Translations under genes and position numbers: made by a program
Shown: piece by piece, positions 1 through 64,000 of the stretch
Numbering within the stretch: the first letter of the stretch is position 1
Layout: the number at the start of each line of letters is the position of its first letter
Notes under the pieces: model-generated
Database searches by the model: none
What the model was told of the DNA's origin: nothing
Seen by the model: the letters and a program-made list of their open reading frames with translations, nothing else
Source: an uncultured Candidatus Saccharibacteria bacterium
GTDB taxonomy: Bacteria; Patescibacteriota; Minisyncoccia; UBA6257; JAKLIH01
NCBI GenBank assembly: GCA_964618955.1
Contig: CAZUBO010000002.1
Coordinates: forward strand, 1,582 to 65,581
Reading direction: 5' to 3'
Length of the DNA stretch: 64,000 bases

Positions 1-1224
1 AAAGGTGTTTTATTGATGGGTCTACCCGGAACCGGAAAAACCCTTTTGGCAAGGGCCATAGCTGGTGAAAGTAATGTGCCATTCTTTCATATTTCAGGTT
101 CAGAATTCGTAGAGATGTTTGTGGGAGTTGGTGCTTCTAGAGTTCGCTCAGCTTTTGCTATTGCTAAAAAAGCCGCTCCTTCAATTTTGTTTGTTGATGA
201 GATTGATGCTATTGGTAGAGAAAGAGGATCTGGTATTGGCGGTGGACAAGACGAAAGAGAACAAACTTTGAATCAAATATTAGTTGAGATGGATGGCTTT
301 GATAACAATACTAATGTTATCGTAGTAGCGGCTACTAATAGACCTGATGTTTTAGACAGTGCGCTATTAAGACCAGGAAGATTCGATAGAAGAATTACAT
401 TACATTTACCTGATATTGATGAGAGAGAAGCAATTTTGAAGTTGCATATGACAAATAAAAAGATGGTAAAAGATATTAATGTTCGTAAGATTGCTGAAAG
501 AACGCCAGGATTCTCAGGAGCTGACTTAGAGAACTTAGCTAACGAAGCTACTTTGTTAGCTGCTAAGAATGATCAGAAGGAAGTTACTGAGAATGATGTC
601 TTGCAATCAATTGAAAAAGTTATTCTAGGACCTGAAAGGAAGAGCCATATCATTCAACCAAAAGAAAAAGAAATTACTGCTTATCATGAAGGTGGACATG
701 CATTGGTAGCTTCGAAATTGAAAAATGCTGATCCAATTCATAAGATATCTATCATATCTAGAGGAAGAGCAGCTGGATATACCTTACAATTACCCTTAGA
801 AGATAAAAACTTCTTGACTAAATCAGAGATATTGGACGAATTAACAACTCTAATGGGTGGCTATAGTGCTGAAGAATTAATTTTTGATGAGATATCTACT
901 GGATCATCTAATGATTTAAAAATTGCATCAGAACGAGCTAAAGCTTTTATTGTTAAGTATGGTATGAGTAAGTTAGGACCAATATCATTAGTTGATGATG
1001 AATCAGTATTCTTAGGGAAGTCATTGACTTCAAAACATAACTATTCCGAAGAATTAGCTAGTAAGATTGATAATGAAATGAGCGATTTATTAAATACTGC
1101 TCATAAGAAGGCTAAAGAGATTTTGAAAGAGAATAAAGATACTTTGGAAAGAATAGCTAAGAAATTACTTGAGAAAGAAACATTGGAAAAAGAAGAATTT
1201 TATCAATTACTTGAAGAAAAATAA
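1..1224 (+). CDS. ftsH: ATP-dependent zinc metalloprotease FtsH (5'-truncated by window edge)
   Basis: Frame 1 is open from base 1. Walker A GLPGTGKT, Walker [10 protein letters not shown], second region of homology [20 protein letters not shown], zinc motif HEGGH. TAA stop. Confidence 0.97.
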
Positions 1225-1234
1225 AGATTATGCT

Positions 1235-1275
1235 AAACTAGATGCGAATTAAAATTTGCATCTAGTTTTCTTTTA
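1235..1275 (+). terminator. Rho-independent terminator after ftsH
   Basis: Inverted repeat aaactagatgc / gcatctagttt followed by a T-rich run. Confidence 0.6.
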
Positions 1276-1282
1276 ATATTTT

Positions 1283-1355
1283 GGGCGTATAGCTCAATTG
1301 GTAGAGCGGCTATCTTATACATAGTTGGTCGTGGGTTCGAATCCTACTACGCCCA
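1283..1355 (+). tRNA. tRNA-Ile, anticodon UAU (reads AUA)
   Basis: Hand-folded cloverleaf: acceptor GGGCGTA/TACGCCC, D arm GCTC..GAGC, anticodon stem GCTAT/ATAGT, loop CTTATAC (U33, anticodon TAT, A37), T arm GTGGG-TTCGAAT-CCTAC. No encoded CCA. Confidence 0.85.
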
Positions 1356-1399
1356 CAGAATATTGATAAAATCAAAAAAATATGTTAAATTAGATGTAT

Positions 1400-1473
1400 G
1401 GACGATTAGCTCAGTTGGTTAGAGCGCTACATTGACATTGTAGAGGTCAGAGGTTCGAGTCCTCTATCGTCCA
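1400..1473 (+). tRNA. tRNA-Val, anticodon GAC
   Basis: Acceptor GGACGAT/ATCGTCC, D arm GCTC-AGTTGGTTA-GAGC, anticodon stem CTACA/TGTAG, loop TTGACAT, T arm AGAGG-TTCGAGT-CCTCT. Confidence 0.9.
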
Positions 1474-1529
1474 CTAAGACATCTGTTCTTTTGTTAAAAG
1501 AAAATTATTTATATAGGAGGTAAATTAAA

Positions 1530-1769
1530 ATGAGTGAAAAAATAATGCAGTTAATTCAGTCTCCCGAAACAGACATTAGGGCTGGAGCATGGCCATTGCC
1601 AAATGGGCAAATAGAAGGCACACTTGACTTATATGAAAATGATAAGTTGGTAGCCACCTTACTAACGGCTAGCCCGGACGCATTCAGCTCTAAAGAGGAG
1701 GCCATCGCTTCGATGAATCTTGTCCTCCGCAAGATCATGCAAATGGCAATAAAGGTAGGGGGAACATAG
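1530..1769 (+). CDS. Hypothetical 79-aa protein, compositionally foreign
   Basis: ATG preceded by ataGGAGGtaaattaaa. Visibly higher G+C than its surroundings. Trp encoded by TGG, with no in-frame TGA. TAG stop embedded in a GC-rich stem-loop. No recognisable family. Confidence 0.55.
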   Translation: MSEKIMQLIQSPETDIRAGAWPLPNGQIEGTLDLYENDKLVATLLTASPDAFSSKEEAIASMNLVLRKIMQMAIKVGGT

Positions 1770-1780
1770 CGCTTCCCCCT
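1757..1780 (+). terminator. GC-rich stem-loop overlapping the stop codon of the 79-aa ORF
   Basis: agggggaa / ttccccct arms with an 8-nt loop. The downstream T-tract is weak, so terminator function is uncertain. Confidence 0.4.
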
Positions 1781-1815
1781 CTTGAAATATTAATTCTAAA
1801 AATTAAAAAATATCA

Positions 1816-2730
1816 ATGGATATTATATATGATGAGTCGGGAAAAATTAGATTAGACAAATGATTAGCCTATAGATTCCCGGAGAAGAGTAGGGAATTTT
1901 TTAATGAAAATATTAAGAATGGTAATATTACTATTAATAAAAAGATTGTAAAGCCATCATGAATAATTAGAGTTGGAGAAGAGATTAGCTTCAATGATGA
2001 TATTTTTACTGAACCAGAGAAGATGGAAGTATTGCCAAACAAGAATGTAAAGTTTGATATTGTTTTTGAAAATTCTGATTTTATGATTATCGAAAAGCCA
2101 GCGGGATTACTAGTACATCCAACTTTGAAGAATGAGAATGATACATTGGTGAACGGCTTAATTGCGATAAGACCAGAGATTAAGCTTGTAGGGGACGATA
2201 GTATTCGACCAGGAATTGTTCATAGACTTGATAAGGATACTTCGGGCTTAATGATTATTGCCAAGAATCAATTAACTTTTGAAAAATTAAAAGAGAAATT
2301 CCAAAAGCATCAAATGCATAAGACTTATACAGCTTTAGTATTTGGAAAGTTGAAAGATACTCATGGAATTATTGATAGACCAATACTACGTTCGGGATCA
2401 AAATTCAATCGTCGTAAGATAGGTATTGAACCTAATGATGGTAAGGAAGCCATAACTGAGTATGAGACAATAAAGGATTATGGTAAAGTATCTTTAGTAA
2501 AGGCTTTCCCTAAGACAGGGAGAACTCATCAGATCAGAGTCCACTTTGCTTCAATGTCTAACTATGTGATTGGAGATAATGAATATGGGTCTGATAAGAT
2601 TAATAAGGAATATGGCTTAAATAGACAGTTCTTACATGCTAGCGAATTAGAGTTCTCATTTAAAAGCAAGAAATACCATTTTAAGTCAGAATTACCTTTG
2701 GATTTAAAGGCAGTTCTTGAAAAGCTTTAA
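1816..2730 (+). CDS. rluD: RluA/RluD-family 23S rRNA pseudouridine synthase (S4 domain + catalytic domain)
   Basis: ATG at 1816 is in frame with ORF 2023..2730 across two TGA codons (1861, 1960). RLDK-W-LA S4-like N-terminus. Catalytic motif HRLDKDTSGLM plus GRTHQIRVH. Confidence 0.88.
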
Positions 2731-2734
2731 ATGG

Positions 2735-2763
2735 TTGACTAATCGACGTTTTTTTGGTAGTAT
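2735..2763 (+). promoter_or_regulatory. Candidate sigma70-type promoter for rplS
   Basis: ttgact, 17 nt, tagtat, with TGG just upstream (extended -10 style). Confidence 0.35.
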
Positions 2764-2800
2764 AGTGAAGACTTTAACTTAATGATATAAATTAACTAAA

Positions 2801-3259
2801 ATGACAAAAAGTATTTTTGCTATAAATGATACTATTAAATCGGCTTCTAAATCATCATTAGAGAATATAAAAGCTGGTGATACTGTAAAGATTTTAATGA
2901 AAATCCGAGAAAGTAACCCTGATAAAAAAAGTAAGGGAAGCAAAACCCAGACCATTCAAGGTTTAGTATTAGCTAGAAAACACAATAAAGAATTAGGGGC
3001 TTCAATTACAATTAGAAGTATTGTTGATGGTGTTGGAGTAGAATGAGTTTTACCTTTATATACTAGCGACATTATGAAAGTTGATATTTTGAAATCATCT
3101 AAAGTAAGAAGAGCTAAATTGTATTATATCCGAAAGAAATCTATTAAAGAGACAAAAGCCAAATTAAGAAAAGAAACTAAAGAAGTTCAAAAGGAAATGG
3201 CTCAAGAAAAAGAAGTTGAGAAAGAAGAAGTAACTGAAACTTTAGAGGAAGAAAAATAA
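2801..3259 (+). CDS. rplS: 50S ribosomal protein L19 with Lys/Glu-rich C-terminal tail
   Basis: ORFs 2801..3046 and 3074..3259 share a frame and are joined by one TGA (3044). GDTVKI, IQGLVLARK and GVGVE motifs typical of L19. Confidence 0.9.
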
Positions 3260-3269
3260 CAAAATCAAA

Positions 3270-3299
3270 AACGGTCTAGAATATCTCTAGGCCGTTTTA
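3270..3299 (+). terminator. Rho-independent terminator after rplS
   Basis: aacggtctaga / tctaggccgtt hairpin followed by tttt. Confidence 0.65.
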
Positions 3300-3345
3300 G
3301 GTATTGAAATTTTAATGAAAAACTGTTAGAATGGATTTGGTTTTA

Positions 3346-3429
3346 GCCGAAGTGGCGGAATTGGCAGACGCGCTACCTTGAGGTGGTAGTGGTGGCAACA
3401 TCTTGTGGGTTCAAGTCCCACCTTCGGCA
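3346..3429 (+). tRNA. tRNA-Leu, anticodon GAG (long variable arm)
   Basis: Acceptor GCCGAAG/CTTCGGC, anticodon stem CTACC/GGTAG, loop TTGAGGT, long extra arm, T arm GTGGG-TTCAAGT-CCCAC. Confidence 0.9.
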
Positions 3430-3473
3430 CAATATATTTAATAATATATTAAATTAAAAATTAAGAAAATAAT

Positions 3474-3899
3474 ATGGATAAGAAAAGAATTTCAGCTATA
3501 TTGATTATATTACTATTCTTAGTGGGTAGTTATGGAGCTTATTTATTTATCAACGTTCCAATTGATAATAATATTGAAGTAAGCGAAGCTACAATCACTA
3601 CTGAAGTTAAGAAGGAAGATATTAAAGATGATACCGTCTTAATATTCTACTCGTCTTCATGTCCTCATTGTGAGATTGTGGATGCTTACTTAAAGACTGA
3701 TAAATCAAGTTTGAACGTAGATGTAAGAAAATTAAAAGTTGATGATCCAAAGACTGATAAAGCTAATATTGAAATAGCTTTAGAAAAGATTAAAGAATGT
3801 AATTTAAAAGACAATTGAGGGGTACCTTTGCTATATCACAAAGGAGCTTGTATTATGGGGGACCAACCAATTATTGATTATTTGAATCAACAAAAGTAG
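3474..3899 (+). CDS. Membrane-anchored thioredoxin/glutaredoxin-fold protein (CPHC active site)
   Basis: N-terminal TM helix, CPHC motif. ORF 3474..3818 continues through one TGA to a TAG at 3897 (W-GVPLLY segment typical of the Trx fold). Confidence 0.7.
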
Positions 3900-3904
3900 T
3901 TAAT

Positions 3905-3934
3905 TAAAAAATGACCTTTACTGGTCATTTTTTA
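3905..3934. terminator. Bidirectional terminator shared by the convergent trx-like gene and uvrC
   Basis: aaaaaatgacc / ggtcatttttt hairpin. The uvrC stop codon lies inside the loop. Confidence 0.6.
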
Positions 3935-5189
3935 AATTCTGAATATATAGCTTATGATGATAAGATATGGCAAAGCGATGGGATTCATCTTGAATAGCTT
4001 TTAGCATATTAGCTAATTCTTTGGATAATTTCGAAAGATCAAAATATTTGATTTCTTTATTGAAGACTAGGAGTTGTTTTTTACCTTTAGCTAAAGAGCC
4101 AAGAAGAACGTTTTTGAAGTCTTTGTTGTTAGCAAATATGTTGATTGCAGTTTTGAGTTGAGTGATACCACCATCAATTAGAATTAAATCCGGTTGAAGT
4201 CATTGAGTATTTAATACTCGACGCTGGAAAACTTCTTTAAGCATTAAGATGTCATTGGGTTCGAGTTTGGTATATTTAATTTTGAATTTTTTATAATTGT
4301 TCTTTGAGGGAATACCGTTTGAGAACATTGCTAAAGAAGCGACGGCAAACTTACCACTGATATTAGAGACATCATACATTTCGATGTTGGTAATTTTGGT
4401 TTTGGTTTGAAAAAGATCTTTAAGTTCTTGGTTGATATCTGAATAATTACTTGATTCAGTCTTGTTGAGGAATTGACGATGTTTGAAGATATTTTCTAAA
4501 GCAAGAATTTGATTCTTAATTACTAAAGCTTTTTCAAAGTTTTGTTTCACAACTTCTTTTTGAAGTTGGAGTTTCAAATCCTTAATGAGTTTTTTGTTAT
4601 CACCATTAAGAATTTTTATAATATTCTTAATGTTTTGGAGGTATTGATTCTTTTGTTCTTTAGAATATTTTGCATCTTTGAGGCAGCAAAAGCCTAAACA
4701 AAGATTGAGTTGAGAAGATAAGCATGGTTTTTGATGCTTAGTCTTGCAATTACAGTAGGGGAAGATAGGTCGCAATAGACTTAAAAGGTGTTTTAAATGA
4801 GTCCCAGAAGTGAATGGGCCTACTTGATAGCTAGATTCATCTTTTCGATGAGTTAATGATAGCTTAGGAAAGGTATCTTTAGAAATATTTACAAAAAAAT
4901 AATTCTTGTTATCTTTAAGAACAACATTTACTCTAGGTAGGTGTTTTTTAATTAGATTAGATTCTACAATCAAAGCTTCAACATCATTTTCAGTAATGAT
5001 CCACTTTAGATTGGTAGCATACTTACCGATAGTTTGGTTCTTTTGATTGCTTAAGTCTAGATAAGACTTAAGGCGTTCTTTAAGACTAGAGGCTTTACCA
5101 ACGTAAACAACTTCTTTATTATTGGTAAAGATATATACTCCGGGTAGACTAGGACTACTTTTAATTTTTGATATTATTGATTGGTTCAT
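3918..5189 (-). CDS. uvrC: Excinuclease ABC subunit C, short form (423 aa, no C-terminal HhH2 domain)
   Basis: GIY-YIG N-terminus (PGVYIF..VVYVGKA), Cys-rich region, UVR-like helix, endonuclease core with PDLILIDGG and ESHRFAISYH. ORF 4200..5189 extends through TGA (4200) to TAA at 3918. Confidence 0.88.
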
Positions 5190-6750
5190 CGTTAGTTGAC
5201 AAATTTAAAGTTTTGAGAAGAGATTGGCCAGTCATTTGGATTGGTTGCTGGATATTAAAGATATCTAATATAGTAGGACTGATATCAGCTAAAATACCAA
5301 TAGCGCTTTTTTCATGGCTTTGAATTTCTTGGAATGTTAAAGGTTGTTGGTTTTTTCAATCTTTAGAAATCAAATGTAGTGGAACAAAATTGTCATCATG
5401 CTTGAATTCTGGTTCACCAGTTAGAGGATTCTTCATTCTTTCGATATTGCCATGATCAGAAGTAATGACGAAGGTATAGGAATTAATACCATAGTCAATT
5501 AGTTTTTGAATTTCACTATCGATAATTGAAACTGCGGTTTTGGCAATATCAATATCACCAGTATGACCAGCTAAATCAGCATTAGGATAATTAATTAGAA
5601 GGAAGTCATAAATATTCTCATCGATAATTTGTTTGGCTCTTTCGGTTATATTCGGTGCTTCTAAGTATGGATTCTCTTGGAATTTTAAAGAAGTATCGGA
5701 TGGCAGAATGAATCAAAATTCTCCTGGGAAGGGTGTTTTGTTTAGACCATTGAAATAGTAAGTAACGTGGAGAGATTTTAAAGATTCTGTTAGATGAGCT
5801 TGGCGTTTTTGATTTTGAGAAAGAACAGCTGATAGAGAGTGTTCAACTTTTTCATTAGGAAAGGCTATTTCAATATTTAAATCTTGTTTAAGATCTACAA
5901 AACTTAGGATTTTAAGATTGGTTAAGCCAGAGATATTCGTGTGAAGTTTTTTTACTAGATATTCCATTGGGAAATAGTTAGGTTTCAAATTGAAAAGAAT
6001 AAGACTATCATTGTTAGAGATTGGTTTAAAAATATCTTTGACGGCAAAAGGTTCGATAAATTCATCAGTAATATTCTTTTGTTGTAATTCTTCTAAATGA
6101 GGAACTAATTCTTTAGAAGAATTAATTGATTCGTTAGCCAAAAGGAAATTACAATATTTCTCTAGATACATTTCATTATGATCATTAAGAGCATAGAATC
6201 TTCCTGATATTGATCCAATTTTGATAGCACCGAGATTGCTAACTTCTTTATTGAGTTTTTCTATAAGACTGATTATTTCATTTTTAGGACCATCTTTGCC
6301 ATCAGTTATGAGATGAAGACAGATGTTATTTACATTATTGATTTTAGCCATATAGATTAAGGAGATAAGATGACTTATAGAAGATAGAGTCTCACTAGAA
6401 CTAATAGAGCCAAGAAGATGAAGGGTGGAATTGTTTTGTTTAGCATGATTGATAGCTTGTAGTATTGGTTGGTTCTGAAGGAAGGAATTATTAGAGATAC
6501 TTTGATCAATTCTAGTTTTGGCTTGGTAAATGACTTTGCCAGAACCAATGATAAGATGACCAACTTCACTAGAACCTTCTTCAAGATAATTTAGACCACT
6601 AGCAATACCTGAGGTTTGAAGCGCATAATAGGGATAGTTTTGCTTAAGACTATCCAAAAAAGGGGTTTTACTTAGATATATGGGATTAGTATCGTCATTA
6701 TGACCAATACCTCAACCATCGATAATTATTAGACAAACTTTTTTATTCAT
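5161..6750 (-). CDS. gpmI: 2,3-bisphosphoglycerate-independent phosphoglycerate mutase
   Basis: MNKKVCLIIIDG-W-GIG N-terminus, central ORF 5713..6657, C-terminal NADLAGHTGD and ITSDHGN motifs. I hand-translated 5161..5715 and found only TGA interruptions. Overlaps the uvrC start by 29 nt. Confidence 0.9.
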
Positions 6751-6844
6751 GATAAAATAAAGTTAGATTATTAATATTATTATATCATAAACGTTGATTA
6801 AATACAAAATTTTTGATAAACTTTAGATATAATAAAAAACCAAT

Positions 6845-7525
6845 ATGAACCTATCTATAATCATCCCGGCTTATAATGCCGAAAAGTTTATCGAAAAAAC
6901 CATAGAAGAATTAATAGTAAATTTTCCTGAACAAGAGATAATCGTTGTGAATGATGGAAGTTTAGATAAGACTTTGGAAATTATTGAAAACTACAAAGAG
7001 AAAATTATAATAATAAACCAGGAGAAGAATATGGGGAAGGGTTTTGCAATTAGAAGTGGTTTTGAAAAAGCCAGTGGCGAGATTGTTGTTTTTACTGATG
7101 CTGATTTACCTTATGGAATTGATAATATTAAAGATATATATAACTGTTTAATTAATACTGATAATGATTTGGTCATTGCTTATCGCAAGAAGTTTAAAGA
7201 GAGTTTCTTTAGACATATTACTCATATGGGAATTAATACTATAATACAAATTCTTTTTTGATTCAATGTCTATGATACTCAATGCGGATTGAAAGGATTT
7301 AAAAAAAATTTTGTTGATAAGATCAAGGGGCAATTAATTTCTAAAAATTTTACTATTGATATTGAGATTTTGCATTTAGCTAAAAAGTATAATCAGAAGA
7401 TGGCAAAATTATTAGTTGATTCCAAGAATATCAATAAAGATAGTACTATTAAAATTGTTGATATAATATTAATGATGTTTGAGATTTTAAAAATACGTTT
7501 TAATAAAAATTATATTAAAAAATAA
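6845..7525 (+). CDS. Family 2 glycosyltransferase (polyprenol-phosphate sugar synthase-like)
   Basis: IIIPAYNAE, VVNDGSLD and TDADL (DxD) motifs. ORFs 6845..7261 and 7289..7525 are in frame and joined by TGA. QCGLKGF motif after the junction. Confidence 0.85.
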
Positions 7526-7526
7526 T

Positions 7527-9605
7527 ATGTTAAAAAACAAATTGTTAAAAATATTGAATTCTCCTTGATTTATTAGTGCTGTAATTCTAATATTAATTTA
7601 TATATTTTTATTTGCGCAAATACCTTGGAATTTAATTTTTAGAGATACTATGGTTTCTGGTGGGGATACTGGATCACATAATTATATAGTATATAAACTA
7701 AAGAGTATTTTTCCAGTTATAAAGACCTGAACTCATGATTGATATGGTGGTTTTCCTTTTTTGTATTTCTATCCACCGTTAATGTTTGTTATTTCAGTTT
7801 TGTTAAGCTTCTTTATGAAGCTAAATGTTGCTTTTAAAATAACAACATTATTAGGTACTCTACTAATGCCAATATGTGTGTATTTAGGGTTGAAGTTCTT
7901 GGGGTATAAAAAGCACATACCCGAGATTGGAGCGGTAGGCTCAATATTGTTTTTGTTTTTAGAAATCTTTAATATCTATGGAGGAAATATACCTAGCACT
8001 TTAGCCGGGGAATTCTCTTATTCATTCTCCTTTGCATTATTCTTCTTGTTTATTGGACTATTATCTAAGGGAGTTGATGAAAACAAATACATATTACCAA
8101 ATGTTATAATACTAGCTTGTATGGCTTTAGCTCATCCTTTTCCAGTTATTAGCGCTAGTATTTATGGTGGATTACTAATATTCTTGAGAAAAGATTGAAA
8201 AAAGAGACTAGTATATATTATGAAAGTATTTTTGATGGCTTTTTGTATTACAGCTTTTTGATCAATTCCTTTTTTGTATTATAAATCATATACCAGTATG
8301 ATGAATTGATACCAAACCATAAAGATTGAAGAGATTCTACCAAGATTCTTAGTGGTATTTCAATTTGGAGCATTATTGGGAATTTTCTTTAGTATCAAAG
8401 AAAAAAGTTCAAAGATATTTAATTTCTTAATTATTGGAATTCCAAATTTTGTTTTGTTCATGCTGATAAACAATTCGCCAATTTACAATACTCGATTTTT
8501 ACCTTTTGTGATTATGAGCTATGTATTATTAGGGGCAGTGGGATTAGGGGAGGTGTTGAATGAATTGTTCTCAAGAAAAAAAATTATTCATGCTATAGCA
8601 GTTATTATTTTCTTAGCTTGAATACTATCAGCTATTAATCCAAAGATGATTTTGGGGAAGAATACTAAAAAAGAATCTTTGATTAAATATATTCCAATGT
8701 GAATGGAATGAAATTACAAAGGTTTTGAAGATAAAGAGCTTTATAGAATTAATGCTTTACCATTATTTGAGTATTTAAAAAACCTTCCTTATGGAAAAAT
8801 GATGTGAGAATATCGACCTGAGTATGATACTTTTGGAACACCAAGATTTTTAGAGAATTTACCAGTACTAACTAACAAACCAACTTTTGAGGGATTACTG
8901 ATTGAATCATCAATCTTTGGACCTTTTCATTTTATAAATCAAACAGAGACTACTCAAAGTCCAACTTCAGCTATTGCTGGATTTGAATATCCACCATTTG
9001 ATTTTGTAAAAGGGGTTGAGCATTTGAAATTATCTAATGCTAGATATTTTGTAGCTTATACTGATAATATTAAATTATTGGCTAGCCAAAATATGAAGTG
9101 ATTAAAAGATATTGGGACGTTTTCAGTATATGAAATACCTAAAAATAATGTTGTCGATATCTTTAGCGATTTTAAAGTTCAAGCCAAGAAAAAAGATTGA
9201 ATTAAAACTTCAATTAATTGGTACAAGAATGGTAATTTAAAAGAACCAATTGTTTTTTATTCCAATAAGTTACAAAAGGATTTGTTAAGTAAGGTTGACG
9301 ATTCAAAGACTGATAATACCGTTGAAATATTAAATTTAACTGATGCAGAAATTACCTTTAAGACTAGGGATTTGAATAAATTACATATGATCAAAGTATC
9401 ATACTTCCCAACTTGAAAAGTGAAGGGGGGCGATGGGCCATTCTTAATGTCGCCATCATTCATCGGAGTAATTCCTAGGCAGAATATTGTTAGTATTAAA
9501 TTTGGCAATGGATTAGTGGATAATATTGCTTATCTATTGACTTATACGGCTATTGCAATTGTGATTATAAAGATAATAAGGCCGAAGAGTATTAAGTTTA
9601 TATAA
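7527..9605 (+). CDS. Large polytopic membrane protein (692 aa), GT-C-like / 6-pyruvoyl-tetrahydropterin-synthase-related membrane protein family
   Basis: ATG is 1 nt after the GT2 stop. ORFs 7761, 8352 and 9420 are all in the same frame. I hand-translated the gaps and found only TGA. N-terminal GGDTGSHNY motif, many TM helices, soluble C-terminal part, final TM anchor. Confidence 0.7.
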
Positions 9606-9606
9606 T

Positions 9607-9635
9607 TTGTATTAATTCATATATAGTGGTATAAT
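9607..9635 (+). promoter_or_regulatory. Candidate promoter with extended -10
   Basis: ttgtat, 17 nt, tataat, preceded by TGG (gtggtataat). Confidence 0.4.
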
Positions 9636-9670
9636 ATAGTAATCTTTTTATAAATAGTTAAAAAAATATT

Positions 9671-10933
9671 ATGGGAGGACAAAAAGACAAACCAAAAGGA
9701 TTTGACAATCAACAGCCAAATCAACCTAAGAAAGAAGAGCAAAAAGGAAATGTTTCTTTTTCTAGTATACAAAATGAATTAAAAAAAGAATTGGAAATGG
9801 CGGTTGGCAAAGATGAAACTAAAATTTTAAAAAGAGTTATAGACAAAGTAACTATTATCCAACAAAAAACAGAAAACTTAAAAGAAGAATTATTACATGA
9901 CTTTGACAAGGTATTTACGAGTTTTGAAGATCCTTTTGATTTTTTATTGCAACTAGACCAAAAAGATTTAAAAGCCATAAATAAAGGTAAGATGATGGGG
10001 CAGATCGTTGGCTTGATATTAAAGGATCCAGCTATAAAAAATTATCTAGCCATGCAGTCTTCTAATAAAGGAGAGACATTGCGTGTAGAAAAGTTAAAAG
10101 AGATAGCTAATAGCACTGAGGATAAAAAATTAAAAAGTGATATTGAAAAGTTCTTAAAAGGAAAAGAAGATTTAAAAGATCCTAATAGCGAACATTATAA
10201 TACGATATTAGAAAAATTAAAAGGTATAATTGAGAATATACGAAATGAGCTTAAAAAACATATAAATATAGAATCTATATTCCAAGCTCAACCGGATTTA
10301 AAACAAAAATTAGCTTATGAGATACGCTCAAAGCTAAGTAAAGGAGTAACGATTGAGGATTATGAAGATGATGCTATAGGGGGAGAAGAGGTAGAGGTAG
10401 ATGAATATAGCAAGAACTACCCAGTAATACAAGATTTCTATAGAAATCATTTAACTCATGATAAAATTAATAAGCCAATAATACTAGATAATCAAGAATA
10501 CGATGCTTTATTGTCAGAAATGACGACTTTCTTTAATGAACAAAACGAAAGTGAATATCCAAATTTAAAATTATTTTTCGATGGTTTCTTAAAAATTAAA
10601 AAAACAACTGAAGAAGTTATAGAAGAACCAATACAAGAAAATAATGAAAATACTGGTTCAGAAGATAAAGAGGGAGAGAATAAAAAAGAAGAAAAACCAG
10701 AAAAAGATACTTCAGGTCTTATTTATGGTTGTTTAGCTTCCCTTGGAATGCAAGGCATGGATTTAGGTTTTAAAATATTAATGACTATGATTTTCAGTCC
10801 CGTTAGTGCTGCTATATGAGCCTCCCAAGAAAGATTAAAAATGGGAAAAGGTGGTATGAACATTAACACTAAAGGATGAGAAGATATTTTTCCAGGATCA
10901 GCATTGGATCCAGATAAAGATAAGAAGAAATAA
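9671..10933 (+). CDS. Hypothetical charged/coiled protein with C-terminal membrane segment (420 aa)
   Basis: ORF 9671..10819 continues through TGA to TAA at 10931. Lys/Glu-rich with a hydrophobic C-terminal region. No recognisable family. Confidence 0.6.
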
Positions 10934-10934
10934 A

Positions 10935-11297
10935 TTAATTCTTTTTAGCACAAGAAATACAGAGATCAGAAGCTGGATTTACTTCCAGCTTTTTGAGTTC
11001 AATCTCTTTATGGCATTCTTCACAAATGCCAAAAGAATTAGTTTTGATTTTAACTAAAGCTTGATTAATCTCTTTAAGACGAGCTTCAAGTAATTCTTCG
11101 GTTGCTAGATTATTGAGATATTGAGATACTTCTAAAGCATTATCTTCGTCGGATAAACCAACACTAGGAAGATAGGAATCAAAATCATTAGGATTGTCAT
11201 TTTTGACAATACCAAAATTAGATAATTCTTTTTGAATTTTTTCTTGTTCTGATTGCAATTGTTGTTCAAAAGATTGAACTTGTTCTTTAGTAAGCAT
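10935..11297 (-). CDS. DksA/TraR-family C4 zinc-finger protein
   Basis: C-terminal CEECHKEI..x..CISCAKK four-Cys finger preceded by a coiled-coil region. Size is typical of DksA-like proteins. Confidence 0.75.
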   Translation of the reverse strand: MLTKEQVQSFEQQLQSEQEKIQKELSNFGIVKNDNPNDFDSYLPSVGLSDEDNALEVSQYLNNLATEELLEARLKEINQALVKIKTNSFGICEECHKEIELKKLEVNPASDLCISCAKKN

Positions 11298-11412
11298 ATT
11301 ATTAGTTTAAAGTTTTGTATTTCATTAGTATATTGTTTCAAATTTACAATATTTTGTCAATGGGCAGAAAACATTGACTATTTGAGAAAAAATGATATAA
11401 TAATATCGTAAT

Positions 11413-11487
11413 GCGGGTGTCGTATAGTGGCTATTATATCTCCTTGCCATGGAGAAGACGGCAGTCCGATTCTGCTCACCCGCTCCA
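11413..11487 (+). tRNA. tRNA-Gly, anticodon GCC (CCA encoded)
   Basis: Acceptor GCGGGTG/CACCCGC, anticodon stem TCTCC/GGAGA, loop TTGCCAT, discriminator U, CCA. The T loop reads TCCGATT (C at position 55). Confidence 0.85.
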
Positions 11488-11501
11488 AAAGGGAGTCAAT
11501 T

Positions 11502-11529
11502 AAAAAAGACTAAGTGATTAGTCTTTTTT
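11502..11529. terminator. Bidirectional hairpin between tRNA-Gly and htrA
   Basis: aaaaaagactaa / ttagtctttttt with loop gtga. Confidence 0.6.
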
Positions 11530-11536
11530 AATTTGT

Positions 11537-12532
11537 TTAGTCAAAAACAATTTTAATTAATATTTCTTTTTGATCTCTAAGGACTTTAAGTTTGATGGTA
11601 TCACCAATACAAATACCTTTTAAATAATCATTGATTGGATGTTTTTGATCAATACGATTACCATCAAGCTCGAGAATAATATCACCTTCTTTAAGACCAT
11701 ACTTTTCAGCAAGACTATTAGTGATAATCCCTGATTGGCTAGCACCATAGACTATGAAAGCTCCATAGTTCTTTGAAAGGTTATGCATTTTTTTAACATT
11801 TTCATCTACCATAATGTATCTGACTCCTAGAGATACTTGTTTTACAGCTCCAAAGGATTTAAGATCTCTGATTATCTTTCTTACTGAGTTGATTGGAATA
11901 GCAAGACCAATATTTTCGACACCGCTAACAGCTAGAGTAGTAATACCAATAACTTCACCTTTAAGATTGATTAAAGGACCACCAGAATTACCAGGATTGA
12001 TAGCAGCATCAGTTTGAATAAGACCTTTGTATTCTAGAATACCTTTGTAGTTGCTATCAGCCTTAACATATCGAGATAGGCCGGAAATAATACCTTTAGA
12101 TACTGTCTTTTGAAATTCATCCAAGACATTACCAATAGTTAATACCGTTTCACCAAGATTAATTTTTGAAGCATCGCCTAAATGTAAATGAGGGAAGGAT
12201 TGCTTAGTATTGGTTTGGAGTTTTAAAATAGCAATATCGTTAATGTCATCATAATGGAATAGGGAACAATCATAGAAATTATCATTTCAAAAGATCTTGT
12301 AAGTCAGTTGACGGTTGAAAAGAGGATGGTAGTTAGTAACTACTAAGCCATTTGAGGTTGCAATGAAGCCAGAAGAATTGCCAACCTTTTCGAAATAGTC
12401 GTTTTTTATTCTAATTATAGTATTCTCGGGGGAAGGCTGGTCGACTGGTTTTAAAGCAAAGATACCTACTATAGAAGGAAGGGAATGTTTAATAACTTTT
12501 GGAATTATTGATTCAATGTTTTGAAATATCAT
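11537..12532 (-). CDS. HtrA/DegP-family serine protease with one PDZ domain
   Basis: ORFs 11537..12124 and 12287..12532 are in frame, joined by one TGA (12287). Triad context VVTNYH, NDIAILK, GNSGGPL. C-terminal PDZ (GDIILELDG). Confidence 0.85.
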
Positions 12533-12618
12533 ATTGATTTTATTAGAATGTTAATATATATAAAATATATCAGAGAATTTGAAAAAATACAATAAATATG
12601 TTTAGGATGGGTTGCTCT

Positions 12619-12646
12619 TTACATTCTTTTAATTATTTGGTATAAT
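12619..12646 (+). promoter_or_regulatory. Candidate promoter with extended -10
   Basis: ttacat, 16 nt, tataat, preceded by TGG (ttggtataat), about 17 nt upstream of the 12663 ATG. Confidence 0.4.
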
Positions 12647-12662
12647 ATGGTAAATCAAAAAC

Positions 12663-13025
12663 ATGCTAAATCTAATCAAAAAATTCATAACTCTAATCTT
12701 GGTGAATTGACTGGGGCTATATGTCTGCCAGAGGATTTTTTCTGAGATAGCAATTACTCATGATTTGAAAACGTTATTTACTTTTTTGATAGTATTATCA
12801 ATTCTGACAGTTATTATAAAGCCAATACTGGATATTCTATTAAAGCCTTTTATTGTTTTGACCTTAGGGATTTTATCAATAGTTGTGAATATGGGAATTG
12901 TATTAGTAGCTAATAATTTTGCTAAAGCCATAATCATTAATAACAATTTTTCTTTGTTCAAGGTGACTTTAGTATTAAGCTTGATAGGATTCTTAGTGAA
13001 TTTAGTAGTAGGACTCAATAATTAA
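12663..13025 (+). CDS. Small 4-TM membrane protein, YvlD / phage-holin-4-like family
   Basis: ATG at 12663 is in frame with ORF 12765..13025 through TGA at 12708. IKPILDILLKPFIVLTLGILSIVVN segment resembles the family core. Confidence 0.55.
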
Positions 13026-13049
13026 TTTAATCAATATTAAGAATAAAAT

Positions 13050-13265
13050 ATGCATAAATTAGTATCTATAATTCAGGTTGTTGTTTCTTTTGTATTAATT
13101 GGTTTGATTATGATTCAACAAAAGGGAGGTGGACTATCTAGTGTGTTTGGTGGATCTTCAACTAATTATATGAAGAAAAGAGGTATTGAAAAATATCTAA
13201 ATATCTTTACTATTATTTTAATAGCAATATTTATTATTGTTTCTATCTTGATATTTATTGTCTAA
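13050..13265 (+). CDS. secG: Preprotein translocase subunit SecG
   Basis: 71 aa, two TM helices flanking QQKGGGLSSVFGG, the characteristic SecG loop. Confidence 0.85.
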   Translation: MHKLVSIIQVVVSFVLIGLIMIQQKGGGLSSVFGGSSTNYMKKRGIEKYLNIFTIILIAIFIIVSILIFIV

Positions 13266-13282
13266 CACAATAAAAACATAAC

Positions 13283-14974
13283 ATGAACGTTTTAAAAAAA
13301 ATTAAGAGCTTGTGAAATAATTTTTCTATTAGAGAAAGAATTTTAAGCTGCGGATTTGCAATCCTGATTGTTTTAGGATTAGCTAAATCTTCATCTTTGT
13401 TTTTAGATAAGCTAACAGTAAATACTCCAATAGCAGGAGGTTCTTTAAGCTATGGCATTTGAGAGACTCCAAAGACAATTAATCCGGTTATTAGCCAAAA
13501 CAATGATGCTGAGCAAGAATTAATTAATATTATTTATAGCGGTATCATTAAGGAAGATGGTAAGGGTGGATTCAAGAATGATTTGGCTAAGGAGATAAAT
13601 ATCAATAAAGAACATACCGTTTATGAAATTAGTTTGAAAGAGAATGTATATTTCCATGATGGCGAGAAGCTAACGGCCGATGATGTTATTTTTACCGTTG
13701 GTTTGATTAAGAATTCTGATTATAGCAGTCCTTTGTTTGGTTTGTTTAAGGACATTAAAATCGAAAAATTAGGAGAACTAATGATAAAGATTACCGTACC
13801 TAATAGTCAGACTAATTTCTATAACTATTTGACTTTTAAGATTATTCCAAAGCATTTATGAGAGAAGGTTGATTTCGATCAATTTGCTATTAATGAATTG
13901 AATATTAGACCAATTGGTTCAGGGCTATATATGGTTACAAAGATTCAAAAGAATAAGAGTGGCAAAATTACTAGTATTTATTTAAAGCGAAATACCAAGT
14001 ACTTTGATAAGGCATATATTGAAAAGATTGTATTTAATATCTTTGATAATATTGAAGATGCTTTTGTGGCTTTTGTTAAAGGTAATATTGATGTTATTAA
14101 GGAATTAACTCCTTATCAAAAGGATTTGATAAAGAACAAAAACAAAATCAAAATCAATCACACAGTACTTCCTAGATACTATGCGGTATTTCTAAATCAG
14201 AAGAATCCTTTGTTTACAAATTCAAATATTAAAGAAGCAATGGAATTGTCGTTAGACAAAGCTTCAATTATTGATTCCGTATTCTTTAAAGAAGCAGAGT
14301 TACTAAATGCTCCAATTTCAAGTAGTTTTATTGGTTATGTTAAGGAGTTAAATACCAATAATTTTAATTTGAAATTAGCTAAAGAAAAATTAGTTGCAGC
14401 TAAGTATGAGGATAGAGACAAAGATGGGGTAATGGAAAAATGAAATGGTAAGACCAAGACTGATTTAGAGTTTTCATTGTTATTACCATCCAATAATGAA
14501 TTGATTCATTTGGCTGATATGATAAAGAAGAATTGAGAGAGTGTTGGTATAAAAGTTAATTTACAGATTGTACCTTTCGATGAATTACAAAGAGATTACT
14601 TAAAGAATCGTAATTACGATGCCTTGTTGTTTGGTGAGACCTATACTACCAATCCTGACCTATATTATTTCTGACATTCTAGTCAGACAAGTAATCCGGG
14701 TTTGAATTTATCAGTATACAAGAATTCAACAGTTGATTCAATATTAGAAATCAACCATACGACATTTGAAAAAGACCAATTACAAAAGAATTTGGGTGAT
14801 TTCCAAGAAATACTGAAAAAAGATATGCCAGCAATATTTTTAAATAATCCTTACTATATCAATGCTTATTACAAAAAAGTAAAAATTGAAGATAAGCAAG
14901 TATATAACTCCTATTCGTCTTCCTTGGGGAATATCAATGAATGATATATCTTCCAGAAACGATCTCTGAAATAA
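13283..14974 (+). CDS. ABC-transporter family 5 solute-binding protein (peptide/nickel type), orphan
   Basis: ORFs 13583, 13898 and 14702 are in one frame with ATG 13283. I hand-translated the gaps and found only TGA. N-terminal anchor. Family-5 style core (INP...YEISLKENVYFHDGEKLTADDVIFT). Confidence 0.78.
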
Positions 14975-14998
14975 ATGGTATTTTAAAATACCATTGTA

Positions 14999-15080
14999 GC
15001 CGAGATGGTGAAATTGGTAGACACGCAGTGTTCAGAACGCTGTGCTTTACAGCATGTGGGTTCAAGTCCCGCTCTCGGCA
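14999..15080 (+). tRNA. tRNA-Leu, anticodon CAG (long variable arm)
   Basis: Acceptor GCCGAGA/TCTCGGC, anticodon stem CAGTG/CGCTG, loop TTCAGAA, long extra arm, T arm GTGGG-TTCAAGT-CCCGC. Confidence 0.85.
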
Positions 15081-15131
15081 CTTAAATTTTAAATTAAAAC
15101 AAACCACTTAATATATATTAAAAAAAGAATT

Positions 15132-16976
15132 ATGATAAACACAAATGAAGAAAAAAATGCAAAGATCAATCCCTACAGTAGTGTAGGTGGTAGACCAGTT
15201 GCAAAAAAATTAGTACCTAGAAGGTACGCTCCTAGACCAGGAGCTACTAGAAGACCGGTTACAATACTAAAGTCTAAAGAAAAATCTACTGGAGATAATG
15301 AACCAGTAAAGATAATGGCTTTGGGAGGATTGGGAGAATTCGGTAGAAATATGTTCGTAATTGAATATAAAAAAGAATGTATTATCGTCGATATGGGGCT
15401 TAGATTCCCAGAAGAGAATATGCCAGGAATTGATTTTATCATTCCTAGCATTGAATACTTTGAGAACAATCGAGATTTAAAGATCTTGGGAGTTTTCATT
15501 TCGCATGCGCATTACGACCATTTAGGAGCTGTACCATATTTAATTTCTAAATTAAATTACCCTCCTATATATACAACTCCTTTAACAAAAGAGATAATCT
15601 TAAAGAGACAAGAAGAATTTACTCATCTAAAGAAGTTGGATATTAGAGTAGTTGATGCTGAGAAGATAAATAGAATTGAATTAAATAACTTTATAGTTAG
15701 TGTGTTCCATGTAAATCACAATGTTCCTGATTCAGTTGGGTTCTTTATTGAGACTCGCCAGGGTAATATTATGTATACGGGGGACTACAAGATTGATTTT
15801 AATCCAATCTTTGATAGACCAGCAGACTTAACTAGAATAGTTAAATTAGCTTCTTTTGGAGTTGATTTATTAATGGCTGATAGTACTGGCGTAGAGCAAG
15901 AAGGACATTCAATATCCGAACAAGAGATATTCCAAAACTTAGAAATTGTTTTTATGAGAGCTAAGGGTAGAATTCTTTTGGCAACATTTGCTTCTTTAAT
16001 CAGTAGATTACAACAAGCTTTGGTATTAGCTGAGAAGTTCAACCGTAAGGTTGTAATTAATGGCTATTCTATGAGAACCAACTTAGCAATTGCTAAGAAA
16101 TTAGGTTATGTAAAGTCGGACTTAAAAACAATCATTGATGTTAAGGAGATGCATCATTACAAGCCAGAAGAGATTGTAATTTTAACTACTGGAGCTCAAG
16201 GTGAAGACAATGCTGGATTGATGAAGATTTTGAATCGTGAGAATAAAAACATTCGAATTCAACCAGGAGATACTATGATCTTTTCATCTTCAGTAATTCC
16301 GGGTAACGAAATGGCAGTACAATGCTTGAAAGATAGCTTGACCAAACAAGGAGCTAATATCTACCATTACAAGATGCTAGATATCCATGCTTCGGGTCAT
16401 GCTCATAAAGAAGATATCAAATTAATGTTGAATTTAATCAAGCCAAAACAAATGATGCCAGTTCATGGATTCTACTACATGCAAAAACTATTTAATGATT
16501 TGGCTCAAGATGTTTTGGGTTTGAAAAAAGAAGATTGCATGTTAGCTAGTAATGGTCAAATTTTGGAATTAGTTAAAGGCAGAACCATAATTACTCCGAA
16601 GTTTGTTCCGGCTAACTACGTTATGGTAGACGGCTTAGGAGTAGGGGATGTTGGCGAAGTCGTATTACGTGATCGTCAGGCATTATCCAAAGACGGTATG
16701 TTCATAATCAACTTAATTATTGATCGTAAGACTAGAGATATCAAAGTTCTAGAGATTGTATCTCGTGGATTCATCTTTATGAAGGATTCTAATACTTTGA
16801 TAAAAGATACTAGGGATAAGGTAGCGTCAATTGTTAATAAGAATATGACAAAGACTAATAACGAAGATGTTAATGAATCGTACTTAAGAAATATTTTGAG
16901 GGATGAAATTGGACTATTTTTGTTCCAAAAGATAGAGAGAAGACCAATGATTATTCCGATAGTTATGGAAATCTAA
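15132..16976 (+). CDS. rnj: Ribonuclease J (metallo-beta-lactamase / beta-CASP)
   Basis: Uninterrupted 614-aa ORF. HAHYDHLG zinc motif, beta-CASP region, C-terminal domain. Confidence 0.93.
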   Translation: MINTNEEKNAKINPYSSVGGRPVAKKLVPRRYAPRPGATRRPVTILKSKEKSTGDNEPVKIMALGGLGEFGRNMFVIEYKKECIIVDMGLRFPEENMPGIDFIIPSIEYFENNRDLKILGVFISHAHYDHLGAVPYLISKLNYPPIYTTPLTKEIILKRQEEFTHLKKLDIRVVDAEKINRIELNNFIVSVFHVNHNVPDSVGFFIETRQGNIMYTGDYKIDFNPIFDRPADLTRIVKLASFGVDLLMADSTGVEQEGHSISEQEIFQNLEIVFMRAKGRILLATFASLISRLQQALVLAEKFNRKVVINGYSMRTNLAIAKKLGYVKSDLKTIIDVKEMHHYKPEEIVILTTGAQGEDNAGLMKILNRENKNIRIQPGDTMIFSSSVIPGNEMAVQCLKDSLTKQGANIYHYKMLDIHASGHAHKEDIKLMLNLIKPKQMMPVHGFYYMQKLFNDLAQDVLGLKKEDCMLASNGQILELVKGRTIITPKFVPANYVMVDGLGVGDVGEVVLRDRQALSKDGMFIINLIIDRKTRDIKVLEIVSRGFIFMKDSNTLIKDTRDKVASIVNKNMTKTNNEDVNESYLRNILRDEIGLFLFQKIERRPMIIPIVMEI

Positions 16977-16980
16977 ATTA

Positions 16981-17008
16981 AAAACAACCGCTTAAAGGCG
17001 GTTGTTTT
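16981..17008. terminator. Terminator after rnj (also faces tRNA-Arg)
   Basis: aaaacaaccgc / gcggttgtttt perfect hairpin. Confidence 0.7.
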
Positions 17009-17014
17009 GCTATG

Positions 17015-17086
17015 TCTCCCTGAGAGGAATCGAACCCCTATCAACAGCTTAGAAGGCTGTTGCTCTATCCATTGAGCTACAGGGAG
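17015..17086 (-). tRNA. tRNA-Arg, anticodon UCU
   Basis: Reverse complement folds with acceptor CTCCCTG/CAGGGAG, D arm GCTC..GAGC, anticodon stem ACAGC/GCTGT, loop CTTCTAA, T loop TTCGATT. Confidence 0.82.
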
Positions 17087-17185
17087 GAATTAAATTAATA
17101 ATTCTATCTTAGCATATTTGACATTTGAAATCAAGACATTTATTTGCTATACTATACTTATCTAATAATGGCTTAAACTTTAAAG

Positions 17186-17800
17186 ATGAAAAAATTATTA
17201 ATGTTCTTAATTCCAGCTTTGCTGATTGTATTAGTTATACTACTAGTAATTAAAAATACCGCTAAAGGCTTAGTTGGCACTATCAAAAGTATTGATAATG
17301 ATAGTCGAACTATTGTGATTTACGATGGGTTACAAGATATGAAGTTGAATATTACTAATACTACTAAATTATTGGATGTTAGGAATCAACCAACAATTTT
17401 TAGTGAATTTAATGTTGGTTTTGAAGTTGAAGTTTGATTCAAAAAGAATAACGAAGAATTAGTTGTTGAGAAGATTAGAATTACTAAAGCTCCTAATATA
17501 TTAATTCTATCGCCAAGTAATAATGATGTAGTTAAGAGAGAATTTAAAGTTAGTGGTTCAGCTAGAGTATTTGAAAATGTTTTACAAGTAGAAGTTACTA
17601 ATGCTGATAATAACCAATCGTTGTATAAGAAAACGGTAATGGCTTCACCAATTGATATTGGATTATTCGGACCATTTGAAACGGAAATTAATATTAGTAA
17701 TTATCCTGAAGTCAAGAATATCCGATTGGATGCTTTTCAGTATTCAGCTAAAGATGGATCCGTTACTGATAAGACTAGTATTAACTTAGAAGTTAATTAA
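17186..17800 (+). CDS. Membrane-anchored protein with Gmad2-type immunoglobulin-like domain
   Basis: ORF 17186..17437 continues through TGA to TAA at 17798. N-terminal TM. C-terminal SGSARVFENVLQVEV segment resembles the Gmad2 Ig-like domain. Confidence 0.55.
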
Positions 17801-17817
17801 TATATTAAAACTATTAA

Positions 17818-18783
17818 ATGAAATTGAATAGAGGCTTTATTGAAAATATATTTGTAATTACAGCACTATCAATAATAGTAGCCTTTTCAGCATTCATTTC
17901 AAAACAAACAAAGGAGGTAGAGATTTTTAAATTAAAGACAGTGAATAATGTCATACATAATTTTAAAGATAAAAATATTTTAGTTTTAGGTATTGCCGGA
18001 TTTGAAAGCAATGGACCATTGCTAACTGATGTTATGATGGTAGTAAATGTTAATACTGAGAAGGCGAGTATAAAGGCAGTTTCAATTCCTAGAGATTTGC
18101 TAGTTAATATCGAGAAGACCGAGAAATTTACAAAGATAAATAACCTGCTAACAGTTGATAATCCAAAATTGAAAATTAAGAATACGGATTTAATTAAGAA
18201 TAAGATTGCTCAGATTACAGGATTAAAGATTGATAATTTGGTGATTGTTGATTTGGATGGTTTTCGATATTTTATTGATGCTATTGGTGGAATTAATGTC
18301 TACTTAGATAAGCCACTATATGATCCAAAATTAGCTAATCCGGATAATCCTAATGAACGATTCTCTTTAGAAGCTGGTTGGAATTTCTTGGATGGCAAGA
18401 AGGCAGCAAAGTTTGTTCGATCACGTTATGCTGCTACGGGAGACTTTTCGAGAATCGATCATCAGCATGACTTATTAATGTCGGTATTTCAGAAGCTAAA
18501 GAAGATAAATGCTTTTACAAATCCAGTAATGCTATACAAGATCTATAGTAGTTGAAGTGGTTATCTATATACTGATTTAAATATTAATGATGGTTTTAAA
18601 TTATTGCCTTTAGCAAAAACTTTAAATAACAAGAATATATCTTTTACAACTATTAGTTATTCTCAGCCCAATCCGCTATTAATGTCGAGCAGTTCGGATA
18701 TAAATGGATATTTTCTAATGCCTCGTATTGGGTTAGAGAATTACACTGATATCCAGAATTATATTTATGATTATATTTATTAA
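17818..18783 (+). CDS. LytR-CpsA-Psr (LCP) family cell-wall glycopolymer ligase
   Basis: TM anchor, then TDVMMVV..SIPRDL..DGFRYFIDAIGGI..RSRY..GDFSRIDHQ motifs. Continues through TGA at 18553 to TAA at 18781. Confidence 0.85.
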
Positions 18784-18785
18784 CC

Positions 18786-19376
18786 ATGGAAACAAAGAAT
18801 AATAAAAAAATATTAGTAGGATTAAATAATCCAGGATCAAAGTATGATAATACTCCCCATAATATCGGGAAGGTGTTTTTGGAATGATTGGTTGATAAGT
18901 TAGCTGAGGACGGGAAGATTGAATCCGGATTAAAATGAAAAGATGATAAGAAGATATCAGCTAAGATACTAGAGATTACTATTGGACACAAAGATATTGT
19001 TTTAATTCTGCCAAAGACTTTTATGAATAATTCGGGGTTAGCAGTTGTGAAGGCTTTGAACTACTACAAGATCGATATGAAGGGATTGATGGTAGTTCAT
19101 GATGAAGCTGATATGCTTATAGGGAAGGCTAAATTAGGTTTTAGCCATTCAGCGGCTGGACATAATGGAGTTGATTCAATAATTCAGAATTTAAAGACTC
19201 AGTCTTTTTGAAGATATCGTATTGGGATAAGACCAATAGATATTTCGGAATCTAAATATCAATTCAAAGCCGGGGATTACGTAGTAAAGGCAATGACTAA
19301 AGAGAATCAAAAGATTCTATTCAATAGCTTTGAAAAGTACTATTTAGACATCATGAGATGGATAGTAAATAGCTAA
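18786..19376 (+). CDS. pth: Peptidyl-tRNA hydrolase
   Basis: LVGLNNPGSKYDNTPHNIG N-terminus, MNNSG, VVHDEADM, HNG motifs. Three in-frame TGAs. ORF 19023..19211 is its central fragment. Confidence 0.9.
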
Positions 19377-19380
19377 TAAT

Positions 19381-19405
19381 GTGGTACTACATAAAGTAGT
19401 ACCAC
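19381..19405 (+). terminator. Perfect 10-bp hairpin after pth
   Basis: gtggtactac ataaa gtagtaccac. Confidence 0.6.
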
Positions 19406-19474
19406 ATCTTGATTTATATAAGATTGTGTGGTAGATTAGGGTTAGCTATTTTCATAAATTATTGGAGGTTTTTT

Positions 19475-19843
19475 ATGACAAGATTTCGCGAGATTGACGG
19501 TTCCGTGAGCGATGTAAAACGTGGTAAAATTCGCACACCAGAAGAATTGTATTTGATGCTAGGGGATGCATCTGAAGAAGAGGAAAAGTTTATAATCGAT
19601 TATTTACAAAAACACAAATTCCGAAGTAATGTCTCTATTTCAGAAACAATTCTTGTAAGAGACAAGCGGGTTATCGTTAAATCTATGGAAAAAGGGATTC
19701 CACCTTTTTCTTCTCCATTGGAATCTATTGTAGGTAATGAAACGATTATTCATCCAGATGGATTAGAAATCGTTCCATTAACACTAACAGAACAAATAAA
19801 CCTCAAAATAATCGCCGACACTTATAGAGTATTATATCAGTAG
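19475..19843 (+). CDS. Hypothetical 122-aa protein, compositionally foreign
   Basis: ATG preceded by attGGAGGtttttt. Uses CGN Arg codons and has no TGA. Higher G+C than its neighbours by eye. No recognisable family. Confidence 0.55.
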   Translation: MTRFREIDGSVSDVKRGKIRTPEELYLMLGDASEEEEKFIIDYLQKHKFRSNVSISETILVRDKRVIVKSMEKGIPPFSSPLESIVGNETIIHPDGLEIVPLTLTEQINLKIIADTYRVLYQ

Positions 19844-19867
19844 AGTGGCGATTAACGGCAGCAACTT

Positions 19868-19906
19868 GGTCGGAGCAAGCTTTATAGCTCCGACCTCGTT
19901 TTTATT
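19868..19906 (+). terminator. Canonical GC-rich rho-independent terminator
   Basis: ggtcggagc / gctccgacc followed by tcgtttttattt. Confidence 0.75.
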
Positions 19907-19912
19907 TATTTT

Positions 19913-19943
19913 AAAACCACCTATAATATATCTAGGTGGTTTT
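19913..19943 (-). terminator. Hairpin immediately downstream of tRNA-Pro (minus strand)
   Basis: aaaaccaccta / taggtggtttt with a 9-nt loop. A T-run follows on the minus strand. Confidence 0.55.
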
Positions 19944-19948
19944 AATCT

Positions 19949-20022
19949 TGGTCGGGGTGCTGAGAATCGAACTCAGACCGCATGCTCCCAAAGCACGCAT
20001 ACTACCACTATACGACACCCCG
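19949..20022 (-). tRNA. tRNA-Pro, anticodon UGG (CCA encoded)
   Basis: Reverse complement: acceptor CGGGGTG/CACCCCG, anticodon stem CGTGC/GCATG, loop TTTGGGA, T loop TTCGATT, 3' ACCA. Confidence 0.88.
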
Positions 20023-20147
20023 TTTTATTTGATTAAATACTAACAAATTTTAATCTAAAAATCAAGCTTTCAAACCCTTAGCTAGTGTTTGTTTTTATGA
20101 CGTTTTTGTGCTAAAATTGGGGTATATTAAACTAATATATTCAAAAT

Positions 20148-22259
20148 ATGAAACAATTAATTTCTGAAGGTAAGGAACTGAAAATATCAGAATTACCAGT
20201 TCCAACAATAAATGATGACCAGATTTTGGTTCAGAATTACTATTCTATAATATCTACAGGGACAGAGATTTCTAATATTTCTTTTACGAAGGATCCTCTA
20301 TACAAGAAGGTATTGAATTACCCTGATAAAATTCAAAAGGCTTTAAAGATGGTACAGACTAAAGGCTTAAGTGAAGTCTTACGTATTGGAATTGATTTCT
20401 TGAATATTCCAAGGGAATGAGGATATAGCTCATGTGGGAAGGTTATTGAAGTTGGGAAGAATATCAAAGACATCAAGGTTGGCGATATGGTAGCTTGTGC
20501 TGGGGCTGGGAAGGCCAATCATGCTGAGTATGTCGCAATACCAGAGAATTTAGCAGTCAGAGTTCCTAATAATGTAAATTGCAAGGATGCTAGTATTACT
20601 ACTATTGGAGCTATTGCTATGCAAGGAGTTAGACAATGCAATCCTTTAATTGGAGAGACTATTGTTGTAGTTGGATTAGGACTGATTGGACAATTAACAG
20701 CTTTGATTTTAAAAGCTAATGGAGTTAGAGTTATTGGAATTGAAACTAATGAAGCAAGAATTAAATTAGCTTTGAAGAATGGAATTAAAGATATTGTAAA
20801 TCCAATAACCCAAAATATCATAAATGAAGTTAAGTTTTTGAATTCTAATTTAGTTGACGGTGTTATCATTACGGCTTCAAGTAAGGATAACAAACTAATC
20901 AATCAAGCTTTAGAAATTACTCGAAAGAGAGGTAGAGTTGTAGCAGTTGGTAATATTGGATTAAATATCTTACGATCAGCATGATATGAAAAAGAAATAG
21001 ATTTAAAGATTTCATATTCTTATGGTCCAGGAAGAGGTGACTATATGTACGAAGAGAAGGGAGTTGATTATCCAATGGAGTTTGTGCGTTTTACTGAGAA
21101 GAGGAATATGGAATCATTCTTGCTGTTATTGAATGATAAGGTTATTAATTTAGATGGGATAATTAATAAAGAAACAAGTATTGATAATTGCATTTCAATT
21201 TATCAAGAATTAAAAGAAAGACCAGAATGATTAGGGGTAGCAATCAAATATGCTTTTGAAGAACAAAAAGAAATTTCAAAAGTAGTTGAAATACCTTCTA
21301 ATAAAGTTAGTGGTTCAAAAATTAGATTGGGAATTATTGGATTAGGGAATTTCTTTATGTCAACATTGTTACCAGCGATTAAAAAAGCTGAAGACTTAGA
21401 AGTTGTTGCTTTAGCTAATCGCAACAATATGAAGTTACAATACTTTAGTAAGAAGTTAAATGCTTCTATAATTACAACTGACTATGTTGAATTATTCAAG
21501 AACAAAGATATTGATTTAGTTATGGCGATAACCCGACATAACTTACATTTTGATTTGGTTAAAAAAGCTATTGAATTTAAAAAGAATTTGTTTATTGAAA
21601 AGCCGTTATGTATTAAGGAAGAAGAATTAAATGAAATTAAGAATTTAATTAATTCCAATTCAGAATTGCCTTTAATTAATATTGGTTTTAATCGTAGATT
21701 TTCTAGCTTAATTATGAAGCTAAAGGAGGTTTTGAATAACCCTGAAAAGCCTATGATTATTAACTATATGGTGAATAGTGAGAATTTTGATAAGAATATG
21801 TGAGTAAATACTGAGGAGGGTGGTGGACAGATACTTGGAGAAGGCTGCGCTATGATTGATTTAGGACTATACTTGGTTGGAAGCGAGATTGTTTCGATAA
21901 ATACAAACAAAGTTAAAGACAATTTACATTTAGAGACTGGGAATATTGTAAGCAGTATTAGCTTTAAGAATGGATCAGTCTTTAATTTGATTTATACAAC
22001 TTTGGGGAATAAGAAATGGCCTAAGGAGAGTATTAATGTATTCTATGATGGGAATAACTATATGATAAATGATTTTAAAGAATTAAAATCAAGTAATAAA
22101 AAATATTGTTTGAAGTTGAAAAAACAAGACAAGGGACATGTTAATGAGATTGGAAGATTAGGAAAAAGTTTGAAGGAAGGAGTTGGTTTAATTCCTTTGT
22201 CTGAAATTATCAGAGCAACTGAAATTGCTTTTGAGATTAATAAATCAAATAACAAATAA
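20148..22259 (+). CDS. Bi-domain oxidoreductase (N-terminal Zn-dependent MDR dehydrogenase + C-terminal Gfo/Idh/MocA NAD-binding domain)
   Basis: Five track ORFs (20148, 20487, 21045, 21327, 21852) are all in one frame and joined only by TGA. GLGLIGQ and GIIGLGNF Rossmann motifs in the two halves. Confidence 0.85.
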
Positions 22260-22262
22260 CCT

Positions 22263-24152
22263 ATGTGTGGTTTTAGTGGAATCATTGATTTTGAAAAGAA
22301 GAATGATTTAGAATCAAATCTTAAGAAGGGAATTGATGAATTAATTCATCGGGGACCAGATAATCAAGGTTTGTATTTTGAAAAAGACTTAGGATTGTAT
22401 TTTGGTTTTAATCGTTTAAAAATTATTGATTTAAAAGATGCTAGCAATCAACCATTTATAAGTGCTGATGGTTTGGTTATTATGATGTTTAATGGAGAGA
22501 TATATAATTACAAAGAATTGAAAAAAGAATTAAATGAGTTTGAATTTAAAACTGATAGTGATACTGAAGTATTGTTGGCTTGCTATCAAAAGTTTGGATT
22601 GAAATTTTTAGATAAAATTGAAGGGATGTTTTCAATTTGTATTTTTGATAAAAATGAAAACAAAGTTTTGTTAATTCGAGACCGCTTAGGAATCAAACCT
22701 TTGTTTTATTTGATTAATCAAAAACAAATTTTGTTTTCTTCAGAAATCAAATCAATTTTAAAGATGGATTTGATTAAAAAAGAAATTAATCCAACAGCAA
22801 TAGATAATTATTTAACTTTTTTATGTACGATTGATAATCAAACTCCATTCTTAAATGTTTTGAAGTTAAGACCAGGAGAGATGATGGCTATAAACTTAAA
22901 TGATAAAACAATTCTACATAATGAGTATTGAGATTTGAAGGTTAATGCAAATACTGAAAAAGAAGAAGATGTTATTAAAAATGTTTTTAAGAAGTTATCG
23001 GATTCGATTACTGAACAGATGCAAGCTGATGTTGATTTTGGTTGTTTTTTGTCTGGTGGATTGGATTCAAGTTTAAATGCAGTTTTGATGTCAGAGAAGT
23101 TAGGAGTGCCTGTTAAGACTCTATCAGTATACTTTGATAGCCCAAAATACAATGAAATACAATATTCTAGGATGATTAGTGACAAATTAAAGGCTACAAA
23201 GTTTGAGAAAGAAATTACTCAAAAAGACTTTTGATTGTTTTTAGATGAATTCAAATCAATAAATGACAGTTTAAATGGAGATTTAGTATGTTTTCCTTTG
23301 TATTTCTTATCGGAAATGACTCATTTGAATAATATCAAGATGATTCAAGTAGGAGAAGGGGCTGACGAGATCTTCTGCGGATATAGAAGGTTCAAATATG
23401 CCAAAATGATATGGCTAATTGATTGGTTATGAAGTAAGACTATAAAGTGAGATTACAGGATTAAGAAGGGGTTGATGGTTTTAGTTGAGTGAATGCTAAA
23501 GAAGGATAGTATGGGTTTTGAAATGACTAGAAGATGAAAGAAGGGATTACCTTGATACTTTGGAGCTAATAATATCTTTACTGAATTTGAAAAAGAAAGT
23601 ATCTTTGGAAGTGAATTTGGTAAGAATATTGATAAGAGATTTTCTGATAAAGTAATAAGCTTGCATTATAATTCAAAACATTCGGCATTACAGAAGATAA
23701 CATATCTAGAGACAAAATTAAGGTTACCAGAATTGTTACTGAATAGAGTAGATATGCTAACTATGAAGTTTTCAATTGAATCTCGGGTACCGTTCTTGAA
23801 TTCTAAATTAGTAGAATATGTTTTTAATGTATCGGATGGTTTGAAATTGAAGAATAATACTACAAAATATTTGCTTAAAAAAGCAGCTTTTGGTATTATA
23901 CCTAATGAGATAATCGACCGTAAGAAGCAAGGATTCTGAGCACCGTTCTTAGAATGATATATGTTTGATAAAGAATTTAATGCCAAAATTCAAAGTTTGA
24001 TTTTAAATTCAAAGTTATTAAAAGATAAAGTTTTGAAGACTGAATATGTTAAAGAATTATTGAAGGAATCAAAATTCAACGAAAGAACTATTTTAAAAGT
24101 TTGATCAATATTAATACTAAGTAATTTCTATGATTATTACTTTGCTGAATAA
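22263..24152 (+). CDS. Asparagine synthase (glutamine-hydrolysing)-like amidotransferase
   Basis: MCGFSGII Ntn glutaminase start and SGGLDSS PP-loop. ORFs 22263, 22935, 23235 and 23661 are in one frame. I hand-translated the gaps and found only TGA. TAA at 24150. Confidence 0.88.
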
Positions 24153-25452
24153 AATTAAAAAGATAATTAATGAATCAAAGACATTAGTTAATATATTTTT
24201 TACTTTTGGAGCTAGAATTCTAAAAGCTTTAACGATTTTTGTATTAATGATATTAGTAGCTAGGAAGTTTGGACCCGAAGGTAAGGGAATTATTACTATG
24301 GCTTTGTTCTTGCCAGACTTTTTGTATTTCATGATGCATTTAGGATTAGGAAATGCTAGTATATTCTTTATTAGTAATTCGAATGAGGATGAGAAGACAA
24401 TATATAATAATTCGGTATGACAGGGGTTGGGGTTGAGTATATTAGCGATAACTATCGTATTAGTGTTAAGATTAGTTAATCCTAATGTATTAGGAATTGG
24501 ATTTCCTACTTCTTTACTATATATTGCTTTAGCGATTGTACCGTTTTCTTTTCTAGAGACATTCTTTGAGAATTTGTTTGCTGGCAAACAAGAATTTCGA
24601 ATCTTTAATGGGATTATAATCTTGGATAGAATAGCATTGATAGTTGTAATGCTAGTTGCGTTTTTAAAATACAATATTAGTTTGAATTTTGTATTGAGTT
24701 TGATATTTATTAATTTGATTCTTCAAGTTACTACATATTTTGTTTTGTTAGTTAGAAGATACGGATTACCAAATATATTTAAATTCAATACTGGATATTT
24801 TAAGAAAGCAATTGACTTTGGATTTAGATCGTATTTGGCTTGTTTTTTATGCTATTTGGTATTGAGGTCAGACTTATATATGTTATCCGTTATGAAGGGA
24901 GTAAAGGATGTTGGATTGTATTCGGTAGCAACTAACTTTATTGACGCCATGCTACTATTATCAGGAAGTGCTTCAGCTGTTATCTTTCCTTTGATTAATA
25001 GGAACATATCTAGAGCTGGATATTATATCAAGAGGTTTACTAGCTTAATTTCTTTGGCTTCTTGTGGTATAATATTATTGACATTAGTATTTGGAAGACC
25101 TTTTATTAGTTTATTCTTTGGCCTTGAATTTGTATCAGCAAGTATGCCACTATATATATTATTGATTGCAATGTACTTCTGATCGCTATTAAGTATTCTG
25201 ACTCAATTCTTTGCTGCGAAGAACTATCCATGGAAGGCAGTATATATATGAATACCAGGGATAGTACTCAACATTGTGATAAATTGGATTTGAATACCTA
25301 GGTACGGAATGTTAGCTGCAGCTTGATCATCAGTCATTGCTTATGCTTTAACTTTCTTCTTACATTTTTGGTTGATTCAAAAGTATGAGAGAATTAAATT
25401 AAAAGAATTAATTTTTCCTTGAATAATTAAAACAAATCATGAACAAATTTAA
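24130..25452 (+). CDS. Wzx-like polysaccharide flippase (MOP superfamily)
   Basis: About 12 predicted TM helices. ORFs 24130 and 24427 are in frame, and the C-terminal part is restored through several TGAs. Overlaps both neighbours (operonic). Confidence 0.75.
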
Positions 25453-26188
25453 TATATCTGAGAATAGTTATGGGCATAAAAAAAGATTAGATTTTATTAA
25501 GGAGCAGATTATAAAATACTGTTTAACAAATAGTTTGGATGCTTTTAATATTAGAATGTTAGATGTTGGGTGCGGTTCGGGAACTTTAGTAACTTTACCT
25601 TTAGGGGAAGAAGGATTCAATATCTTGGGAATTGATTTAGATCAAACTTCTATTGATTTTGCTAGAATACAGAATATCTTTAGAAATGTCAGTTTTGAGA
25701 AAAAGACAGTTGAGGAAGTTGAAGGGGAATATGATATAGTACTAGCTTGTGAGATACTAGAACATTTAGAAAGACCAGTTGAATTCTTAAAGACATTGAG
25801 TTCAAAATTAAAAACTAATGGTATTTTAATTCTAACGACTCCTAATGGATATGGGTGATCAGAGAAGGAAGGAGATTTGGTTAAGTGATTGGGTAAGAAT
25901 TTGTTAATTAGAAGAATAATTAATAAATTCAAAAAACATTCACAAGATATTACTTTAAATGAGTCAGATAAGCATTTACAGAAGTTCAGCTATGAATTAT
26001 TACTAAATATCTTTAATGATTCAGGATTGAAAGTTGTTGGTAGTAAGAATGGTCCGGTATTTGGTGGACCAATAATCGAAAGAACTTTTGCAAGATTACC
26101 GTTATTCAAGAAGACTTCTAATACATTAGGAGATATCTTGCCTTCAAAGATGGCTTTAGTATGATATTTTGTTTTAAAAAAATATTAA
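25439..26188 (+). CDS. Class I SAM-dependent methyltransferase
   Basis: LDVGCGSG motif I, acidic motif II (GIDLD), ACEILEH. Joined across TGAs at 25856, 25886 and 26162. Confidence 0.8.
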
Positions 26189-26196
26189 TTTTAAAT

Positions 26197-26970
26197 ATGG
26201 ATATTAAAAAAGACATACAAAAATTCTGAAATTCAAAACCTTGTGGGACTTTTGGGAATATACCAGAAGAAGCTAGTATTGAATACTTTAATAGAATCAA
26301 AGAACGCCGATATCGTTTGGAGCCTTTTATCTTAGATATTGCTAAGTTTAGTGAATATACTGACAAGAAGGTACTAGAGATTGGGTGTGGTATTGGTATG
26401 GATGGGATTGAATTTGCTAAGGCTAAAGCTGATTATACTGGAGTTGATCTATCGGACCAGTCTATTTCCTTATGTAAAAGGCATTTTGAGTTGTTTTCCC
26501 AAACTGGGAATATATTAAATATCGATGCTGAGAATTTGCCTTTTCCTGATAATACTTTTGATTTAGTATACTCCTGAGGAGTATTACATCATATACCAGA
26601 TATGCAAAAAAGTATTAATGAAGTTTATAGGGTATTAAAGCCAGGAGGGAAAATTGTTATTATGATATATAACAAATATTCGTTAGTTGGGTTGCAACTA
26701 TACTTGGTTTATGGATTATTGAAGTTTAAGTTTTTCAAGAAATTCAATGATTTGTATTACAATTGCCACGAGAGTGTGGGGACAAAGGCTTTTACTGATT
26801 TAGAGAGTAAAAAAATGTTTAATGCGTTTAATGATTTAAAAGTCTTTAATATTGTAACACCATATGATGTTAGAATTACTAGGAATAGATTCTTACCAAG
26901 AATATTTCAAAAGTTAGTTCCAAGTCGTTTTGGATTCTTTAAGATAATATTGGGGAATAAAAAAAAATAA
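26197..26970 (+). CDS. Class I SAM-dependent methyltransferase (second, type 11-like)
   Basis: F-W-NSKPCG N-terminal motif, LEIGCGIGMDG motif I, FDLVYS-W-GVLHH. Three track fragments are in one frame. Confidence 0.8.
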
Positions 26971-26971
26971 T

Positions 26972-28774
26972 ATGTTTGTAACAAAGACAAGAATTAAAAA
27001 ATTATTGAAAAATCCTTTAGGAGGATTAATGTTTTTAAATCAATTTTTTAAGTCTTTAAAATTAAAGAATTTGAAAATTAAGAATGTTAAATATATAGAA
27101 AGTGTTTGACATTCATTAATTAATAATTCGGAATTTTTTAATTTTGTTATTGACAATAGTAATCCTTTTGAAGGGAAGGTTAGAATTTTTGATAAGGAAG
27201 TTAGTATTGATGAGATTGATTGGAATCGAGACTATTTTAATAATTTTCCAATAAAGAGGGACTACTATTTTAATTTGAGAGAATGAATAATTAAGAATAG
27301 TTTTAAAGGTTTTGATATTAAGAATGTTTGGGAATTATCTCGAGGATATTTCTTAATTGATTTGGCTAGTTTATATTACAAGACTAAAGACGAAAAGTAT
27401 TTAGAAGAATACCAAAAGATAATACTAGAATGAATTAAACAAAATCCATATTTGTATTCTAGCAATTGAACTAATCCAATGGAAGTAAGTGTAAGAATAA
27501 TTAATTGAATTACTAGTTTTCAAATTATTAATAAGGATGGTGTTAAATTTAATGAAGAATTTTTAAATATTTTTTTCAATCATATGAATTTAAGTTTTAA
27601 TTATTTGATTAATAATATTGAAACTTATCCTTTCAAATCAAATCATTATATGATTGATAATTTAGGAATATTGGTTTTGAGTTTGTTTTTGAATTCGAAA
27701 GATAAATGAATTCAAAAAAGCTTTAATAACCTATTGAAGGCTGAGTTCTCGCAATTTGATAGTGATGGGGTTGATTTTGAGAATTCAAGCAATTACCAGG
27801 TTCTAAAAACAGAGGCTTTAATGATGGCGTTTTTGATGTATAAGCAGAATTTGAATAAGCTAGAGAATGTTATACAGCTTGAAGATAGATATCTAGAGCA
27901 ATTAAGTAAGATTTTTGAATTTTCAATTCATTTGTTTAAGAATGAAGGTACTTTTTTGGCTGGTGATAATGACGAAACTGAGGTTTTGAGATTGCCTTTA
28001 AAGGCTAAGTTAGAGAAACTGTATTTAATGATGTTTGGAGATAAGGTTGATTTAAATAATAGCAAGATATATTTTAAGAGTGGTTATGGATTCTTAAGAA
28101 ATTCAAAATTCAATATTTTACTCTTAAGAGCTAATAATATTAGGAGTAGTCACTTCCATAATGATTTATTGAGCTTTCAATTAGTATATGGGGGTAAAGA
28201 CTTTTTTATTGATAGTAATACTTTTAATTACAATACGGATAAAGAGAAGAGGGTATCATACTTAAGAACTCAGAGCCATAATACTTGCTTTGTGAATAAT
28301 ATTGAACAAAGTAGGATTGAAGCTAATGATGCATTCTTAAGGAATAAATCTGTAAGATCAATATGCAAGAAGTCTAACGTATCGAGTACTCGAGATGAGA
28401 TGACTTTAGAAACTAAATACAATAATTTTTCACATTTGAGATCTTTGATATTTAATAAAGAACAGAACAAATTAAGTATTTTTGATACTTTCAATGGGAA
28501 AGTAAAATCTATTGAATGAAATTTGTTTTGTCCTAAAGAAGTTAAGGTATACAATAATTTAACTTTGAAGAATGTTTTGATTTTAGAGAATGATGGCTTA
28601 AAATTAATTTTGGAATTACCAGAGACTTTGAGTTACACTTTGAATAATGCTTTTGTATCTCCGAGATACAATACTGAAGAGATTGGAACTAATATAAAAT
28701 TAAAATTTGAAAATAAAAATAATATATCAAACTTATCATTTCAAATTGTTATCAAAGAAAATTATTTAAATTAA
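26972..28774 (+). CDS. Heparinase II/III-like (alginate-lyase superfamily) protein
   Basis: 600 aa restored from ATG 26972 through many TGAs. VWELSRGYF and NW-TNPMEVSVRIINW motifs in the N-domain. HFHNDLLSF and H-rich C-domain. Confidence 0.75.
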
Positions 28775-28778
28775 ATGT

Positions 28779-29978
28779 ATGAAGATATTAATTTATAGTC
28801 AATACTTCTATCCAGAGACTAATGCTCCAGCTAATCGTTTAAACGATATGGCTAGGTATTTAGCTAAAGGGAACAAGGTTTCGATTTTGACTGGATTTCC
28901 GAATCATCCTTTAGGAAGAATGATTGGGGAATACAAAATGAAATGATTAATGAAGGATACGGTTGAAGACATGGATGTTTATAGAAGTTTTTTGATTATT
29001 CCGAGGAAGACAAATTCAAAAATATATAGATATCTAAATTACTTTAGTTTTGCTTTTTCAAGTTTTTTGAATTTGTTTAGAATTGAAAAGCCTGATTTAA
29101 TGATTGTAACTAGTCCACCAATAAGTGTTTTAATCTTAGGATATATTTATGCTAAGATAAGGCATATACCATTAGTTATTGACTTAAGAGATTTATGACC
29201 TGAAGCAGCTATAAGTCTAAAGGTAGTTAAGAAGGGATTCGTTATTAATTGCTTAGAAAAATTAGTTGCTAAAGCATATATGTATTCTAAAAATATAATT
29301 ATCAATACTGAAGCCTTTAGGGACGCTTTGGTTAGTAAGTACGAGATTATGAATTCTAAGATTACATACATTCCTAATGGATTTGATATTGAAGGGAATT
29401 TAGAATTCAAAAAAGAATTTGTTGATGAGGGGGAATTCAAAATCTTTTATTCGGGATTGTTTGGTTGAGCTCAGAATGTTGATTTGATTATTGAGACAGC
29501 TAAGATCTTTAAAGACAAAGGTTCTTTAGTTAAATTTGTTTTGATTGGTGATGGGCCTTTGAAGGAAGCTTTGAAAGACAAAGCTTTGAAGTATCATTTA
29601 AATAACTTAGAGATTCTTGATTATCAAAAGAAAGATAATTTGTTCAAGATAATCAGTGAATGTAACTTAGGATTAATAACTTATGAATTAAATGATACTT
29701 TTCGTAAGAATATTCCTTCAAAGATCTTTGACTATATGTTTTTAGAGAAGCCGGTAATAATAAACTTAGAGGGGGAAGCTTCAAGAATAATAGAAGATGG
29801 TAAGTTTGGATTCTGTTATGAAACTAATGATCCTGCTAAGTTATGTAATAGAATTGAAGAGATTCTAACCACTATGGATTTAAAGACTAGAGGTAATAAT
29901 GGCTTTGAATATTTGAAGGCCAATTTCGATAAGAAGGAATTACTTAAAAGATTAGATAAGATATTAGAAGTTGAATAA
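28779..29978 (+). CDS. GT4 glycosyltransferase, WbuB-like
   Basis: MKILIYSQYFYPETNAPANR N-terminus is typical of WbuB-type GT4. Four fragments are in one frame. C-terminal E-x7-E region. Confidence 0.8.
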
Positions 29979-29980
29979 TT

Positions 29981-30010
29981 AAAAACATCGGTTTAATAAC
30001 CGATGTTTTT
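29981..30010. terminator. Terminator closing the glycan operon
   Basis: aaaaacatcgg / ccgatgttttt hairpin. Confidence 0.7.
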
Positions 30011-30015
30011 GTTTG

Positions 30016-30098
30016 TGCCCAGGGAGGGACTCGAACCCACACTGGTATTAACCAAAAGGATTTTAAGTCCTTCGCGTCTACCATTCCGCCACCTGGGC
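30016..30098 (-). tRNA. tRNA-Leu, anticodon UAA (long variable arm)
   Basis: Reverse complement: acceptor GCCCAGG/CCTGGGC, anticodon stem AAGGA/TCCTT, loop CTTAAAA, long extra arm, T loop TTCGAGT (one U-U mismatch in the T stem). Confidence 0.85.
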
Positions 30099-30163
30099 AT
30101 TTATGTATTAAATCTACCAAATTTTTTTTAAAAAATCAACTGTTTGGAATTATTCAAAAGCTA

Positions 30164-30192
30164 TTGTATTTTTTTTAATTTTTAGTTACAAT
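30164..30192 (+). promoter_or_regulatory. Candidate promoter for mscS-pilin transcription unit
   Basis: ttgtat, 17 nt, tacaat. Confidence 0.3.
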
Positions 30193-30217
30193 ATATTTAA
30201 TAAATTAAAATATATGT

Positions 30218-31240
30218 ATGGATGTTTTGTATTATCTAAATGTATTTTGAAATAACAATATTGTTCAAGGTTTGATGGCAATCTTGGGAGCTATTGTTTT
30301 AGCTTTTGTAATTGATTATTTAATTTGATTCTATGTTAAGAAGTTTACAACTAGAACCCATACTCATATTGATGATTTCTTAGTGAATGTTTTAACAACA
30401 CCAATACATTGGATAATTATAATCTTAGGAGCCAAGAAAGCTTTTTTGAAGATCTTTAATATTGTATTAACAAAGAATGTTGACCTATACTATCGTATTG
30501 CGATTATAGTTTTAATAGCTTATGTGATATCTAGATTATTATCATTCTTTATTGGCCATTGATTAAAGGTTCAAAAGCAAACTAAAAAAATACCACAATA
30601 CATTAGTAATATAGTAGGAGTGGTTGTATTTTTAATTGCTTTGATGGTTGTAATGACAATGCTGAAGATATCTATAGCTCCATTACTAACCAGTTTTGGT
30701 ATTGCTGGAGTTTTGATTGGTTTATCATTACAAAATACCTTGGTGAATTTTATTGCTGGATTGAAGATAATATCAGAAGAGAAGATTAAAATTGGAGATT
30801 TTATTGATGATGGCGTTAGTATTAAAGGCGTAGTAGAAGATATGAGTTTGAATTCAACTAAAATAAGAAATTTGAATAATAATATCATTATTGTTCCTAA
30901 TTCAAAGATATCAGATAATCCAATAACTAATTATTCTAGGAATGATAGCAAGATTAGAGTAGTAGTTCCTATAACCTTGGTTATTGATAAGCCTTTAGTC
31001 GAGATGAAGAAGAAGTTAAATTCAATTGTTTTAGAAGTATTTGAAAGCATGGAAGGGATTGATAAGAAGCATGTTCCAGAAGTTTGAATAATCAATGCTG
31101 GACAAGCTAGTTCTATGACTCAGCCAACAGCTACTTTTAATGTCTTAATTACAGTAGTAAGTTACAAATATCAATTTGGAGTAGCTGATGCGATATTAGA
31201 GAAGGTTAGTAAAACATTTTGAAAGTATCAACATGAATAA
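30218..31240 (+). CDS. Small-conductance mechanosensitive channel (MscS family)
   Basis: N-terminal TM helices, pore helix LLTSFGIAGVLIGLSLQNTLVNFIAG, beta domain GDFI..G.V.D. Restored through TGAs from ATG 30218. Overlaps the next gene by 8 nt. Confidence 0.85.
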
Positions 31241-32474
31241 ATTCAAACAAAGTTTTACATTAGTAGAATTAATGATAGTAATAGCAATCTTAGCAATATT
31301 ATCTGCTATTGTAATTTTTGCATTAAACCCAGCCAGACTCTTTGATAACTTTAGAGATTCAAAAAGAGTAACTGATATATCTAGTATTAACAAAGCTATT
31401 GTATTCATGGAATCTTGAAATCAATCAGGTATTACCTATGGTACTACAACTAATGTATATATCTCTCTACCTGATTCAAGTTCTACTTGTAGCTCTTACA
31501 CACTTCCAACTCTTCCTACTGGATATACATATTACTGTTCTAATGCTACAAACTACAAGAATACTGATGGAACTGGTTGAATACCTATCAACTTTACAGT
31601 AGAAGGATCTAATAGATATCTATCAAGTCTACCAGTAGATCCAGTCAATAACAATTCTTTCTTCTATACCTACTATTCAGGAGGATCATATGAATTAACT
31701 GCAATACTAGCTAATCCCAATAAGAACTCTATTGATGACGAAGGAAGTCTTACATCAACCTTTGAGATTGGTAGTCCTAACCGAACATGGAATACACCGC
31801 TACAGAGGGATAAAGGATTGGTACTATACTACAATTTCAATGAAGCAAGTGGCAATGCGCAAGATATGTCGGGGAATGGATATACAGGAACTCTTAACGG
31901 GCCGGTCAGACAAACATTAGTTGGAACTGATCAATCGATGTATTACGATGCCAGTTCCTCAGATTATATCTCAACTCCTAGTTTTGCAATTCCTAATACG
32001 GGGATATTGACGATAGAGGCGTGGATGAAGAGTGTGGGTGCGGATAAGTATCAGTTTATATTAAGTGATGCATCTTATAATGAAATGTCTGGTTTTATAT
32101 ATATGGATAGACCAGTTAATACTAATAGTCTTTTGTATCTGTATGCCAACGGAACAGTATCGGCAGAGTCTTTGTTTACTAACTTCTTTCAAAGTTTAGA
32201 CAATCAATGACTCCATATAGTTATAGTTTGTGATTATACAAATAAAATAGGAAAAGCGTATAGAAATGGGGTTCAATTTGGAACTACTCAAAATCTTACT
32301 GGTGTGCCCGTATTTCCTTCGGTTGGTAGAGTTAAATATATTGGCGCATATAGTAGTGGCGCTTATAAAATCACCGATGGTTCTCTTGATGAAGTAAGAA
32401 TATATAATAGGGGATTGAGTGCGGAGGAGATATCAGCCCAGTATACCTCGACAAAAGGCCATTATGGCTACTAA
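31233..32474 (+). CDS. Type IV pilin-like protein fused to a LamG/concanavalin-A-type lectin domain, paralog 1 (413 aa)
   Basis: N-terminus KQS-FTLVELMIVIAILAILSAIV (prepilin-type methylation motif with E5). C-terminal LamG signature DGSLDEVRIYNRGLSAEEI. Three in-frame TGAs. I hand-translated it end to end. Confidence 0.85.
31247..32474 (+). repeat. Pilin-lectin repeat unit, copy 1 (most divergent)
   Basis: Aligns by eye, nucleotide for nucleotide, with 35779.. and 40777.. over the first 750 bp or so, and again over the last 100 bp or so. Confidence 0.85.
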
Positions 32475-32533
32475 ATAGGCCTTTTGAAGGCTAATTTAGC
32501 TAGTAAATACGTTGGTTTTTAAGGCTTAAATTG

Positions 32534-32570
32534 GAAATACCCTAGTAAATACTAGGGTATTTCAATTTTA
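32534..32570 (+). terminator. Strong terminator after pilin paralog 1
   Basis: 13-bp perfect stem gaaataccctagt / actagggtatttc with loop aaat, then aatttt. Confidence 0.75.
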
Positions 32571-32598
32571 GCCTGTTTTTAGTTATCCACAGACCCTA

Positions 32599-32627
32599 TT
32601 GACTCTGAAAAGGGGGTATGGTATAAT
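32599..32627 (+). promoter_or_regulatory. Near-consensus sigma70 promoter for the 3D-domain gene
   Basis: ttgact, 17 nt, tataat, with TGG upstream of the -10 (tatggtataat). A perfect DnaA-box-like ttatccaca lies at 32583..32591. Confidence 0.6.
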
Positions 32628-32644
32628 ATACCTATCTTTCAGCA

Positions 32645-33196
32645 ATGAAAGATTTTTTAACTATTATGGATACAGGCGGGGGTTCAAAAGCTAAATTGAA
32701 CCTTACATCCAGTAAAATCTGATCACTATTCATTAACAAGCGTAAAAGCTTATTAATGGTAGCGTGTATGGGTTTATTCTTAAACCTAGGTCAAGCTGGA
32801 TTTTTATCTCTTAACGAAGCGTCATCTGTAGTTGTTCCTTTCCAAAGCGGTTATTCCTACAATGCTTTATTCTTAAAGCCTGTTGGAACTCAACCCAAGA
32901 ATACCTCACCAGTTAAAATAAAAGTAACAATCACGGCCTATTCTTCTACAATTGAACAATGCGATAACGATCCTTTCGTTACTGCATCTGGTCATCCGGT
33001 TGAAGAGGGTATCATTGCTGCTAACTTCTTGCCTTTTGATACAAGAGTTAGAATCCCGGCAATCTACGGTGATAGAGTATTCGTTGTGAAGGACAGGATG
33101 AACCAAAAGTATAACAATAGAGTAGACGTTTGATTTGGTGATACAAAAGAAGCAATAGACTTTGGTGTCAAATCAACGTTTATCGAAATATTTTAA
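32645..33196 (+). CDS. 3D-domain (MltA/RlpA-like double-psi beta-barrel) cell-wall protein
   Basis: N-terminal hydrophobic anchor, then VTITAYSS..QCDNDPFVTASG..IAAN..RVRIP..VKDRMN, typical of 3D domains. Two in-frame TGAs. Confidence 0.75.
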
Positions 33197-33201
33197 AAAA
33201 G

Positions 33202-33232
33202 AAAGCCAACCTGAAAGGGTTGGTTTTTCTTT
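33202..33232 (+). terminator. Terminator after the 3D-domain gene
   Basis: ccaacc tgaaag ggttgg core with A/T extensions and a T-run. Confidence 0.55.
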
Positions 33233-33291
33233 TAAAAAATACTTTTAATTTTTTGTTTTTTGTGATATACTTTAGTAATAAACACATTATC

Positions 33292-33999
33292 ATGTTAACA
33301 ACTTTAGGAATTGTATTGAGTAAAAAAGATGTTGGAGAATACGATAGAGAGTATTGTTTTTTTACAAAGAATTATGGTAAAATAAAACTAATAGCAAAGT
33401 CGGTAAGAAAGCCATTATCGAAATTAAGCGGACAATTAGAACCACCGTCTTTGATTGAAGTTGTATTTGTACCGAACAATGATAAGGGATTGATTACTAC
33501 AGCATTAGTTAAAAAGAATTATTTAAAAGTTCGAAGAATACTAGAAAAACAAAAGACATACAATACTATAGTAAGAACTATTGAAGAATTAACTGAATAC
33601 AAACACAAGGATTTAATAATGTGAGGATTATTAAAAAATACAATTGATAATTTAAATAATTATGAATGGAAGTTAATTGAAATTGATTTTCTGGCAAAAT
33701 TCTTGAAAGTCTTAGGATTCTCACCGAATGTTGAACATTGTATTAAATGCCAAAGGAAAATTTTAAATGAAGTTAATATATATTTTGATAATGAACATTG
33801 GGGATTCTGTTGTGAGAAATGCAAAAATATTAAGAATGAAAAAGTAACATTACAAGTTTTTAAGATTCTATCAATTTTATTAACATTACCTTTAAAAGAG
33901 ATTTTGAATAGGGAATTGGATGAGCCAATATTAATTCAATACAAAAAAATACAGAGTTTGTTAAATAAGTATTTAAAACAAATAAAAAAATATTTTTAA
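33292..33999 (+). CDS. recO: DNA repair protein RecO
   Basis: OB-fold N-terminus (GIVLSKKDVGEYDREYCFFTKNYGKI), C-terminal zinc module CIKC..x..CEKC. One in-frame TGA at 33622. Confidence 0.8.
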
Positions 34000-34009
34000 A
34001 AAATACAAT

Positions 34010-35743
34010 ATGGGAATAAAAAATAGCCAAAACAAATTGTTTGCTTTAGGAATGATCACAACTATTATTCTAATAGTTGGAGGATATTTTGCTTGAAAAC
34101 TACTAACTCCTGGGAGTGTGAATTTTTCAATTGAAAGTCCTAAAGAGATTAAGTCAGGCGAGACACAAAAGATTAAATTCATTTGTGAGAATAATACCAG
34201 ACTAATTTTAGCTAATTCCCAAATTAAAATTAAATTACCAGACAATGCTTTTGATATTGATTACAGTCAAACTCCAACAATACTGTTAGGAGACGTAGCT
34301 CCAAAAGAAAAGATTGAAAAAGAAATTGAAGTAGTCTTCTATGGAGTTACGGGAGACAAGCCAAAGATTGAAGCTTCATTTGAATACAAGCCTCAAGGAT
34401 TCTCTTCAGTCTTTAAAAAAGACCAAGACTTTAGTATGTTGATTAATGGTTCAAGTATTAGTTTGAACATTACTAATCCAAACCAAGTTTTGCCAGAGAC
34501 TCCTTTTGATATGGGGATTGCTTGAACCAATCAAGCTAAAAAAGATTTTGAGAATTTGGTAGTAAAGATTAATTACCCAGCAGAATTTAATTTCAATTCA
34601 AGCGATCAAGAAGCTATAAGAACTGATAATACTTTTGATTTAGGTTTTGTTAGATCGTTTGAGCAGGGGAATATCAATCTTTCTGGATTCATGAATAGCC
34701 AAGGAGGAGAGAATAAGAAATTCGAAGTTTTGATAGGGATAGAATTAAAAGACATGAAGAAATTCTTTGTAATTAATAAATCGGAATCAGTAGTATCGTT
34801 AGTAAGTAATCCTTTGAGTTTAAACGTAAAGGTTAATGATGTAAGTACTTATTCAGCTAGTATTGGCGAGATGCTGCATGTAAGTTTGGATTACAAGAAT
34901 AACTATAATGTGCCTTTGAATAATATGGTATTAAAAGTTGTATTTGATGGTACATATTTTGATTACAAAAAGTTAATACCTAATAAAGGATATTTTACTT
35001 TTGGTAATAAAACTATTACTTGGAATGAAGTCCAAATACCAGAATTAGCAACACTAAATCCAGGAGAAGGGGGAAATATTGAATTCTCAATACCAGTAAC
35101 TGATAAATTCAATGTAAAGACATATGCTGATAAGAATTTGAAATTGAATATCAATGCTATAATAGAAAGCTTAACACCAGTTCAGGGATTGGATGTAAAT
35201 TCTAAAGTCAAAGCTAGTAGTAGCGCTATGGTGAAATTAAATGCCGATATGAATGTAGAAATTACTGGATTCTTTACTGACAACAAAACTACAATAAGCA
35301 ATTGTGGAAGCTTACCTTTAAAGGTTGGCCAGAAAACTTGTTATACCGTACATATGAAGATTAAGAATTATTTGAATGATGTAAATAATATATTGATTAC
35401 TACTGACTTACCTTACTATGCAAACTATACTAATAAATTCACAACAAGTTATAGCAATGCTGATTTTACTTTCGATACGTTTTCAAAGAAATTGATTTGG
35501 AAGCTAGATAGTTTACCAGCTAATTCCGGAGTAATTACAAAACCTTATGAATTAGTATTCCAAGTAGAAGTAGCTCCGACAACAAATGAAGCAAATTCAG
35601 CTATTCCGATTATAAATTCAACGAGTATGTCAGCTACTGATTCATTCACTCAGAATAAGATTAGTAAGACTTACAAAGAATTAATGTCAAATAATATCGG
35701 GGATGCATTAACTAATTCGGGATATGGCAGAGTAACTGAATAA
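34010..35743 (+). CDS. Hypothetical N-terminally anchored surface protein (577 aa), beta-rich
   Basis: ATG 34010 is in frame with ORFs 34118 and 34556, joined by TGAs. One N-terminal TM helix, then repetitive beta-strand-like sequence. No family recognised. Confidence 0.6.
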
Positions 35744-35770
35744 TATATATTAAAGATTAAAAAAAACAAT

Positions 35771-37009
35771 ATGCAAAAACAAAGTTTTACATTAGTAGAA
35801 TTAATGATAGTAATAGCAATCTTAGCAATATTATCAGCTATTGTAATTTTTGCATTAAACCCAGCCAGACTCTTTGATAACTTTAGAGATTCTAAGAGAG
35901 TAACTGATATATCTAGTATTAACAAAGCTATTGTATTCATGGAATCTTGAAATCAATCAGGTATTACTTATGGTACAACAACAAACGTATATATATCTCT
36001 TCCTGATTCAAGTTCTACTTGTAGTTCTTATTCATTACCAACTCTTCCTACTGGATACAATTATTACTGTAGTAATCCTACAACGTATAAGAATACTGAT
36101 GGTACTGGCTGAATACCTATCAACTTTACGGTTGAAGGATCCAATAGATATCTATCAAGTTTACCTATTGATCCAGTCAATAATTCTTCTTTTTTTTATA
36201 CCTACTATTCAGGAGGATCCTATGAATTAACTGCCATACTATCTAATCCCAATAAGAACTCCATTAATGATGAAGGAAGTCTTACATCAACCTTTGAGAT
36301 TGGTAGTCCTAATAGAACATTTAATACTCCACTACAAAGAGATAAAGGATTAGTATTATACTATGACTTCAACGAAGTATCTGGTAATGCCCAAGATCAT
36401 TCAGGGAATGGATATACAGGAACTCTTAATGGACCAGTTAGACAGACATTAGTTGGAACTGATCAAGCAATGTACTACGATGCCAGTTCCTCAGATTATA
36501 TTTCAACTCCTTCTTTTGCAATACCTGATACTGGAGTACTTACAATAGAAGTGTGAATGAAGAGCAAACTTGATACTACACATCATCAAACAATATTAGG
36601 CGATGCTAATCAAAACTCATCAATTAGTTATCTTTTTTTTATTAGATACGCGAATACAAATGTTTTATATTATGAATATGCTAATGGAACAGTTATAGGC
36701 ACTGTTAATTTTGCTAATTTTTTTCAAAACTTAGATGATCAATGAATCCATATAGTAGTAATTTGTGATTATTCAAATAAAACATTAAAAGCATATAGAA
36801 ATGGAATTCAGTTTGGAACTACACAAAATCTTTCGGGAACCCCACAATTTCCGTCAATTAACAGAGTAAAATATATTGGTACTTGATCGGGCTCTTCGCA
36901 TAAACTAACTGATGGCTCCCTTGACGAAGTAAGAATATATAATAGAGGGTTGAGTGCCGAAGAGATAGCGGCCCAGTATACAAATACAAAATCTCACTAT
37001 GGACAATAG
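35771..37009 (+). CDS. Type IV pilin-like / LamG lectin fusion protein, paralog 2 (412 aa)
   Basis: Same architecture as 31233. QKQS-FTLVELMIVIAILAILSAIV ... DGSLDEVRIYNRGLSAEEI. In-frame TGAs include the one in the WMKS motif. TAG stop at 37007. Confidence 0.85.
35779..37009 (+). repeat. Pilin-lectin repeat unit, copy 2
   Basis: Near-identical to copy 3 over about 750 bp, including a 233-bp block (36245..36477) that I found identical base for base to 41242..41474. Confidence 0.9.
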
Positions 37010-37056
37010 CATAAAAATGTTCTAGAATATTAATACATAATAAATAAAATACAAAT

Positions 37057-38385
37057 ATGAAAGCCAAGCAAAATCAAATGGAAAAATTAGTAGCCTTTTT
37101 AAAGGATAACGGATTTATCAATCTATCATCAGAACCTTATGGTGGGTTCTCAAGTTCGTATGATTACGGCCCTTATGGAGTTGAAGTAAAAAACAATTTG
37201 AAAAAGGCTTGATGAGATACTATGACAAAAGAATTTGATAATATTGTAGGGATTGATTCTTCAATATTAATGTCTCCTAAAGTATGAGAAGCTTCGGGAC
37301 ATTTAACTGCTGGCTTTGCTGATGAATTAGTTGAATGTAAAGAATGTCATAAGAGATTCAAGGCTGATGAATTAGAGAATGAAAAATGTCCAAGCTGTAA
37401 GGGGGAATTATCAGCTCCAAAGAAATTCAATGTAATGATGAAGACTTTTGTAGGACCAATCGAAGATAGTGCTAATATTGTATATTTGAGAGGAGAAGCT
37501 TGCCAGGGAATATATATGAATTTCTTATGAGCAAAGAATTCAGCTAGAATGAAAATACCTTTTGGTATTTGTCAGATTGGAAAAGCTTTTAGAAATGAAA
37601 TTACTCCTGGACCGTTTACTTTTAGAACCAGAGAATTCGAGCAAATGGATTTACAATTCTTTGTACATCCATTTGAAGCTGATAAATACTTTGAATTCTG
37701 AAAAGAGCAAAGAATGAATTACTACTTGAAGTTAGGAATTAGTAAAGGCCATTTGCGTTTTACAGATCATCCTGAAAACAAGTTAGCTCATTATGCTAAG
37801 AAGGCTTGTGATATTGAATATTTGTTTCCTTTTGGATGAAGCGAGATAGAGGGAATACATAATAGAACTGATTGAGATTTAGGGAATCATTCTAAGGCTA
37901 GCGGAACAGACTTATCATACTTTGATCAAGAGACAAAGGAGAAGTATATGCCATACATTATCGAAACTTCTGCTGGATGTGATAGAACTTTGTTAGCATT
38001 CTTATCAGAAGCCTTTGTTGAATTCGAAAAAGGTAGAAATGAAGATTCCGAAAGTACTGAATACTTGATGAATTTGAATAAGAAATTAGCTCCAGTTAAG
38101 GTAGCTATAATGCCTTTGATGAAGAACAAAGAAGAATTGCAAAAGAAGGCTAGAGAGATATATGATAATTTAAAGTTTGAATTCAATACTAAGTTTGACG
38201 ATAGTGGATCTATTGGAAAACGCTATCGTAGAATGGATGAGTTAGGAACTCCTTATTGTATTACAATTGATTTTGATACTTTGACTGATGATTGCGTTAC
38301 CGTTAGAGATAGAGATACAATGAAGCAAGAAAGAATTGAAATCAAAGAATTAAAAAATTTCTTAAGAGAAAAATATGCTTACTAA
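37057..38385 (+). CDS. glyQS: Glycine--tRNA ligase (alpha2 / GlyQS type)
   Basis: [26 protein letters not shown] (TGA TGA at 37210..37215), [42 protein letters not shown]-terminal anticodon-binding domain in ORF 37948..38385. Confidence 0.93.
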
Positions 38386-39682
38386 ACATTTAAGTAAAAT
38401 ACCTGATAAATGTGAGTTTGAAAAATATGTTTTAAAAAATGGATTGGAAGTTGTTTTAATTCCGATTAAGAATGTGTTTTCAGTTGATGCAAAGTTGACA
38501 GTTCGAGTTGGGTCACAATACGAAACTAAAGAATTGAGTGGAATATCTCATTTCTTAGAGCATATGAATTTCAAGGGAACTAAAAACAAACCTAATCATG
38601 CTTTGCTAACTAAAAGCATTGATGAGAATGGTGGATTACAAAATGCTTCTACTGGGTATGATTTTACTTCGTACTACGCACATATTGGTTTTGAATACTT
38701 AGAATGTATATTAGACTTCTTATCAGATATATTTGTAAATTCAATATTTCCAGAAGAAGAATTTCAAAAAGAAAAAGGAGTAGTTATTGAAGAGATTAGA
38801 ATGTATGAAGATCTTCCTAGAGTTAAAGCCGAAGAATTAATGTTAGAAGCTCTATACGGCGATCAACCTGCCGGAAGGAATATCGCTGGAACCGAAAAGA
38901 ATATTTTAAATATGAATCGATCGCAGATGGTTGCTTTTTATAAAAAATATTACCATCCGAAGAATGCTACTTTGTTTGTAATGGGTAATTTTGATAATGC
39001 TCAAACTAAAAAATTAATTAAAAAATATTTTGAATTTGAAGTTAAGACAAAAGAAATTAAATATCCTAAAGCCAAATTATTGATTGATGGACCTAAAGTT
39101 AATTCTGGAGCCAAAGACTTAAAAGAAACTCACTTTGTCTTAGGATTTAATGCTTTTAAGCCAGGGGATAAGAGAAATGCAATATTATCAGTAATTAATG
39201 GTATTTTGTCTGATGGTTTTAATAGCAGACTCTATCTAAATGTCCGAGAGAAGCTAGGTGGAGCTTACTATATCACTAGCGGGGTAGACAAGATATTTGA
39301 TAGAGGAGTTTTCTCGGTATTAGCTGGAGTAAATACAGCTAAAACAAAATTAATCTTAAGTGAAATTATTAAAGAATTAAGGATTTTGAAAAACGAATTG
39401 GTTAAGAAGGAAGAATTAGAGAAGACAAAGAATCGTATTGTAGGATCAATTCTAATGTCATTAGACGATCCTTATACTATTGCGGAACCAGCTTACGAAG
39501 CTATAACTTTTATGACTAAAGTAGAGACTTTCAAACAATACATTGATGCTATTATGAAGGTTACTGATAAAGATATCATGAAGATTAGTAAAGAATTGTT
39601 TAATGTGGAAAATATTAAGATGGGAGTAGTATCGAAAAAACAGGATGCTAAAGAGTTGAAGGATATAATCAAAACAATTTAA
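38375..39682 (+). CDS. M16-family (insulinase/pitrilysin-like) zinc peptidase
   Basis: HFLEHMNFKGT inverted zincin motif (HxxEH) and a downstream EE region. Uninterrupted 435-aa ORF overlapping the glyQS end by 11 nt. Confidence 0.88.
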   Translation: MLTKHLSKIPDKCEFEKYVLKNGLEVVLIPIKNVFSVDAKLTVRVGSQYETKELSGISHFLEHMNFKGTKNKPNHALLTKSIDENGGLQNASTGYDFTSYYAHIGFEYLECILDFLSDIFVNSIFPEEEFQKEKGVVIEEIRMYEDLPRVKAEELMLEALYGDQPAGRNIAGTEKNILNMNRSQMVAFYKKYYHPKNATLFVMGNFDNAQTKKLIKKYFEFEVKTKEIKYPKAKLLIDGPKVNSGAKDLKETHFVLGFNAFKPGDKRNAILSVINGILSDGFNSRLYLNVREKLGGAYYITSGVDKIFDRGVFSVLAGVNTAKTKLILSEIIKELRILKNELVKKEELEKTKNRIVGSILMSLDDPYTIAEPAYEAITFMTKVETFKQYIDAIMKVTDKDIMKISKELFNVENIKMGVVSKKQDAKELKDIIKTI

Positions 39683-39704
39683 TAATTCTTTTAAATTAAA
39701 AACT

Positions 39705-40733
39705 ATGGAAAGAGAAATACATATTTCTTTTAAAAGCTTATGAAGAATCTGCTTTGTCGGATTGATGGTTTTTGGATTAATATATTTTAGACAAATTCTA
39801 TTGATGTTCATGGCGTCTTTAATTCTATCAGCTTCAATGGAGAATATTATTAATTGGTTTGAATCTAAAAAAATCCCCAGAATATTTTCAGCTATTTCAG
39901 TATATATTTTATTAATTTTTATAATTGTTGGTTTGGTATATATTATCTTTCCACCTTTGTTTCAAAACATATTAAGCTTGACTGGAGAATTGCCAACAAT
40001 GCTAAAATCTAGTACCACTTCAAGATTTTTTAAGAATTATTTACCGTTTATTAATAACAAGAGTTTATTGACTAATGCTTTTACGACTGATAATACTTTT
40101 AGTTACGTCGGGAATTTAGTTAAGAATTTATCAAGAATTGTTTTAGGATTATCTAATTTCTTCTTAATCATCTTAGTAGCTTTTTATTTGTCTTTGGAGA
40201 GAAGATGATTTAAGAATATGCTAGAGATGTTCTTGCCTCAGACTTACAAAAAGTATTTTATTAGATTATGGGAGAAGGCAGAAAACAAGATGGTATTCTG
40301 ACTATATAGCCAGATTGCTTTGAGCATGTTTCTAACTAGTATGGCTATAATTATCTTCTATATCATGGATATCCCATATCCATTATTATCAGCTATTATC
40401 TTAGGGTTATTTGATTTTGTACCTTTTATTGGACCAATAATTGCTACAGTTGTTATTGTATTTATTAATATGGATGGGGTTACTAAGTCAGGGATACTAT
40501 TAGCAGTATGTTTAGGATTACAATATATCCAAAATATTTTTGGACCATATATTAGAAGCAAATTCTTGAAAGTTGATCCAATAGTTACTTTATTTTTTAT
40601 TGCTATCTTTGGAAAGTTTGGTGGGGCTTTAGGGGTATTTGTCGCTATTCCGTTATCAACAACTATTGTTGAATTTTTGAAGGATTTAACTAATGAAAAG
40701 ATTTGCGATGAGAGATTTAAAAAATTAATATAA
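39705..40733 (+). CDS. AI-2E family transporter (PerM/YhhT-like permease)
   Basis: About 8 TM helices. GLFDFVPFIGPIIA signature. Fragments 39762 and 40320 are in frame with ATG 39705 through TGAs. Confidence 0.8.
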
Positions 40734-40767
40734 TATGCTAGAATATATTAAAATTAAGAATTAAATA

Positions 40768-42006
40768 ATGCAAAAGAAAAGTTTCACATTAGTAGAATTA
40801 ATGATAGTAATAGCAATCTTAGCAATATTATCAGCTATTGTAATTTTTGCATTAAACCCAGCCAGACTCTTTGATAACTTTAGAGATAGTAGAAGAGTAA
40901 CTGATATATCTAGTATTAACAAAGCTATTGTCTTCATGGAATCTTGAAATCAATCAGGTATTACTTATGGTACATCAACAAACGTGTATATCTCTCTTCC
41001 TGATTCAAGTTCAACTTGTTCAACATATTCATTACCAACTCTTCCTACTGGATACAATTATTACTGTAGTAGTCCTACAACATATAAGAATACTGACGGT
41101 ACTGGCTGAATACCTATCAACTTTACAGTTGTTGGATCCAATAGATATCTATCAAGTCTTCCTATTGATCCAGTCAATAACAATTCTTTCTTCTATACCT
41201 ACTATTCAGGAGGATCCTATGAATTAACTGCCATCCTTTCAAATCCCAATAAGAACTCCATTAATGATGAAGGAAGTCTTACATCAACCTTTGAGATTGG
41301 TAGTCCTAATAGAACATTTAATACTCCACTACAAAGAGATAAAGGATTAGTATTATACTATGACTTCAACGAAGTATCTGGTAATGCCCAAGATCATTCA
41401 GGGAATGGATATACAGGAACTCTTAATGGACCAGTTAGACAGACATTAGTTGGAACTGATCAAGCAATGTACTATGATGCTTCTGCCAGCGACTATATCT
41501 CAACTCCTTCTTTTGCAATACCTGATACAGGAATACTGACGGTAGAGGCGTGGATGAAGAGTAAAATACAAGCTTCCATTTATCAATCAATAATAAGTGA
41601 TTATAATGAAAATCCTACAATAGGTTTTTTATGAATATTTAGAGCTATAAATTCAGATAACATTGTTATAGAATATTCCAATGGTACTATAAGCACTTCT
41701 ACGGGTTATTCCAATTTTTTTCAAAATCTTGATAACCAATGGATCCATATAGTAATAGTTTCTGATTATACCACTAAAACAATGAAAGCATATAGAAATG
41801 GAGTTCAATTTGGGAATACTATAAGTCTTACGGGTATTCCACAATTTCCCTCAACCAACAAGGCAAAATTTATGGGATCTTATGATCTTACAAGACACAA
41901 ACTCACCGACGGTTCCCTTGATGAAGTAAGAATATATAATAGAGGGTTGAGTGCGGAGGAGATAAGTGCTCAATATACAAATACAAAGTCTCGCTACGGA
42001 CAATAA
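40768..42006 (+). CDS. Type IV pilin-like / LamG lectin fusion protein, paralog 3 (412 aa)
   Basis: QKKS-FTLVELMIVIAILAILSAIV ... DGSLDEVRIYNRGLSAEEI. ORF 41782..42006 is its C-terminus. TAA stop. Confidence 0.85.
40777..42006 (+). repeat. Pilin-lectin repeat unit, copy 3
   Basis: See copy 2. Diverges from copy 2 mainly between about 41555 and 41735. Confidence 0.9.
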
Positions 42007-42030
42007 TTAAATAATTAATAAATATACATC

Positions 42031-43530
42031 ATGAATAAGAAACTATTTGTAACATGTGCGTTACCATACATCAATGCTGAACCTCATTTAGGTCATGTGT
42101 TTGAATTTATTCAAGCTGATTGTTTTGTAAGATTCCATAAGATAATAGTGGATGAGGTATATTTTACAGCTGGGACGGATGAAAACAGCTTGAAGAATAT
42201 CATTGCTAGCAAAGAAAATGGGGTTAGTATTAAAGACTGATTAGATCAGAAGTCAAATTCATTTTTGAAGTTGAAAGATGATTTTAAAATATCTTTTGAT
42301 GATTTCATTCGAACTTCAGAAGAGAGACATCACTTAGGAGCTCAGAAGCTCTGAAGCGCTATGGACAAGAATGATATTATCAAGAAGAATTATGAAGGGC
42401 TATATTGTGTTGGATGCGAAACATTCTATACGGAAGACGAATTAGTTGATGGCTTATGCCCAGAGCATAAGAAAGCACCAGAAAAGATTACGGAAGAGAA
42501 TTACTTTTTTGTATTGAAGAATTACCAAAAGTTTTTAATTGATAAGATTGAGAAGAATGAATGAAAGATTATGCCAGAAAGTCGTAAGAATGAAATGCTA
42601 AGTTTTATTAAAGGAGATCTATTTGATGTGAGTGTCACTAGAAGTAAAAAGAGAAGTGAAGGATTGGGAATTGAAATACCAGAAGATAAAGACCAAGTAT
42701 TATGAGTTTGAATCGATGCATTATCAAACTACATTAATGTTTTGAATTATGGATTAGAAGATACTTCTTTATTTGAAGAATGATGAAATAAGAGTGACGA
42801 GATATGGCATTTCTTAGGTAAGGGAATTTTAAGATTCCATGCAGCTTTTTGACCAGCATTCCTAGAATCAGCTCAGGTTAGAATCCCAACTCATTTATTC
42901 TGTCATGGATATATTACTTTGAATAATGAGAAGATGTCTAAGTCTTTAGGGAATAGTTTAAATCCAAGAGATTTATTAGTTAAATATCCGGTGGATTCAA
43001 TACGATATTATTTAATGAAGGATATTCCTTCAGGAGATGATGGAGATTTTAATGAAGTTAATTTGACTAATAGACATAACAATGAATTATGTGCTTCTTG
43101 AGGGAATTTGGTTTCTAGAGTATTAGCTTTAGGAGAACAATACCAAAAGCCAATAAAGTTGAATTCTAATGAATTGAAATCTGAAATTGAAGTTGCAATT
43201 AAGAATTATACTGAATGTTTTTCGAATGTAAAGATTAATGACGTTGTGAGTGTTTGTTTTGATTTGATTGCCAAAATCAATAAATACATTAGTGAACAAA
43301 AGCCTTGATCATTGATAACTAGTTCTGAATCTGACTTTGAAAGAATAATTTCAAGTTCTTTATATGGCGTTATATATGCTAATATGCTATTATCAGCCAT
43401 AATGCCAGATAGTAGTTCAAAGATATTTGATACTCTAGGAATAGAAGCTAAGAATTTGAAAGACTTAGAATCAATTAATGGTAGAGAATTCAATCTTAAA
43501 AAACCAGAGAATTTATTTAATAGAATTTAA
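42031..43530 (+). CDS. metG: Methionine--tRNA ligase (short form, 499 aa)
   Basis: PYINAEPHLGH (HIGH), zinc knuckle CVGCETF..CPEH, VL-W-V-W-IDALSNY, FHAAF-W-PAFL (TGA 42850), KMSKSLGN. Five track fragments are in one frame. Confidence 0.93.
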
Positions 43531-43531
43531 T

Positions 43532-43975
43532 ATGTCTAACGTATTAGCTAGTAATAAAAAAGCATTCTTTGATTATGAAATTAAAGATATAGTTGAAGCA
43601 GGGATTGTTTTAAAAGGGTATGAAGTAAAGGCAGTGAAGCAATCACATATGAGCTTGAATGGTGCTTATGCAACTTTTCATAGTAACGAATTGTTTTTAA
43701 TTAATACAACAATATCAGAATACCAAGTAAAGAATCAACCAAAGACTTATGACAAGACGGGAAGTCATAAGTTATTATTGAAGAAATCAGAATTAGAAAT
43801 GCTGATTAGACAAATGAAAGAAAAAAGAATGGTACTAGTTCCAACTAAAGTGTATTTGAAAAACAATTTAGTGAAAGTTGAGATTGGAATTGGTAGACCT
43901 AAAAAACAATATGACAAGAGAGCGGTTATCAAAGAAAGGGAAGGTAAAAGATCAATTAAAAAAGACCTGTATTAA
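43532..43975 (+). CDS. smpB: SsrA-binding protein SmpB
   Basis: NKKAFFDYEI..EAGIVLKGYEVK..LVPTKVYLKNNLVKVEIGIGRPKKQYDKR. ATG lies 1 nt after the metG stop. Confidence 0.92.
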   Translation: MSNVLASNKKAFFDYEIKDIVEAGIVLKGYEVKAVKQSHMSLNGAYATFHSNELFLINTTISEYQVKNQPKTYDKTGSHKLLLKKSELEMLIRQMKEKRMVLVPTKVYLKNNLVKVEIGIGRPKKQYDKRAVIKEREGKRSIKKDLY

Positions 43976-44031
43976 TAGCCTTTAAATTCTTACCATTCTT
44001 CGATTTTAGTACCATAAAAAGCCAGGCGGTA

Positions 44032-44060
44032 TTGACATTTTTAGCGTTTGGTGCTAAAAT
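44032..44060 (+). promoter_or_regulatory. Near-consensus promoter for the DUF4143 ATPase gene
   Basis: ttgaca, 17 nt, taaaat. Confidence 0.5.
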
Positions 44061-44085
44061 CAACTTAATAGTTAATTTTAGTACT

Positions 44086-45312
44086 ATGAATAAATATATA
44101 CCAAGAAAGCTAGAGGGAGAGATAAATAAATATATTGATGGGCCAGAAATTGTTGCTGTTGTTGGCCCTAGGCAATGTGGTAAAACAACTATGTTAAGGC
44201 ACATAGCTGAGCGTTTAGACAATAGTACATTCTTGAGTTTTGAAGACCACGAAGTACTAGAGCTATTTGAAACGAACATTAAGCAATTTGCAAAATTATA
44301 CACAGATAAATACAAGTATGTTTTTATCGACGAATTTCAGTATTCAAAAATCGGTGGCAAACAATTAAAGTTTTTATACGATTTACATCATACTAAAATT
44401 TTTATTTCTGGATCTTCGGCAATTGATTTAACAATTAACGCGGTAAAATATTTGGTTGGACGAGTACTAATCATGAGTTTATATCCTTTAGATTTTATTG
44501 AATTTATAGGCTATAAGGATAAGAAATATCAGAAGTATATAGTTGATAGTCAATCTCTTCTCTTTAGCTCTGAAAATATCAAAATAAATGAAGGGTGACA
44601 CAAAAAGCTAATGTCTCTGTATGAAGAGTATATTATATTTGGTGGCTATCCACGGATTGTTCTAGAGAACGACAATCAAATAAAAATAAAAAAATTAAAA
44701 GACATCTATAATACCTATTTTTTAAGAGATGTTAAGGATTTTTTGGGTCTTACTAGCAACTATAAGCTTTCTAAATTAATAAAACTATTAGCATTACAGA
44801 TAGGTAAAACGGTAGATTATAATCAACTAGCTAGCCAAACAGGGTTTAGTCATGCTTCTGTTAAAAAATATATGAATTTCTTAGAGCAAACTTTTATCTG
44901 CAATCTCATTACCCCTTATTACACTAATAAAATCTCCGAGATTGTCAAGAATCCTAGAGTATACTTCTTGGATACGGGGTTAAGGAATCATATAGCCGGA
45001 GATTTTAATGTAATAGGGGAGCGGCTAGATTCAGGATTTTTTCTAGAAAACGCAGTATATCAGCAAATTATTAAGAAAGGGATTGTTCCTCAATACTGAC
45101 GCACAAAAAAACAATTAGAGATGGATTTTGTATTAGAAATTAACAGGCGCAATATTCTGGCGTTAGAAGTCAAAAAGACACTCCATAACATTAATTGGGA
45201 TTCTATTAAGTTTTTCCAGGAAAAATACCCAAACATTGACATTAAATTAATGTATTGGGAGAAGAAAAACGATAAGTTACAAATTCCACATTATCCTATA
45301 TATTTTGCTTAA
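44086..45312 (+). CDS. AAA-family ATPase with C-terminal DUF4143-type domain
   Basis: Walker A GPRQCGKTT, Walker B VFIDEFQ. Winged-helix-like middle. C-terminal E-x-D-F-V...E-V-K nuclease-like segment (LEMDFVLE..ALEVKK). Two in-frame TGAs. Confidence 0.8.
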
Positions 45313-45475
45313 TATTTTGCTCTTGGATAACAATAAATCAAGCCCTGTTTTAGCGTTCTCTCGATTGGACATTTAAAAAACATTCGATAACGACATGGTC
45401 TCCCCGGACTTGCGTTTTGGAAAGAAATGTGATAAAGTAGGATTAATTAAAACAAAGATACTAACTATTGAAAAT

Positions 45476-45736
45476 ATGACAAAAACAGACACAAAAGCTA
45501 AAATAATTACTAAAGTTAAGGTACATGCCAAAGATACTGGCTCTCCAGAAGTACAAATTGCCTTACTTCAAAACAATATTGATAACTTATCTTCTCACTT
45601 GAAGAAGCATTCTAAAGATGTAGATGCCAAGAGAGGATTATTAGAAATTGTTGCTAAGAGAAGAAAACTACTTAACTATTTAGAGAAGAAATCAAAGAAG
45701 AGATTTAATGCTTTAAATAAGTTGATTAAAGCTTAA
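45476..45736 (+). CDS. rpsO: 30S ribosomal protein S15
   Basis: KDTGSPEVQIALLQNNIDNLSSHLKKHSKD..RGLL..V.KRRKLLNYL. The internal ATG at 45476 gives the canonical length of about 86 aa. Confidence 0.92.
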   Translation: MTKTDTKAKIITKVKVHAKDTGSPEVQIALLQNNIDNLSSHLKKHSKDVDAKRGLLEIVAKRRKLLNYLEKKSKKRFNALNKLIKA

Positions 45737-45744
45737 GACCAAAC

Positions 45745-45768
45745 AAAGAACATTTTTGTTCTTTTTTT
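45745..45768 (+). terminator. Terminator/attenuator between rpsO and pnp
   Basis: aaagaaca tttt tgttcttt followed by a T-run. Confidence 0.6.
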
Positions 45769-45818
45769 GGTGGTTAGTAATTAACAAATTAATAAAAATA
45801 CCCTGAGTGGTAACTAAT

Positions 45819-45862
45819 CATATTTGTTTTATTTGAAAGTTGTTTTAACTAAAACAAATATG
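45819..45862 (+). promoter_or_regulatory. Long stem-loop in the pnp 5' leader
   Basis: 13-bp perfect inverted repeat catatttgtttta / taaaacaaatatg with an 18-nt loop, ending 29 nt before the pnp ATG. Confidence 0.5.
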
Positions 45863-45890
45863 GTTAATGCTTGGGGTTAAAAAATATATT

Positions 45891-47993
45891 ATGAATTTTA
45901 AAGAATTCACATTGGATATTAATGGGACACCATTAACTATCAAACATTCACTATTGGCAAAACAAACCAATGGTTCAGTTTTGGCTAAGTTCGGGGGATC
46001 CGAAGTATTAGCAATTTCAGTTATGGGGATCGAAGATAAATTCGATAAGGATTGTATGCCTTTATCAGTTGATTTTGAAGAAAAATATTATGCTACTGGC
46101 AAGTTACTGGGTAGCAGATATATGAGAAGAGAATCTAGACCAAGCGAAGGAGCTACATTAACTAGTCGTATGATAGATAGAACTATTAGGCCTTTATTTA
46201 ATCCTTACTTACGTAGAGAGGTTCAAGTTAATGTAACTTGTTTAGCTTTTGATGAAGTTAATGATCCTGATGTGCTATCAATGATTAGTGCTTCATTAGC
46301 ATTAATGATTTCTAATATTCCTTGAAATGGACCAGTTGGCGCTGTTAGAATTGGATACAGCGAGAAGACTGGATTTGTTGTAAATCCAACATATGTTCAA
46401 AGAGAAGAGGGTATGGATTTTGAAATGGTTTTGTCAGGAGTTAAGAACAAAATCAATATGATTGAATTCCAAGGCAGTGAAGTTAGTGACGAATTAATCA
46501 CTCAAGGCTTTGAGATTGGTCAAAAAGTAATAAACCAAATATGTGATTTCCAAACTGAAACTCAAAAAGAAATTGGAAAAGAAAAATCGGGTTTAAATTT
46601 TGTTTGTATTGATCCTGATTTCAAAAAAAGAGCTTATGAATTATTACAAGCAAAACAACAAGAGATTTTATTTAGTAAGACTATGGATAAATTAACTAAG
46701 CAAACTGAAATGGCTTTGTTAGTTAAAAGTACAACTGAAACTTTGAAAGGTGAAGGTTTTGAAGAAGACAAACTTAATACTTTAACTTTGATAATTGAAG
46801 AATTAACAAATGATATTTTACATAATGAAATTTTACAAAAAGGCAATAGACCAGATGGTAGATCGCTTACTGAGATTAGACCATTAGATGCGATGATTGA
46901 TGTAATATCTCGAACTCATGGAAATGCATTGTTTGTTAGAGGTGATACTCAGACATTATCTACTGTTACATTAGGATCGCCATTAGAAACTTTATCAGTT
47001 CAAAGCATGGAGAGCGTTGCAGAAAAAAGATACTTCCATCACTACAACTTCCCACAATGATCAGTTGGAGAAGTTGGAAGATCTAAAGGACCAGGTAGAA
47101 GAGAATTAGGTCATGGAGCATTAGCTGAGAAAGCCATATTGCCAATGTTACCTAGTAAAACTGAATTTCCTTATACTATGAGAGTAGTATCTGAAGTCTT
47201 ATCTTCTAATGGTTCTAGCTCTATGGCTTCAACTTGTTCGTCTTGTTTAGCCTTAATGGCCGCTGGAGTACCATTAAAAGAGATGGTAGCTGGTATTGCT
47301 ATGGGTGTCATTATTGACGAGAAGAACGAAGCAAATTACAAGATTATAACTGATATTCAAGGACCAGAAGATCACTATGGTGATATGGATTTCAAAGTTG
47401 CTGGTACTAAGAATGGTGTAAATGCTTTGCAATTAGATGTGAAGATTAATGGTATTGATGGAGAATTATTAAAGAAAGCTTTAGCTCAAGCTAAAGAAGC
47501 TAGAATGTTTATTCTAGAAAAAATGAAATTAGCTATTAGCGAGCCTAGAAAAGAACTATCTCCATTTGCTCCAAAGATTATTTCGTTTGATGTCAATCCT
47601 GAGAAGATTGGGGAGATCATTGGTTCAGGTGGAAAGACCATAAACAAAATTATTGAAGTTACTGGAACCAAGATTGATATTGAAGAAAAGACCGTATACG
47701 TTATGGGTATGGACTTGGAGAAAGTCATGCAAGCCAAATCAATCATTGAAAACTTGATTAAAGAATATCAAGAAGGAGATATTGTTGAAGGTGTTGTAGA
47801 AGAATTAAAAGACTTTGGTGCTATCGTATACTTTGATGGCAACAATAGTGGATTACTACATATCTCAGAAATATCTGATAAGAGAATTAATAAAGTAACT
47901 GATGTTTTGAAGATTGGAGACAAATTAAAATTAAAAGTTATTAGAGTAGAGAACGGAAGAATTTCTTTATCATTAAGAGAAATGACTAAATAA
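45891..47993 (+). CDS. pnp: Polyribonucleotide nucleotidyltransferase (PNPase)
   Basis: Two RNase PH domains (YNFPQ-W-SVGEVG, SSNGSSSMA), KH (GSGGKTI), S1 (GDIVEGVV). Fragments 45867, 46413 and 47139 are in one frame. An alternative start at 45867 is possible. Confidence 0.93.
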
Positions 47994-47996
47994 TTT

Positions 47997-48030
47997 AAAA
48001 ACCAGCTGAATTAAATCAGTTGGTTTTTTT
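47997..48030. terminator. Bidirectional terminator between pnp and rsmA
   Basis: aaaaaccagctga / tcagttggttttt hairpin (one G-U pair). Confidence 0.7.
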
Positions 48031-48034
48031 GTTT

Positions 48035-48817
48035 TTAAATTAAGTTAATAATTTTTATTCAGGTCTCAAAATCAATATCTTCTGATCGTGATTTTAAATT
48101 GATGTTGAGATTTTGAAATACTTCTTCATAATTAATGGTTTTGGAATAATAGTGTTTTAAGTTAGAGATAGCCATTTTTCTAGGCTGGTGGAAGCTAGCA
48201 TTGATTGCTTTTTCATATTTAGTAATGAATTCTGTATCGTAATTACTATCTTTTTTGGTTAAGCAGATAATTGATGAATCAACTTTAGGAATAGGGAAGA
48301 AGCTGGCTTTAGGAACAGTTTGAATGTATTTAGCTTCGAAAAAAAGATTTACAAACATTGAAAGTTTATTGTTTTTTGAATTCTTCAAAGTAATTCTCTC
48401 AGCTAATTCTTTTTGAAGCATGAGAATTACTTTTTCAGGCTTGGGAGAATTATCAAAAATCATTCTTAAAAGAAAAGAAGATATGTAGTAGGGGATATTA
48501 GCAACAATTTTGAATTGGGTCTTGTTTTCTTTTAAAAAAAGAGTATAATATTCTTTGATGTCAGCGATGATAAGATTTAAATTTGAAAAATCTTTAAATC
48601 TTTCTTTTAAAAGATTTTCCATTCTTTGATCTTTTTCAATAGCGATGATTTGAGCTTTGGTTTGAAGCAAACTTTCGGTAAGATTGCCAGTTCCAGGACC
48701 AATCTCTAAGACGACATCTTGTTCTTTAATATCAGCAGCTTCAACTATCTTTAATAGCGCTGTTTTGGAATTAAGAAAGTTCTGACCGAGTGATTTTTTG
48801 GCTTTGATTGTTTTCAT
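48035..48817 (-). CDS. rsmA: 16S rRNA (adenine1518/1519-N6)-dimethyltransferase
   Basis: KKSLGQNFL, LEIGPGTGNLT, ANIPYYISS motifs. Extends through TGA (48059) to TAA at 48035. Confidence 0.92.
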
Positions 48818-48877
48818 AGTAACCCTTTGATATTTTTTAAAAAATAGTGTATACTATAGGTAATTAAACATCTATTT

Positions 48878-50086
48878 ATGTTCTACTATTGATACCTAAA
48901 TGTATATGCCTATTATAGCAAATTAATTGCCAGAACACAAAGATTTTTGAAGCCAGTAATTAGGTTAGTGGTTTTTGCATTTAAGAAGATTACCAGTAAA
49001 GTTGAATGAGAGTTGATAGGAGCTTATTGCTATAAAAAATGCAAGACCAATACTAATACGATTGCTTTGGTAGTGTTCTTTGTTTTTGCTATTAATGTTG
49101 CTATGATGTTAAATGGGATATCAAATATTTCTTTTTCGAATTTGTTTGCTGATACAAATATTATTGTAGAAGCAATGGATTTACAAGATCCAGTTAGTAC
49201 TCATGAGACGGTTTCGATAAATGATATTAATCTAGATAGCTATGACTACTATCAGAATCTAAATATGGAAGCTAAACCAGAAGACTTCTTAGATCTATAC
49301 TTAGTGGAAGATGAAGCCTTTTTGTTACGTAGTATTGATTTTTCAGAATCAAATATTGATATTTCAAAACCAGATAGAATTATATCGTATGTTGTAAAGC
49401 AGGGAGATACTTTAGAGAAGATTGCTAAGAATTTTGGAATTAATGTAGAAACTTTAAAGACAGCTAATTCTTTGAAAAAATCAGTGATTGCTCCAGGACA
49501 GAAGTTAGTGATTCTTCCAATATCAGGTATTTACTATACTGTTAAGAAGGGGGATAGCTTAGGGAAGTTAGCAATCAAATACAAAATCTCAGCTAGTGTA
49601 ATTCGAGAATACAATAATTTAGAAAATGATACTTTAAAAATTAATGAGAAAATTATCTTACCAGGGGCTAAGGAACAAATAATTGCAAATGTTACTAAGA
49701 GTGGTACAAAAATAACTGAAGTAGGTGGAAGTGGATTCTTCCTATATCCAACAGTAGGATGGAATTGAGGTGAAGCTCATGGAGTAGGTGGTTGTGCAGT
49801 TGATATTGCTAATACCTGTGGCACACCAATCTACGCTAGTGCTGATGGTACAGTAATTGATTTACGAACTAGTGGATACAATTCCGGATATGGACTATAT
49901 ATCAAAATACAACATAACAATGGAACTTCAACATTATATGCTCATTTAAGTCAAATACTAATTACTAATGGCCAATACGTAAGTAGGGGCCAGATGATCG
50001 GGAAGATGGGAACTACTGGTAAATCAACTGGATGTCACTTACACTTTGAAGTGAAGGGTGTAAAAAATCCATTTATTAAAAAATAG
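48878..50086 (+). CDS. Membrane-anchored LysM (x2) + M23 (lysostaphin-type) peptidoglycan endopeptidase
   Basis: Two LysM repeats (YVVKQGDTLEKIAKNFG, YTVKKGDSLGKLAIKY). M23 motifs H-x3-D context (AVDIAN) and HLHFEV after one TGA. The start is uncertain (48878 ATG or a downstream start). Confidence 0.82.
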
Positions 50087-50098
50087 TAAAAATTTACT

Positions 50099-52378
50099 AT
50101 GTCTAAAAAAATAGCCAAAAAAATTCTTTTGATAATTCTTCTGGGTTTTATGATATTAGGAGGAGTTAGCGCTCCAGGAGTGAATTTCAAAGCTCCTAAA
50201 GCTGAAGCTTCTATTTTCAATTGAGTAGCACCTAAAAAAACAGCTGAAACTCCAGTAAAAGGAGACGATGGTACGAAAAAGAATTCTTGTAATACTTGTT
50301 TTGTGGCTGTTAAGACTGGCACAATATGAAATATGTTATCCGCTCCGATTGATACAGTCTTATCGCTTATACCTAGAATTTTAGTATTTGTAATAAAGTG
50401 AATTGTGATTCTTTTGGCAAAACTTTTACAAGCATTAATGGCTCCTCAAGGAGGCGGATTATTCTTTAAATTAAATCAGTTCATGCCAACTTACAATGAA
50501 GCAGGGCAACAAACTAGTTTTATATATTGACTTTGAAGTGTATCGCTTTATTACGCCAATATATTAATAACGTTATTTTTAATTTGAATTGCTATTAATA
50601 TTATTTTGGAGAAAAAAGAATATACCAATTACCAAAATTTAATTAAATTGGTAGGAGTTGCTTTATTAGTTAATTTCTCCTTAGTAATATGTGCGGTATT
50701 TGTAGATATATCTAATTTTATAGCAACTTTATTTATGTCAAATATCGCTATGAATTCTTTTTCTTGTATGTATGCTTGTACTATCCATAAAGTGGCAAAT
50801 ATTTTTAATTGTAAACAAGATAATATGATATTTTCTTTGACAATTTCTAATAGCTTAGCATTAATGGTTGGATTGGTATTTGTTGGACAAATATTAGGAT
50901 TGATTATGTATGTACTTACTCGTATGGTTTATTTATGATTTTTGGTTGGCATATCACCAATTGCTTTTGTATTATCAGCTATACCAGAAACAAGAAAATA
51001 TTACAAACAATGATCTGATTTGTTTATAGCTAATTTGACTAAATTACCAGCATTAGCATTTGCTTCATATTTTATTTTAAATATGATGATCTATATTTCA
51101 AATAATTATATGATGAGTACTGATACTGCTAATACAAATTGAATGCAAAACATATTGGGAATGGGAAATAACACAGCTAGCGAGAATCTTTGAATTTCAA
51201 CTTTAGGAATTGTTTTTATATTATTTATATTATCACAAGCTTTATTAATGGTGGCTCAAAACTTAGGAGTAGAACAGATTTCCAAAGCTTCAGCATTTGC
51301 AACAGGCTGAGCTAAAAAAGGGTGAGATGCAGTGAAGAATCCTACTATGAGCTATGGAAGAAAGAAATTACTTAGTTCGAAGCCAATGCAAAGTTTTACA
51401 AAGACTCTTACTGGCAGTAAAATAGCTCCTCTAACAAGGCTTGGAAACAAAGTCGCTGATCAAATGACTAGGGAACAAAAGAAATCTCAAGGCGAAATTA
51501 ATTACTGAAAAGAAAACTTGAATGCTGGTATGCTTGAGAGAATTGTTAATGACAACAAGAGCGCACGAGGAGATAAAACAAAATTCTTACAAGCCATCCA
51601 AGCCTTGTCAGAAATGCAATCAAAGGGTGATTATAAAGATCCTGGGGTTGGGAAAAATAAGATTAAAATTTTGGATAATCCAGAGAATATGAGTATGGTA
51701 AAGAATTTGGTAGCTGACGATTTATATGGAGAGACTGATGCGGGCAAATTCATGAAGAAGCGTTATACTTGAGTGAAGGCTGGTCCAAAATCAGAAGATT
51801 ATAAGTCTGCAGCCGAAAAGATCTTGGGAACTGGTGCATCTGAAGCTGCTCTTAATAAGAAAATGGAAGAGTTGGCCTTTAGCGCCCCATATTATGATGC
51901 CGCTAGTTTTAAGGGTGGTAAACTAAGAGATGAGCTCTATGGAAGAGCTACTGACCAAGACAAAGCCGGTCTAAATGATTGACACGCCGAAATCAAACAT
52001 CTTTTTGATGCTAGTAAAACTAACCCTGATCCTGAAAAATTTGCCGAAATGTTTCAATTATTTCAAAAAACAATTAGCGCCAAAAAGATGCAATTGATTT
52101 TTAACAAACTACCTAATGTTCAAAGAGCAACATTTTGAGATATGATTGCCAGAATGGCTATAGTAGCGAAGAAAGTTAAGGATAAAAAGCTTGGAAGCAA
52201 TAACCTAGATGCTGAATTCACAAATATAAAACCTGACGAAATATACAATGATGCCGAAGACGCATTGAGCGAATTGGCTGGTGGACAACAATACAGCTGA
52301 ATGGCTACTCCTAAAAACGCGGACTCCCTTTCTTTTGCTAGATCTTTGCGAGATAATGATTTTATAAAGTTAAAATAA
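50099..52378 (+). CDS. VirB6/TrbL-like polytopic membrane protein with long soluble C-terminal extension (759 aa)
   Basis: Signal/anchor, then at least 6 hydrophobic helices rich in TGA-encoded Trp, then about 350 aa of hydrophilic sequence. The assignment rests on topology and on its position directly upstream of VirB3/VirB4 homologs. Confidence 0.5.
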
Positions 52379-52387
52379 AATAACTAT

Positions 52388-53383
52388 ATGATTGTTAATG
52401 CTTTTGAGATATATGATTATTTGCCAGAAAAAATAAAAGAATTATTGTTTAGCCAATTTATGGATAATTTAATGGCAAATATTTTTGCATTAGCAAACAT
52501 CCCAGAAGAAAAACAGATTTCTTTACATCGCGACACAGTTGGAGTGCTGATAGGTAGGCATGATTTAAAACAGTATGAAAATATTTTAAAGACAAATTAT
52601 GGATTAAATGACAACGTAACAGCTACAACAATAGCTCTATTAAACGAGAAATTATTTAACCAAATAACTGATGCTTTAGAAAAATCTAAAGAAGTTTATA
52701 AACGATTTAGTGAAGGCAATATAAAAAACCTATCTAATTCAGTAATATCTGAAACAAAAAATGAGTTCAAAGAACCTGAAAAAATAATGTCTTACATCCA
52801 AGAACTGGCCGAATCAATTAAAAAAGAAGATACTTTACCAGAAGCAAATTTAGAAATTATTCCGACAATTGCTGATATGAAAATTATACCGGAAGAAAAG
52901 AAAATTACTATAAATACGCCGGTTTTAAAACCAGAAGAAGCAAAAGTTGAACCAGTAGTTATCAAGAATGAAGCTGTTGCTGAAGAACCGGTTAAGGAAG
53001 TTGCTCCTGAAGTAAAGCCAGTTGAAGAAGTTCCGGCTTTTGTTCCCAAAGAATCAACGGTGTTTAAGATGATGAAGAATAAAGAAGAACAGAGTAATGG
53101 AAAATTAAATGAATACTTTAAAGCCTTGAAAGATAATTTGGATTTTGGTAATACCAACGAATCAGAGAATATATTCCAACCACCATTCAAGGCCACAAAG
53201 GGAAGGAGTATGATGGTAGAGTCTAGTATCGAAGAATCCAAGGATAATATTGTTGTAAACGAGAGTATTGAACCCAAGAAAAAACCTGTCAGATACAATA
53301 GCTTTGAATTTATGAAGAAGCCAAATACTCCTAGTGAAGCCAAATCAGCTGATGATAAGTTTATTGATTTGGGAGATTTTTAA
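52388..53383 (+). CDS. Hypothetical protein with Pro/Glu/Val-rich linker (331 aa)
   Basis: Uninterrupted ORF. Helical N-domain, PEEAKVEPVVIKNEAVAEEPVKEVAPEVKPVEEVP low-complexity linker, acidic C-terminus. Family unknown. Confidence 0.6.
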   Translation: MIVNAFEIYDYLPEKIKELLFSQFMDNLMANIFALANIPEEKQISLHRDTVGVLIGRHDLKQYENILKTNYGLNDNVTATTIALLNEKLFNQITDALEKSKEVYKRFSEGNIKNLSNSVISETKNEFKEPEKIMSYIQELAESIKKEDTLPEANLEIIPTIADMKIIPEEKKITINTPVLKPEEAKVEPVVIKNEAVAEEPVKEVAPEVKPVEEVPAFVPKESTVFKMMKNKEEQSNGKLNEYFKALKDNLDFGNTNESENIFQPPFKATKGRSMMVESSIEESKDNIVVNESIEPKKKPVRYNSFEFMKKPNTPSEAKSADDKFIDLGDF

Positions 53384-53447
53384 ATCAATTTTTATTGATA
53401 ATTTTTTGGTTTTATGTTACATTATATCTAATAACTAATTTAATATT

Positions 53448-53855
53448 ATGGATGATTATCAAGTACCACAATTCATTGAAGACGAAGCTAGATTAGTAGG
53501 ACCATTCTCCTTTGTCCAGATTTTTATATTAGTTGGTGGTTGTGGTTCAGCCTTGATAGTTTACAAATTATTAAAAGGCTTTTTGGGAATACCAATTGCA
53601 GTAGTATTATTATTCTTAACAGCAATGTTGACTTTTACAAAGTTCAACGATATGCCATTATACAAAATGGTAATTCCAATGATAAAGCATTTTGTATTAC
53701 CAAAATCATACCAATGATCTCAACCTAAAGGGGTAGTTACTAAAAATGAGAATATTAAAACTAAGACTGATTTTGATTTTAAGAATGTTGAGAGCAAGAC
53801 AGATATGAATGCAGTTGATGAATTAACTAAAATATTAGACAAAGGCAATGAATAA
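53448..53855 (+). CDS. PrgI-family / VirB3-like small membrane protein
   Basis: YQVPQFIEDEARLVGPFSFVQ N-terminal motif followed by two TM helices. One TGA. Overlaps the next gene by 8 nt. Confidence 0.65.
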
Positions 53856-54528
53856 AAACAATACTACAAATAATTCAAGTACTCAGAATTTAATGCCAAT
53901 TAATGAAATTCGCAATAATACCGTTATCTTAAAGAATGGTTCTTTAAGATCTATTATTGAAGTTGATGGTATTAATATTGATTTGATGTCAAATGAAGAT
54001 CAGGAGAATACATTAAGAACCTGACAATCATTTTTGAATAATTTGGATTTTTCAGTTCAAATATTAATTGTCTCTAGAAAGGCAAATATTGATGAGTATG
54101 TTAGTAATGTTGAGAGTAAGACTGCTGAAGTTGAAGAAGACTTGCTAAAGACTCAGGTAAACGACTATGTGACTTTTATACGAGACTTTACAGCTAATAA
54201 TCAAATTATTGATAAGAAGTACTATATTATAGTTCCTTATGATCCTTTCATAATGAAGAAGAGTGCTTTTGGGGGACAAATTAAAGATATGTTTTTGAGT
54301 ATTTTTAATTTGAATCGCGAAGCTTTTTCTCAGGATGTATTATTAGATGATAAGGAATTTCAAAAGAATTATCAGCAATTGATTGTTCGACAAGATACAA
54401 TTCTTTCACAATTACAAAGAATGGGGTTATCAGCTCAGTTAGTTCAGACTAATGATATTATTCCTTTGATACATAATATCTACAATCCGGATACAATATT
54501 AAAACCAACATCAACAAAAGAATTTTAA
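53848..54528 (+). CDS. VirB4 N-terminal-domain-like protein (stand-alone, 226 aa)
   Basis: NLMPINEIRNNTVILKNGSLRSIIEVDGINIDLMSNEDQE..FLNNLDFSVQILIVSRKANIDEYV matches the N-terminal module of Gram-positive VirB4/TrsE/PrgJ ATPases. Genuine TAA stop at 54526. Confidence 0.6.
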
Positions 54529-54538
54529 AAAAACAAAT

Positions 54539-56323
54539 ATGTCTATTTTTTCTTCAAAAAAACAAGATAGTGAGACTGATAAGTTGATTAATGATAGTCG
54601 TTCAGGCTATGCTAAAGCCGTAGCTTCTTTACGAGATATCATTTCTCCTTCAGGATTGGTAGTGAATACAACTTCCTTAAAATTAGGAGGAACTTTTGTA
54701 AGGACTTTGTTTATTCTAACTTATCCAAGATATTTAAGCCCAGGGTGATTCTCTTCGATTATCAATTTTGATTCCGCTACAAACTTATCAATATTTTATC
54801 ATCCAATTGATAATTCAAGTATTCTAAGACAGTTACGAAAGAAGTTGGGAGATGTTGGTGCTCAAATACAGTTAGAAGCTGAGAAAGGAGCCCCAAGGAA
54901 TCCAGCTTTGGAAACCGCTATAGAAGATATTGAGAATTTAAGGCAAGCAATAGTTCAGGGAACGGAAAAGATGTTTAGAGTTTCCGTATATATTACTATC
55001 ATGGCTAATTCTGAAAAAGAATTAAATGATACTGAGAATAAGATCAATAGCTTCTTAGAGAGTAAATTAATTTATCCAAAGCCAGCTCACTTTAGACATT
55101 TTGAAGGTTATGAATGTACGGTTCCAGTATGTTTGGATCGCTTAGGTTATGGGACATTATTGAATTCTACTCCAGCTTCAACTTTGTTTCCTTTCATATC
55201 GGCGAATTTAACACAAAATACAGGTATTATGTATGGTATTAATTTAATTAATAACAGCTTAGTTATCTTTGATAGATTTAGTTTAGAGAATGCTAATATG
55301 TGTGTATTCGGAACTTCGGGTAGTGGTAAGAGTTATGCTGTAAAGACTCATGCAATTCGAGAATTAATGATGGGATCAGATATTTTAATTATTGATCCAG
55401 AGAATGAATACGAATACTTAGCTAAAGCTGTTGGTGGAGAGAGCTATAAAATAGCTGTAGCTTCTAAGGACCATATCAATCCTTTTGATTTACCAATCAT
55501 TACGAGTGACGAAACTGTTGGGGAAGTATTTAGAAGCCATATTTTGAATTTGATTGGATTGATTAAGATTTTGTTAGGAGGATTAAGTCCTATGGAAGAG
55601 GTTACAATAGATCAAGCAATTACTTTGACTTATGCTTCAAGAAATATCAATCCAGAAGCTGATACTGCTAATGAGAATATGCCAGTACTAGAAGACTTGG
55701 TGAATGTTTTAAATACTATGGAAGGTGGAGCAAACTTAGCAGCTAAGCTATATAAATACACCAAGGGAACTTACGGAGAATTTTTAAATCATCCTACAAA
55801 TATTAATATTAATAACAAATTTGTTGTTTTTAATATTAATGATTTAGAAGAAGAGTTACGACCTATAGCTATGTATATTTTATTAAACTATGTTTGAAAT
55901 AGCGTTAAGAAAGTTATGAAGAGAAGAATTCTAATTATAGAAGAAGCTTGATTATTAATGAAGTTCAAAGAGAGTGCTAACTTTATGTTGAGCTTTGCTA
56001 AGAGAGCTAGAAAATATTACTTGGGATTAACTACAATTACCCAAGACTTAGATGACTTTTTGAAGTCACCTCAAGGTATTCCAATAATTACAAATTCAAG
56101 TATTAAATTGTTATTCAAACAATCAACTGCTACAATAAAGCAATTGACTGAGACTTTACAATTAACTGAAGTAGAGAAGAATTTATTAACCCAGATAGAG
56201 ATTGGTTCGGGGTTATTCTTAGCAGGGGACAAACATACTTTAATTCAAGTAGTAGCTTCGTATACTGAAGATCAGTTAATTACTTCAGATCCCGAAAGAC
56301 TGATGGCTTTAAAAAACCAATAA
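54539..56323 (+). CDS. VirB4-family type IV secretion ATPase (central + C-terminal ATPase domains, 594 aa)
   Basis: YPRYLSPG-W-FSSII, Walker A GTSGSGKS, IIDPENEY, Walker B-like ILIIEEA-W, TTITQDLDDF. Three fragments are in one frame, joined by TGA. Confidence 0.85.
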
Positions 56324-56333
56324 GAATTAAATT

Positions 56334-57137
56334 ATGCCAGCACCTTTAATTGCTGCCGGAGCAAAAGTAGTAGCGGGTAATATTGCCAAAAGAGAGGCTG
56401 CGAAACAAGCAGCTAAGATGGCTGCCAAAGCTGCTGCTAAAAAAACAGCTGAAGGGGTTGCTAAAAAGACGGCCGAGAAAGTTGGATCTCAAGCTGTTAA
56501 AAGTGGAGTAAAGAATATTCCAATTAAAAGACCTCCTAACAAATTTACACAAGGTTTTAGACAAGCAAATGATATATCGGATAAAGTTCAACAAGCTCAG
56601 AACATATCAAATACTGGAAATGCAAAAGAAGAAGAGAAACAAAAAGAACCTGCTCAAAAAACAACTTTTCTAAATAGAGTTTTAAATCAAAATACCAATA
56701 AAGAAAATGCAACTAATAAGTTTGATTATCGAAAAACATTTAGTGATAAAGGCCAAGTTGATAATGAGAATTCTCAACCTGTCAAAAAACAAGATAAGGG
56801 ATGATATAACGCAGCTATGTTTATGGCTATATGAAAGGATGCTGTTGAGATAGGATTGAATTTAATTGCTTTGGGTTGATTAGGTCCGATACTTAGTTTT
56901 TTACCGACAATTGTGCTAACATTTATATTGTTTATGTCAGGAAAGAAAAGCACTATAAAGATTGTATCTTATTTCTTAGTATTAGTACTAGACTTATTAC
57001 TACCAGGATTTAATGCCTTGCCAGTTACTGTGATTGCTACTTTCATTGTATTCCATATTAAACCAGAAGCCATAAAAGGTTTAGACAAGAATAATGCAAA
57101 TAAAGGGATCGAAATTATTAAAAAGTTTATAAAATAA
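56334..57137 (+). CDS. Hypothetical protein: Ala/Lys-rich N-terminus + multi-TM C-terminus (267 aa)
   Basis: AAGAKVVAGNIAKREAAKQAAKMAAKAAAKKTAEGVAKKTAEK, then a polar linker, then 3-4 TM helices restored through three TGAs. Confidence 0.55.
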
Positions 57138-57141
57138 ATAT

Positions 57142-58212
57142 ATGGTAAAATCTAAATACAAAAAAATTCTATTAGTTTTGGTCATTTTGTTCTTGACGAT
57201 ATCTAACATTACTCGAGTATATGCTCAAGTCAACACAATGACTACCGATCCAAATGTTATAAAACAAGAACTTAAAGCTGAAGGTGTTGGATATATATTC
57301 CAAGTTGGTATTCCTGGTATAGTAGGAGCTAATGCAAAGCTACCGATTACCGGATTGGGTACATTAGTAAACGGTATTATCACCTTGGCTTATAGAATTG
57401 CCATGTTACTTGTTTTATATAAAATAGTAAGCATTGGTTTTAAATATATGACTAGTAAGGGAAACGCCGACATAGTTAGCAGCGTTTCTAAAGGAATGAA
57501 AAATGTTCTAATTGGAATTTTAATTTTATTTGGATCTTATTTAATCTTAAGAACTATTAATCCAGATTTAACAAAAATACCGCAAAATATAAACTGCCCA
57601 AAGGGCACAGCTATTTGTGATGACGCCACTGGTTCTAATTATACTCAAAATAAAGTAGCTTGTCCTTTGCCAGGAGGCACTGTTAGCGTAGACAATCGCA
57701 CAGCTGATGAATTAGAAAATGACATGGGGATAGGGTCTGATAAGTCAATGTTTGACGATGGAATTACAGAAGATGAAGTTAATAAGTTTATTTCATCAAA
57801 TTATGGATCTTTGTATCAAAGTGGTGATTGAACAAATGCTAAAAAAGATTTGTTGTCAGGAAAAGTATCTACTAATATTTGATCAGCAATTAAAAAATTA
57901 ATTGAAAATAAAAATAATTGATTAAGCCCAGATTGTTGAGATAAGATAGAGTTTGGTCCAATCTATACGGGGCATGTAAAAGCAGGAGACTATGAATCGT
58001 GTCATGACTCATATGATGCAGTTGATTTAGTCGTTAGAGATGGTCTTGGAAATCATGACAGAGATGCTGCTAAAGCTTGCATGGAAGATGCTTTAACATA
58101 TCTAAGAGCATATGTATCCGAAGTTACGGCTTGCGACGAAAGAGAATGTCCGCCACCTCATATTCATATACAAGACGTTAATTGTAAGGTTGGATGTAGA
58201 GTTTGTCCTTAA
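57142..58212 (+). CDS. VirB2/TrbC-like pilin module fused to a Cys-rich domain with LAS-type zinc-peptidase-like motifs (356 aa)
   Basis: Signal peptide ending VYAQ. Two hydrophobic helices separated by KYMTSKGNADIVSSVSKGMKN (VirB2-like hairpin). C-terminal domain with about 12 Cys, SCHDSYDAVD (H-x6-D) and PPHIHIQD (H-x-H). Four in-frame TGAs. Confidence 0.5.
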
Positions 58213-58224
58213 GATAATACAATC

Positions 58225-58255
58225 AAAAACCTCCGAAGTAATTCGGAGGTTTTTT
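58225..58255. terminator. Strong bidirectional terminator closing the T4SS-like operon (overlaps the jag stop)
   Basis: aaaaacctccgaa gtaa ttcggaggttttt. Confidence 0.8.
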
Positions 58256-58724
58256 AATTTCGATAGTTTATCACTACACATCTGTTAGGATTATCTCCCT
58301 CGGATTCACTAGTTAAGTCAGGGTAGAGGGAGATCTCATTATGAATTAATTTTCGGTCTCTAGCGGTCATGGGGTCTAGTTTGACTGGTGTTTTAAAGAT
58401 CATGACGCGTTGAGCAGCCTTCTTGGCTAGGTCTTGGAGTTCACGTTGATGGTTGAGTCTATAGCCGTTGATATCAACTTCAACTCTTCAGATAGGACCA
58501 GTAGTATTGTTTAGATTGGCAATATCAGTTAAGACAATTTCAAAAGCATCGAGGTTAGAACCGAATCTTCCGATGAATAAACTAGCTGTCATTGGAATAT
58601 TGATAGTTACAAAGATTTTATGTTCTGATTCTATTTGTCTTACTTCAATCTCATGACCGTAAGTATTACAGTTCTTGAAGAAGACATTAAGAATATTTTT
58701 TATAACTTCGATGTTTTGTTCCAT
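58254..58724 (-). CDS. jag: Jag-like KH + R3H RNA-binding protein
   Basis: KH-like N-part (IGRFGSNLDAFE). After one TGA, an R3H-type C-part (LDPMTARDRKLIHNEI). Sits directly downstream of yidC, as in many bacteria. Confidence 0.8.
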
Positions 58725-58725
58725 A

Positions 58726-59406
58726 TTATTTAATTACTTTCTTTCTAATATATATTGTTTGAGCGATATTAATTACAGTTAGAATTGTTCAGTAAAGGAA
58801 GATGGCACTCTTGAAGCTCTTGAAATTAAGAATGAAGATTACTGGGAAGACATAGGTGAAGATCTTCATTATATTCTTCTGAGGATCATCATTGCTAAGA
58901 TGCTTTAGAGTTATTAAACCATGCATTACTTGAGTAACTGTTGCTAGGATTGCTAGGATAATACTTGGTTTGGATAGGTCAAATAATCCTAGGAAGGAAT
59001 GACTGATAGGACTTTTAACTAGGTTAGCTAATGTTGGGTAAAGGAATTTGAAGAAGTCAGGTCTAACGGCTACAGAGAAGGCACTGAATAAGCCAAAGAT
59101 AACAAAGATTTGGAAGAAAGCAAAGAAGAAGGCAAAGCTAGGATTGATCTTATTAGTCTTATAGACTTCTAAGAGTAATGCAGTTTGTTGCTGAGGATTG
59201 GCTTTGTTTTCAGCTTGGATTTTCTTTAATTCAGGTTGAATCTTTTGCATTTTCTTTTGGAGAACTTCATTTTGAGTGAATAGAGGCCATAAAAGAAGTC
59301 TAACAAAGACAGTAGCAAGAATAATACTTAGACCAAAATCTTTTAATAAATAAAAACAAAAGAAGAGGATATTAATTATTGGCTTTCAAAAAAATGTTTG
59401 GAACAT
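58726..59406 (-). CDS. yidC: Membrane protein insertase YidC/Oxa1 (short form, 226 aa)
   Basis: ILATVFVRLLLWPL..QKKMQKIQPELKKIQ..NP motifs. ORF 58789..59250 extended on both sides through TGAs. I hand-translated it. Confidence 0.88.
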
Positions 59407-59411
59407 ATAGT

Positions 59412-59744
59412 TTATTTAATTTTATTAAAAAGATATTGGACTTCGGTTTTAATCTCTTCAAAAAGCATGTCTTGAATATTGGTTTTGATTACCAAAACAA
59501 AATCAAAGCTAGACGGAAGAGAAGGAATTAAGTCTCTAACTATACTTCTTAAGATTCTTTTGAAATGGTTTCGGGTTACAGCTTTTTTGAAAGTTTTGTT
59601 AGAGACGACAAAGGCAAAACGAGAGTTAGAGATTTCGTTTTTAGCAAAGTTGATAATTAATCCTTTGCCAAAAACGCTTTGCTTATTACTAAAGACTTTT
59701 TTAATATCAGTTTCTTTTTTGAGACGATATTTTAAAGCTAACAT
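59412..59744 (-). CDS. rnpA: Ribonuclease P protein component
   Basis: 110 aa, basic. RFAFVVSNK..AVTRNHFKRILR (RNR-like motif). Position between rpmH and yidC. Confidence 0.88.
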   Translation of the reverse strand: MLALKYRLKKETDIKKVFSNKQSVFGKGLIINFAKNEISNSRFAFVVSNKTFKKAVTRNHFKRILRSIVRDLIPSLPSSFDFVLVIKTNIQDMLFEEIKTEVQYLFNKIK

Positions 59745-59748
59745 AGTG

Positions 59749-59889
59749 TTAAGCGCTTAATTTGACTCTACCTTTCATGCGACGGCCTTTAACGACTTTT
59801 TTCCCAGCACAGGTTGATTGTCTAGCTAAAAAACCAAACTTTCTTGCTCTTTTAACCTTACTTGGTTGATAAGTTCTTTTTGTTGCCAT
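59749..59889 (-). CDS. rpmH: 50S ribosomal protein L34
   Basis: [46 protein letters not shown]. Confidence 0.95.
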
Positions 59890-60215
59890 AATATATAGTT
59901 TTAGTATTTAATAGTTATATGATAACATATTTTTTTGTAGAAAACAAGGGGGAAAATTAGTTAAGAAAAGAAGGTTTTTTGATAACTTTACTGTACCACA
60001 TTAAGGAGTGAAAATTTCATTGTATGGTATATCTAGGACCAGGGACATCATTGACGCTCTATCCTTTCATTTTAGCACTGCAAAAAGATAGAAGATATTG
60101 GCATTTCTAGTGTTTTGTACTAGAATGAGCATGGTAGTTAATTTTAGTATCTATTCATTGAAATTTTAATATATTTATGATATATTTGCAATATATTAAA
60201 TTTAATAAAATACTT

Positions 60216-60821
60216 ATGGCAAATTATGCTTTTATAGATGTACAAAATACTGACACAACAACAAAAGGGTTGTTAGGTTTTTCTACAGATTGGTTAAAAT
60301 TATTTCGTTTTCTAAAGAATAAAAAGAGTTGCGAGAAAGTATTTTTTTATACCGGAGTTTACGAAGGAGATCTAGAGACGATAAGCGTTATAGAAAGTTT
60401 AGAAAGAGAAGGTTGTATAATGAGAAAAAAATTATTACGCCTTTATAAAAGAAAAAACCGAGAAATAAATGTGGTATGTCCAAATTGCAATCATATGTTT
60501 ATTAAATATATTAACACTGGGTACGATCATAAAGCCAATTGCGATGTTGATTTAACGGTAGACGCAATGCAGTTGATTGATAAAGAAAATCGATTCTATT
60601 TCTTTACTGGCGATGGTGATTTCGAATACTTGGCCGAAATGGCCGCTAAAAACAATAATAAAGTAACGATAGTTTCTAGCAGTAAAAAAATTAAAGATGG
60701 TCCAAATCATTATTTCTCAAGATTATCCACCAAATTAAGAGCTTTGACTTTTTCTTATAGAGGAATTATTAATTTTGAAGATATAAATAATTATCGGCAA
60801 GTTATTGAGAAAAAAGAATAA
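60216..60821 (+). CDS. NYN-domain (LabA/DUF88-like) predicted RNase with inserted zinc ribbon
   Basis: AFIDVQN start, CDVDLTVDA, FTGDGDFEYL acidic motifs of PIN-like NYN domains. CPNC..x..H..C insert. No TGA. Trp encoded as TGG. Confidence 0.7.
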   Translation: MANYAFIDVQNTDTTTKGLLGFSTDWLKLFRFLKNKKSCEKVFFYTGVYEGDLETISVIESLEREGCIMRKKLLRLYKRKNREINVVCPNCNHMFIKYINTGYDHKANCDVDLTVDAMQLIDKENRFYFFTGDGDFEYLAEMAAKNNNKVTIVSSSKKIKDGPNHYFSRLSTKLRALTFSYRGIINFEDINNYRQVIEKKE

Positions 60822-60837
60822 AAAAATGGAAAGGAAG

Positions 60838-60864
60838 CGAAGCGCGACCTTTCCTAATGTTATT
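60838..60864 (+). terminator. GC-rich hairpin after the NYN gene
   Basis: ggaaagg aagcgaagcgcga cctttcc. Confidence 0.45.
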
Positions 60865-61157
60865 TATATATTATCATATTTTATAAAAAAATGCAATAGT
60901 AAAGGTATTAAAATATACTCTGATAGAAGGGCATAGGATTTTTTGTTTTTTATCTTTTCTCCATCTATAGAACTAAAGGTTGTCAATAATGCTACGGTTT
61001 TTATACTAATTTGCCAGTTCTAAAATCACAATAATTCTTATCCCCACCTTTTCCACAGAAAGACGATAAAAAAGGCGTTATTGTATTGAAAATTTTTGAA
61101 AAAGCAGTTATACTATTATTACTAATTGACTTGCAGAAAAATACTAAACTGATTCTT

Positions 61158-62558
61158 ATGAATGCAGATGAATTGAAAAAATTATGAAAAGACGTAATGT
61201 CAGAAATAGAACTAAATATTTCTAGAGCAAATTTTGTTACTTGATTTAAGAATAGTGCTATTATCGATAAGAATAAAGATACGGTAACCGTAGCTACTAA
61301 TTCTAATTTTGCTAAAGAATGATTAGAGAATAGATACAATAAATATATTAAGAAGGCTTTAGAGAAGTTAGCTCCGGAAATTAAGAATGTAATATATAAA
61401 GTAGAATCAATTGAGAATATTCAGAAATTCCAAACAGCAATTGAAGAAGGAAAGAAGACTGAAGTAGTAAAAGTTAAAAAGCCAGCTGAGCAAACTGATT
61501 CTTTAACTAAGATTGCTCAAGATCCAAATACTAATTTAAATTCAAAATATACTTTTGATAATTTAGTAGTTGGTTCTCACAATGAATTAGCTCATGCAGC
61601 AGCTTTAGCGGTATTAGATAATTTAGGTTCCAAATACAATCCTTTGTTTATTTATGGAGGAGTTGGATTAGGGAAGACTCATTTAATGCAAGCTTTAGGA
61701 AATGCTTTTAGACAGAGTAACAAAAAATTAAATATCTGATATATCAATACTGAGAAATTAGTTAATGATATTATTGGATCTATTCGTGAACAAACAATTG
61801 ATACAGTAAAGAAGCAATACAAAAAGTTAGATATATTATTGATTGATGATATTCAATTCTTAGCTAATAAAGAAAAGACTCAGGAAGAAGTATTCCATAT
61901 CTTTAATACTCTGTATGATGCTAACAAACAAATTGTCTTTACGTCTGACCGACCACCAAAGGCAATACCAGGATTAGAAGAGAGATTACGATCACGGTTT
62001 GAAGGTGGAATGGTAGCTGATATTAGTCTACCTAATTACGAGACTAGAGTCGCAATATTGAAGAATAAACTACGAGAGAAGAAGACGAATTTACCAGATG
62101 AAATTATTGACTATATTGCTCAGAATATTACTAATAACGTTAGAGAATTAGAAGGGGCTTTAAATACGTTATTAATTAACTTTGAAGTTAAGAAGATTAC
62201 TCCAAGTATTGAATTATCAAAGAAGTTGTTAGAAGATTTTATTAAGAAGCCAAAGAAGATGGTGACGCCTAATGATGTTTTAAAGTTAGTATCAGCTTTC
62301 TATGATATTTCAGTTGATAAGATCAAAGGGGAATCACGAAGGAAAGACTTGGTAAAGGCAAGACAAATTACTATGTATATCTTACGAGATGTTGTGAAGT
62401 TATCTTATCCAGCTATTGGAGAAGTTTTTAATCACAAAGACCATACAACAGTAATGCATTCATGTAAGAAGATTGAAGACGAGAAATTAAAGGATAGTGT
62501 ATTAAATCAAGAGTTAGAATCGATAATTGAAAAGTTGAATTATGATGTGTTTAACTAG
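61158..62558 (+). CDS. dnaA: Chromosomal replication initiator DnaA
   Basis: The N-terminus has three TGAs (61185, 61242, 61320) exactly where E. coli and B. subtilis DnaA have Trp. Walker [20 protein letters not shown], box VII/VIII, C-terminal DNA-binding HTTV motif. Confidence 0.95.
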
Positions 62559-62826
62559 TGGAAAAAATTGTTGATAACCTTAGGTTAAAAATGTTGAAAA
62601 GTATTGTATAATAATTGCCAGAATTTAATAATAAGTTATACTGAAAAGTTATTGGAAGTTGTCTACTAGTTAGGGTTGAGTTATACAAGAGTGAAATTTG
62701 AAAAAAGATAGTACTGAATTGAATAAAGTTAGTTATCCACTTTTCCACCGAGCTAATAGTAATAAGAATTTATATTTATATTTTAAAAATAAAAAATACA
62801 ATTAATAAAACTATTAAAAATATTAT
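62559..62826. other. Candidate oriC (dnaA-dnaN intergenic region)
   Basis: DnaA-box-like 9-mers ttatccact (62733), ttttccacc (62741) and the complement of ttttccact (62557), followed by an almost pure A/T stretch at 62761..62826. Additional boxes ttatcccca (61038) and ttttccaca (61049) lie upstream of dnaA. Confidence 0.55.
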
Positions 62827-63942
62827 ATGAAATTTACATGTTTAACTACAAACTTACAAAAGGCAGTTAATGTTTGTGAAAAAATTACTAATAGAAATTT
62901 AAGTTTGCCAATCTTAAATAATATTTTAATTAAGACAGTTAAGAATCAATTGCAATTGGTTTCAACCGACTTAGAGATTGGGTTGAATTATTATGTAGCG
63001 GGAGAAGTTAAAGAAGAGGGGAGTATTATAATCCCAGCTAAATTACTATTAGGATTAATTAATAATTTAAAAGAAGAAAAGATTACGTTAGAAACTAAGA
63101 AAGATAAGTTATATATCCAAACTAAGGATTTTGATTTGAATGTTCAAGGTTTTGATAGCACTGATTTTCCAATCATTCCTAGAATTGAAAGCGAAGATAG
63201 CTTGGATATTGAAGCTAATGAATTGTTATTGACTTTAAATCAAGTTATTAAAAGTGCTAATGCTGGATTTAATAAACCAGAATTAAATAGTGTATATTTT
63301 AATGTTGATAATGACGAGATGTTCTTTGTAAGTACGGATAGTTTTAGATTATCGGAAAAGCAATTAAATAAAAATGCGTATAAATTCAGCGGGAAGAAGG
63401 ATGTAAAGATGATAGTTCCAATCAAAACTATTCAAGAGGTTATTTTGATTTTACAGAATTTTGATGATGTAAATAATAAGATTAAGATCTATTTCTCAAA
63501 CAATCAAGTGTTCTTTGATTTCGGGAATGTAAATTTGATTTCTCGTTTGATTGAAGGGGAATTTCCTAATTACAAGAATATTATTCCAAAGACTTTCCAG
63601 ACTAAAGTTCAAATAAACAAAGAGACTTTAGCAGAATCAATTAAATTAATCAGTTTATTAAGTAGTCAAATTAAAGATTTGAATATTCAATTTGATTCTA
63701 AAAAACAAGAGATGATATTGAAGGGGGCTGACGTTAATAAAGGCGAAGGAGTCTATCGGTTGAAATGTGTTATTGATGGCTATGATGCGAAGATCTGTTT
63801 TAATTATAGCTATATCTTGGATGGGTTGGACTGTATTAATAATGACGAAGTCTTCTTTGGAATTAATGAAGACAGTCCCGCATTAATAAAGTCTACTGGA
63901 GACGATAACTTTATATATGTTTTAATGCCAATTAGGATTTAA
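62827..63942 (+). CDS. dnaN: DNA polymerase III beta sliding clamp
   Basis: Uninterrupted 371-aa ORF. Three-domain clamp with LSTDLEIG, FVSTDSFRL, LIEGEFPNY motifs. Sits directly after dnaA. Confidence 0.93.
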   Translation: MKFTCLTTNLQKAVNVCEKITNRNLSLPILNNILIKTVKNQLQLVSTDLEIGLNYYVAGEVKEEGSIIIPAKLLLGLINNLKEEKITLETKKDKLYIQTKDFDLNVQGFDSTDFPIIPRIESEDSLDIEANELLLTLNQVIKSANAGFNKPELNSVYFNVDNDEMFFVSTDSFRLSEKQLNKNAYKFSGKKDVKMIVPIKTIQEVILILQNFDDVNNKIKIYFSNNQVFFDFGNVNLISRLIEGEFPNYKNIIPKTFQTKVQINKETLAESIKLISLLSSQIKDLNIQFDSKKQEMILKGADVNKGEGVYRLKCVIDGYDAKICFNYSYILDGLDCINNDEVFFGINEDSPALIKSTGDDNFIYVLMPIRI

Positions 63943-63958
63943 AAATTAAAAGACAAAT

Positions 63959-64000
63959 ATGTTTCAGGGAATAGGAGAAGTATTAAAGAGAAGATTAAAA
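63959..64000 (+). CDS. Start of an unidentified gene (3'-truncated by window edge)
   Basis: ATG 16 nt after the dnaN stop. Only 14 codons are visible (MFQGIGEVLKRRLK). Confidence 0.3.
   Translation, partial: MFQGIGEVLKRRLK

Follow-up and report, generated by a model that had tools for sequence, protein, structure and literature searches.

Reassignment of UGA from stop to tryptophan (Trp, translation table 4) in the bacterial family JAKLIH01 was published in April 2026 in Nucleic Acids Research (PMC13092985). The same reassignment was described in May 2026 in the gTranslate preprint, for 12 JAKLIH01 genomes (10.64898/2026.05.24.727570), and both reports find that release factor 2 (RF2) is lost and that a tRNA(UCA) is present. 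In the first, Codetta called UGA-to-Trp from 150–303 Pfam columns, 0% of stops were UGA and 82–88% were UAA, RF2 was absent, and the tRNA(UCA) was found in two of four genomes (PMC13092985). The preprint adds the genus GCA-2747955 (class Minisyncoccia) as a second, separate UGA-to-Trp group, with a tRNA-Trp(UCA) and without prfB; some of its members still use table 11 (10.64898/2026.05.24.727570). Within the same phylum, Gracilibacteria/BD1-5 and Absconditabacteria (SR1; GTDB class JAEDAM01) also have reduced genomes and have UGA out of the stop set, but there it is read as glycine (Gly, table 25) through a tRNA-Gly(UCA). The classical table-4 bacteria, comprising Mycoplasmatales/Entomoplasmatales and the reduced insect symbionts Hodgkinia, Zinderia, Nasuia and Stammera, are AT-rich, have lost RF2, use TGA more than TGG and in most cases carry a tRNA-Trp(UCA).

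Here we analysed a 64,000-nt stretch of DNA (the window, features of which are collected in Table 1). From its sequence, the window very probably belongs to the chromosome of a Patescibacteria member with low GC (about 30%), in which UGA is fully reassigned from stop to Trp; this organism most likely falls within JAKLIH01 or beside it. It is an ultra-small ‘candidate phyla radiation’ bacterium. With TGA treated as sense, 55 genes cover 92.5% of the window, and cutting the same genes at TGA yields 125 fragments and a density of 74.5%. An earlier, sequence-only reading had proposed that UGA is Trp here in an organism that is not a mollicute, and had counted more than 35 genes split at TGA; that count holds, with in-frame TGA in 44 of the 55 genes. 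As it had also stated, every gene ends in TAA (50 genes, 91%) or TAG (five) and none in TGA, and TGG is still used (30 in-frame codons against 158 TGA). UGA is the main Trp codon, making up 84% of the total, and Trp content is 0.15% counting TGG alone and 0.95% with TGA included. Within the genes, TAA and TAG together number 0 in frame 0, 1459 in frame 1 and 1618 in frame 2; the corresponding counts for TGA are 158, 472 and 954. Over all six frames, TAA/TAG-delimited frames of at least 100 codons sum to 85.0 kb, the longest being 762 codons. As a chance control, 50 random sequences were generated from a first-order Markov model; in these, such frames summed to 7.2 kb on average and none exceeded 211 codons, placing the window far above random expectation.

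Table 1. Coordinates of the window and of features discussed in the text.
Feature	Coordinates	Strand	Remarks
Whole window	1..64000	.	UGA very probably decoded as sense (Trp); 55 genes, 44 with in-frame TGA
Cofactor-independent phosphoglycerate mutase (iPGM)	5161..6750	-	3 TGA
692-aa membrane protein	7527..9605	+	13 TGA
tRNA-Gly(GCC)	11413..11487	+	G1-C72, U73; contrast for tRNA(UCA) identity
LytR-CpsA-Psr (LCP) family protein	17818..18783	+	Domain match
Peptidyl-tRNA hydrolase (pth)	18786..19376	+	3 TGA, at F or variable positions
Asparagine synthase-like gene	22263..24152	+	10 in-frame TGA; Pfam domains span them
Pilin-like protein	35771..37009	+	N-terminal methylation motif and Laminin_G_3
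glyQS-type glycyl-tRNA synthetase (GlyRS)	37057..38385	+	7 TGA
Methionyl-tRNA synthetase (MetRS)	42031..43530	+	10 TGA
Polynucleotide phosphorylase (pnp)	45867..47993	+	2 TGA (46323, 47058), both at conserved aromatic (F) positions
LysM + M23 peptidase (cell-wall hydrolase)	48878..50086	+	Domain matches
759-aa membrane protein, type IV secretion-like cluster	50099..52378	+	17 TGA, highest of any gene
dnaA	61158..62558	+	4 TGA: 61185, 61242, 61320 on conserved N-terminal Trp; 61737 on a V/M/I position

Homologues of solved structure were aligned with six conserved window proteins that contain 29 TGA positions, a profile-column check that the sequence-only reading had suggested. Most homologues have W at 11 columns, F at seven, Y at two and G at one, the G column being ambiguous, and the mean BLOSUM62 score is +3.4 for W, +1.3 for F and -2.2 for G. 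The six positions at which TGA had been named (the three N-terminal dnaA sites, 37210, 37213 and 42850) are indeed TGA. For DnaA, aligned with 8btg, 2z4r and 1l8q, the assignment of the N-terminal sites to Trp is borne out, with all three matching W in B. subtilis DnaA and two also W in T. maritima DnaA. The GlyRS codons 37210, 37213, 37285 and 37699 lie opposite W, 37873 opposite F and 37528 opposite N; at 37837, a G stands beside an indel, which makes the alignment ambiguous. The WW and VWEASGH sites claimed for GlyRS, together with a Y/FW site, are W in three or four of four homologues; the ‘FGW’ site was overstated. Three MetRS codons, 42709 (VW), 42850 (FWP) and 43306 (PW), face W in all homologues and the remainder face F, Y, L or I; the first TGA of the proposed ‘YVW’ is at a Tyr position. 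The ‘DG-W-G’ site proposed for iPGM was also overstated, the DG-x-G position being F in solved homologues. Non-aromatic residues are found opposite TGA in distant homologues of GlyRS (N), iPGM (R) and DnaA (V/M/I), as expected of a variable residue, yet these sites give no positive evidence.

Codon usage was then compared with orthologues from 12 related contigs. Opposite 254 window TGA codons, the relatives have TGA in 187 cases, TGG in 39 and a Gly codon in one, while window TGG lies opposite TGA in 19 of 35 cases and window GGN in three of 1818. TGA and TGG therefore interchange freely among relatives, and pairing of TGA with Gly codons is essentially absent. The 692-aa membrane protein, for example, is 64–69% identical over its full length to the relatives' orthologues, whose corresponding codons are TGA or TGG, and the RF1 gene on one related contig (L014) has three in-frame TGA. 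Public table-11 gene calls for the close relatives L010 and L013 split genes that have in-frame TGA. Together, the column scores and the TGA/TGG interchange with relatives indicate that UGA is Trp (table 4) and not Gly (table 25).

Family placement in JAKLIH01 (order UBA6257, class Minisyncoccia/Paceibacteria) is most likely, judged by similarity and synteny to the genome of contig JAKLIH010000001.1, after which the GTDB family appears to be named. RNase J is 71–83% identical to seven GTDB genome matches (82% to JAKLIH010000001.1), which are Patescibacteria metagenome-assembled genomes (MAGs) or MAGs auto-labelled Saccharibacteria. Amino-acid identity to GTDB genomes is 61–74% over 5–15 orthologues, with conserved gene order, and 65.9% over 15 orthologues to JAKLIH010000001.1. 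The window and JAKLIH01 have the same reassignment, no UGA stops, low GC and a similar preference for UAA (91% and 82–88% of stops); there is no difference in kind, and the window would represent at most another species or genus. Synteny extends to GTDB genomes, the name-bearing one among them, whose proteins are 66–74% identical to those of the window. UGA could also be Trp in an organism outside JAKLIH01, either from GCA-2747955 or from an undescribed lineage that was recoded independently, since the placement comes from similarity and synteny, identity to the name-bearing genome is only 66%, and a second recoded genus exists in the same class. We consider this improbable: about 20 kb of gene order around RNase J is common to the window and JAKLIH010000001.1, whose orthologues have 33 TGA and 10 TGG opposite window TGA, and all seven GTDB matches are recoded, which fits a single recoded clade. 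GCA-2747955, which resembles the window's organism in class and reassignment as judged from its description, is reported to be a separate lineage.

A dual, context-dependent UGA of the kind found in certain protists, with Trp inside genes and termination at the ends of some of them, is very unlikely. A few true UGA stops could hide in frames that continue to a TAA or TAG farther downstream, but each of the 55 genes terminates at TAA or TAG, the genes are compactly spaced at the high density given above, and alignments to solved structures stop no more than a few residues from where the C-termini are predicted. In the four JAKLIH01 genomes, C-terminal extensions and UGA stops were sought and none were found, and there was no RF2 (PMC13092985).

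No tRNA-Trp of either anticodon, nor any UCA tRNA, is present in the 64-kb window, and no release factor gene is among the window products examined. A 73-nt tRNA(UCA) is, however, encoded on eight low-GC, TGA-recoded related metagenome contigs; one of these (L023) is from the same sample as L010 and L013 and encodes a pilin-like protein 62–66% identical to that of the window. The identity check proposed for such a tRNA, run in these relatives, gives a Trp-type molecule (A1-U72, G73 and a Trp-type D arm), without the G1-C72 and U73 of the window tRNA-Gly. This bears on the reading of UGA as Gly, as in Gracilibacteria/BD1-5 and Absconditabacteria. Those lineages belong to the same phylum, likewise have small genomes of low GC and resemble the window's organism in gene content (pilins and cell-wall enzymes), and the single GlyRS TGA opposite G might be added in favour. 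Under that reading Trp would be only 0.15% of residues, and the closest genomes are Minisyncoccia, a different class from the table-25 lineages, whose recoding is an independent event. Given the column test and the codon comparison, we reject UGA as Gly, which has a negligible chance of being correct.

It is just as hard to credit that UGA is still a stop and that the in-frame TGAs reflect pseudogenes, assembly errors, selenocysteine or occasional programmed read-through. The split table-11 gene calls would agree with this, but the 158 in-frame TGA include those in dnaA, GlyRS, MetRS, pnp and pth, homology runs past every TGA to a normal C-terminus, 12 independent contigs have either TGA or TGG at the corresponding codons, TGA ends no gene, and an Rfam search of the window returned tRNAs only, with no SECIS-like element. 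The conservation data thus reject it.

Low GC and UGA as Trp are textbook mollicute features, but origin from a classical table-4 organism (mollicute or insect endosymbiont), or a chimera with one, is scarcely conceivable given RNase J matches that are all Patescibacteria or auto-labelled Saccharibacteria MAGs, GC content and GC skew that are uniform over the window, and LCP, LysM/M23, type IV pilin-like and Patescibacteria-type secretion cluster genes. Mollicutes are a wall-less, Bacillota-derived lineage without peptidoglycan-associated enzymes, and the classical table-4 bacteria belong to phyla unrelated to that of the window, which keeps cell-wall enzymes, pilin-like proteins (with paralogues at 31233–32474 and 40768–42006) and a type IV secretion-like cluster. 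The gene content given in the sequence-only reading was largely recovered, namely the LysM + M23, LCP and pilin-like N_methyl proteins and the tRNAs Val-GAC, Leu-GAG and Gly-GCC; its ‘3D domain’ protein (32645–33196) has no Pfam match, even at E <= 0.05.

With UGA as Trp, the relatives and the two 2026 papers suggest how the code would operate in the window's organism. RF2 would be lost, RF1 would terminate at UAA and UAG, and a Trp-type tRNA(UCA) would read UGA, plus UGG by wobble. This tRNA would adjoin rpmG, in the order rpsB-tsf-...-tRNA-Thr-tRNA-Tyr-tRNA-Thr-rpmG-tRNA(UCA). Historically, AT mutational pressure may have removed UGA stops, after which RF2 would have been dispensable, a tRNA-Trp could have acquired U34, and UGG would have drifted to UGA.

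In all six distinct tRNA(UCA) sequences from relatives, position 27:43 is non-Watson-Crick (A.A, G.A or A.C), leaving an anticodon stem of 4 bp, and the remaining 20 cloverleaf pairs are always paired. The available portions of the text and supplements on JAKLIH01 recoding describe neither the sequence of the UCA tRNA nor its unpaired 27:43. In a UBA6257 relative that uses the standard code, tRNA-Trp(CCA) has a 4-bp stem with G27.A43 (PMC13092985), and such tRNAs read UGA in E. coli. Taken together, these observations allow a tentative and rather unlikely proposal, that the clade's UGA-reading tRNA is not an ordinary anticodon-changed tRNA-Trp and that reassignment began with a ‘superwobbling’, leaky tRNA-Trp at a time when RF2 was still present and C34 had not yet become U.

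The columns, the codon interchange, the Patescibacteria relatives and the cell-wall and pilin-like genes all support UGA as Trp in a non-mollicute. The reassignment is real and was correctly interpreted from the sequence; it is unusual but already known, having been reported in 2026. UGA as Trp is a third code in a phylum that also holds lineages in which UGA is Gly.

In the window, UGA occupies Trp positions as a sense codon, is synonymous with UGG and never serves as a stop. The window has a GC content of ~30% and the + strand carries nearly all genes. When TAA and TAG are the sole stops, the window resolves into 55 genes covering 92.5% of its length; broken at TGA, the same 55 genes give 125 fragments at a density of 74.5%. 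The genes contain 158 TGA codons versus 30 TGG codons, UGA making up 84% of the Trp codons, and they end in TAA (50 genes, 91%) or TAG (5 genes), with TGA at 0. The sequence-only reading had noted UGA as a sense codon, which is confirmed by in-frame TGA in 44 of the 55 genes and by the absence of TGA stops, and all six coordinates that it named (61185, 61242, 61320, 37210, 37213 and 42850) are TGA.

Frames of at least 100 codons free of TAA and TAG sum to 85.0 kb in the window, the longest being 762 codons, and far exceed chance: 50 composition-matched random sequences gave a mean of 7.2 kb and a longest frame of 211 codons. Counted by frame (0/1/2) within the genes, TAA and TAG together occur 0, 1459 and 1618 times, and TGA 158, 472 and 954 times. 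These random-sequence and per-frame counts replaced a control in which other stop codons were lifted, which was dropped because lifting TAA is not clean: at 30% GC, sense TAA inflates spurious frames.

To assign the amino acid, six conserved proteins with X at every TGA were aligned with solved structures from standard-code organisms. In MetRS (10 TGA), W is present in all homologues at VW, FWP and PW, a fourth site (42784), where the alignment is uncertain, has W or R, and the remaining sites have F, Y, L or I. GlyRS (7 TGA) aligns with W at WW, VWEASGH and Y/FW, with F at DFDL and with N at one further site, while one ambiguous site adjoins an indel. DnaA (4 TGA) has W at three N-terminal sites and V/M/I at the fourth; the homologues of iPGM (3 TGA) have F, R and I, those of Pth (3 TGA) F or variable residues, and those of PNPase (2 TGA) F at both. 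Across the 29 TGA columns the majority residue is W in 11, F in 7, Y in 2 and G in 1; per column, BLOSUM62 averages +3.4 (W), +1.3 (F) and -2.2 (G). Trp accounts for 0.95% of residues with TGA counted, and for 0.15% if TGA is not Trp.

For comparison at the codon level, one genome per GTDB species was scanned with the RNase J protein, giving seven related loci, and cluster-mates of DnaN were looked up, giving five further metagenome contigs (L009-L013); alignment was restricted to true orthologues. Of 254 codons opposite window TGA, 187 are TGA, 39 are TGG and one is a glycine codon; TGA stands opposite 19 of 35 window TGG codons and 3 of 1818 window GGN codons. Judged from these aligned codons, TGA and TGG act as synonyms in the clade. 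In-frame TGA is present in every relative with enough aligned sequence, which makes the recoding a clade-wide trait. The interpretation of UGA as Trp is supported by the lead of W in the 29 columns and by the TGA/TGG interchange in relatives. UGA as Gly (table 25), which the single, ambiguous glycine-majority column would favour, is rejected by the negative score of G and by the rarity of glycine codons opposite window TGA; at the level of sequence comparison, the choice between Trp and Gly is settled by the solved-structure alignments together with the relatives. Pseudogenes or sequencing errors as the cause of the in-frame TGA are rejected, as is a mollicute origin of the window.

The seven GTDB matches are Patescibacteria MAGs, several of them auto-labelled 'uncultured Candidatus Saccharibacteria' (the titles of L001, L004, L005 and L007), although among the genomes compared the one closest to these relatives is the name-bearing L002. 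This is JAKLIH010000001.1, whose accession prefix agrees with the GTDB family name JAKLIH01. RNase J of the window and L002 are 82% identical, and amino-acid identity across 15 orthologues is 65.9%; identity to the window is 72-74% for L001 and L006 and 80-93% for the metagenome contigs L009-L013. An exact-protein look-up had no record for the window's DnaN and, for its RNase J, a 2-kb Logan contig only. Gene order is kept between the window and its relatives. Pfam bears out the LysM+M23, LCP and pilin-like genes first recognised by eye and also finds a TraG/VirB4-type ATPase; the '3D domain' claimed alongside them has no Pfam match even at E <= 0.05. The three pilin-like genes are paralogous, near-identical over their first ~230 residues and diverged in their C-terminal halves. 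The type IV secretion-like cluster, which includes a member named TraC-like in the relatives' annotation, is similar to the system of Patescibacteria that PMC12102498 discusses. An NYN-domain gene separates rpmH and dnaA in the window, and the corresponding spacer in L009-L013 is geneless and only ~300 bp. GC skew is positive throughout (+0.11 to +0.34), minus-strand genes included, without a switch at dnaA, towards which 58 kb of window genes are directed.

The window encodes eight tRNAs. A tRNA-Trp is found neither there nor in loci L001-L013, and the ~3 kb by which L009-L013 run beyond the window's right edge (DciA, ArgRS, TsaE, then pilin) hold no tRNA. One window tRNA is a tRNA-Ile(UAU); AUA is read in most bacteria by a lysidine-modified CAU tRNA, and ATA accounts for 535 of the 1919 Ile codons in the window. 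A search pattern combining a Trp-type 5' half with a UCA anticodon loop matched ten times in a metagenome collection. The contigs of eight matches have 25-32% GC, and their open frames grow markedly once TGA is sense; the other two were set aside as unrelated, L016 having 57% GC and L017 being mitochondrion-like with nad5- and atp6-type genes.

The tRNA(UCA) of relatives is 73 nt long with A1-U72 and G73, in contrast with G1-C72 and U73 in the window's tRNA-Gly. Its acceptor stem and D arm are like those of bacterial tRNA-Trp, and its 3' half was unconstrained by the search pattern. In all six distinct sequences 27:43 is unpaired (A.A, G.A or A.C), leaving a 4-bp anticodon stem; the remaining 20 pairs of the cloverleaf are intact in every sequence, and three helices show compensatory changes. 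We found no description of this unpaired position in the text and supplements consulted on the family. Two observations tie contig L023 to the lineage of the window: its JGI sample is the one that yielded L010 and L013, and it encodes a pilin-like protein with 62-66% identity to the three paralogues in the window. L014 and L023 have in common S2 (81% identity), EF-Ts and the tRNA cluster, and L014 encodes RF1, with three in-frame TGA inside the gene. The gene order near the tRNA is rpsB-tsf-x-tRNA-Thr-(LAGLIDADG-like ORF)-tRNA-Tyr-tRNA-Thr-rpmG-tRNA(UCA); some relatives have a small 'intervening-sequence'-like ORF of four helices immediately upstream of the tRNA(UCA).

Features of the window and of metagenome contigs carrying a UCA tRNA
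Feature	Sequence	Position	Strand	Remark
tRNA-Ile(UAU)	window	1283-1356	+	directly upstream of tRNA-Val(GAC)
Pilin-like gene	window	31233-32474	+	N_methyl + Laminin_G_3
Pilin-like gene	window	35771-37009	+	N_methyl + Laminin_G_3
Pilin-like gene	window	40768-42006	+	N_methyl + Laminin_G_3
Type IV secretion-like cluster	window	50099-58212	+	
759-aa membrane protein	window			in cluster; 17 TGA
PrgI-like protein	window	53448-53855	+	in cluster
TraG/VirB4-type ATPase	window	54539-56323	+	in cluster
jag-yidC-rnpA-rpmH/dnaA-dnaN junction	window	58254-62558		GC skew also positive
NYN-domain gene	window	60177-60821	+	
LAGLIDADG-like ORF	L014	7023-7829		translation read by eye
LAGLIDADG-like ORF	L023	532-1353		translation read by eye
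Four-helix ORF	L014	8262-8588		by eye
Four-helix ORF	L022	2343-2669		by eye
Trp-type tRNA(UCA)	L014	8642-8714		
Trp-type tRNA(UCA)	L015	1127-1199		
Trp-type tRNA(UCA)	L018	94-166		
Trp-type tRNA(UCA)	L019	168-240		
Trp-type tRNA(UCA)	L020	264-336		
Trp-type tRNA(UCA)	L021	1796-1868		
Trp-type tRNA(UCA)	L022	2217-2289		
Trp-type tRNA(UCA)	L023	2-74		

UGA-to-Trp reassignment in JAKLIH01 was reported in two 2026 papers (PMC13092985; 10.64898/2026.05.24.727570), beyond which we found no mention of the family in the literature searched. The first gives Codetta support from 150-303 Pfam columns, UGA at 0% and UAA at 82-88% of stops, a tRNA(UCA) in 2 of 4 genomes and no RF2; the 27 standard-code relatives retain UGA stops, and an RF2 gene is recorded for every one of them among the rows examined (PMC13092985). 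The window, with its stops 0% TGA and 91% TAA, matches this profile. gTranslate finds the same in 12 genomes of JAKLIH01 and in 10 of genus GCA-2747955, and describes Patescibacteriota as the first phylum using tables 4, 11 and 25 (10.64898/2026.05.24.727570). The phenomenon has already been published for what is very probably the window's family, and the window adds at most one more member and a minor point on the structure of the UCA tRNA.

From the relatives and the literature, we infer that a tRNA-Trp(UCA) would decode UGA, that RF2 has probably been lost and that RF1 would terminate at UAA and UAG. Historically, AT pressure may have eliminated UGA stops, followed by loss of RF2, the acquisition of U34 by a tRNA-Trp and a drift from UGG to UGA.

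With UGA as Trp, Patescibacteria are the only bacterial phylum known with tables 4, 11 and 25, and they offer an independent case of stop-codon capture that is neither endosymbiont nor mollicute. Table-11 gene calling mis-annotates JAKLIH01 genomes: the JGI calls for L010, L011 and L013 fragment DnaA, ArgRS and the VirB4-like ATPase, all three being named for L010 and L013. Table 25, if assumed from the phylum name, would mistranslate the genomes of this family.

Follow-up and report, generated by a model that had tools for sequence, protein, structure and literature searches.

Three genes for modular type IV pilins, P1, P2, and P3, lie as direct repeats 4.5 to 5.0 kb apart in the 64-kb stretch of DNA analyzed here (the window) (Table 1). 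Their products are 80 to 83% identical to each other. The start of P1 overlaps the 3′ end of an mscS-like gene by 8 nt, P2 lies 27 nt downstream of the gene at 34010-35743, and P3 lies 34 nt downstream of a perM-like gene. The original prediction had placed P2 and P3 24 to 47 nt upstream of aminoacyl-tRNA synthetase genes, and the gaps are indeed 47 nt (P2 to a glyQS-type GlyRS gene) and 24 nt (P3 to a MetRS gene). For the neighboring gene that had been called “3D,” Pfam gave no match at an E-value of ≤0.1.

With the bacterial code (table 11), P1, P2, and P3 appear only as fragments. Straight translation yields 3 to 5 in-frame stops per copy, every one of them TGA; read in code 4, the three genes of about 412 codons have exactly the coordinates predicted for them, starting at 31233, 35771, and 40768. 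TGA positions of one copy align with TGG in the sister copies and also with the invariant or near-invariant residues W114, W262, and W325 of 73 homologues. Across all genes of the window (18,962 codons), TGA occurs in frame 156 times and TGG 32 times, the genes end with TAA (45) or TAG (3), and TGA aligns with conserved tryptophans of solved MetRS structures. These patterns indicate that the bacterium, a tiny-genome member of the Patescibacteria from a Minisyncoccia-like class, reads UGA as tryptophan (genetic code 4).

Table 1. Coordinates of the pilin genes and of their modules, variable blocks, and shared tract (a slash in the leaders precedes Phe+1)
Feature	Coordinates	Strand	Description and basis
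P1	31233-32474	+	Modular type IV pilin, 413 aa (code 4); leader MNKFKQS/FTLVE; N_methyl 31.1 bits, Laminin_G_3 75 bits
P1 carrier module	31233-~31808	+	Equivalent of P2 stretch
P1 jelly-roll module	~31818-32471	+	Equivalent of P2 stretch
P1 hypervariable block	32031-32189	+	Residues 267-319, inside LamG β-sandwich
P2	35771-37009	+	Modular type IV pilin, 412 aa (code 4); leader MQKQS/FTLVE; Pfam domains
P2 pilin “carrier” module	35771-36340	+	Residues 1-~190; homologue conservation, AlphaFold model
P2 233-nt tract	36245-36477	+	Identical to P3 41242-41474
P2 jelly-roll module	36350-37006	+	LamG/ConA-like, residues ~194-412; Pfam, PDB profile, AlphaFold, Foldseek
P2 hypervariable block	36563-36724	+	Residues 265-318
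P3	40768-42006	+	Modular type IV pilin, 412 aa (code 4); leader MQKKS/FTLVE; Pfam domains; structure modeled on this copy
P3 carrier module	40768-~41337	+	Equivalent of P2 stretch
P3 233-nt tract	41242-41474	+	Partner of P2 36245-36477
P3 jelly-roll module	~41347-42003	+	Equivalent of P2 stretch
P3 hypervariable block	41560-41721	+	Residues 265-318

Structure of the proteins

Each copy begins with a class III signal peptide, with a short basic leader, serine at position −1, Phe+1, and Glu+5; the leaders are followed by the hydrophobic stretch FTLVELMIVIAILAILSAIVIF. Pfam N_methyl matches residues 3 to 27 of all three proteins with 29.1 to 31.1 bits (threshold, 21.2 bits), and the NCBIfam prepilin domain TIGR02532 reaches 20.4 bits (cutoff, 16.3). 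In a PDB profile search the N terminus (positions 2 to 90) matches geopilin, PilA, and GspG, and the NCBIfam models of the T2SS pseudopilins GspG and GspH match weakly. Phe+1 and Glu+5 matter for pilin processing and methylation and for filament assembly. The predicted Glu+5 is invariant among the 73 homologues, as are the other residues of a set comprising F6, T7, L8, E10, C84, C100, and W114. The canonical residue at −1 of type IV pilins is glycine; in this family the residue is always small and mostly noncanonical (serine in 60, glycine in 7, and alanine in 6 of the 73 sequences).

The AlphaFold model of P3 (pLDDT, 87.6; pTM, 0.79) has a helix at residues 8 to 60 and a β-sheet at 72 to 178 (pLDDT there mostly 75 to 93), a low-confidence linker around 160 to 195, and an all-β sandwich at 194 to 390 (pLDDT, 89 to 98), that is, a pilin “lollipop” followed by a flexible linker and a β-sandwich of ∼215 residues. 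The segment originally described as a Cys-containing, Thr/Ser/Tyr-rich stalk is modeled instead as the globular head of the pilin, a β-sheet domain with the invariant Cys84/Cys100 pair. By their N-terminal motif, their leader, +1, and +5 pattern, and their predicted lollipop fold, P1 to P3 are type IV pilins.

Pfam Laminin_G_3 (PF13385) matches residues 240 to 401 of all three proteins with 72 to 75 bits (threshold, 27.6 bits) and covers 149 of the 151 model positions; a separate estimate places the limits of the whole jelly-roll module at 195 to 410, and its closing helix contains LDEVRIYNRGLSAEEI. Foldseek aligns 220 to 250 columns of the P3 model with domains of the clostridial neurotoxin Hc and of the arabinanase AbnA (E-values of 1e−11 to 1e−9; probability, 1.00). 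The PDB profile search returned 4qvs (2e−22), 5hon (an arabinanase accessory domain; 5e−16), the N-domain of the clostridial neurotoxin Hc (TeNT Hc), a sialidase CBM40, and pentraxins. Both domains of the pilin-LamG fusion that had been predicted thus lie above the Pfam thresholds in P1, P2, and P3, the motifs quoted for it are present in the three proteins, and the AlphaFold model, Foldseek, and PDB profiles agree that the C-terminal region is a LamG/ConA-type jelly-roll. “Lectin” is nevertheless a fold assignment, with a putative carbohydrate-binding activity, because the closest structural relatives include domains that to our knowledge have no proven sugar binding, namely, the Hc N-domain and the arabinanase accessory domain.

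Variation among the copies

The three proteins are 90 to 100% identical in residues 1 to 260 but only 33 to 45% identical in the hypervariable block, where sequence entropy across the entire family is at its highest. The dS value rises from 0.09 to 0.13 in the α1 region to 0.85 to 1.9 in the 3′ half. A tract of 233 nt is identical between P2 and P3, whereas the flanking DNA of the two copies is 88 to 95% identical. We interpret this tract as the trace left by recent gene conversion between P2 and P3, and the 5′ halves of the copies are homogenized. The dN/dS ratio is 0.1 to 0.5 in every segment, and all three copies are under purifying selection. The hypervariable block covers core β-strands as well as loops, its dN/dS is 0.34 to 0.5, and its dS is saturated; therefore, positive selection in the block is not demonstrated.

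Neisseria pilE/pilS also comprise several pilin copies with a conserved 5′ part and a variable 3′ part and with gene conversion between copies, and the pilS copies lack promoters, are truncated at the 5′ end, and stay silent. P1 to P3 resemble this system in their conserved 5′ and variable 3′ parts and in their gene conversion. However, they differ from pilS in being complete, with start codon and leader, and under purifying selection, and the conversion detected homogenizes the conserved part without shuffling the variable block. Antigenic variation of the pilE/pilS type was rejected, given the full length of all copies, their dN/dS values, and the lack of truncated pilin copies in the 64-kb window.

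Genomic location and pilus machinery

As predicted, the window contains no PilB, PilC, PilD, or PilM-Q; neither Pfam scans of the remaining open reading frames of at least ∼60 aa nor tblastn (code 4) with the pilus proteins of a relative revealed any of them. On metagenome contig L085, a family member with 71% identity is followed by PilM, PilO, PilB (a T2SSE match of 441 bits), PilT, PilC, a 154-aa pilin (N_methyl plus T2SSG) encoded directly 3′ of pilC, and PilD. The adjacency of this family member to the pil genes may be fortuitous, because a ComFC-like gene on the opposite strand separates it from pilM. The contig suggests that the lineage possesses the pilus machinery; it is placed as a close relative only by the shared sample, a matching GC content of 0.30, in-frame TGA, and the pilin identity, and it shares no housekeeping gene with the window.

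Family members occur on ten contigs of one metagenome and are multicopy in the lineage (3 in 11 kb here and 2 per contig in L081/L087 and L096). In the window and in the relatives L081, L082, and L084 they lie outside pilus operons. Contig L090, which comes from the same sample as L085 and has flanking genes 83 to 94% identical to those of the window, carries the positional counterpart of P1, and L084 carries that of P3. The flanking genes of these two counterparts are 72 to 94% identical to the window, whereas their pilins (62 to 72% identity) show no greater similarity to the copy at the matching site than to the remaining ones; the module has diverged fast relative to its flanks. At the P3-equivalent site of L084, the downstream open reading frames have no match to the window MetRS, and the adjacency of pilin and aminoacyl-tRNA synthetase genes is not conserved. 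We attribute it, and the location of the copies among housekeeping genes, to tight gene packing, with most genes on one strand; no functional link to the synthetases is indicated.

Full-length homologues are named [quoted passage not shown] or [quoted passage not shown] In relatives, the same carrier module (57 to 71% identical) occurs with different domains at the C terminus, which match FGE-sulfatase, Fib_succ_major, and, weakly, CBM_4_9.

Discussion

According to their Pfam domains and the AlphaFold model, P1 to P3 fall under the definition of modular pilins by Raynaud et al. (2021, PNAS; PMC8179133). They are a well-characterized example of the commonest known modular pilin: the architecture IPR012902-PF13385, with 229 proteins, is the most frequent of the 264 listed there (Dataset S1) and is identical to theirs, with a class III signal peptide, a pilin module, and one PF13385. 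Hence, the novelty that the original prediction implied for a pilin-lectin fusion does not hold. Of the architecture representatives in the legend of Fig. 8 of that paper, at least five belong to CPR phyla (Magasanikbacteria, Falkowbacteria, Wolfebacteria, Gracilibacteria, and Saccharibacteria). The catalogue is a domain census that addresses neither the function nor the evolution of this subfamily; P1 to P3 differ from it in their UGA=Trp lineage and in their three dispersed copies with a homogenized carrier and a hypervariable block. The PilY1/PilC tip adhesins of diderm type IVa pili follow the same logic, in which a carrier shows exchangeable effector modules at the tip, and PilY1 proteins share modules with modular pilins, including one PF13385-containing architecture (PMC8179133). 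However, PilY1, which has no class III signal peptide, is not a pilin, and a β-propeller, absent from P1 to P3, docks it to a minor-pilin complex.

The best functional analogue is PilC of Streptococcus sanguinis, which combines a pilin moiety carrying Glu5 with a concanavalin A-like β-sandwich lectin module, binds sialyl glycans, and is modeled in a complex with PilA and PilB at the pilus tip (Shahin et al. 2023; PMC9934059). It has no detectable sequence relation to P1 to P3 and is absent among the 60 listed of 83 PDB matches (E-value of ≤1). Its pilin moiety is very short, it has an additional Ig-like module, its lectin module resembles galectins, and in this monoderm pathogen its gene forms part of the pil locus, whereas P1 to P3 have a full-sized pilin module, a Laminin_G_3-type sandwich, and dispersed genes. 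Closer in phylogeny, a bioRxiv preprint (2024; PMC11623550) describes lectin-like minor pilins, PilX1 and PilX2, in Nanosynbacter lyticus TM7x (Saccharibacteria), whose pili and lectin-like pilins, by that account, contribute to host binding, which free sugars inhibit. As described, these are likewise large Patescibacteria pilins with C-terminal lectin-like domains, with PilX1 resembling L-type lectins. TM7x belongs to a different class with the standard genetic code, its PilX genes lie within type IV pilus loci, and the parts of the preprint drawn on here report no multicopy, hypervariable organization.

We consider it likely that P1 to P3 are functional paralogues of a bimodular type IV pilin and act as pilus-displayed adhesins with differing ligand specificity. 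The prepilin peptidase PilD would cut before Phe+1, and the α1 helix would let the subunit dock into a type IV pilus, which the PilM/N/O-PilB-PilC machine would assemble and PilT retract. The bulk subunit would be a small pilin of ∼150 aa, and the LamG pilin, because of its bulk, would sit at the tip or be incorporated sparsely. The jelly-roll would then be presented as an adhesin to a surface ligand of the host or partner cell of the presumed episymbiont; this ligand would most likely be a glycan. The three copies keep a near-identical carrier, homogenized by gene conversion; they differ strongly in a LamG block of ∼55 residues and hence probably represent three ligand specificities or antigenic forms.

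Are the LamG pilins perhaps the major subunits along the whole filament, forming a thick, lectin-coated pilus with three alternative major pilins? The abundance and copy number of the family, a pilin module complete with full α1 helix and head domain, and a low-confidence linker that is perhaps flexible enough for the filament body are in line with this, and Raynaud et al. (PMC8179133) leave incorporation into the filament body possible. However, we find it quite unlikely, as the usual place of a major pilin, directly after pilC, is taken in L085 by a classical 154-aa pilin, lectin-module pilins are minor pilins in both experimentally studied systems (PMC9934059 and PMC11623550), and a 24-kDa extra domain on each subunit would be sterically demanding. 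The signal peptide could also be a mere membrane anchor or secretion signal of surface receptors or glycan binders that form no long retractable filaments; surface display or pseudopilus-like stubs would come under this heading. Genes outside pilus operons here and in three relatives, serine rather than glycine at −1, the weak similarity to GspG and GspH, and the glycoside hydrolase accessory domain among the PDB matches speak for such a role, which nonetheless seems unlikely to us in view of Phe+1 and Glu+5 in 73 of 73 homologues and of the retraction ATPase PilT in the cluster of the lineage. Moreover, it is normal for pilin genes to lie away from the machinery loci; in TM7x there are four loci, according to the preprint (PMC11623550).

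The least probable explanation, to which we give only a slight chance, is a pilus for DNA uptake (competence) in which the LamG pilin serves as a structural or priming minor pilin without an adhesin role. CPR bacteria lack nucleotide synthesis, and pili plus ComEC have been proposed to take up DNA in them; this proposal and the ComFC-like gene that separates the family member from pilM in L085 agree with competence. On the other hand, the modules borne by the one carrier (LamG, FGE-sulfatase-like, Fib_succ_major, and CBM-like) resemble ligand-binding effectors rather than priming subunits, and a module that diverges faster than its flanks fits surface recognition. DNA uptake and attachment are not mutually exclusive.

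Beyond the proposed role of P1 to P3 as pilus-displayed adhesins, a broader reading is conceivable, if doubtful: the family may form a lineage-wide, recombination-driven adhesin repertoire in which gene conversion keeps the carrier uniform while the effector is diversified. It is similarly speculative that diversification would proceed both in the hypervariable LamG block and by wholesale swaps at the “EIGSPNR” junction, and that the modules swapped in would be the FGE-sulfatase-like, Fib_succ_major, and CBM-like domains of the relatives. If this is true, the host range of a UGA=Trp Minisyncoccia episymbiont would be determined, and quickly altered, by the adhesin repertoire. Such a repertoire would be an analogue, in host recognition, of phage tail-fiber cassettes or of Neisseria pilin variation, with all copies expressed.

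Results

Translated with genetic code 4, in which UGA is read as tryptophan, the three paralogous pilin genes P1, P2, and P3 are intact on the + strand, and the start positions and the length of about 412 residues given in the original prediction are confirmed. Under the standard bacterial code (table 11) the genes yield only fragments of at most ~130 aa, and this reading was discarded; the straight translations contain 3 to 5 in-frame stops each, every one of them TGA. The whole window uses code 4. Its genes contain 156 in-frame TGA versus 32 TGG in 18,962 codons, which combine to a Trp content of about 1%, a normal value, and they end in TAA (45 genes) or TAG (3 genes), with no other stop codon. 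Within the alignment of P1 to P3 the TGA of one copy stands opposite the TGG of another, TGA also matches W114, W262, and W325, which are invariant or nearly so in 73 homologues, and TGA codons of the MetRS gene fall on Trp positions conserved in solved MetRS structures (VW-DA, FWPAF, and PW-L motifs). Codon usage and the occurrence of TGA at conserved Trp positions therefore identify the code as table 4 and rule out code 25 (UGA as Gly): Trp would then come from TGG alone and amount to only 0.17%, and TGA faces conserved Trp, never Gly. The window's 8 tRNAs include no tRNA-Trp(UCA).

Features of the window (nucleotide positions) and of the AlphaFold2 model of P3 (residues)
Feature	Position	Strand	Remarks
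Surface-polysaccharide-type cluster	20148-29978
P1	31233-32474	+	413 aa, code 4
Gene following P1	32645-33196
Surface-type protein gene	34010-35743		577 aa
P2	35771-37009	+	412 aa, code 4
Tract in P2 identical to P3	36245-36477		233 nt
P3	40768-42006	+	412 aa, code 4
Tract in P3 identical to P2	41242-41474		233 nt
MetRS gene	42031-43530		10 in-frame TGA
Type IV secretion/conjugation-like cluster	48878-58212
Replication-origin-type gene set	58254-63942
dnaA	61086-62558
dnaN	62827-63942
P3 model, α1 helix	residues 8-60		53 residues
P3 model, β-sheet head	residues 72-178
P3 model, linker	residues ~160-195		low confidence
P3 model, β-sandwich	residues 194-390		pLDDT 89-98
P3 model, closing helix	residues 396-410

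All three proteins match the Pfam models N_methyl at residues 3 to 27 (29 to 31 bits; threshold, 21.2) and Laminin_G_3 at residues 240 to 401 (72 to 75 bits; threshold, 27.6), and they also exceed the threshold of the NCBIfam prepilin domain model. In 73 aligned full-length homologues F+1, T, L, E+5, the Cys84/Cys100 pair, and W114 are invariant, and the −1 residue is always small (Ser in 60, Gly in 7, and Ala in 6). These homologues served as the input alignment for an AlphaFold2 model of P3 (pLDDT 87.6, pTM 0.79), whose β-sandwich resembled the lectin-like N-domain of clostridial neurotoxin Hc and the accessory domain of the arabinanase AbnA in a Foldseek search of the PDB (E values of 1e-11 to 1e-9). 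A PDB-sequence profile search matched positions ~200 to 410 to the LamG domain of an S-layer protein (4qvs, 2e-22), 5hon (5e-16), TeNT Hc, sialidase CBM40, and pentraxins, and the N-terminus to geopilin, PilA, and GspG. Hence, Pfam, AlphaFold2/Foldseek, and the PDB profile all agree on the proposed C-terminal LamG/ConA-type jelly-roll. The three-part description of the proteins stands for the prepilin N-terminus and the LamG C-terminus but not for the middle part, described as a stalk; because the model has a β-sheet head here, this part is the head domain of the pilin.

The same carrier, that is, the pilin module at the N-terminus (residues 1 to ~190), is joined in relatives (57 to 71% identical) to C-terminal modules other than LamG, and the module switches at a conserved EIGSPNR junction, at about residues 185 to 195 of P1 to P3. 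In place of LamG, the carrier bears a module that is FGE-sulfatase-like (30 bits), Fib_succ_major (76 bits), or weakly CBM_4_9-like; among the examples (database homologues P0048, P0055, and P0062), P0048 shares its NCBI contig with two LamG-type copies, P0007 and P0016. Counting pilin fusions with the full-length profile proved unworkable, as the LamG superfamily swamped the 550,181 matches at an E value of ≤0.001 among representative proteins. The top matches were giant multi-LamG proteins of 1,300 to 7,700 aa from public metagenomes (P0243-P0392), with up to 38 matched stretches, in which the recurring part is the LamG module (profile positions ~195 to 410).

The P1 to P3 proteins are 80 to 83% identical overall, with 90 to 100% identity over residues 1 to 260 and 33 to 45% over residues ~265 to 319, a block that is also the most variable stretch of the whole family. 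The dN/dS ratio is 0.1 to 0.5 in every segment (0.34 to 0.5 in the hypervariable block, examined for positive selection, where dS is saturated), and thus all three copies are kept by selection. dS climbs from 0.09 to 0.13 in the α1 region to 0.85 to 1.9 in the 3' half, and a tract of P2 is identical to P3 within DNA that is 88 to 95% identical; the gradient and the tract are signs of gene conversion on the carrier. Relatives' copies at syntenic sites resemble their positional counterpart no more than they resemble the other copies (62 to 72% identity over the C-terminal 238 aa), and the flanking genes are 72 to 94% identical (83 to 94% at the P1 site), a pattern that fits concerted evolution plus rapid divergence of the LamG module. 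With all copies intact, P1 to P3 differ from a pilE/pilS-type system, and a silent-cassette (pilS-like) model is rejected.

The gene order at the copies is MscS-like, P1, a gene without Pfam match, RecO, the surface-type protein, P2, GlyRS, M16 peptidase, PerM, P3, and MetRS. Upstream are genes for FtsH, RluD, L19, UvrC, and iPGM, a surface-polysaccharide cluster, and SmpB-type housekeeping genes; downstream are those for PNPase, KsgA, a LysM-M23 peptidase, a PrgI/VirB4-like cluster, YidC/Jag, DnaA, and DnaN. A Pfam scan of every other ORF of about 60 aa or more detected no pilus assembly gene in the window, and tblastn (code 4) with PilM/O/B/T/C/D of a relative matched only the three pilin N-termini, in line with what had been predicted. 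By motif scan, the window has no pilin gene beyond these three. The gaps to the synthetase genes had been given correctly (47 nt for P2 and 24 nt for P3). We rejected a functional tie to aminoacyl-tRNA synthetases: the ORFs downstream of the P3-equivalent site in the related metagenome locus L084 bear no match to the MetRS of the window. Other homologues adjoin unrelated genes, so dispersal is the rule and the synthetase adjacency is not conserved. A promoter/terminator scan was uninformative in this AT-rich DNA (65 sites found versus 75 expected) and found no terminators on the + strand.

The gene following P1 had been labeled 3D, a label that Pfam does not bear out, with no match at an E value of ≤0.1. 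The 577-aa surface-type protein has sub-threshold similarity to Chlam_OMP6/DUF11-like repeats. Both genes are conserved beside a family member in the related locus L090 (94% and 87% identical, respectively). The stretch resembling a surface-polysaccharide biosynthesis cluster encodes a dehydrogenase/oxidoreductase fusion, an AsnB-like amidotransferase, a Polysacc_synt flippase, two methyltransferases, a heparinase II/III-like protein, and a GT4 glycosyltransferase. Besides the LysM-M23 peptidase, the stretch resembling a type IV secretion/conjugation-like cluster encodes a polytopic membrane protein of 759 aa that has no Pfam match, a PrgI-family protein, a P-loop ATPase of the VirB4/TraG type (594 aa), and two more unassigned membrane or secreted proteins. 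The replication-origin-type set includes jag and yidC on the − strand and an NYN-domain gene; GC skew is positive throughout the window and keeps its sign near dnaA.

A database search returned 632 homologues of the pilin family, and full-length N_methyl plus Laminin_G_3 proteins of ~400 to 420 aa are common in Patescibacteria. A metagenome scan provided 18 related loci, which were compared with the window after code 4 translation. L084 has the M16-PerM-pilin order of the P3 site, L090 has the order of the P1 site (pilin, counterpart of the gene following P1, RecO, surface protein), and two paralogues each are present on L081/L087 and L096. A single sample supplies ten contigs, and 14 of the 18, among L085, L087-L095, and L097-L101, start inside a pilin gene, mostly at residue ~140 to 175; in one sample many contigs break at residue ~145 to 175. 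Such breaks would be expected if assemblers collapse the multi-copy conserved 5' half, and they suggest that assemblies end there and that the number of paralogues per genome is under-counted.

L085 (Ga0172379_10009622, 1-11163), likely from a close relative of the window organism, opens with a family member that is 71% identical. It continues with a ComFC-like gene on the opposite strand, PilM (130 bits), a PilN-sized ORF, PilO, a 102-aa ORF, PilB (T2SSE, 441 bits), PilT, PilC (T2SSF, 183 bits), a 154-aa pilin (N_methyl plus T2SSG, Ala at −1), two ORFs without assignment, and PilD (A24_N_bact, 113 bits). Hence, the lineage probably possesses a full type IV pilus system capable of retraction; its machinery is encoded beside a family member in this relative but not within the 64-kb window.

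PNPase homologues with names (~52% identity) belong to Minisyncoccia, Parcubacteria, or Paceibacterota and, by sequence similarity, put the organism in Patescibacteria, class Minisyncoccia/Parcubacteria; the nearest PNPase relatives (76 to 93% identity) are on metagenome contigs. A scan of genome contigs with the family alignment gave no close relative among the matches listed, which were mostly distant and N-terminus-only, from Planctomycetota, Lentisphaerota, and similar groups. The earliest report of UGA-to-Trp recoding in Patescibacteriota is a preprint from May 2026 (gTranslate; 10.64898/2026.05.24.727570) that describes two Minisyncoccia lineages, a description that the window fits.

Discussion

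The locus does not represent a new kind of system. Raynaud et al. 2021 (PMC8179133) catalogued >1,200 modular pilins with 264 architectures, the commonest being IPR012902-PF13385 (229 proteins), and the legend to Fig. 8 of that paper includes at least five architecture representatives from CPR phyla. P1 to P3 share every testable feature of these modular pilins, and the novelty had thus been judged too high. Three points are mildly new: a Minisyncoccia lineage with UGA=Trp as the setting, the concerted-evolution pattern, and the exchange of modules on a single carrier.

Most Patescibacteria have not been cultured, and those in culture are attached to other microbes; type IV pili are leading candidates for host recognition. 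Our analysis supports the interpretation of P1 to P3 as lectin-fold pilins of a putative attachment device, and we infer that they are pilus-displayed putative adhesins. PilD would cleave before Phe+1, and the α1 helix would place the subunit in a pilus whose main component is a small pilin. The 154-aa protein of L085 is a candidate for this small major pilin; that the LamG pilin is itself a decorated major pilin appears improbable. Equally, we consider it unlikely, if slightly less so, that a protein with this class III signal peptide is a surface anchor outside any filament, and a role of the LamG pilin in a competence pilus is more doubtful still.

As part of a displayed adhesin, the bulky LamG module would be exposed, most likely at the tip, and would bind a surface ligand of a partner cell, probably a glycan. 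PilT-driven retraction would then pull the cells together, and the three copies would give different specificities. The proposal draws on two experimental precedents. PilC of Streptococcus sanguinis has a ConA-like lectin module that binds sialyl glycans and was modelled in a tip complex (PMC9934059), and in the saccharibacterium TM7x, minor pilins resembling lectins take part in binding to the host (PMC11623550). P1 to P3 show no sequence relationship to S. sanguinis PilC, which is absent among the 60 of 83 PDB profile matches (E value of ≤1) listed.

Because the standard code splits P1 to P3 into fragments, annotation pipelines blind to UGA=Trp recoding in this Minisyncoccia lineage will miss these pilin genes. 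The defined module junction could guide the expression of LamG modules for glycan- or host-binding screens. The locus is a clean, well-modelled case of the commonest modular pilin and comes with an internal comparison, one carrier that presents three LamG surfaces.

Follow-up and report, generated by a model that had tools for sequence, protein, structure and literature searches.

The 64-kb stretch of DNA that we analyzed (the window) contains three complete modular type IV pilin genes (P1, P2 and P3) in the same orientation, each with a start codon and a prepilin motif (Table 1). In the source bacterium (Patescibacteria; Minisyncoccia, JAKLIH01-like) UGA encodes tryptophan, a code recently recognised for this lineage and needed for annotating these pilin genes: under the standard code the P1 ORF terminates at ...NFFQSLDNQ, and the genes appear broken. 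With TGA as a sense codon, the span of ORFs of at least 100 aa rises from 50.7 to 86 kb. Tryptophan positions that are invariant in the family are encoded by TGA or TGG interchangeably, and the motifs that frame the variable segments described below (LT.E.WMKS, NFFQ.LD.QW.HIV, and the second patch, YIGAYSSGAYKI and its counterparts) are visible only when TGA is read as sense.

Table 1. Positions of the pilin genes, variable segments, conversion tracts and insertion units in the window.
Feature	Position (nt)	Strand	Evidence
P1, modular type IV pilin, 413 aa	31233-32474	+	code-4 translation, Pfam, AF2, Foldseek
VAR1 of P1, aa 268-320	32034-32192	+	paralog identity, entropy, DSSP strands, dN
VAR2 of P1, aa 372-380, loop preceding last LamG strand	32346-32372	+	entropy, paralog identity
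P2 insertion unit, gene and short spacers	35745-37044	+	blastn vs L163, gene orders, junction sequences
P2, paralog, 412 aa, architecture as P1	35771-37009	+	code-4 translation, Pfam
Gene-conversion tract in P2, 233 nt, 100% identical to P3 tract, head end and LamG start	36245-36477	+	run test
VAR1 of P2	36566-36727	+	paralog alignment, dN
VAR2 of P2	36881-36907	+	paralog alignment
P3 insertion unit	40734-42006	+	blastn vs L163, gene orders, junction sequences
P3, paralog, 412 aa, architecture as P1	40768-42006	+	code-4 translation, Pfam, AF2
Partner tract in P3	41242-41474	+	run test
VAR1 of P3	41563-41724	+	paralog alignment, dN, predicted strands
VAR2 of P3	41878-41904	+	paralog alignment

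P1 consists of an N_methyl prepilin motif, the α1 helix and pilin head (aa 1-190), and a LamG module (aa ~196-401). All three proteins matched Pfam N_methyl (1.5e-7 to 6.5e-7; P1 1.5e-7) and the full length of the Laminin_G_3 profile (E 6e-20 to 9e-21; P1 9e-21). The N-terminus carries a class III signal and a hydrophobic α1 helix, and the sequence ...KQS/FTLVELMIVIAILAIL... has E at +5. Sequence matches in the PDB were PilA and geopilin for the N-termini, and a LamG-type S-layer domain and sialidase CBM40 for the lectin-type module. AF2 models of P1 and P3 (pLDDT 86 and 87 overall, 88-97 and 92-98 within LamG) show a long N-terminal helix (aa 10-62 in P1), a head, and a confident 14-strand sandwich, which Foldseek matched to ConA-like/lectin-like jelly rolls with probability 1.00 (E ~1e-10 to a trans-sialidase lectin domain and the BoNT/TeNT Hc jelly roll). 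Thus, a ConA-like/LamG β-sandwich is attached C-terminally to a pilin moiety, and the Pfam, AF2 and Foldseek results bear out the sequence-only reading, which had described pilin paralogs with a lectin domain. Neither pilus machinery nor a further pilin gene was found among the 46 window ORFs scanned against Pfam, which counts against the explanation favoured below. P1-P3 would be incorporated into pili, and all three copies are presumably expressed; their locations within operons suggest co-expression. A promoter and terminator scan gave no enrichment relative to shuffled sequences and was useful only for a strong, conserved promoter predicted downstream of P1, at 32599-32627.

Outside two segments, VAR1 and VAR2, the three proteins are 85-100% identical; identity is 34-43% in VAR1 and 30-40% in VAR2. 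Depending on the pair, 30-35 of 50-51 VAR1 positions differ, compared with 37-50 of 361 elsewhere (Fisher p 2e-13 to 8e-19), and the most divergent run of 51 alignment columns begins at column 267 in all three paralog pairs. The localized hypervariable block that the sequence-only reading saw after LT.E.WMKS, with re-convergence at NFFQ.LD.QW.HIV, is therefore real. It does lie within the interval proposed for it, 32030-32215, although the 3′ end of that interval is ~8 conserved codons too long and the block measures about 50-53 residues rather than about 55. Nor are the three proteins almost unalignable here, as had been claimed: despite its low identity VAR1 aligns with one 1-residue indel only and keeps fixed anchors (Q274, I276, G287, R293, N296, Y302, Y304, G307, and F319). 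The second short patch noticed earlier corresponds to VAR2. Sequence identity falls off gradually at the 5′ edge of VAR1. Across 16 close relatives, entropy in VAR1 and VAR2 is 1.65-2.09 bits per 10-residue block, compared with 0-1.2 elsewhere, and it is 1.5-2.85 bits at VAR2 aa 372-379; 44 positions count as high-entropy. Among 22 close family members every VAR1 is different (identity median 31%, maximum 51%), and VAR1 identity is uncorrelated with head identity (r = 0.05).

That a mis-assembly, a frame error or a wrong genetic code fakes this divergent block is highly improbable and is refuted by several observations. P1, P2 and P3 each sit in a different, unique context, independent assemblies show the same pattern, and the VAR1 segments share no out-of-frame DNA similarity; the genes do look broken under the standard code, but code 4 gives unbroken ORFs with TGA at invariant tryptophan positions. 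A compensated frameshift or out-of-frame similarity was ruled out as well, DNA matches between VAR1 segments being no longer than 11 nt.

DSSP on the AF2 model of P1 divides VAR1 into four strands (274-278, 289-293, 300-305, and 310-315) plus loops, and the same four are predicted in P3 (273-278, 289-292, 299-304, and 309-314). Hydrophobic positions are conserved with i/i+2 periodicity (276, 289, 300, 302, 304, 315, 318, and 319), whereas variability falls in loops or at every second position of a strand, and these sites take polar, charged, and aromatic residues alike. With strand periodicity and hydrophobicity as a proxy for 3D coordinates in judging exposure, the models support a placement of the variable VAR1 residues outside the core, in loops or at outward-facing strand sites. 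This agrees with the earlier picture of a conserved scaffold with diversified strands, and by the same proxy the variable residues are not scattered through the hydrophobic core. Positions 288 and 290 are variable and aromatic-rich.

Among P1-P3, VAR1 dN was 0.61-0.71 compared with 0.01-0.17 elsewhere, 5-15 times that of the flanks; the C-terminal segment has a dS equal to that of VAR1, yet its dN was only 0.04-0.14. NG86 dN/dS was 0.41-0.58 in VAR1 and 0.05-0.29 in the rest of the gene, the elevation that the sequence-only reading had expected. For the positional ortholog in the relative L160, dN/dS was 0.54 in VAR1 and 0.04-0.06 in the flanking genes (dN 0.76 in VAR1, 0.076 in AI-2E, and 0.056 in MetRS). 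When codons for identical residues were compared among P1-P3, VAR1 showed no excess of synonymous differences over the LamG framework around it. An origin of VAR1 as an imported cassette older than its flanks, suggested by a seemingly higher NG86 dS, is on this comparison not supported for P1-P3. The ratio of VAR1 dN to framework dS was 1.49 in the youngest pair, with a bootstrap interval of 0.86-2.63 that includes 1, and all comparisons are at or near saturation; ω > 1 is not demonstrated for VAR1 because of this saturation. VAR1 dN is at its plateau already in the youngest pair. The ratio at surface sites, 0.5-1.3, is circular in that the sites were picked for variability.

VAR1 and VAR2 could instead be tolerant parts of the sandwich that drift neutrally, their diversity functionally meaningless, with the rest of the protein held by assembly and folding. 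Consistent with such relaxed constraint, NG86 ω is below 1 in VAR1 (0.4-0.6), pN and pS are about equal at variable sites, and the VAR1 region is the least conserved in the broad family consensus too. Several features nevertheless make it unlikely: length is kept, the 16 relatives showing just 1-2 single-residue indels, the reading frames are all intact, conservation of the anchors is strict, and the models maintain the strand architecture with confidence. The early dN plateau and the ratio of 1.49 to framework dS argue in the same direction, as do positions 288 and 290, aromatic-rich variable positions being typical of binding sites. We infer that selection rather than drift lies behind VAR1 diversity.

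Gene conversion has occurred in the conserved parts of P1-P3. Within the tract shared by P2 and P3, up to 34 polymorphic sites in a row are concordant (permutation p = 2e-4). In their LamG-N and C-terminal segments the three window copies match one another at 88-95% identity but any relative at only 61-84%, unlike the heads, which pair with relatives at 97-100%. In more distant, standard-code Patescibacteria paralog pairs the entire LamG module is divergent; the sharp localization of VAR1 is therefore specific to this clade, and it could partly reflect recent homogenisation of the remaining module.

Conversion or crossover might also replace the LamG half or sub-blocks of VAR1 from a larger paralog repertoire in the genome or population, yielding strain-level variants much as Opa or pilE/pilS do. 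We judge such exchange quite improbable. The relatives L160 and L161 are 99.94% identical over the upstream 1741 nt (AI-2E dS = 0), carry 11 clustered mismatches in codons 2-13 between identical DNA, and diverge abruptly from pilin codon ~227, with unrelated genes downstream, the gene order of L161 being AI-2E-pilin-RuvX; this contrast could, however, be an assembly chimera across a common 450-nt identical repeat, and a real crossover between direct repeats would remove essential genes. Nearest neighbours are incongruent segment by segment, P2 and the relative P0003 have 10 of 12 residues of a VAR1 sub-block in common at an overall identity of 36%, and conversion is demonstrated in the conserved parts, but no two of the 22 relatives have a VAR1 in common, the 64-kb window holds no partial or silent donors, and VAR1 synonymous divergence among P1-P3 is not above that of the adjacent framework. 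With no donor copies in the window, a gradual 5′ edge and no excess of synonymous divergence, VAR1 as a discrete exchangeable cassette, the sequence-only reading's term, is not supported.

Known diversification systems were looked for in the window. A tblastn search with code 4 found only the three full-length genes and no silent or partial donor copies of the pilE/pilS type; no minus-strand or partial copies that might form a shufflon occur in the window, and no recombinase is among the scanned ORFs. Silent cassettes and a shufflon were thus ruled out for the window, the only copies being three full-length ones on the plus strand. A diversity-generating retroelement (DGR), which directs mutagenesis at adenines of a variable repeat copied from a template repeat, is exceedingly improbable. 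DGRs are frequent in CPR genomes, and in relatives an FGE-sulfatase/C-type-lectin-fold domain is joined to this same pilin scaffold, both of which were counted in its favour. However, no VAR1 has a second copy (longest matches ≤19 nt, chance-like), a reverse transcriptase (RT; RVT family) is absent from the 46 ORFs of the 64-kb window scanned against Pfam, and 61 of 159 VAR1 nucleotides are invariant among copies, 22 of them A. Among the invariant nucleotides A and T occur equally often, so there is no adenine bias, and the differences distribute over the codon positions as 36/24/38. Lacking template repeat, RT and adenine bias alike, a DGR is refuted for this window.

A new finding is that P1-P3 are clean single-gene insertions: relatives have the same housekeeping genes in syntenic order but lack the pilin genes there. 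The P2 unit is missing from the collinear loci L163 and L164-166; the P3 unit is missing from the same loci and present with homologous spacers in L160. No TSD, terminal repeats, shared motif, integrase, or transposase was found at the insertion sites. Conceivably, recombination among the LamG-pilin genes drives a variation system of Patescibacteria that combines clean copying of whole genes behind housekeeping genes, by an unrecognised and element-free mechanism, with exchange of the LamG half or VAR1 in a population-wide repertoire, but we regard this as improbable. If true, near-identical strains (perhaps L160 and L161) would display different binding surfaces, and strains would differ in host range or evade recognition by phage or host.

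The best explanation, and in our view probably the correct one, is a dynamic adhesin-like pilin family that diversifies a binding surface on a conserved scaffold. The stalk and head, kept for pilus assembly, and the LamG framework would be under strong purifying selection, with gene conversion keeping the scaffolds similar among copies. The four-strand β-meander and loops of VAR1 and the later loop of VAR2 would gather replacements at solvent-facing positions, at a rate at least equal to the synonymous rate, with core-facing hydrophobics, turn Gly and Asn residues, and segment length fixed, so that each copy and each relative would show a different surface on the same fold. That surface is most likely a ligand-binding site, putatively of a pilus adhesin for host or substrate glycans or proteins. 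The family may evolve by whole-gene duplication/insertion and loss, scaffold homogenisation, and diversifying selection on the binding surface. Different paralogs may bind different ligands or escape recognition, and the hypervariable patch of the putative tip domain would be a likely determinant of what the pilus adheres to.

Type IV pili are the foremost candidates for host recognition by ultrasmall episymbiotic Patescibacteria, a process that is poorly understood. We offer the hypothesis that specificity is set by ~40 exposed positions in the LamG module at the tip of a pilin present in several copies. Copy number and alleles vary between close relatives. The evolutionary architecture is the classical one of adhesins, in which the scaffold is conserved, the surface is hypervariable, and genes undergo conversion; a known adhesin principle is extended to a new lineage, and no new principle is revealed.

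In organisation there is an analogy with Neisseria Opa, a set of several complete dispersed paralogs with a conserved framework, hypervariable surface segments for receptor specificity, and recombination between loci. Three dispersed complete genes, localized hypervariable blocks, and gene conversion are found here too, but the analogy implies no homology, Opa proteins being β-barrel outer-membrane proteins with phase-variable repeats. Neisseria pilE/pilS relies on promoterless silent cassettes and G4-initiated conversion; unlike both systems, the window pilins have neither phase-variation repeats nor silent copies. In PilV, a type IV pilus adhesin of the IncI plasmid R64, the variable segment lies at the C-terminus and sets recipient and surface specificity. 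Its shufflon is inverted site-specifically by the Rci recombinase, unlike in the window, which is without inverted partial copies or a recombinase among the scanned ORFs. The LamG/LNS domains of neurexins, laminins, and agrin, in which a single rim of the sandwich forms a 'hypervariable surface', share the fold family of the window module (Pfam clan of Laminin_G) and likewise focus binding and variability in some loops and strands; they differ in being eukaryotic and in varying by alternative splicing.

Streptococcus sanguinis PilC is a modular minor type IV pilin and presumed tip adhesin whose ConA-like lectin module binds glycans via its concave face (PMC9934059). It resembles P1-P3 in architecture: a class III signal and N-methyl motif, a pilin moiety, and a C-terminal ConA-like/LamG-type β-sandwich. 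PilC differs in its extra Ig-like module and in being a single-copy gene inside a pil locus, whereas the window proteins are three dispersed paralogs with a localized hypervariable block and no pilus locus in the window. In Saccharibacteria (TM7x), PilX1 is a lectin-like minor pilin, and PilX1 and PilX2 are, like P1-P3, Patescibacteria pilins with large C-terminal accessory domains (PMC11623550). Host glycan binding is proposed for both sets. PilX1 and PilX2 come from another Patescibacteria class, and neither a multi-copy family nor a hypervariable block is reported for them in PMC11623550; the PilX1 domain was missed by CD-Search, whereas the window proteins match Pfam Laminin_G_3.

Under the standard genetic code the pilin region breaks up into short ORFs, and the ORF at VAR1 (the first of two hypervariable segments of the LamG module) ends ...NFFQSLDNQ. 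Reading TGA as sense extends the total span of ORFs of at least 100 aa from 50.7 kb to 86 kb and yields three uninterrupted paralogous genes, P1, P2, and P3. TGA and TGG interchange among the paralogs at the same conserved tryptophan positions (EAWMKS, NQWxHIV), and W62, W116, and W326, encoded by TGA, are invariant or nearly so in an 87-sequence family alignment. No tRNA-Trp(UCA) was found in the 64-kb window. Because of the longer ORFs, the alternation with TGG, and the invariant tryptophan sites, we read TGA as tryptophan (table 4), bearing out an assumption implicit in the sequence-only reading of this region. The pilin's nearest genomic relative lies on contig JAKLIH010000055 of a Patescibacteria MAG. 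A 2026 preprint (10.64898/2026.05.24.727570) has reported UGA-to-Trp reassignment for precisely this family of the Minisyncoccia, JAKLIH01, which means that the code, though unusual, is already described.

Table. Coordinates of the features discussed (window nt unless marked as P1 residues)
Feature	Position	Detail
tRNA-Ile, anticodon TAT (UAU)	1283-1356	ARAGORN
Surface-polysaccharide gene block	20136-29978	GFO/IDH-ADH fusion, asparagine synthase-like, Polysacc_synt flippase, two methyltransferases, heparinase II/III-like protein, GT1 glycosyltransferase
P1	31233-32474	413 aa
TGA codons in P1 (examples)	31416-31418, 31578-31580, 32208-32210	TGA is sense window-wide
VAR1 strands	P1 aa 274-278, 289-293, 300-305, 310-315	plus five surrounding loops
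VAR2	P1 aa 372-380	in long connection preceding last strand
585-aa protein	33986-35743	directly 5' of P2
P2	35771-37009	412 aa
P3	40768-42006	412 aa
Pilin presence/absence units	31233-32474, 35745-37044, 40734-42006	vs L163, L164-L166
Upstream of P3 site	37045-40733	83.8% identity to L163
Downstream of P3 site	42007-43986	92.5% identity to L163
Large membrane/secreted protein cluster	50090-58212	no Pfam matches
TraG/VirB4-like P-loop ATPase	54503-56323	P-loop_TraG 1.6e-26, AAA_10; amid the preceding cluster
YidC	58726-59415	minus strand
dnaA and dnaN, side by side	61035-62558 and 62818-63942	

All three proteins match the Pfam prepilin N-methylation motif and the full-length Laminin_G_3 family (ConA-like lectin/glucanase). 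In AlphaFold2 models built on the 87-sequence alignment, the N terminus is a long helix, followed by a pilin head and a sandwich of 14 strands (sandwich pLDDT 88-97 for P1 and 92-98 for P3). Foldseek matched the trypanosomal trans-sialidase lectin-like domain and the clostridial neurotoxin HcN jelly roll (E ~1e-10), and a profile search of PDB sequences matched a LamG-type S-layer domain and the CBM40 lectin domains of pneumococcal sialidases. Together, these matches and models identify P1-P3 as predicted modular type IV pilins that carry a lectin-type module at the tip. They belong to a known class of modular lectin pilins: S. sanguinis PilC, which binds glycans via the concave face of its lectin module (PMC9934059), has the same pilin-plus-lectin architecture, and so does PilX1, a lectin-like minor pilin of Saccharibacteria (PMC11623550). 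More than 500 homologs were found in Patescibacteria MAGs, often several per genome. A search of the open-access literature turned up no account of LamG pilins with hypervariable segments in Patescibacteria; the lineage is one in which host-recognition determinants are sought.

The sequence-only reading had placed a localized hypervariable block in the lectin domain of the pilin paralogs, with coordinates correct to within about 25 nt. Sliding protein identity among P1-P3 is 85-100% across the first ~265 residues, drops to 25-45% between alignment columns ~268 and ~318 (VAR1, P1 aa 268-320), returns to 65-80% with a second dip at ~363-380, and reaches 85-100% again at the C terminus. The excess of differences in VAR1 is highly significant against both the remaining protein (Fisher p 2e-13 to 8e-19) and the remaining LamG module (p 2e-9 to 5e-14), and each of the three pairs has its most divergent 51-column window beginning at column 267. 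These data confirm and extend the localized block. The description of VAR1 as almost unalignable was overstated, as its alignment has one single-residue indel and fixed anchors.

Mean column entropy per 10-residue block among 16 close relatives is 1.65-2.09 bits in VAR1 and 1.69 in VAR2 (the second hypervariable segment), versus 0-1.2 elsewhere. Within VAR1, Q274, G287, R293, N296, and G307 are conserved and positions 276, 289, 300, 302, 304, 315, 318, and 319 are always hydrophobic; conserved positions alternate (i, i+2) with positions that tolerate polar, charged, and aromatic residues. LamG has 62 high-entropy positions (37 in VAR1, 7 in VAR2), only six of them always hydrophobic. The P3 model reproduces the four VAR1 strands of P1 with very high confidence at 38% VAR1 identity, although both models share one alignment. 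We conclude from the alternation, the few hydrophobic variable sites, and the predicted strands that the variable residues probably occupy surface positions on a conserved fold and lie outside its hydrophobic core, as the sequence-only reading would have it.

We estimated substitution rates by the Nei-Gojobori method with code 4. Among P1-P3, dN is 0.61-0.71 in VAR1 and 0.01-0.17 in all other segments, an elevation in line with the sequence-only reading. The C-terminal segment has a dS as high as anywhere (0.8-1.4) and a low dN (0.04-0.14); age alone therefore does not explain VAR1. L160, a positional ortholog locus (AI-2E transporter, pilin, MetRS) in an ENA assembly, gave 86% amino acid identity to the window for AI-2E (dN 0.076, dS 1.33), 90% for MetRS (dN 0.056, dS 1.44), and 26% for VAR1 (dN 0.76, dS 1.42). 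Because multi-hit codons inflate the VAR1 dS, we did not use its NG86 value and counted only codons for the same residue in both copies. By this cleaner measure, synonymous differences were 0.31-0.45 in VAR1 and 0.16-0.39, 0.20-0.34, and 0.32-0.38 in the three LamG framework segments, with no VAR1-framework contrast significant; thus, the VAR1 excess is specifically nonsynonymous. P2-P3, the youngest pair, has a ratio of VAR1 dN to framework dS of 1.49 (bootstrap 0.86-2.63); the older pairs, in which dN is at a plateau, have ratios of 0.75-0.83. These values are suggestive, not proof, of diversifying selection on VAR1, the test being limited by saturation and by post hoc choice of the region. 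The sequence-only interpretation is partly supported: the scaffold is conserved, probably exposed positions are diversified, and nonsynonymous change in VAR1 is faster than elsewhere in the proteins. A discrete cassette, the placement of variable residues on one face, and ligand specificity stay at the level of proposals.

No two of 22 close family members share a VAR1. Pairwise VAR1 identity among them (median 31%, maximum 51%) is uncorrelated with head identity (r = 0.05), and the median is still 31% in the 48 pairs with heads at least 90% identical. Segment-wise nearest neighbors of the window pilins are incongruent: heads pair across genomes (P1 with homolog P0003, 99%; P3 with P0008, 100%), while in the LamG-N and C-terminal framework segments P1-P3 are 88-95% identical to one another and reach only 61-84% identity with any relative. 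Paralogs in standard-code genomes at a greater distance differ over the whole LamG module; the sharp localization is therefore a property of the window's clade, in which the framework is kept similar.

Neither further copies or fragments of the pilin genes nor of any VAR1 occur in the window, VAR1 differences fall on all codon positions, invariant adenines in VAR1 are as common as invariant thymines, and no reverse transcriptase, integrase, transposase, or invertase was found among 46 window ORFs scanned. For this window we therefore reject a DGR (no second VAR1 copy, reverse transcriptase, or adenine pattern), pilS-like cassettes (no other copy or fragment), a shufflon (no fragment copies or invertase), and a frameshift artefact.

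P2 and P3 share a 233-nt identical run covering 34 concordant polymorphic sites (permutation p = 2e-4), the corresponding P1-P2 test gave p = 0.0014, synonymous divergence is lowest at the 5' end (dS 0.04-0.14), higher in the head (0.2-0.4), and highest in the LamG module, and homology between the copies ends exactly at the CDS ends. Gene conversion therefore homogenizes the conserved parts of the dispersed copies, which are organized like classical dispersed variable adhesin families such as Opa. The two assemblies L160 and L161 are 99.94% identical over 1741 nt upstream (one mismatch; AI-2E dS = 0), carry a tight cluster of 11 mismatches at pilin codons 2-13 (L160 nt 1818-1851) followed by 450 identical nt, and break abruptly at codon ~227 (L160 nt 2493 onward), beyond which the LamG halves are unrelated (VAR1 37%) and the downstream genes differ (MetRS versus RuvX). 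The contrast reflects either strain-level replacement of the LamG half with patchy conversion or an assembly chimera across the repeat that the two share.

In homologs P0043-P0108 the conserved stalk and head, which match the first ~45% of P1 at about 60-73% identity, are fused to an FGE-sulfatase/C-type-lectin fold (PF03781), a Fib_succ_major module (PF09603), or, in some, a C-terminal module without a Pfam match. These fusions make it likely that modules are swapped on a common pilin scaffold. DGRs usually target the FGE-sulfatase fold.

The pilin genes lie among ordinary genes in the order heparinase-like, glycosyltransferase, MscS, P1, 181-aa protein, RecO, 585-aa protein, P2, GlyRS, M16 peptidase, AI-2E, P3, MetRS, SmpB. 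In L163 (GCA_964644345.1, a close relative) the RecO-to-SmpB order is the same with P2 and P3 precisely missing, and in L164-166, a more distant relative, the backbone is complete from the heparinase-like gene through SmpB and contains none of P1-P3. By this comparison, P1-P3 are each a clean presence/absence polymorphism of a single gene, the housekeeping backbone being otherwise collinear. Each pilin gene directly follows the stop codon of its upstream neighbor, P1 sits between MscS and the next gene's terminator and conserved promoter, and the three sites show no target-site duplications, terminal repeats, common boundary motif, or mobile-element gene. By flank divergence the window and L163 are sisters relative to L160 (MetRS dS 0.38 versus 1.44), and at the P3 site L160 has a pilin gene bordered by homologous spacers; the P3-site gene therefore predates the window/L163 split and, most parsimoniously, would have been lost in L163. 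P2 and P3 are flanked by essential genes on the same strand, which suggests that they are co-transcribed and expressed at the same time, not switched on and off.

Nucleotide identity to L163 is lower upstream of the P3 site than downstream of it (AI-2E dS 1.04, MetRS dS 0.38), a hint of a recombination breakpoint at the insertion site. The 585-aa protein, kept in the L163 and L164 backbones, has an N-terminal membrane anchor and a Chlam_OMP6 match that is sub-threshold only (E = 2.7e-4, below cut-off), and may be a surface protein. The polysaccharide block directly precedes the pilin region, and L164 also has the heparinase-like and glycosyltransferase genes from its downstream end. A conjugation-like type IV secretion system has reportedly been described for Patescibacteria, and the membrane/secreted protein cluster around the TraG/VirB4-like ATPase may be one. 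The window, with dnaA and dnaN at one end, likely adjoins the replication origin; its cumulative GC skew increases monotonically throughout. The tRNA-Ile carries a UAU anticodon for AUA, uncommon in bacteria, in which a lysidine-modified CAU anticodon is usual.

Follow-up and report, generated by a model that had tools for sequence, protein, structure and literature searches.

What keeps parts of dispersed surface-protein genes alike while other parts of the same genes drift apart? The question is raised by a 64,000-nucleotide stretch of the genome of an uncultured Candidatus Saccharibacteria bacterium (the window), in which three pilin-lectin genes (c1, c2 and c3) are dispersed among housekeeping genes and two of them, c2 and c3, share a block of 233 identical base pairs (Table 1). 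An earlier note on this DNA had ascribed the block to ongoing gene conversion.

Table 1. Positions of the pilin-lectin genes, their shared tracts and neighboring genes, counted from the first nucleotide of the window.
Feature	Position	Strand	Description
Copy 1 (c1)	31233..32474	+	413-aa type IV pilin-like protein with C-terminal LamG/ConA-like lectin domain
Copy 2 (c2)	35771..37009	+	412-aa pilin-lectin paralog
Copy 3 (c3)	40768..42006	+	412-aa pilin-lectin paralog
Homogenised 5' module (handle) of c2	35777..36560	+	Corresponds to c1 31245-32028 and c3 40774-41557
Variable lectin core of c2	36561..36900	+	Corresponds to c1 about 32029-32365 and c3 41558-41897
233-bp block in c2	36245..36477	+	Residues ~159-236; exact identity to c3
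233-bp block in c3	41242..41474	+	Exact identity to c2
Second long exact c2-c3 match	35789..35890	+	102 bp shared with c3 40786-40887; lies in the region of the signal peptide and alpha-1 helix
Longest exact c1-c2 match	31365..31435	+	71 bp, equal to 35897-35967
c1=c2 tract directly 3' of block	36478..36496	+	Matches c1 31946-31964; c3 is the odd copy at 9 variable sites in a row
c1=c3 patch 5' of block	36184..36196	+	c2 odd at 5 consecutive variable sites; left-side mosaic structure
RecO	33292..33999	+	Between c1 and c2; Pfam RecO_N 3e-12, RecO_C 1.8e-11
Genes between c2 and c3	37057..40733	+	GlyRS 37057-38385, M16 peptidase 38375-39682, AI-2E permease 39705-40733

All three genes are complete open reading frames on the same strand, each with an ATG, a leader and a stop codon; the start codon of c1 overlaps the stop codon of an MscS-like gene upstream. 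The host genome belongs to the Patescibacteria with TGA read as tryptophan, and the pilin genes are intact only with TGA as this sense codon, so that the earlier assumption that translation table 11 is adequate had to be abandoned. The label pilin-lectin itself proved appropriate: matches to PF07963 N_methyl (E 1.5e-7 to 6.5e-7, above the cut-off; 1.5e-7 in c1) and to PF13385 Laminin_G_3 (E 6e-20 to 9e-21; 9e-21 in c1; profile positions 3-151 of 151) were found in 3/3 copies. The prepilin cleavage/methylation motif is K-Q-S/FTLVELM (the slash marking the cleavage point), with E at +5 and Ser at -1 instead of the canonical Gly. The AF2 model of c3 (pLDDT 89.3, pTM 0.82) contains a helix at residues 8-60 (8-28/31-60), a beta head at 72-178, a jelly-roll at 194-390, whose strands are modelled at pLDDT >90, and a helix at 396-410. 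Foldseek matched this model to lectin-like jelly-roll receptor-binding subdomains with probability 1.0 and E of about 1e-11, a similarity at the level of the fold only (14-19% identity). The beta-sheet head of pilins usually carries a disulfide, and Cys84 and Cys100 are conserved without exception in 74 homologs. Within the 64-kb window, no genes for pilus assembly could be recognised. The three products are probably pilus-displayed adhesins, in which the prepilin leader, the alpha-1 helix and the pilin head would make up a handle of about 195 aa, followed by the LamG/ConA-like lectin as the head.

The two parts of these genes differ in their conservation. The 5' module aligns without gaps among the three copies (78-100% identity), and the 5' end is highly conserved at the protein level across the family. 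The lectin core, in contrast, shows 60-65% nucleotide identity between copies (55-65% at the widest; dS 0.9-1.3, dN about 0.3) with no long exact matches, and the entropy peak across the family (residues 226-375) coincides with it.

The product of the block comprises the last part of the pilin head, then the linker 'SPNRTFNTPLQRDK', then the opening strands of the lectin domain. Its 233 bp are identical in c2 and c3, as had been claimed, and cannot be extended by one base on either side. The surroundings were likewise correctly described as aligned with substitutions only, since the 5' parts are gap-free, but the true offset is 4997, and the earlier pairing of 35779 with 40777 is one base off. 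Identity along the genes is not uniform, as it would be after a simple recent duplication: c2 and c3 differ at 8/184 sites in 35777-35960, 25/284 in 35961-36244, 0/233 in the block and 18/83 in 36478-36560, so that the flanking 5' sequence differs at 9-12% of sites. The absence of differences in the block is significant against the immediate flanks (43/367; P = 2.5e-13) and against all 5' sequence outside it (P = 1.5e-10).

A GENECONV-type run test, which the earlier note had proposed, was performed on the sites varying among the three copies with 100,000 permutations. Across the block, 34 such sites in succession have c2 equal to c3 and c1 odd, and none of the 100,000 permutations reached a run of this length (P <1e-5). 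Runs of 9 sites in the c1=c2 tract adjoining it on the 3' side and of 5 sites in the c1=c3 patch on its 5' side were reached in 27 (P 2.7e-4) and 226 (P 2e-3) permutations, respectively. The view that c1 is the more diverged copy holds for 35961-36477 (83-88% vs 91-100%) but not elsewhere in the 5' part: in the first 190 bp c1-c2 and c2-c3 are equally similar (95.8%), and just 3' of the block the outlier is c3. Synonymous divergence is also uneven. By segment, dS between c2 and c3 is 0.11, 0.24, 0.02, 0.74 and 0.93, and no single duplication date fits this gradient. In the block, where c2-c3 dS is 0.02, c1 differs from both at 34 sites, mostly synonymous (pS 0.45-0.47; dS 0.69-0.74).

A locus of a related organism (L004) provides an orthologous reference. 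It carries M16 and AI-2E genes followed by a pilin gene, the positional ortholog of c3 (AI-2E 86% aa identity; flanking-gene dS 1.4-1.6). The L004 pilin is as far from c3 as it is from c1 and c2. In 5' segments it shows 62-86% identity to all three copies vs 83-100% among the copies themselves, and 5' dS is 0.02-0.5 among the window paralogs vs 0.5-1.3 to L004. In segments N, B and C the three copies form a cluster of their own; the lectin cores are 55-70% identical in all pairs, including those with L004. Other populations show 5' homogenisation of the same kind, namely in the pairs L004/L009 (block region 97.9% and 90.5%, core 61%), L007/L008 (99%, 94%, then 57%) and L003a/L003b (N segment 90.5%). 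Four independent lines of evidence, namely the site mosaic, the gradient in dS, the comparison with the ortholog and these other sample pairs, bear out the concerted evolution of the pilin and stalk part suggested earlier.

We therefore consider it likely, with a probability of roughly 0.8, that the 5' parts of the dispersed paralogs have been homogenised by gene conversion and that the 233-bp block is the latest tract. The paralogs would be old, their lectin cores having diverged like orthologous housekeeping genes of a related species, while repeated short-patch, non-reciprocal homologous recombination would keep 0.7-0.8 kb of their 5' sequence alike among direct copies. The block would have been exchanged between c2 and c3 more recently than any other tract, and its right edge, where c2 reverts to c1-like sequence, would be a true breakpoint. 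The lectin core would be spared conversion, being too diverged to pair and/or kept different in its ligand-binding parts by selection. RecA-dependent recombination needs roughly 25-50 bp of identity, and the exact matches of 233, 102 and 71 bp all exceed this minimum. The mechanism is probably of the RecA type, the direction of transfer between copies can only be inferred, and conversion may still be under way. The converting sequence could also have been donated, not by c2 or c3, but by paralogs lying beyond the window or by different lineages.

The gene order around the copies is relevant to which outcomes persist. The copies are direct repeats, so that a crossover between them yields a deletion or a duplication and never an inversion; of the two rearrangements of the intervening genes envisaged earlier, only deletion stands. 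A crossover between c2 and c3 would remove GlyRS, the M16 peptidase and the AI-2E permease. The unique sequence bordering c2 belongs to a membrane protein gene and GlyRS, and that bordering c3 to AI-2E and MetRS. Reciprocal crossovers would thus delete GlyRS and other genes, leaving only conversion outcomes to persist. RecO is indeed located between c1 and c2, as had been pointed out, but nothing ties its position, probably a coincidence, to recombination. No RecA was detected in the window.

The same pattern might in part be produced by the assembly, if near-identical paths had been merged into a perfect identity present in no single genome. This is quite possible, although on balance we do not favor it. 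We analyzed Logan contigs of two runs holding this population (X1 and X2, independently assembled), so that c2 and c3 were compared at the level of contigs. In the community the 5' module of the pilin genes is repeated in many copies (word depth 240-1500x vs about 15x for single-copy flanks), and many JGI contigs break within the pilin gene at residues ~141-157. For c2 36198-36245 no X1 contig at >=97% identity was found, and the X2 contig covering it has 2 mismatches. In both runs a single 170-bp contig (36308-36477) ends exactly at the right edge of the block and then forks into c2- and c3-specific contigs, but in X2 this path carries 3 SNPs (36355, 36356 and 36391), in a population that is the same in both runs and shares 97-99% of words outside the block. 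Moreover, the depth of the shared contig (18.2 in X1, 13.2 in X2) is 17-27% lower than that of its summed continuations (21.9 and 18.1), whereas a model that gives each paralog one variant yields 18.4 and 13.5, within 2% of the observed values. The assembler may thus have collapsed up to 3 real differences, and part of the perfect identity may be collapsed variation, leaving 230/233 at worst.

Even so, collapse needs very similar paths. With 3/233 differences the density of changes remains far below that of the immediate flanks (P = 1.3e-9) and of all 5' sequence outside the block (P = 3.7e-7), although the run test weakens to P = 0.033. Two independent assemblies give an unbranched path to the edge of the block that then continues into both c2 and c3, and several other contigs agree with the three copies: the c2-specific contig 36448-36955 has 0 mismatches in X1 (14.2x) and X2 (10.2x), c3 contigs span the left edge of the block exactly (41184-41276; 226.7x, X1) and its right edge (41445-41519; 7.7x), and the single-copy c1 contig is unique from 31802 on (depth 16 in X1, 10.7 in X2). 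Three further observations stand without the block: the gradient in dS, the comparison with the ortholog and the c1=c2 tract next to it. The word "ongoing" in the earlier claim is suggested rather than proven by the block polymorphism, which consists of 3 clustered sites differing between two samples of the same population, in contigs that do not link the changes across paralogs.

Alternatively, the tracts could have come from outside the genome, if handle alleles pass between related lineages living together via DNA uptake and homologous recombination; c2 and c3 would then both have received a widespread allele, with no conversion of one by the other. We regard this as rather unlikely, although a number of observations point in its direction. 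In X1, exact 31-mers from the left part of the block occur at up to 1487x, a depth that corresponds to about 100 genome equivalents and is too high for the paralogs of one small genome, and the contig joining the left flank of c3 to the start of the block has the high depth given above. From an unrelated study comes a metagenome (X4) in which a handle contig of 145 bp has 1 mismatch to c2, whereas the housekeeping flanks differ by 7.6% (P = 1.4e-4). Among relatives in NCBI there are N-terminal alleles of 195 aa that are almost the same as one or another of c1, c2 and c3 and continue into different lectin starts. One study reports natural competence in CPR bacteria (PMC10187176). Against an outside origin, the right 170 bp of the block occur at only 13-18x and are therefore population-specific rather than community-wide; the genome-specific lectin start 'GLVLYY..' is common to all three copies and absent from the closest NCBI relatives, and strong protein-level constraint on the N-terminal helix inflates the conservation seen there.

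A recent duplication of c2 and c3, followed by fast divergence of the lectin under diversifying selection and no recombination, is very improbable. It would account for c2-c3 being the closest pair over 35961-36477 and for a dN/dS somewhat higher in the lectin core (0.26-0.31 vs 0.08-0.2), but it is contradicted by dS itself, which climbs from 0.02 to 0.74-0.93 within the pair, and by the sequence right after the block, where c2 is nearer to c1 than to c3. Furthermore, homology spans the genes from start to stop codon with unrelated flanks, which argues against a recent segmental duplication, and the position of c3 is conserved in L004, so that the locus predates the species split. Selection at the nucleotide level (RNA structure, a regulatory element or codon optimisation) holding the block invariant can be dismissed almost entirely, since nothing specific beyond the family-wide protein-level conservation of the 5' end speaks for it, the block dS of c1 given above excludes such constraint, and L004 to L009 differ at 15-35% in this region.

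The probable gene conversion among the three paralogs may be compared with several known systems. Among these are the Hop adhesins of Helicobacter pylori (babA/babB/babC, sabA/sabB), in which intragenomic conversion occurs between full-length genes at dispersed loci and conserved ends flank a divergent ligand-binding part. As there, the window holds full-length, individually expressible paralogs of a putative outer-surface adhesin at separate chromosomal loci, with conserved parts as recombination substrates, a divergent ligand-binding part and non-reciprocal mosaics. Unlike the Hop outer-membrane beta-barrels, c1-c3 are type IV pilin fusions homogenised mainly in the 5' two-thirds, their Patescibacterium host has no known animal host, and no phase-variable repeats were seen. 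Recurrent gene conversion also underlies the concerted evolution of dispersed bacterial duplicates such as tufA/tufB and rRNA operons; here, too, paralogs are nearer to each other than to orthologs and intervening essential genes disfavor crossovers, but those duplicates are homogenised over their whole length and serve one function, whereas in c1-c3 homogenisation ends mid-gene and the remainder is hypervariable. Phage receptor-binding proteins are modular, with a conserved N-terminal anchor and an exchangeable C-terminal binding domain. The pilin-lectins resemble them in having a conserved handle as homology anchor followed by a variable binding head, and differ in being cellular chromosomal genes with no phage context, for which head swapping is inferred from protein architectures only.

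When the window was compared with itself, nothing beyond the pilin copies c1-c3 and a single palindrome emerged, and the lectin-core differences are not confined to one short region, so that a diversity-generating retroelement target was rejected; no reverse transcriptase was recognised in the subset of window ORFs examined. Pilin antigenic variation in Neisseria (pilE/pilS) uses a RecF-like pathway that includes RecO (PMC2188579, PMC3547852, PMC13463697). It shares with c1-c3 type IV pilin genes with a constant N-terminal and a variable C-terminal part and non-reciprocal transfer between dispersed copies. Unlike the truncated, promoterless silent cassettes of Neisseria, all copies here are complete, with start codon and leader; neither partial pilin copies (tblastn and self-blastn) nor a G-quadruplex motif ((G3+N1-7)x3 G3+, both strands) was found in the whole window. 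In addition, it is the conserved part that is homogenised in c1-c3, the variable part is not seen moving, and there is no sign of a programmed high-frequency switch. A Neisseria-type system was thus rejected. The minor pilins PilX1 and PilX2 of Saccharibacteria, for which an adhesin role within the pilus has been proposed, have an extra C-terminal domain, and PilX2 is required for host binding (PMC12206443). As in PilX1 and PilX2, the 'lollipop' fold of a CPR type IV pilin is combined in c1-c3 with a C-terminal globular domain and a non-canonical leader, but this domain is a LamG jelly-roll instead of a beta-propeller (PMC12206443). The PilX1/PilX2 study is silent on paralog families and recombination (PMC12206443).

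Such conversion is a familiar route of evolution in surface-protein families, here probably at work on the pilin-lectins of a very small bacterium from a little-studied lineage of the candidate phyla radiation. A further idea, which seems doubtful at present, is that the pilin handle serves as a community-wide portable homology anchor with which Patescibacteria re-sort binding heads between paralogs and genomes. Co-occurring lineages with near-identical handle DNA would then swap LamG or other heads by uptake and homologous recombination. Compatible with this are the abundance of exact handle 31-mers, the handle contig of the unrelated metagenome (99.3% identity vs 92.4% for housekeeping flanks) and relatives bearing the same handle (about 70% identity) on non-LamG C-terminal domains (P0048, P0050, and PF03781 or PF09603 matches). 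If true, the handle would be part of a host-range diversification system, like the shuffling of phage receptor-binding proteins.

Three pilin-lectin paralogs (c1, c2 and c3) lie in the window as direct repeats, ~4.5 and ~5.0 kb apart. Each is composed of a 5' module, or handle, extending from the leader to the first lectin strands, and a variable 3' lectin core. Homology among the copies begins at the start codon or ~25 bp upstream of it and ends at the stop codon; therefore the repeated unit is the gene itself and no segmental duplication is involved. No further pilin copies or fragments were found in the window.

The earlier note had claimed a 233-bp block of perfect identity between c2 and c3, and base-by-base comparison bore this out: 36245-36477 is identical to 41242-41474, and the first adjacent base differs on both sides. 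The alignment of the c2 and c3 5' parts is gapless, with an offset of 4997 (differences by interval are listed in the table below). Given the difference rate of the immediate flanks, the probability of finding 0 differences in 233 bp is 2.5e-13; given that of the whole 5' sequence excluding the block, it is 1.5e-10. Therefore the identity of the block is real and far beyond chance.

Comparison of all three copies revealed: (i) 34 consecutive variable sites (36262-36475) at which c2 and c3 agree and c1 is the odd copy; (ii) directly after them, nine consecutive sites (36478-36496) shared by c1 and c2, with c3 odd; and (iii) a five-site patch (36184-36196) shared by c1 and c3. When the variable sites were shuffled within the conserved part, runs of 34, 9 and 5 sites were reached in 0, 27 and 226 per 100,000 permutations, respectively. 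Along the gene, dS between c2 and c3 is 0.11 (N-terminal 63 codons), 0.24, 0.02 (block), 0.74 and 0.93 (lectin core), so that no single duplication date fits. Constraint at the nucleotide level is ruled out by the dS of 0.69-0.74 between c1 and c2/c3 within the block. A DGR target was also considered and rejected, as no TR/VR-type repeat was found in the window.

Coordinates of the features in the window and comparison of the pilin-lectin copies by interval
Feature	Coordinates	Strand	Details
c1 pilin-lectin gene	31233-32474	same as c2, c3	long ORF with TGA as sense codon
c2 pilin-lectin gene	35771-37009	same as c1, c3	long ORF with TGA as sense codon
c3 pilin-lectin gene	40768-42006	same as c1, c2	long ORF with TGA as sense codon
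Prepilin cleavage sites	31245-31260, 35777-35792, 40774-40789		K-Q/K-S|FTLVELM
c2-c3 differences	35777-35960		8/184
c2-c3 differences	35961-36244		25/284
c2-c3 differences (block)	36245-36477		0/233
c2-c3 differences	36478-36560		18/83
Nucleotide identity, 5' segments N, B, C	35771-36477		window copies inter se 83-100%; L004 pilin vs c1, c2, c3 62-86%
Nucleotide identity, lectin-core segment E	36561-36900		window copies inter se 60-65%; L004 pilin vs c1, c2, c3 63-65%
Palindrome	32522-32574		53 bp, just 3' of c1; 89% self-complementary
183-aa protein	32645-33196		3D-domain-like by eye; without Pfam match
GlyRS	37057-38385
Surface-polysaccharide-biosynthesis-like cluster	20148-29978		mostly by eye
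Heparinase II/III-like protein	26972-28774		Pfam; within the preceding cluster
Type IV secretion-like cluster	50099-58212
TraG/VirB4-type P-loop ATPase	54539-56323		PF19044, 1.6e-26; within the preceding cluster
dnaA	61086-62558		by eye, from translation
dnaN	62827-63942		by eye, from translation

The assembly of this region was checked in two runs (X1 and X2) of a single sludge-metagenome study, on Logan contigs, from which bubbles are removed. Both runs hold 97-99% of the words from a repeat-free 10-kb stretch, so the window population is present in each. An unbranched contig of 170 bp, corresponding to 36308-36477 and 41305-41474, was found in both; it stops exactly at the right edge of the block and continues into a c2-specific contig (36448-36955; 14.2x in X1, 10.2x in X2) and a c3-specific contig (41445-41519; 7.7x and 7.9x), while the c1 version of the block region forms a separate single-copy contig. 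Therefore the read data do contain the shared path and the right-hand breakpoint. The c2 stretch 36198-36245 matches no contig at the level of at least 97% in X1 and shows 2 mismatches in X2, which makes the left junction of c2 less reliable than the right one.

In X2 three clustered positions of the shared contig deviate from the window (36355 A>T, 36356 T>C, 36391 C>T), with 0 mismatches in the flanks, and in both runs the depth of the shared contig (18.2 in X1, 13.2 in X2) is below the summed depth of its continuations (21.9 and 18.1). This could reflect one variant per paralog, merged by the assembler, in which case identity would fall short of perfect; such a model predicts shared depths of 18.4 and 13.5. 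Alternatively, there could be two sub-populations, each with both copies alike, that is, concerted evolution caught in the act. Depth modelling of the contig data was compatible with either a paralog-specific or a strain-specific variant. A tract derived from c1 was rejected, since the three sites read A, C, G in c1 vs T, C, T in the variant. In the worst case, 3 differences in 233 bp, P at the flank rate is still 1.3e-9 to 3.7e-7, and the inference of conversion does not depend on perfect identity of the block.

Several other features of these runs should be mentioned. Joints between c2 and c3 (e.g., 36789 to 41908) were rejected as deletion junctions, being ~120 bp out of register and comprising 28-37 nt of short contigs; most likely they stem from other family members. 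The c3 lectin part (41445-41812) is covered 7.7-9.8x in X1 vs 14.6-15.5x in single-copy flanks, and 7.9-8x vs 9.4-13.4x in X2; part of the population may carry another allele at the c3 lectin head. X1 also holds a second relative, ~10% diverged and at ~5x, represented by a contig over MetRS (42276-42685) that is mismatched at 41 of 410 bp.

A related metagenome locus (L004) carries an M16 gene, an AI-2E gene (86% aa identity) and a pilin-lectin gene in the same order as at c3, so its pilin is the positional ortholog of c3 in a related species; dS of the flanking genes between the two organisms is 1.4-1.6. The L004 pilin is equally far from c1 and c2 as from c3, and the window copies group together in the 5' segments only. 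Lectin-core identity is ~55-70% over all loci compared. The paralogs therefore date back at least to about the time of the species split, and homogenisation of their 5' parts came later. Such 5'-only clustering is the classical signature of concerted evolution. The same pattern was found between other loci: 98% and 90% in the block region and 61% in the core for L004 and L009; 99%, 94% and 57% for L007 and L008; and 90.5% in the N segment and 66% in the following one for L003a and L003b. A scan of genome contigs gave two distant matches only.

The handle is also repeated far beyond the window. In X1, where single-copy flanks have a depth of ~15x, 300-bp bins of the pilin 5' module attain 240-580x, with a peak of 1487x at 36294-36309, or ~100 genome equivalents, which is more than the paralogs of one small genome could supply. 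Stretches of high depth (35545-36441, 40628-41524 and also 31600-31790; 240-1500x) were seen in sludge and drinking-water metagenomes. Therefore a near-exact module is common to many genes and lineages in the community. Many JGI contigs begin or break within the pilin gene, at residues ~141-157. In a run of an unrelated study (X4), a 145-bp handle contig has 1 mismatch to c2, whereas the housekeeping contigs are 7.6% different. Among relatives in NCBI, N-terminal alleles of 195 aa match c1, c2 or c3 individually, while the lectin starts with 'NLIAFWKFDE..' in all of them vs 'GLVLYY..' in the three window copies; in other relatives the same handle (~70% identity) is fused to non-LamG C-terminal domains. 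This suggests that handle alleles may also move between lineages.

All three proteins contain the PF07963 prepilin N-methylation motif and a PF13385 Laminin_G_3 / ConA-like lectin domain. The AlphaFold model of c3 (pLDDT 89.3, pTM 0.82) is composed of an alpha-1 helix (residues 8-60), a beta-sheet pilin head (72-178), a jelly-roll (194-390) and a terminal helix; in Foldseek the jelly-roll matches lectin-like receptor-binding subdomains, at the fold level only. Among 74 homologs, a hypervariable stretch (residues 226-375) lies between two conserved ones (residues 1-225 and 376-405). At the prepilin cleavage site position -1 is Ser, the canonical residue being Gly, and the family consensus is likewise 'KSFTLVEL'. 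In one related gene (L003:14426-15696) the N-terminus is partly duplicated ('KKSFTLVELM...KKSFTLVELMIVIAIL'), which looks like a scar of unequal recombination inside the handle.

Translation of the region with table 11 gave short ORF fragments only and was rejected, TGA standing for Trp; table 25 (TGA=Gly) was rejected as well, since TGA falls on near-invariant W columns in the pilins and GlyRS. TGA pairs with TGG in the alignment of the three paralogs, and distant standard-code homologs have a near-invariant W at these columns. The GlyRS gene uses TGA seven times and TGG never for Trp, six of the seven being at positions where 100-109 of 109 homologs have W, and the long ORFs of the window contain 144 TGA vs 31 TGG. 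A tRNA-Trp(UCA) is absent among the eight tRNAs of the window. TGA encodes Trp (table 4) in the window, and neither stop nor Gly. By its GlyRS the organism was assigned to the Paceibacteria/Minisyncoccia-type Patescibacteria. CPR entered earlier surveys solely under UGA=Gly, and the first UGA-to-Trp cases in Patescibacteriota, class Minisyncoccia, were described in the gTranslate preprint of May 2026 (10.64898/2026.05.24.727570); UGA=Trp in the window, in a Patescibacterium outside the UGA=Gly clades, agrees with them.

The copies are set in a series of housekeeping genes, in the order MscS-like channel, c1, 183-aa protein, RecO, 577-aa membrane-anchored protein, c2, GlyRS, M16 peptidase, AI-2E permease, c3, MetRS, SmpB. 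The palindrome 3' of c1 is probably a terminator and has no counterpart at c2, which leads directly into GlyRS, or at c3, which leads into MetRS. No pilus assembly genes were recognised in the window. The ATPase of the type IV secretion-like cluster is flanked by large membrane proteins and by small proteins without Pfam match. Besides the heparinase-like protein, the polysaccharide cluster contains, by eye, an asparagine-synthase-like protein, methyltransferases, a flippase-like membrane protein and a glycosyltransferase. The end of the window, with dnaA and dnaN, is probably the replication origin region.

We propose that the handle, from the leader through the alpha-1 helix, pilin head and linker to the first lectin strands, is kept alike by homologous recombination that repeatedly transfers short patches, non-reciprocally, among the dispersed direct copies, the block representing the putative youngest tract, a c2-c3 exchange. 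The exact matches among the copies (233, 102 and 71 bp) suffice in length for RecA-type pairing. The lectin core would escape by being too diverged for pairing and/or by being held different by selection. It had been supposed that recombination might invert or delete the intervening genes. Inversion is excluded, the copies being direct repeats; deletion by crossover is possible for the same reason, and the loss would include GlyRS, therefore only conversion products would survive. The recO gene, to which the earlier note drew attention, is indeed present between the copies, but its position is most simply a coincidence; a RecF-like pathway serves Neisseria pilin variation. We infer the direction of transfer, the enzymes involved, the rate and also the adhesin role.

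The closest analogues are the bab/sab adhesin paralogs of H. pylori, Neisseria pilE/pilS and concerted evolution of the tufA/tufB type, and no new mechanism is revealed here. This is not a system of the pilE/pilS type: the window copies are all complete genes, and it is the conserved part that is exchanged, not the variable one. A Neisseria-like G4 element was rejected, the G4 motif being absent from the window, and so was the Gracilibacterium 'hypervariation' paper as a precedent, since its tandem PTD repeat is a different phenomenon. In the literature searched we found no report of gene conversion between pilin paralogs in CPR.

Concerted evolution of the handle explains why pilin-lectin genes break metagenome assemblies and why phylogenies built from single CPR pilin genes can be misleading. 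The three polymorphic sites of the block offer a target for measuring conversion in natural populations, and the variable core (residues ~240-375) a target for binding specificity. Patescibacteria live on other microbes, to which they attach; few structures have been shown to mediate this attachment, type IV pili being among them. Saccharibacterial minor pilins with extra C-terminal domains have been proposed as adhesins (PMC12206443). It is plausible that the pilin-lectin family, with its hypervariable core on an assembly-competent handle kept uniform by recombination, is a determinant of host recognition.

What the first reader, a model, noticed from the sequence alone, without database searches (positions are those of the whole stretch)
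48878..58212. Origin-proximal, chromosomally fixed type IV secretion-like operon lacking relaxase, coupling protein and integrase
Eight co-directional genes are separated by 4-64 nt or overlap, and the set is closed by a strong terminator (58225-58255). In order they are:
- LysM-M23 peptidoglycan hydrolase
- VirB6-like polytopic protein
- an unknown protein
- PrgI/VirB3-like protein
- VirB4 N-domain protein
- VirB4 ATPase
- an unknown Ala/Lys-rich membrane protein
- VirB2-like pilin fused to a Cys-rich domain

This is the minimal Gram-positive-style T4SS core. No MOB relaxase, VirD4/TraG coupling ATPase, oriT-like repeat, integrase or tRNA-flanked boundary is visible. The flanks are core genes (pnp, rsmA on one side, jag-yidC-rnpA-rpmH-dnaA on the other). 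The operon uses TGA=Trp heavily, so it is long resident in this genome.

The arrangement therefore looks like a domesticated secretion or uptake machine. It could be a ComB-like DNA importer or an effector/contact apparatus rather than a conjugative element. Three of its eight proteins have no recognisable family.
Basis: partly seen in the sequence, partly recalled or inferred. Interest (0 to 1): 0.85.

Follow-up and report, generated by a model that had tools for sequence, protein, structure and literature searches.

The report
Known Patescibacteria type IV secretion operon
This is a real eight-gene type IV secretion operon, but it is one more copy of the chromosomal, relaxase-free system already described across the ultra-small Patescibacteria (CPR), whose function is still unknown; the one unusual detail is a pilin that seems to carry a cell-wall-cutting domain.

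Summary
With TGA read as Trp, eight co-directional ORFs sit exactly at 48878-58212. They are 4-64 nt apart or overlap, and a strong hairpin closes the set. They encode LysM-M23 hydrolase, an extended VirB6-like protein, an unknown, PrgI/VirB3, a TrsD-like VirB4 N-domain, a VirB4 ATPase, an unknown membrane protein and a VirB2-like pilin. The flanks are pnp and rsmA on one side and jag, yidC, rnpA, rpmH, dnaA and dnaN on the other. No relaxase, coupling protein or integrase was found among the proteins scanned from the window.

The organism is not a mollicute. It is a Patescibacteria (Minisyncoccia/Paceibacteria) genome of the UGA=Trp family JAKLIH01. The same gene order and flanks recur in at least ten related genomes.

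Quinonero-Coronel et al. 2025 describe this dnaA-proximal, relaxase-less, MPF_FATA-derived T4SS in about 2,400 genomes. Wang et al. 2023 showed it is essential for epibiotic growth of one saccharibacterium. Its function is still unknown.

Three things are added here:
- The two unknowns are conserved T4SS-linked families in Paceibacteria.
- The pilin's Cys-rich C-terminal domain looks like a LAS/M15-type zinc peptidase (moderate confidence).
- GC skew does not invert at dnaA.

The parts
48827..48855 (+). Promoter-like site (TTGATA, 17-nt spacer, TATACT) 22 nt upstream of g1. Weak evidence only.
   Evidence: Such sites are not more frequent here than in shuffles (66 found against 59.7 expected), so this is only a candidate.
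48878..50086 (+). g1: membrane-anchored peptidoglycan hydrolase with two LysM domains and an M23 domain. It would be the functional analogue of VirB1.
   Evidence: Pfam M23 E 1.2e-29 and LysM E 4.7e-27. One TM segment at residues 57-84. Found at the same position in L001-L010.
50099..52378 (+). g2: 'extended' VirB6-like polytopic membrane protein. It has a signal/TM segment, about five TM helices, and a hydrophilic C-terminal region of about 360 aa.
   Evidence: No hit of its own. Of its homologues, 8 of 16 carry PF19590 and 5 of 15 hit TrbL/VirB6, best E 2.5e-4. TM profile. The profile reaches the proteins upstream of PrgI/VirB4 in Saccharibacteria loci.
52388..53383 (+). g3: conserved soluble acidic protein of unknown family. 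It has a helical N-domain of about 110 aa, a low-complexity linker and a conserved C-terminal KFIDLGDF motif. It always lies directly upstream of PrgI.
   Evidence: No Pfam, NCBIfam or PDB match. The profile finds the positional equivalents in L001-L010 and in standard-code loci L012, L014, L015, L017, L019 and L036. Only 19 representatives among 1.84 billion proteins.
53448..53855 (+). g4: PrgI/VirB3-like protein with two TM helices.
   Evidence: Pfam PrgI 28.9 bits against a cut-off of 27. It also aligns to positions 26-119 of the fused mycoplasma VirB3-VirB4 model. Overlaps g5 by 8 nt.
53848..54528 (+). g5: TrsD-like protein, that is, the N-terminal domain of VirB4 encoded as a separate protein.
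   Evidence: NCBIfam TrsD E 2.2e-10, VirB4_plasma positions 95-233 E 2.6e-15, VirB4_CagE positions 4-127. Precomputed PF26593 TraC-like.
54539..56323 (+). g6: VirB4 ATPase (C-terminal motor part), with affinity to the monoderm class MPF_FATA.
   Evidence: NCBIfam CD1110 family 356 bits against a cut-off of 325. Pfam P-loop_TraG E 1.6e-26. PDB 4ag5 (Thermoanaerobacter VirB4) E 5e-36, against TrwK E 2e-5. Walker A GTSGSGKS and Walker B-like IIEEAW. All named top homologues among 7,995 hits are Patescibacteria.
56334..57137 (+). g7: membrane protein of unknown family. It has a variable Ala/Lys-rich N-terminal tail and a conserved C-terminal block of 3-4 TM helices. It always lies directly downstream of VirB4.
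   Evidence: No Pfam, NCBIfam or PDB match. The profile finds proteins of 132-156 aa at the same position in L011, L012, L014-L016 and L018. TM profile.
57142..58212 (+). g8: Sec signal peptide, VirB2-like T4SS pilin hairpin (about residues 55-145), a Cys-containing linker, and a C-terminal domain (about residues 205-356) predicted to be a LAS/M15-like zinc peptidase.
   Evidence: Pilin part: T4SS_pilin in 10 of 12 homologues and TrbC/VirB2 in 4. Relatives L007 and L011 score 33-35 bits against a cut-off of 26.6. Agrobacterium T-pilus VirB2 appears among the fold hits at 27-28% identity.

C-terminal domain: pLDDT 80-92. PDB fold ranks 1, 3 and 4 are M15C L-Ala-D-Glu peptidases, with E 0.2-0.5. 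S-x-H-x6-D and H-x-H are invariant or nearly so. hhalign aligns the H-x6-D motif to that of T5 endolysin.
58225..58254 (.). Bidirectional intrinsic terminator hairpin between the convergent genes g8 and jag.
   Evidence: 13-bp stem, dG -18.4 kcal/mol, z -4.24, and 0 of 200 shuffles fold as well.

Best explanation
The operon is this lineage's vertically inherited copy of the Patescibacteria-type T4SS. That system is a derivative of the monoderm (MPF_FATA) conjugation machinery that has lost its link to relaxase-based DNA transfer.

Shown:
- A VirB4 motor is split into a TrsD-like N-domain (g5) and an ATPase (g6).
- It is encoded next to a VirB3/PrgI membrane protein (g4), an extended VirB6-like polytopic protein (g2), a LysM-M23 cell-wall hydrolase (g1) and a VirB2-like pilin (g8).
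- Two further lineage-conserved partners of unknown fold are present (g3, soluble; g7, membrane).
- All eight genes are tightly packed and closed by one terminator.

Inferred:
- VirB4, TrsD and PrgI dock on the VirB6-like channel in the single membrane.
- g1 opens the cell's own wall.
- The ATPase drives extraction and polymerisation of g8 into a short pilus or conduit. Its outward-facing C-terminal LAS-type peptidase domain would meet peptidoglycan, plausibly that of the host cell the epibiont sits on.
- The machine then passes macromolecules between host and epibiont.

Direction of transport is not established anywhere in the field. My estimates are:
- Import of host material (nucleic acid or other macromolecules, ComB-like): about 0.4.
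- Effector export: about 0.3.
- A role limited to pilus, adhesion or wall remodelling: about 0.1.
- Conjugation: about 0.05.
- The remainder, about 0.15, is left unassigned.

The confidence figure refers to the identity and general architecture, not to the direction.
For: Identity:
- Profile hits for six of the eight proteins, directly or through their families.
- VirB4 is closest to a Firmicutes VirB4 structure (4ag5, E 5e-36), far ahead of TrwK.
- Its database neighbours are Patescibacteria at 40-99% identity.

Vertical inheritance:
- Identical gene order and flanks in L001-L010.
- Profile-level conservation of g2, g3, g4, g7 and g8 in standard-code Paceibacteria, and of g2, g4 and g8 in Saccharibacteria.
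- The UGA=Trp reassignment is used throughout the operon.

Not an ICE: no relaxase, T4CP or integrase among the window proteins scanned, and the flanks are housekeeping genes.

Literature:
- The same system, context and conclusion in about 2,400 genomes (PMC12102498).
- Essential for epibiotic growth in Southlakia epibionticum while ComEC is dispensable (PMC10633639; PMC12857230).
- Tubular structures that may be T4SS pili were seen at a parasite-host interface (bioRxiv 10.64898/2026.06.21.733656).

Surface exposure: motor proteins are 62-90% identical among close relatives, while g1, g2, g3, g7 and g8 are 28-63% identical. This fits fast-evolving, exposed parts.

Peptidase on the pilin.
Against: - No experiment exists for this lineage.
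- The direction of transport is pure inference.
- A VirD4-like coupling protein may be encoded elsewhere. The 2025 survey found such homologues in most Patescibacteria genomes, usually far from virB4.
- No VirB8-like component was recognised.
- g2 and g8 fall below the family thresholds on their own sequences.
- The LAS-peptidase assignment rests on fold matches that are not significant (E 0.2-0.5), a short motif alignment (hhalign probability 17%), and no Pfam or PDB sequence hit.
- A pilus made of subunits carrying a 200-aa domain has no structural precedent, as far as I know.
Confidence: 0.85

Rival explanations
1. The machine exports protein effectors (or a toxin) into or onto the host bacterium, as pathogen T4SSs do. 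The pilus would act as the delivery conduit.
For: Researchers on Saccharibacteria have speculated on effector delivery (PMC11665869; PMC10633639). T4SSs without a coupling protein that export proteins exist, namely Bordetella Ptl and Brucella VirB (PMC12857230; PMC12102498). g3 is a soluble acidic protein with a conserved C-terminal motif and could be a substrate or an adaptor.
Against: No candidate effector genes are recognisable in or next to the operon. No T4CP, the usual substrate receptor, was found in the window. Nothing here distinguishes export from import.
Confidence: 0.3
2. It is the mating-pair-formation module of a conjugative or mobilisable element, active or decayed, whose relaxase, coupling protein and integrase lie outside the window.
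For: VirB4 belongs to a conjugation-derived family (CD1110, TraC, TrsD hits). A minority of Patescibacteria do carry relaxases, 109 in 103 genomes (PMC12102498).
Against: The same insertion point between rsmA and jag, with the same eight genes, occurs in ten relatives at 66-90% VirB4 identity. There is no integrase, repeat boundary or tRNA at the edges. GC content equals that of the flanks. The 48 kb upstream and 6 kb downstream consist of housekeeping, cell-surface and a few unassigned genes, with no mobile-element gene.
Confidence: 0.05
3. The system translocates nothing. It only builds a VirB2-type surface filament or anchor and remodels the wall, for adhesion to or penetration of the host envelope.
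For: Two of the eight proteins are predicted wall hydrolases, one of them fused to the pilin. The window has no substrate-recognition ATPase. Pilin genes are essential in S. epibionticum.
Against: The window also encodes type IV pilins with lectin domains that could serve adhesion. Retention of a VirB6-like channel protein across the phylum (PMC12102498) suggests a translocation pore.
Confidence: 0.1

Closest known systems
Patescibacteria T4SS clade (Quinonero-Coronel et al. 2025, PMC12102498; S. epibionticum SEML1_0006-0019, Wang et al. 2023)
   Same: The components match: VirB4, TrsD, PrgI/VirB3, VirB6, a VirB2-like pilin and a LysM/M23-type hydrolase. There is no relaxase. It is chromosomal and lies next to dnaA, dnaN, rnpA, ksgA and rpmH.
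   Different: The host belongs to the UGA=Trp family JAKLIH01. There is a single pilin gene rather than an array, and it carries a C-terminal LAS-like domain. I did not find that fusion in the parts of those papers I read. Whether these genomes were in the 2025 dataset could not be established.
Monoderm conjugative T4SSs of class MPF_FATA (pCF10 prgH-prgI-prgJ-prgK, pGO1 TrsC-TrsD-TrsE, CTn2 CD1110)
   Same: The order VirB6-VirB3-VirB4 with a cell-wall hydrolase is shared. So are the separate TrsD-like protein, as in pGO1, and the best family and structure matches. The pCF10 and pGO1 gene orders are from established knowledge and from PMC12102498.
   Different: No relaxase, T4CP, adhesin or recognisable VirB8-like protein is present. 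A VirB2-like pilin is present, which monoderm systems normally lack. The system is fixed in the chromosome.
Helicobacter pylori ComB DNA-uptake T4SS
   Same: It works without a coupling protein or relaxase and uses VirB2-, VirB3-, VirB4- and VirB6-like parts. It is cited in the field as the precedent for import (PMC11665869).
   Different: ComB is a diderm system with VirB7-10 and belongs to a different VirB4 class. No sequence-level relationship beyond the T4SS superfamily was seen. Import is untested here.
Mycoplasma ICE VirB4 (Mbov_0397 family)
   Same: g4, g5 and g6 together tile this fused VirB3-VirB4 model (positions 26-119, 95-233 and 277-892). The TGA=Trp code is shared.
   Different: The score is 283 bits against a cut-off of 590, so it is not a member. 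Here there are three separate genes, the host is a CPR bacterium, and it is not on an ICE.
M15C / LAS zinc peptidases (phage T5 L-Ala-D-Glu endolysin 2mxz, Serratia ChiX 5opz, LysECD7 8q2g)
   Same: This concerns the C-terminal domain of g8 only. It shares the S-x-H-x6-D motif and a C-terminal zinc-ligand His (H-x-H in g8, D-x-x-H in T5 endolysin), the same order of strands and helices, and the top fold matches.
   Different: There is no significant sequence or profile match. It has extra Cys pairs and an additional helical N-terminal subdomain, and it is fused to a pilin.

Membership tests
Patescibacteria-type T4SS | VirB4 ATPase with affinity to the monoderm class MPF_FATA | tested here: met
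   CD1110-family model 356 bits against a cut-off of 325. 4ag5 E 5e-36 against TrwK E 2e-5. Walker A is intact.
Patescibacteria-type T4SS | VirB4 falls inside the monophyletic Patescibacteria clade | tested here: inconclusive
   All named top hits and 80 genome loci are Patescibacteria at 40-99% identity. No phylogeny with outgroups was built.
Patescibacteria-type T4SS | Separate TrsD-like protein encoded next to virB4 | tested here: met
   g5: TrsD E 2.2e-10 and VirB4 N-part E 2.6e-15. It lies 10 nt upstream of g6.
Patescibacteria-type T4SS | PrgI/VirB3 homologue near virB4 | tested here: met
   g4: Pfam PrgI 28.9 bits against a cut-off of 27.
Patescibacteria-type T4SS | VirB6 homologue | tested here: inconclusive
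   g2 has no hit of its own. Of its homologues, 8 of 16 carry PF19590 and 5 of 15 hit TrbL at best E 2.5e-4, below the gathering score. The topology is polytopic.
Patescibacteria-type T4SS | VirB2-like pilin (PF18895 or PF04956) near virB4 | tested here: met
   g8 itself scores only 12 bits. Its aligned orthologues L007 and L011 score 33-35 bits against a cut-off of 26.6, and 10 of 12 homologues hit the family.
Patescibacteria-type T4SS | No relaxase near virB4; chromosomal context with dnaA, dnaN, rnpA, ksgA and rpmH | tested here: met
   with synteny.
Patescibacteria-type T4SS | Required for epibiotic growth | not testable with these tools
   Shown only for S. epibionticum (PMC10633639).
Conjugative element (ICE or plasmid T4SS) | MOB relaxase | tested here: not met
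   None among the eight operon proteins, the ten flank proteins and the 30 other window proteins scanned. The rest of the genome was not seen.
Conjugative element (ICE or plasmid T4SS) | VirD4/TcpA-type coupling protein | tested here: not met
   None in the window (same calls). It could lie elsewhere in the genome, as is common in Patescibacteria.
Conjugative element (ICE or plasmid T4SS) | Integrase and insertion boundaries (att repeats, tRNA) | tested here: not met
   No integrase. The nearest tRNA is at 30015. The same junctions to rsmA and jag occur in ten genomes. No repeat search of the boundaries was run.
LAS / M15 zinc peptidase (g8 C-terminal domain) | Zinc-ligand motifs H-x6-D and a C-terminal His (H-x-H) | tested here: met
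   H288, D295, H340 and H342 are invariant or nearly so in 10 clade members; L008 lacks the first His.
LAS / M15 zinc peptidase (g8 C-terminal domain) | Significant profile or sequence match to an M15 family | tested here: not met
   No Pfam hit at E<=10. No relevant PDB profile hit. hhalign covers only the 21-residue motif, with probability 17%.
LAS / M15 zinc peptidase (g8 C-terminal domain) | LAS fold | tested here: inconclusive
   The model has pLDDT 80-92 in this domain. Foldseek ranks 1, 3 and 4 are M15C peptidases with TM (target) 0.46-0.55, but E is 0.2-0.5.
ComB-like DNA-uptake T4SS | T4SS acting in import, without T4CP or relaxase | not testable with these tools
   The part list is compatible. 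The function is unknown.

The most novel reading that the evidence does not exclude
In the UGA=Trp Paceibacteria family JAKLIH01, the only T4SS pilin is fused to an active LAS/M15-type peptidoglycan peptidase displayed on the outside of the filament. The T4SS pilus would then itself be a wall-cutting tool that bores through the host's peptidoglycan to open the feeding or transfer channel. I know of no described T4SS with this feature. It would give a direct biochemical handle on what the enigmatic Patescibacteria T4SS does.
Probability: 0.3. Interest if true: 0.55.

Novelty: new member of a known kind. Interest (0 to 1): 0.25.

Why it matters
The Patescibacteria T4SS is essential in the one species tested. 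It is conserved in about 80% of genomes of a phylum that may hold a quarter of bacterial diversity, and nobody knows what it moves or in which direction.

This instance does not change that picture. It does contribute four points:
- The system is retained, with identical context, in the recently recognised UGA=Trp lineage.
- It defines two further conserved, unnamed components: one soluble protein upstream of PrgI and one membrane protein downstream of VirB4.
- It offers a testable lead, a predicted peptidoglycan peptidase fused to the pilin, which points to direct action of the pilus on a cell wall.
- The routine 'near the origin, hence highly expressed' argument is not supported by GC skew in this clade.

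Tried and rejected
- **TGA = Gly (code 25, as in Gracilibacteria).** Rejected: relatives show W, never G, at the window's TGA sites, and conserved motifs need W.
- **Mollicute origin.** Rejected by the VirB4 neighbours and locus titles.
- **g3 and g7 families.** Pfam, NCBIfam and PDB-profile searches found nothing credible, on single sequences or on family alignments. DUF4112 matched 2 of 14 g7 members at E 0.003 and was judged noise.
- **Reach of the g3 N-domain.** A full HMMER search of 1.84 billion representatives gave 19 hits and no informative fusions.
- **g3 as the N-terminal part of the longer Saccharibacteria PrgI proteins.** No signal.
- **Single-sequence model of the g8 C-domain.** Unusable, pLDDT 45.
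- **Fold search of g8 in the viral library.** Nothing informative.
- **PDB profile search with the g8 C-domain alignment.** No peptidase hit.
- **DnaA boxes.** Not enriched (22 found against 21.6 expected).
- **Rfam.** Only tRNAs in the window.
- **Supplement of the 2025 paper.** Searched for the related assemblies; not found in the text held.
- **Source contig.** Not retrievable beyond short Logan contigs.

Full report
**1. The observation**

The window is 30.7% G+C. Standard-code ORF calling breaks the genes at TGA. The gaps between them are 12, 9, 64, 10, 10 and 4 nt, and g4 and g5 overlap by 8 nt.

The eight genes contain 32 in-frame TGA and one TGG. The meaning of TGA was tested without circularity. 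At the window's TGA positions in ten conserved proteins, relatives that use the standard code have W in 82 of 137 aligned cells, Y or F in 25, and never G. The code is therefore table 4, not table 25.

The hairpin at 58225-58254 has a 13-bp stem, dG -18.4 kcal/mol and z -4.2. It lies between an A-run and a T-run, in the gap between the convergent genes g8 and jag.

The flanks were verified by Pfam:
- Upstream: PNPase and RsmA/KsgA.
- Downstream: Jag (R3H), YidC, RnpA, L34 (59749-59889, minus strand), then DnaA and DnaN.

**2. The eight proteins**

| Gene | Call | Evidence |
|---|---|---|
| g1 | Two LysM domains plus an M23 peptidase behind one TM helix | |
| g2 | Extended VirB6-like: signal/TM segment, about five TM helices, hydrophilic tail of about 360 aa | No hit of its own. 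8 of 16 homologues carry PF19590, and 5 of 15 hit TrbL/VirB6 at best E 2.5e-4 |
| g3 | Unknown, soluble | |
| g4 | PrgI/VirB3 | 28.9 bits against a cut-off of 27 |
| g5 | TrsD-like, that is, the N-terminal part of VirB4 | E 2e-10 to 3e-15 |
| g6 | VirB4 ATPase | CD1110-family cut-off passed, 356 against 325 bits. Walker A GTSGSGKS, Walker B-like IIEEAW |
| g7 | Unknown, membrane | |
| g8 | Signal peptide plus VirB2-like pilin plus C-terminal domain | Own T4SS_pilin score 12 bits. 10 of 12 homologues hit the family. Orthologues L007 and L011 score 33-35 bits against 26.6 |

g6 is far closer to the Thermoanaerobacter VirB4 structure (E 5e-36) than to R388 TrwK (E 2e-5). Together, g4, g5 and g6 tile the fused mycoplasma VirB3-VirB4 model. 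The g8 family profile also retrieves the pilin arrays of Saccharibacteria loci.

Profile iteration over the related loci shows that g3 and g7 are not orphans. A g3-type gene lies directly upstream of PrgI, and a g7-type gene directly downstream of VirB4, also in standard-code Paceibacteria (alignments).

**3. Organism and inheritance**

The VirB4 search gives 7,995 hits. All named ones at the top are Patescibacteria, also called Paceibacteria or Minisyncoccia. Among species-representative genomes, the 80 best loci are Patescibacteria.

Loci L001-L010 (66-90% VirB4 identity) show the same order, pnp-rsmA-[eight genes]-jag-yidC-rnpA-dnaA-dnaN, as far as each contig reaches. Gene sizes are similar. 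L012, L014-L019 and L036 keep a looser order:
- All keep the core PrgI - TrsD - VirB4.
- Most also have the VirB6-like and g3-like genes upstream of it.
- Most have small membrane or pilin genes downstream.
- Those whose contig extends far enough end in jag-yidC-rnpA-dnaA-dnaN.

In-frame TGA occurs only in L001-L011. More distant Paceibacteria use none, and Gracilibacteria use TGA=Gly.

L009 is an assembly with accession prefix JAKLIH01. A 2026 preprint reports UGA-to-Trp in the Minisyncoccia family JAKLIH01 as the first case in the phylum (10.64898/2026.05.24.727570). The window most probably belongs to that family.

No relaxase, VirD4/TraG, integrase or transposase appears among the 30 other window proteins scanned. 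The nearest tRNA is 18 kb away, and G+C is flat across the window. Mobile-element explanations are therefore very unlikely.

**4. What is already known**

Quinonero-Coronel et al. 2025 (PMC12102498) searched 3,035 Patescibacteria genomes. Their main results were:
- 2,425 VirB4 proteins form a monophyletic clade nested in MPF_FATA.
- TrsD, PrgI/VirB3, VirB6 and VirB2-like pilins accompany it, and some VirB1-like proteins carry M23 or LysM domains.
- Relaxases are almost absent, and T4CP homologues mostly lie far from virB4.
- In Paceibacteria, the most frequent neighbours of virB4 include dnaA, dnaN, rnpA, ksgA and rpmH.
- They conclude that the system has been repurposed, perhaps for import.

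Wang et al. 2023 (PMC10633639) showed by Tn-seq that the T4SS genes, the pilins among them, are essential for epibiotic growth of Southlakia epibionticum. The competence channel ComEC is dispensable there. Reviews call the role 'completely unknown' and name effector delivery or uptake as options. A 2026 preprint shows tubular structures that may be T4SS pili at a parasite-host contact and argues for feeding on host RNA.

The system is not a new kind.

**5. What is added here**

(a) The C-terminal, Cys-rich domain of g8 is modelled with pLDDT 80-92 from a 12-sequence alignment.
- In the PDB fold search, ranks 1, 3 and 4 are M15C L-Ala-D-Glu peptidases: 23ri, ChiX 5opz and LysECD7 8q2g. TM-scores normalised to the target are 0.46-0.55. 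E-values of 0.2-0.5 are not significant, partly because more than half of the query is disordered or membrane helix.
- Ten clade members share S-C-H-x6-D (H288, D295) and P-H-x-H (H340, H342), plus four invariant Cys. Only the first His is not invariant: L008 lacks it.
- The order strand(AVDLVV) - helix - strand - strand(HIHIQ) matches that of T5 endolysin.
- hhalign aligns SCHDSYDAVDLVV with SKHITGDAIDFAP of T5 endolysin (pairwise E 0.0015, probability 17%).
- No Pfam or PDB sequence hit supports the assignment.

I rate 'LAS-type zinc peptidase' at about 0.6. Given the VirB2 topology, with both termini outside and the loop inside, the domain would be extracellular. This is inferred from the TM profile and from established VirB2 topology. 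The fusion seems confined to the UGA=Trp clade, with 12 homologues among 5.8 billion proteins. Other Paceibacteria pilins carry other extensions.

(b) The motor proteins are 62-90% identical among L001-L006 and L009, whereas g1, g2, g3, g7 and g8 are 28-63% identical. This is the pattern expected for exposed parts that interact with a host.

(c) GC skew is positive over the whole 64 kb, on minus-strand genes as well, and does not change sign between rpmH and dnaA. It only rises from about 0.16 to about 0.26. DnaA-box-like sites are not enriched. 'Origin-proximal' is thus a statement about gene linkage, not about a demonstrated origin.

**6. Mechanism**

Shown: the gene set, its tight packing and its conservation.

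Inferred:
- VirB4, TrsD and PrgI assemble on the VirB6-like channel.
- g1 opens the cell's own wall.
- VirB4 powers assembly of g8 into a short filament or conduit whose outer peptidase domain meets peptidoglycan.
- Macromolecules then pass between host and epibiont.

I lean towards import (about 0.4) over effector export (about 0.3). The reasons are these:
- The part list mirrors the T4CP-less ComB logic.
- These organisms cannot make nucleotides.
- ComEC is dispensable in the one tested species.
- PNPase is the conserved upstream neighbour in this clade.

All of this is circumstantial.

**7. Verdict**

This is a real, well-described feature and an ordinary member of a known and much-discussed system. 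The pilin-peptidase fusion is a modest but testable new lead.

Noticed in passing
whole window; loci L001-L011: The genome uses UGA=Trp although it is a Patescibacteria genome. Only the closest clade (L001-L011) does so. Neighbouring Paceibacteria use the standard code and Gracilibacteria use UGA=Gly. This matches the family JAKLIH01 reported in a 2026 preprint as the first table-4 lineage of the phylum.
   Followed up: yes
window 57750-58212 (g8 residues about 205-356): The Cys-rich C-terminal domain of the VirB2-like pilin has invariant or nearly invariant H-x6-D and H-x-H motifs and a predicted fold closest to M15C L-Ala-D-Glu peptidases. That would be a peptidoglycan peptidase fused to a T4SS pilin.
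   Followed up: partly
window 1-64000, especially 58254-62558: GC skew is positive everywhere, on minus-strand genes as well, and shows no sign change at the rpmH|dnaA or dnaA|dnaN gaps. DnaA-box-like sites are not enriched. The replication origin may not be at dnaA in this clade.
   Followed up: partly
window 31233-32474, 35771-37009, 40768-42006: There are three dispersed paralogues, 79-83% identical, of a type IV pilin (N-terminal methylation motif) fused to a LamG/concanavalin-like lectin domain. Housekeeping genes lie between them. They are candidate host-adhesion pilins.
   Followed up: partly
window 45867-48817; loci L001-L006, L008-L010: PNPase and RsmA lie directly upstream of the operon in nine of the ten close relatives; the L007 contig starts too late to show it. 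This is of interest because a recent preprint links PNPase and VirB4 to feeding on host RNA.
   Followed up: partly
window 56334-56800 (g7 N-terminus): g7 has a histone-H1-like Ala/Lys-rich tail of about 60 aa ahead of its TM block. The tail is Ala/Lys-rich in the closest relatives but Ala/Gly/Ser-rich or acidic in others, so it is probably a variable disordered region rather than a conserved nucleic-acid-binding domain.
   Followed up: partly
window 50087-57141 (intergenic gaps of the operon): None of the short gaps contains a Shine-Dalgarno-like GGAGG. The gaps are A/T-rich, and one pair of genes overlaps (ATGAATAA), which suggests translational coupling or SD-independent initiation.
   Followed up: no
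window 60177-60821: A gene for a NYN-domain (predicted RNase) protein sits between rpmH and dnaA.
   Followed up: no
window 9671-10933 and 7527-9605: Two sizeable proteins have no Pfam family: a 420-aa highly charged protein with a hydrophobic C-terminal segment, and a 692-aa polytopic membrane protein.
   Followed up: no
window 55937-55954 (g6 residues 467-472): The VirB4 Walker B-like motif reads IIEEAW here and in part of the clade, where most relatives have DEAW.
   Followed up: partly
window 12663-13025: A small four-TM protein matches the family 'Mycobacterial 4 TMS phage holin, superfamily IV' (E 4e-11). No other phage genes are nearby.
   Followed up: no
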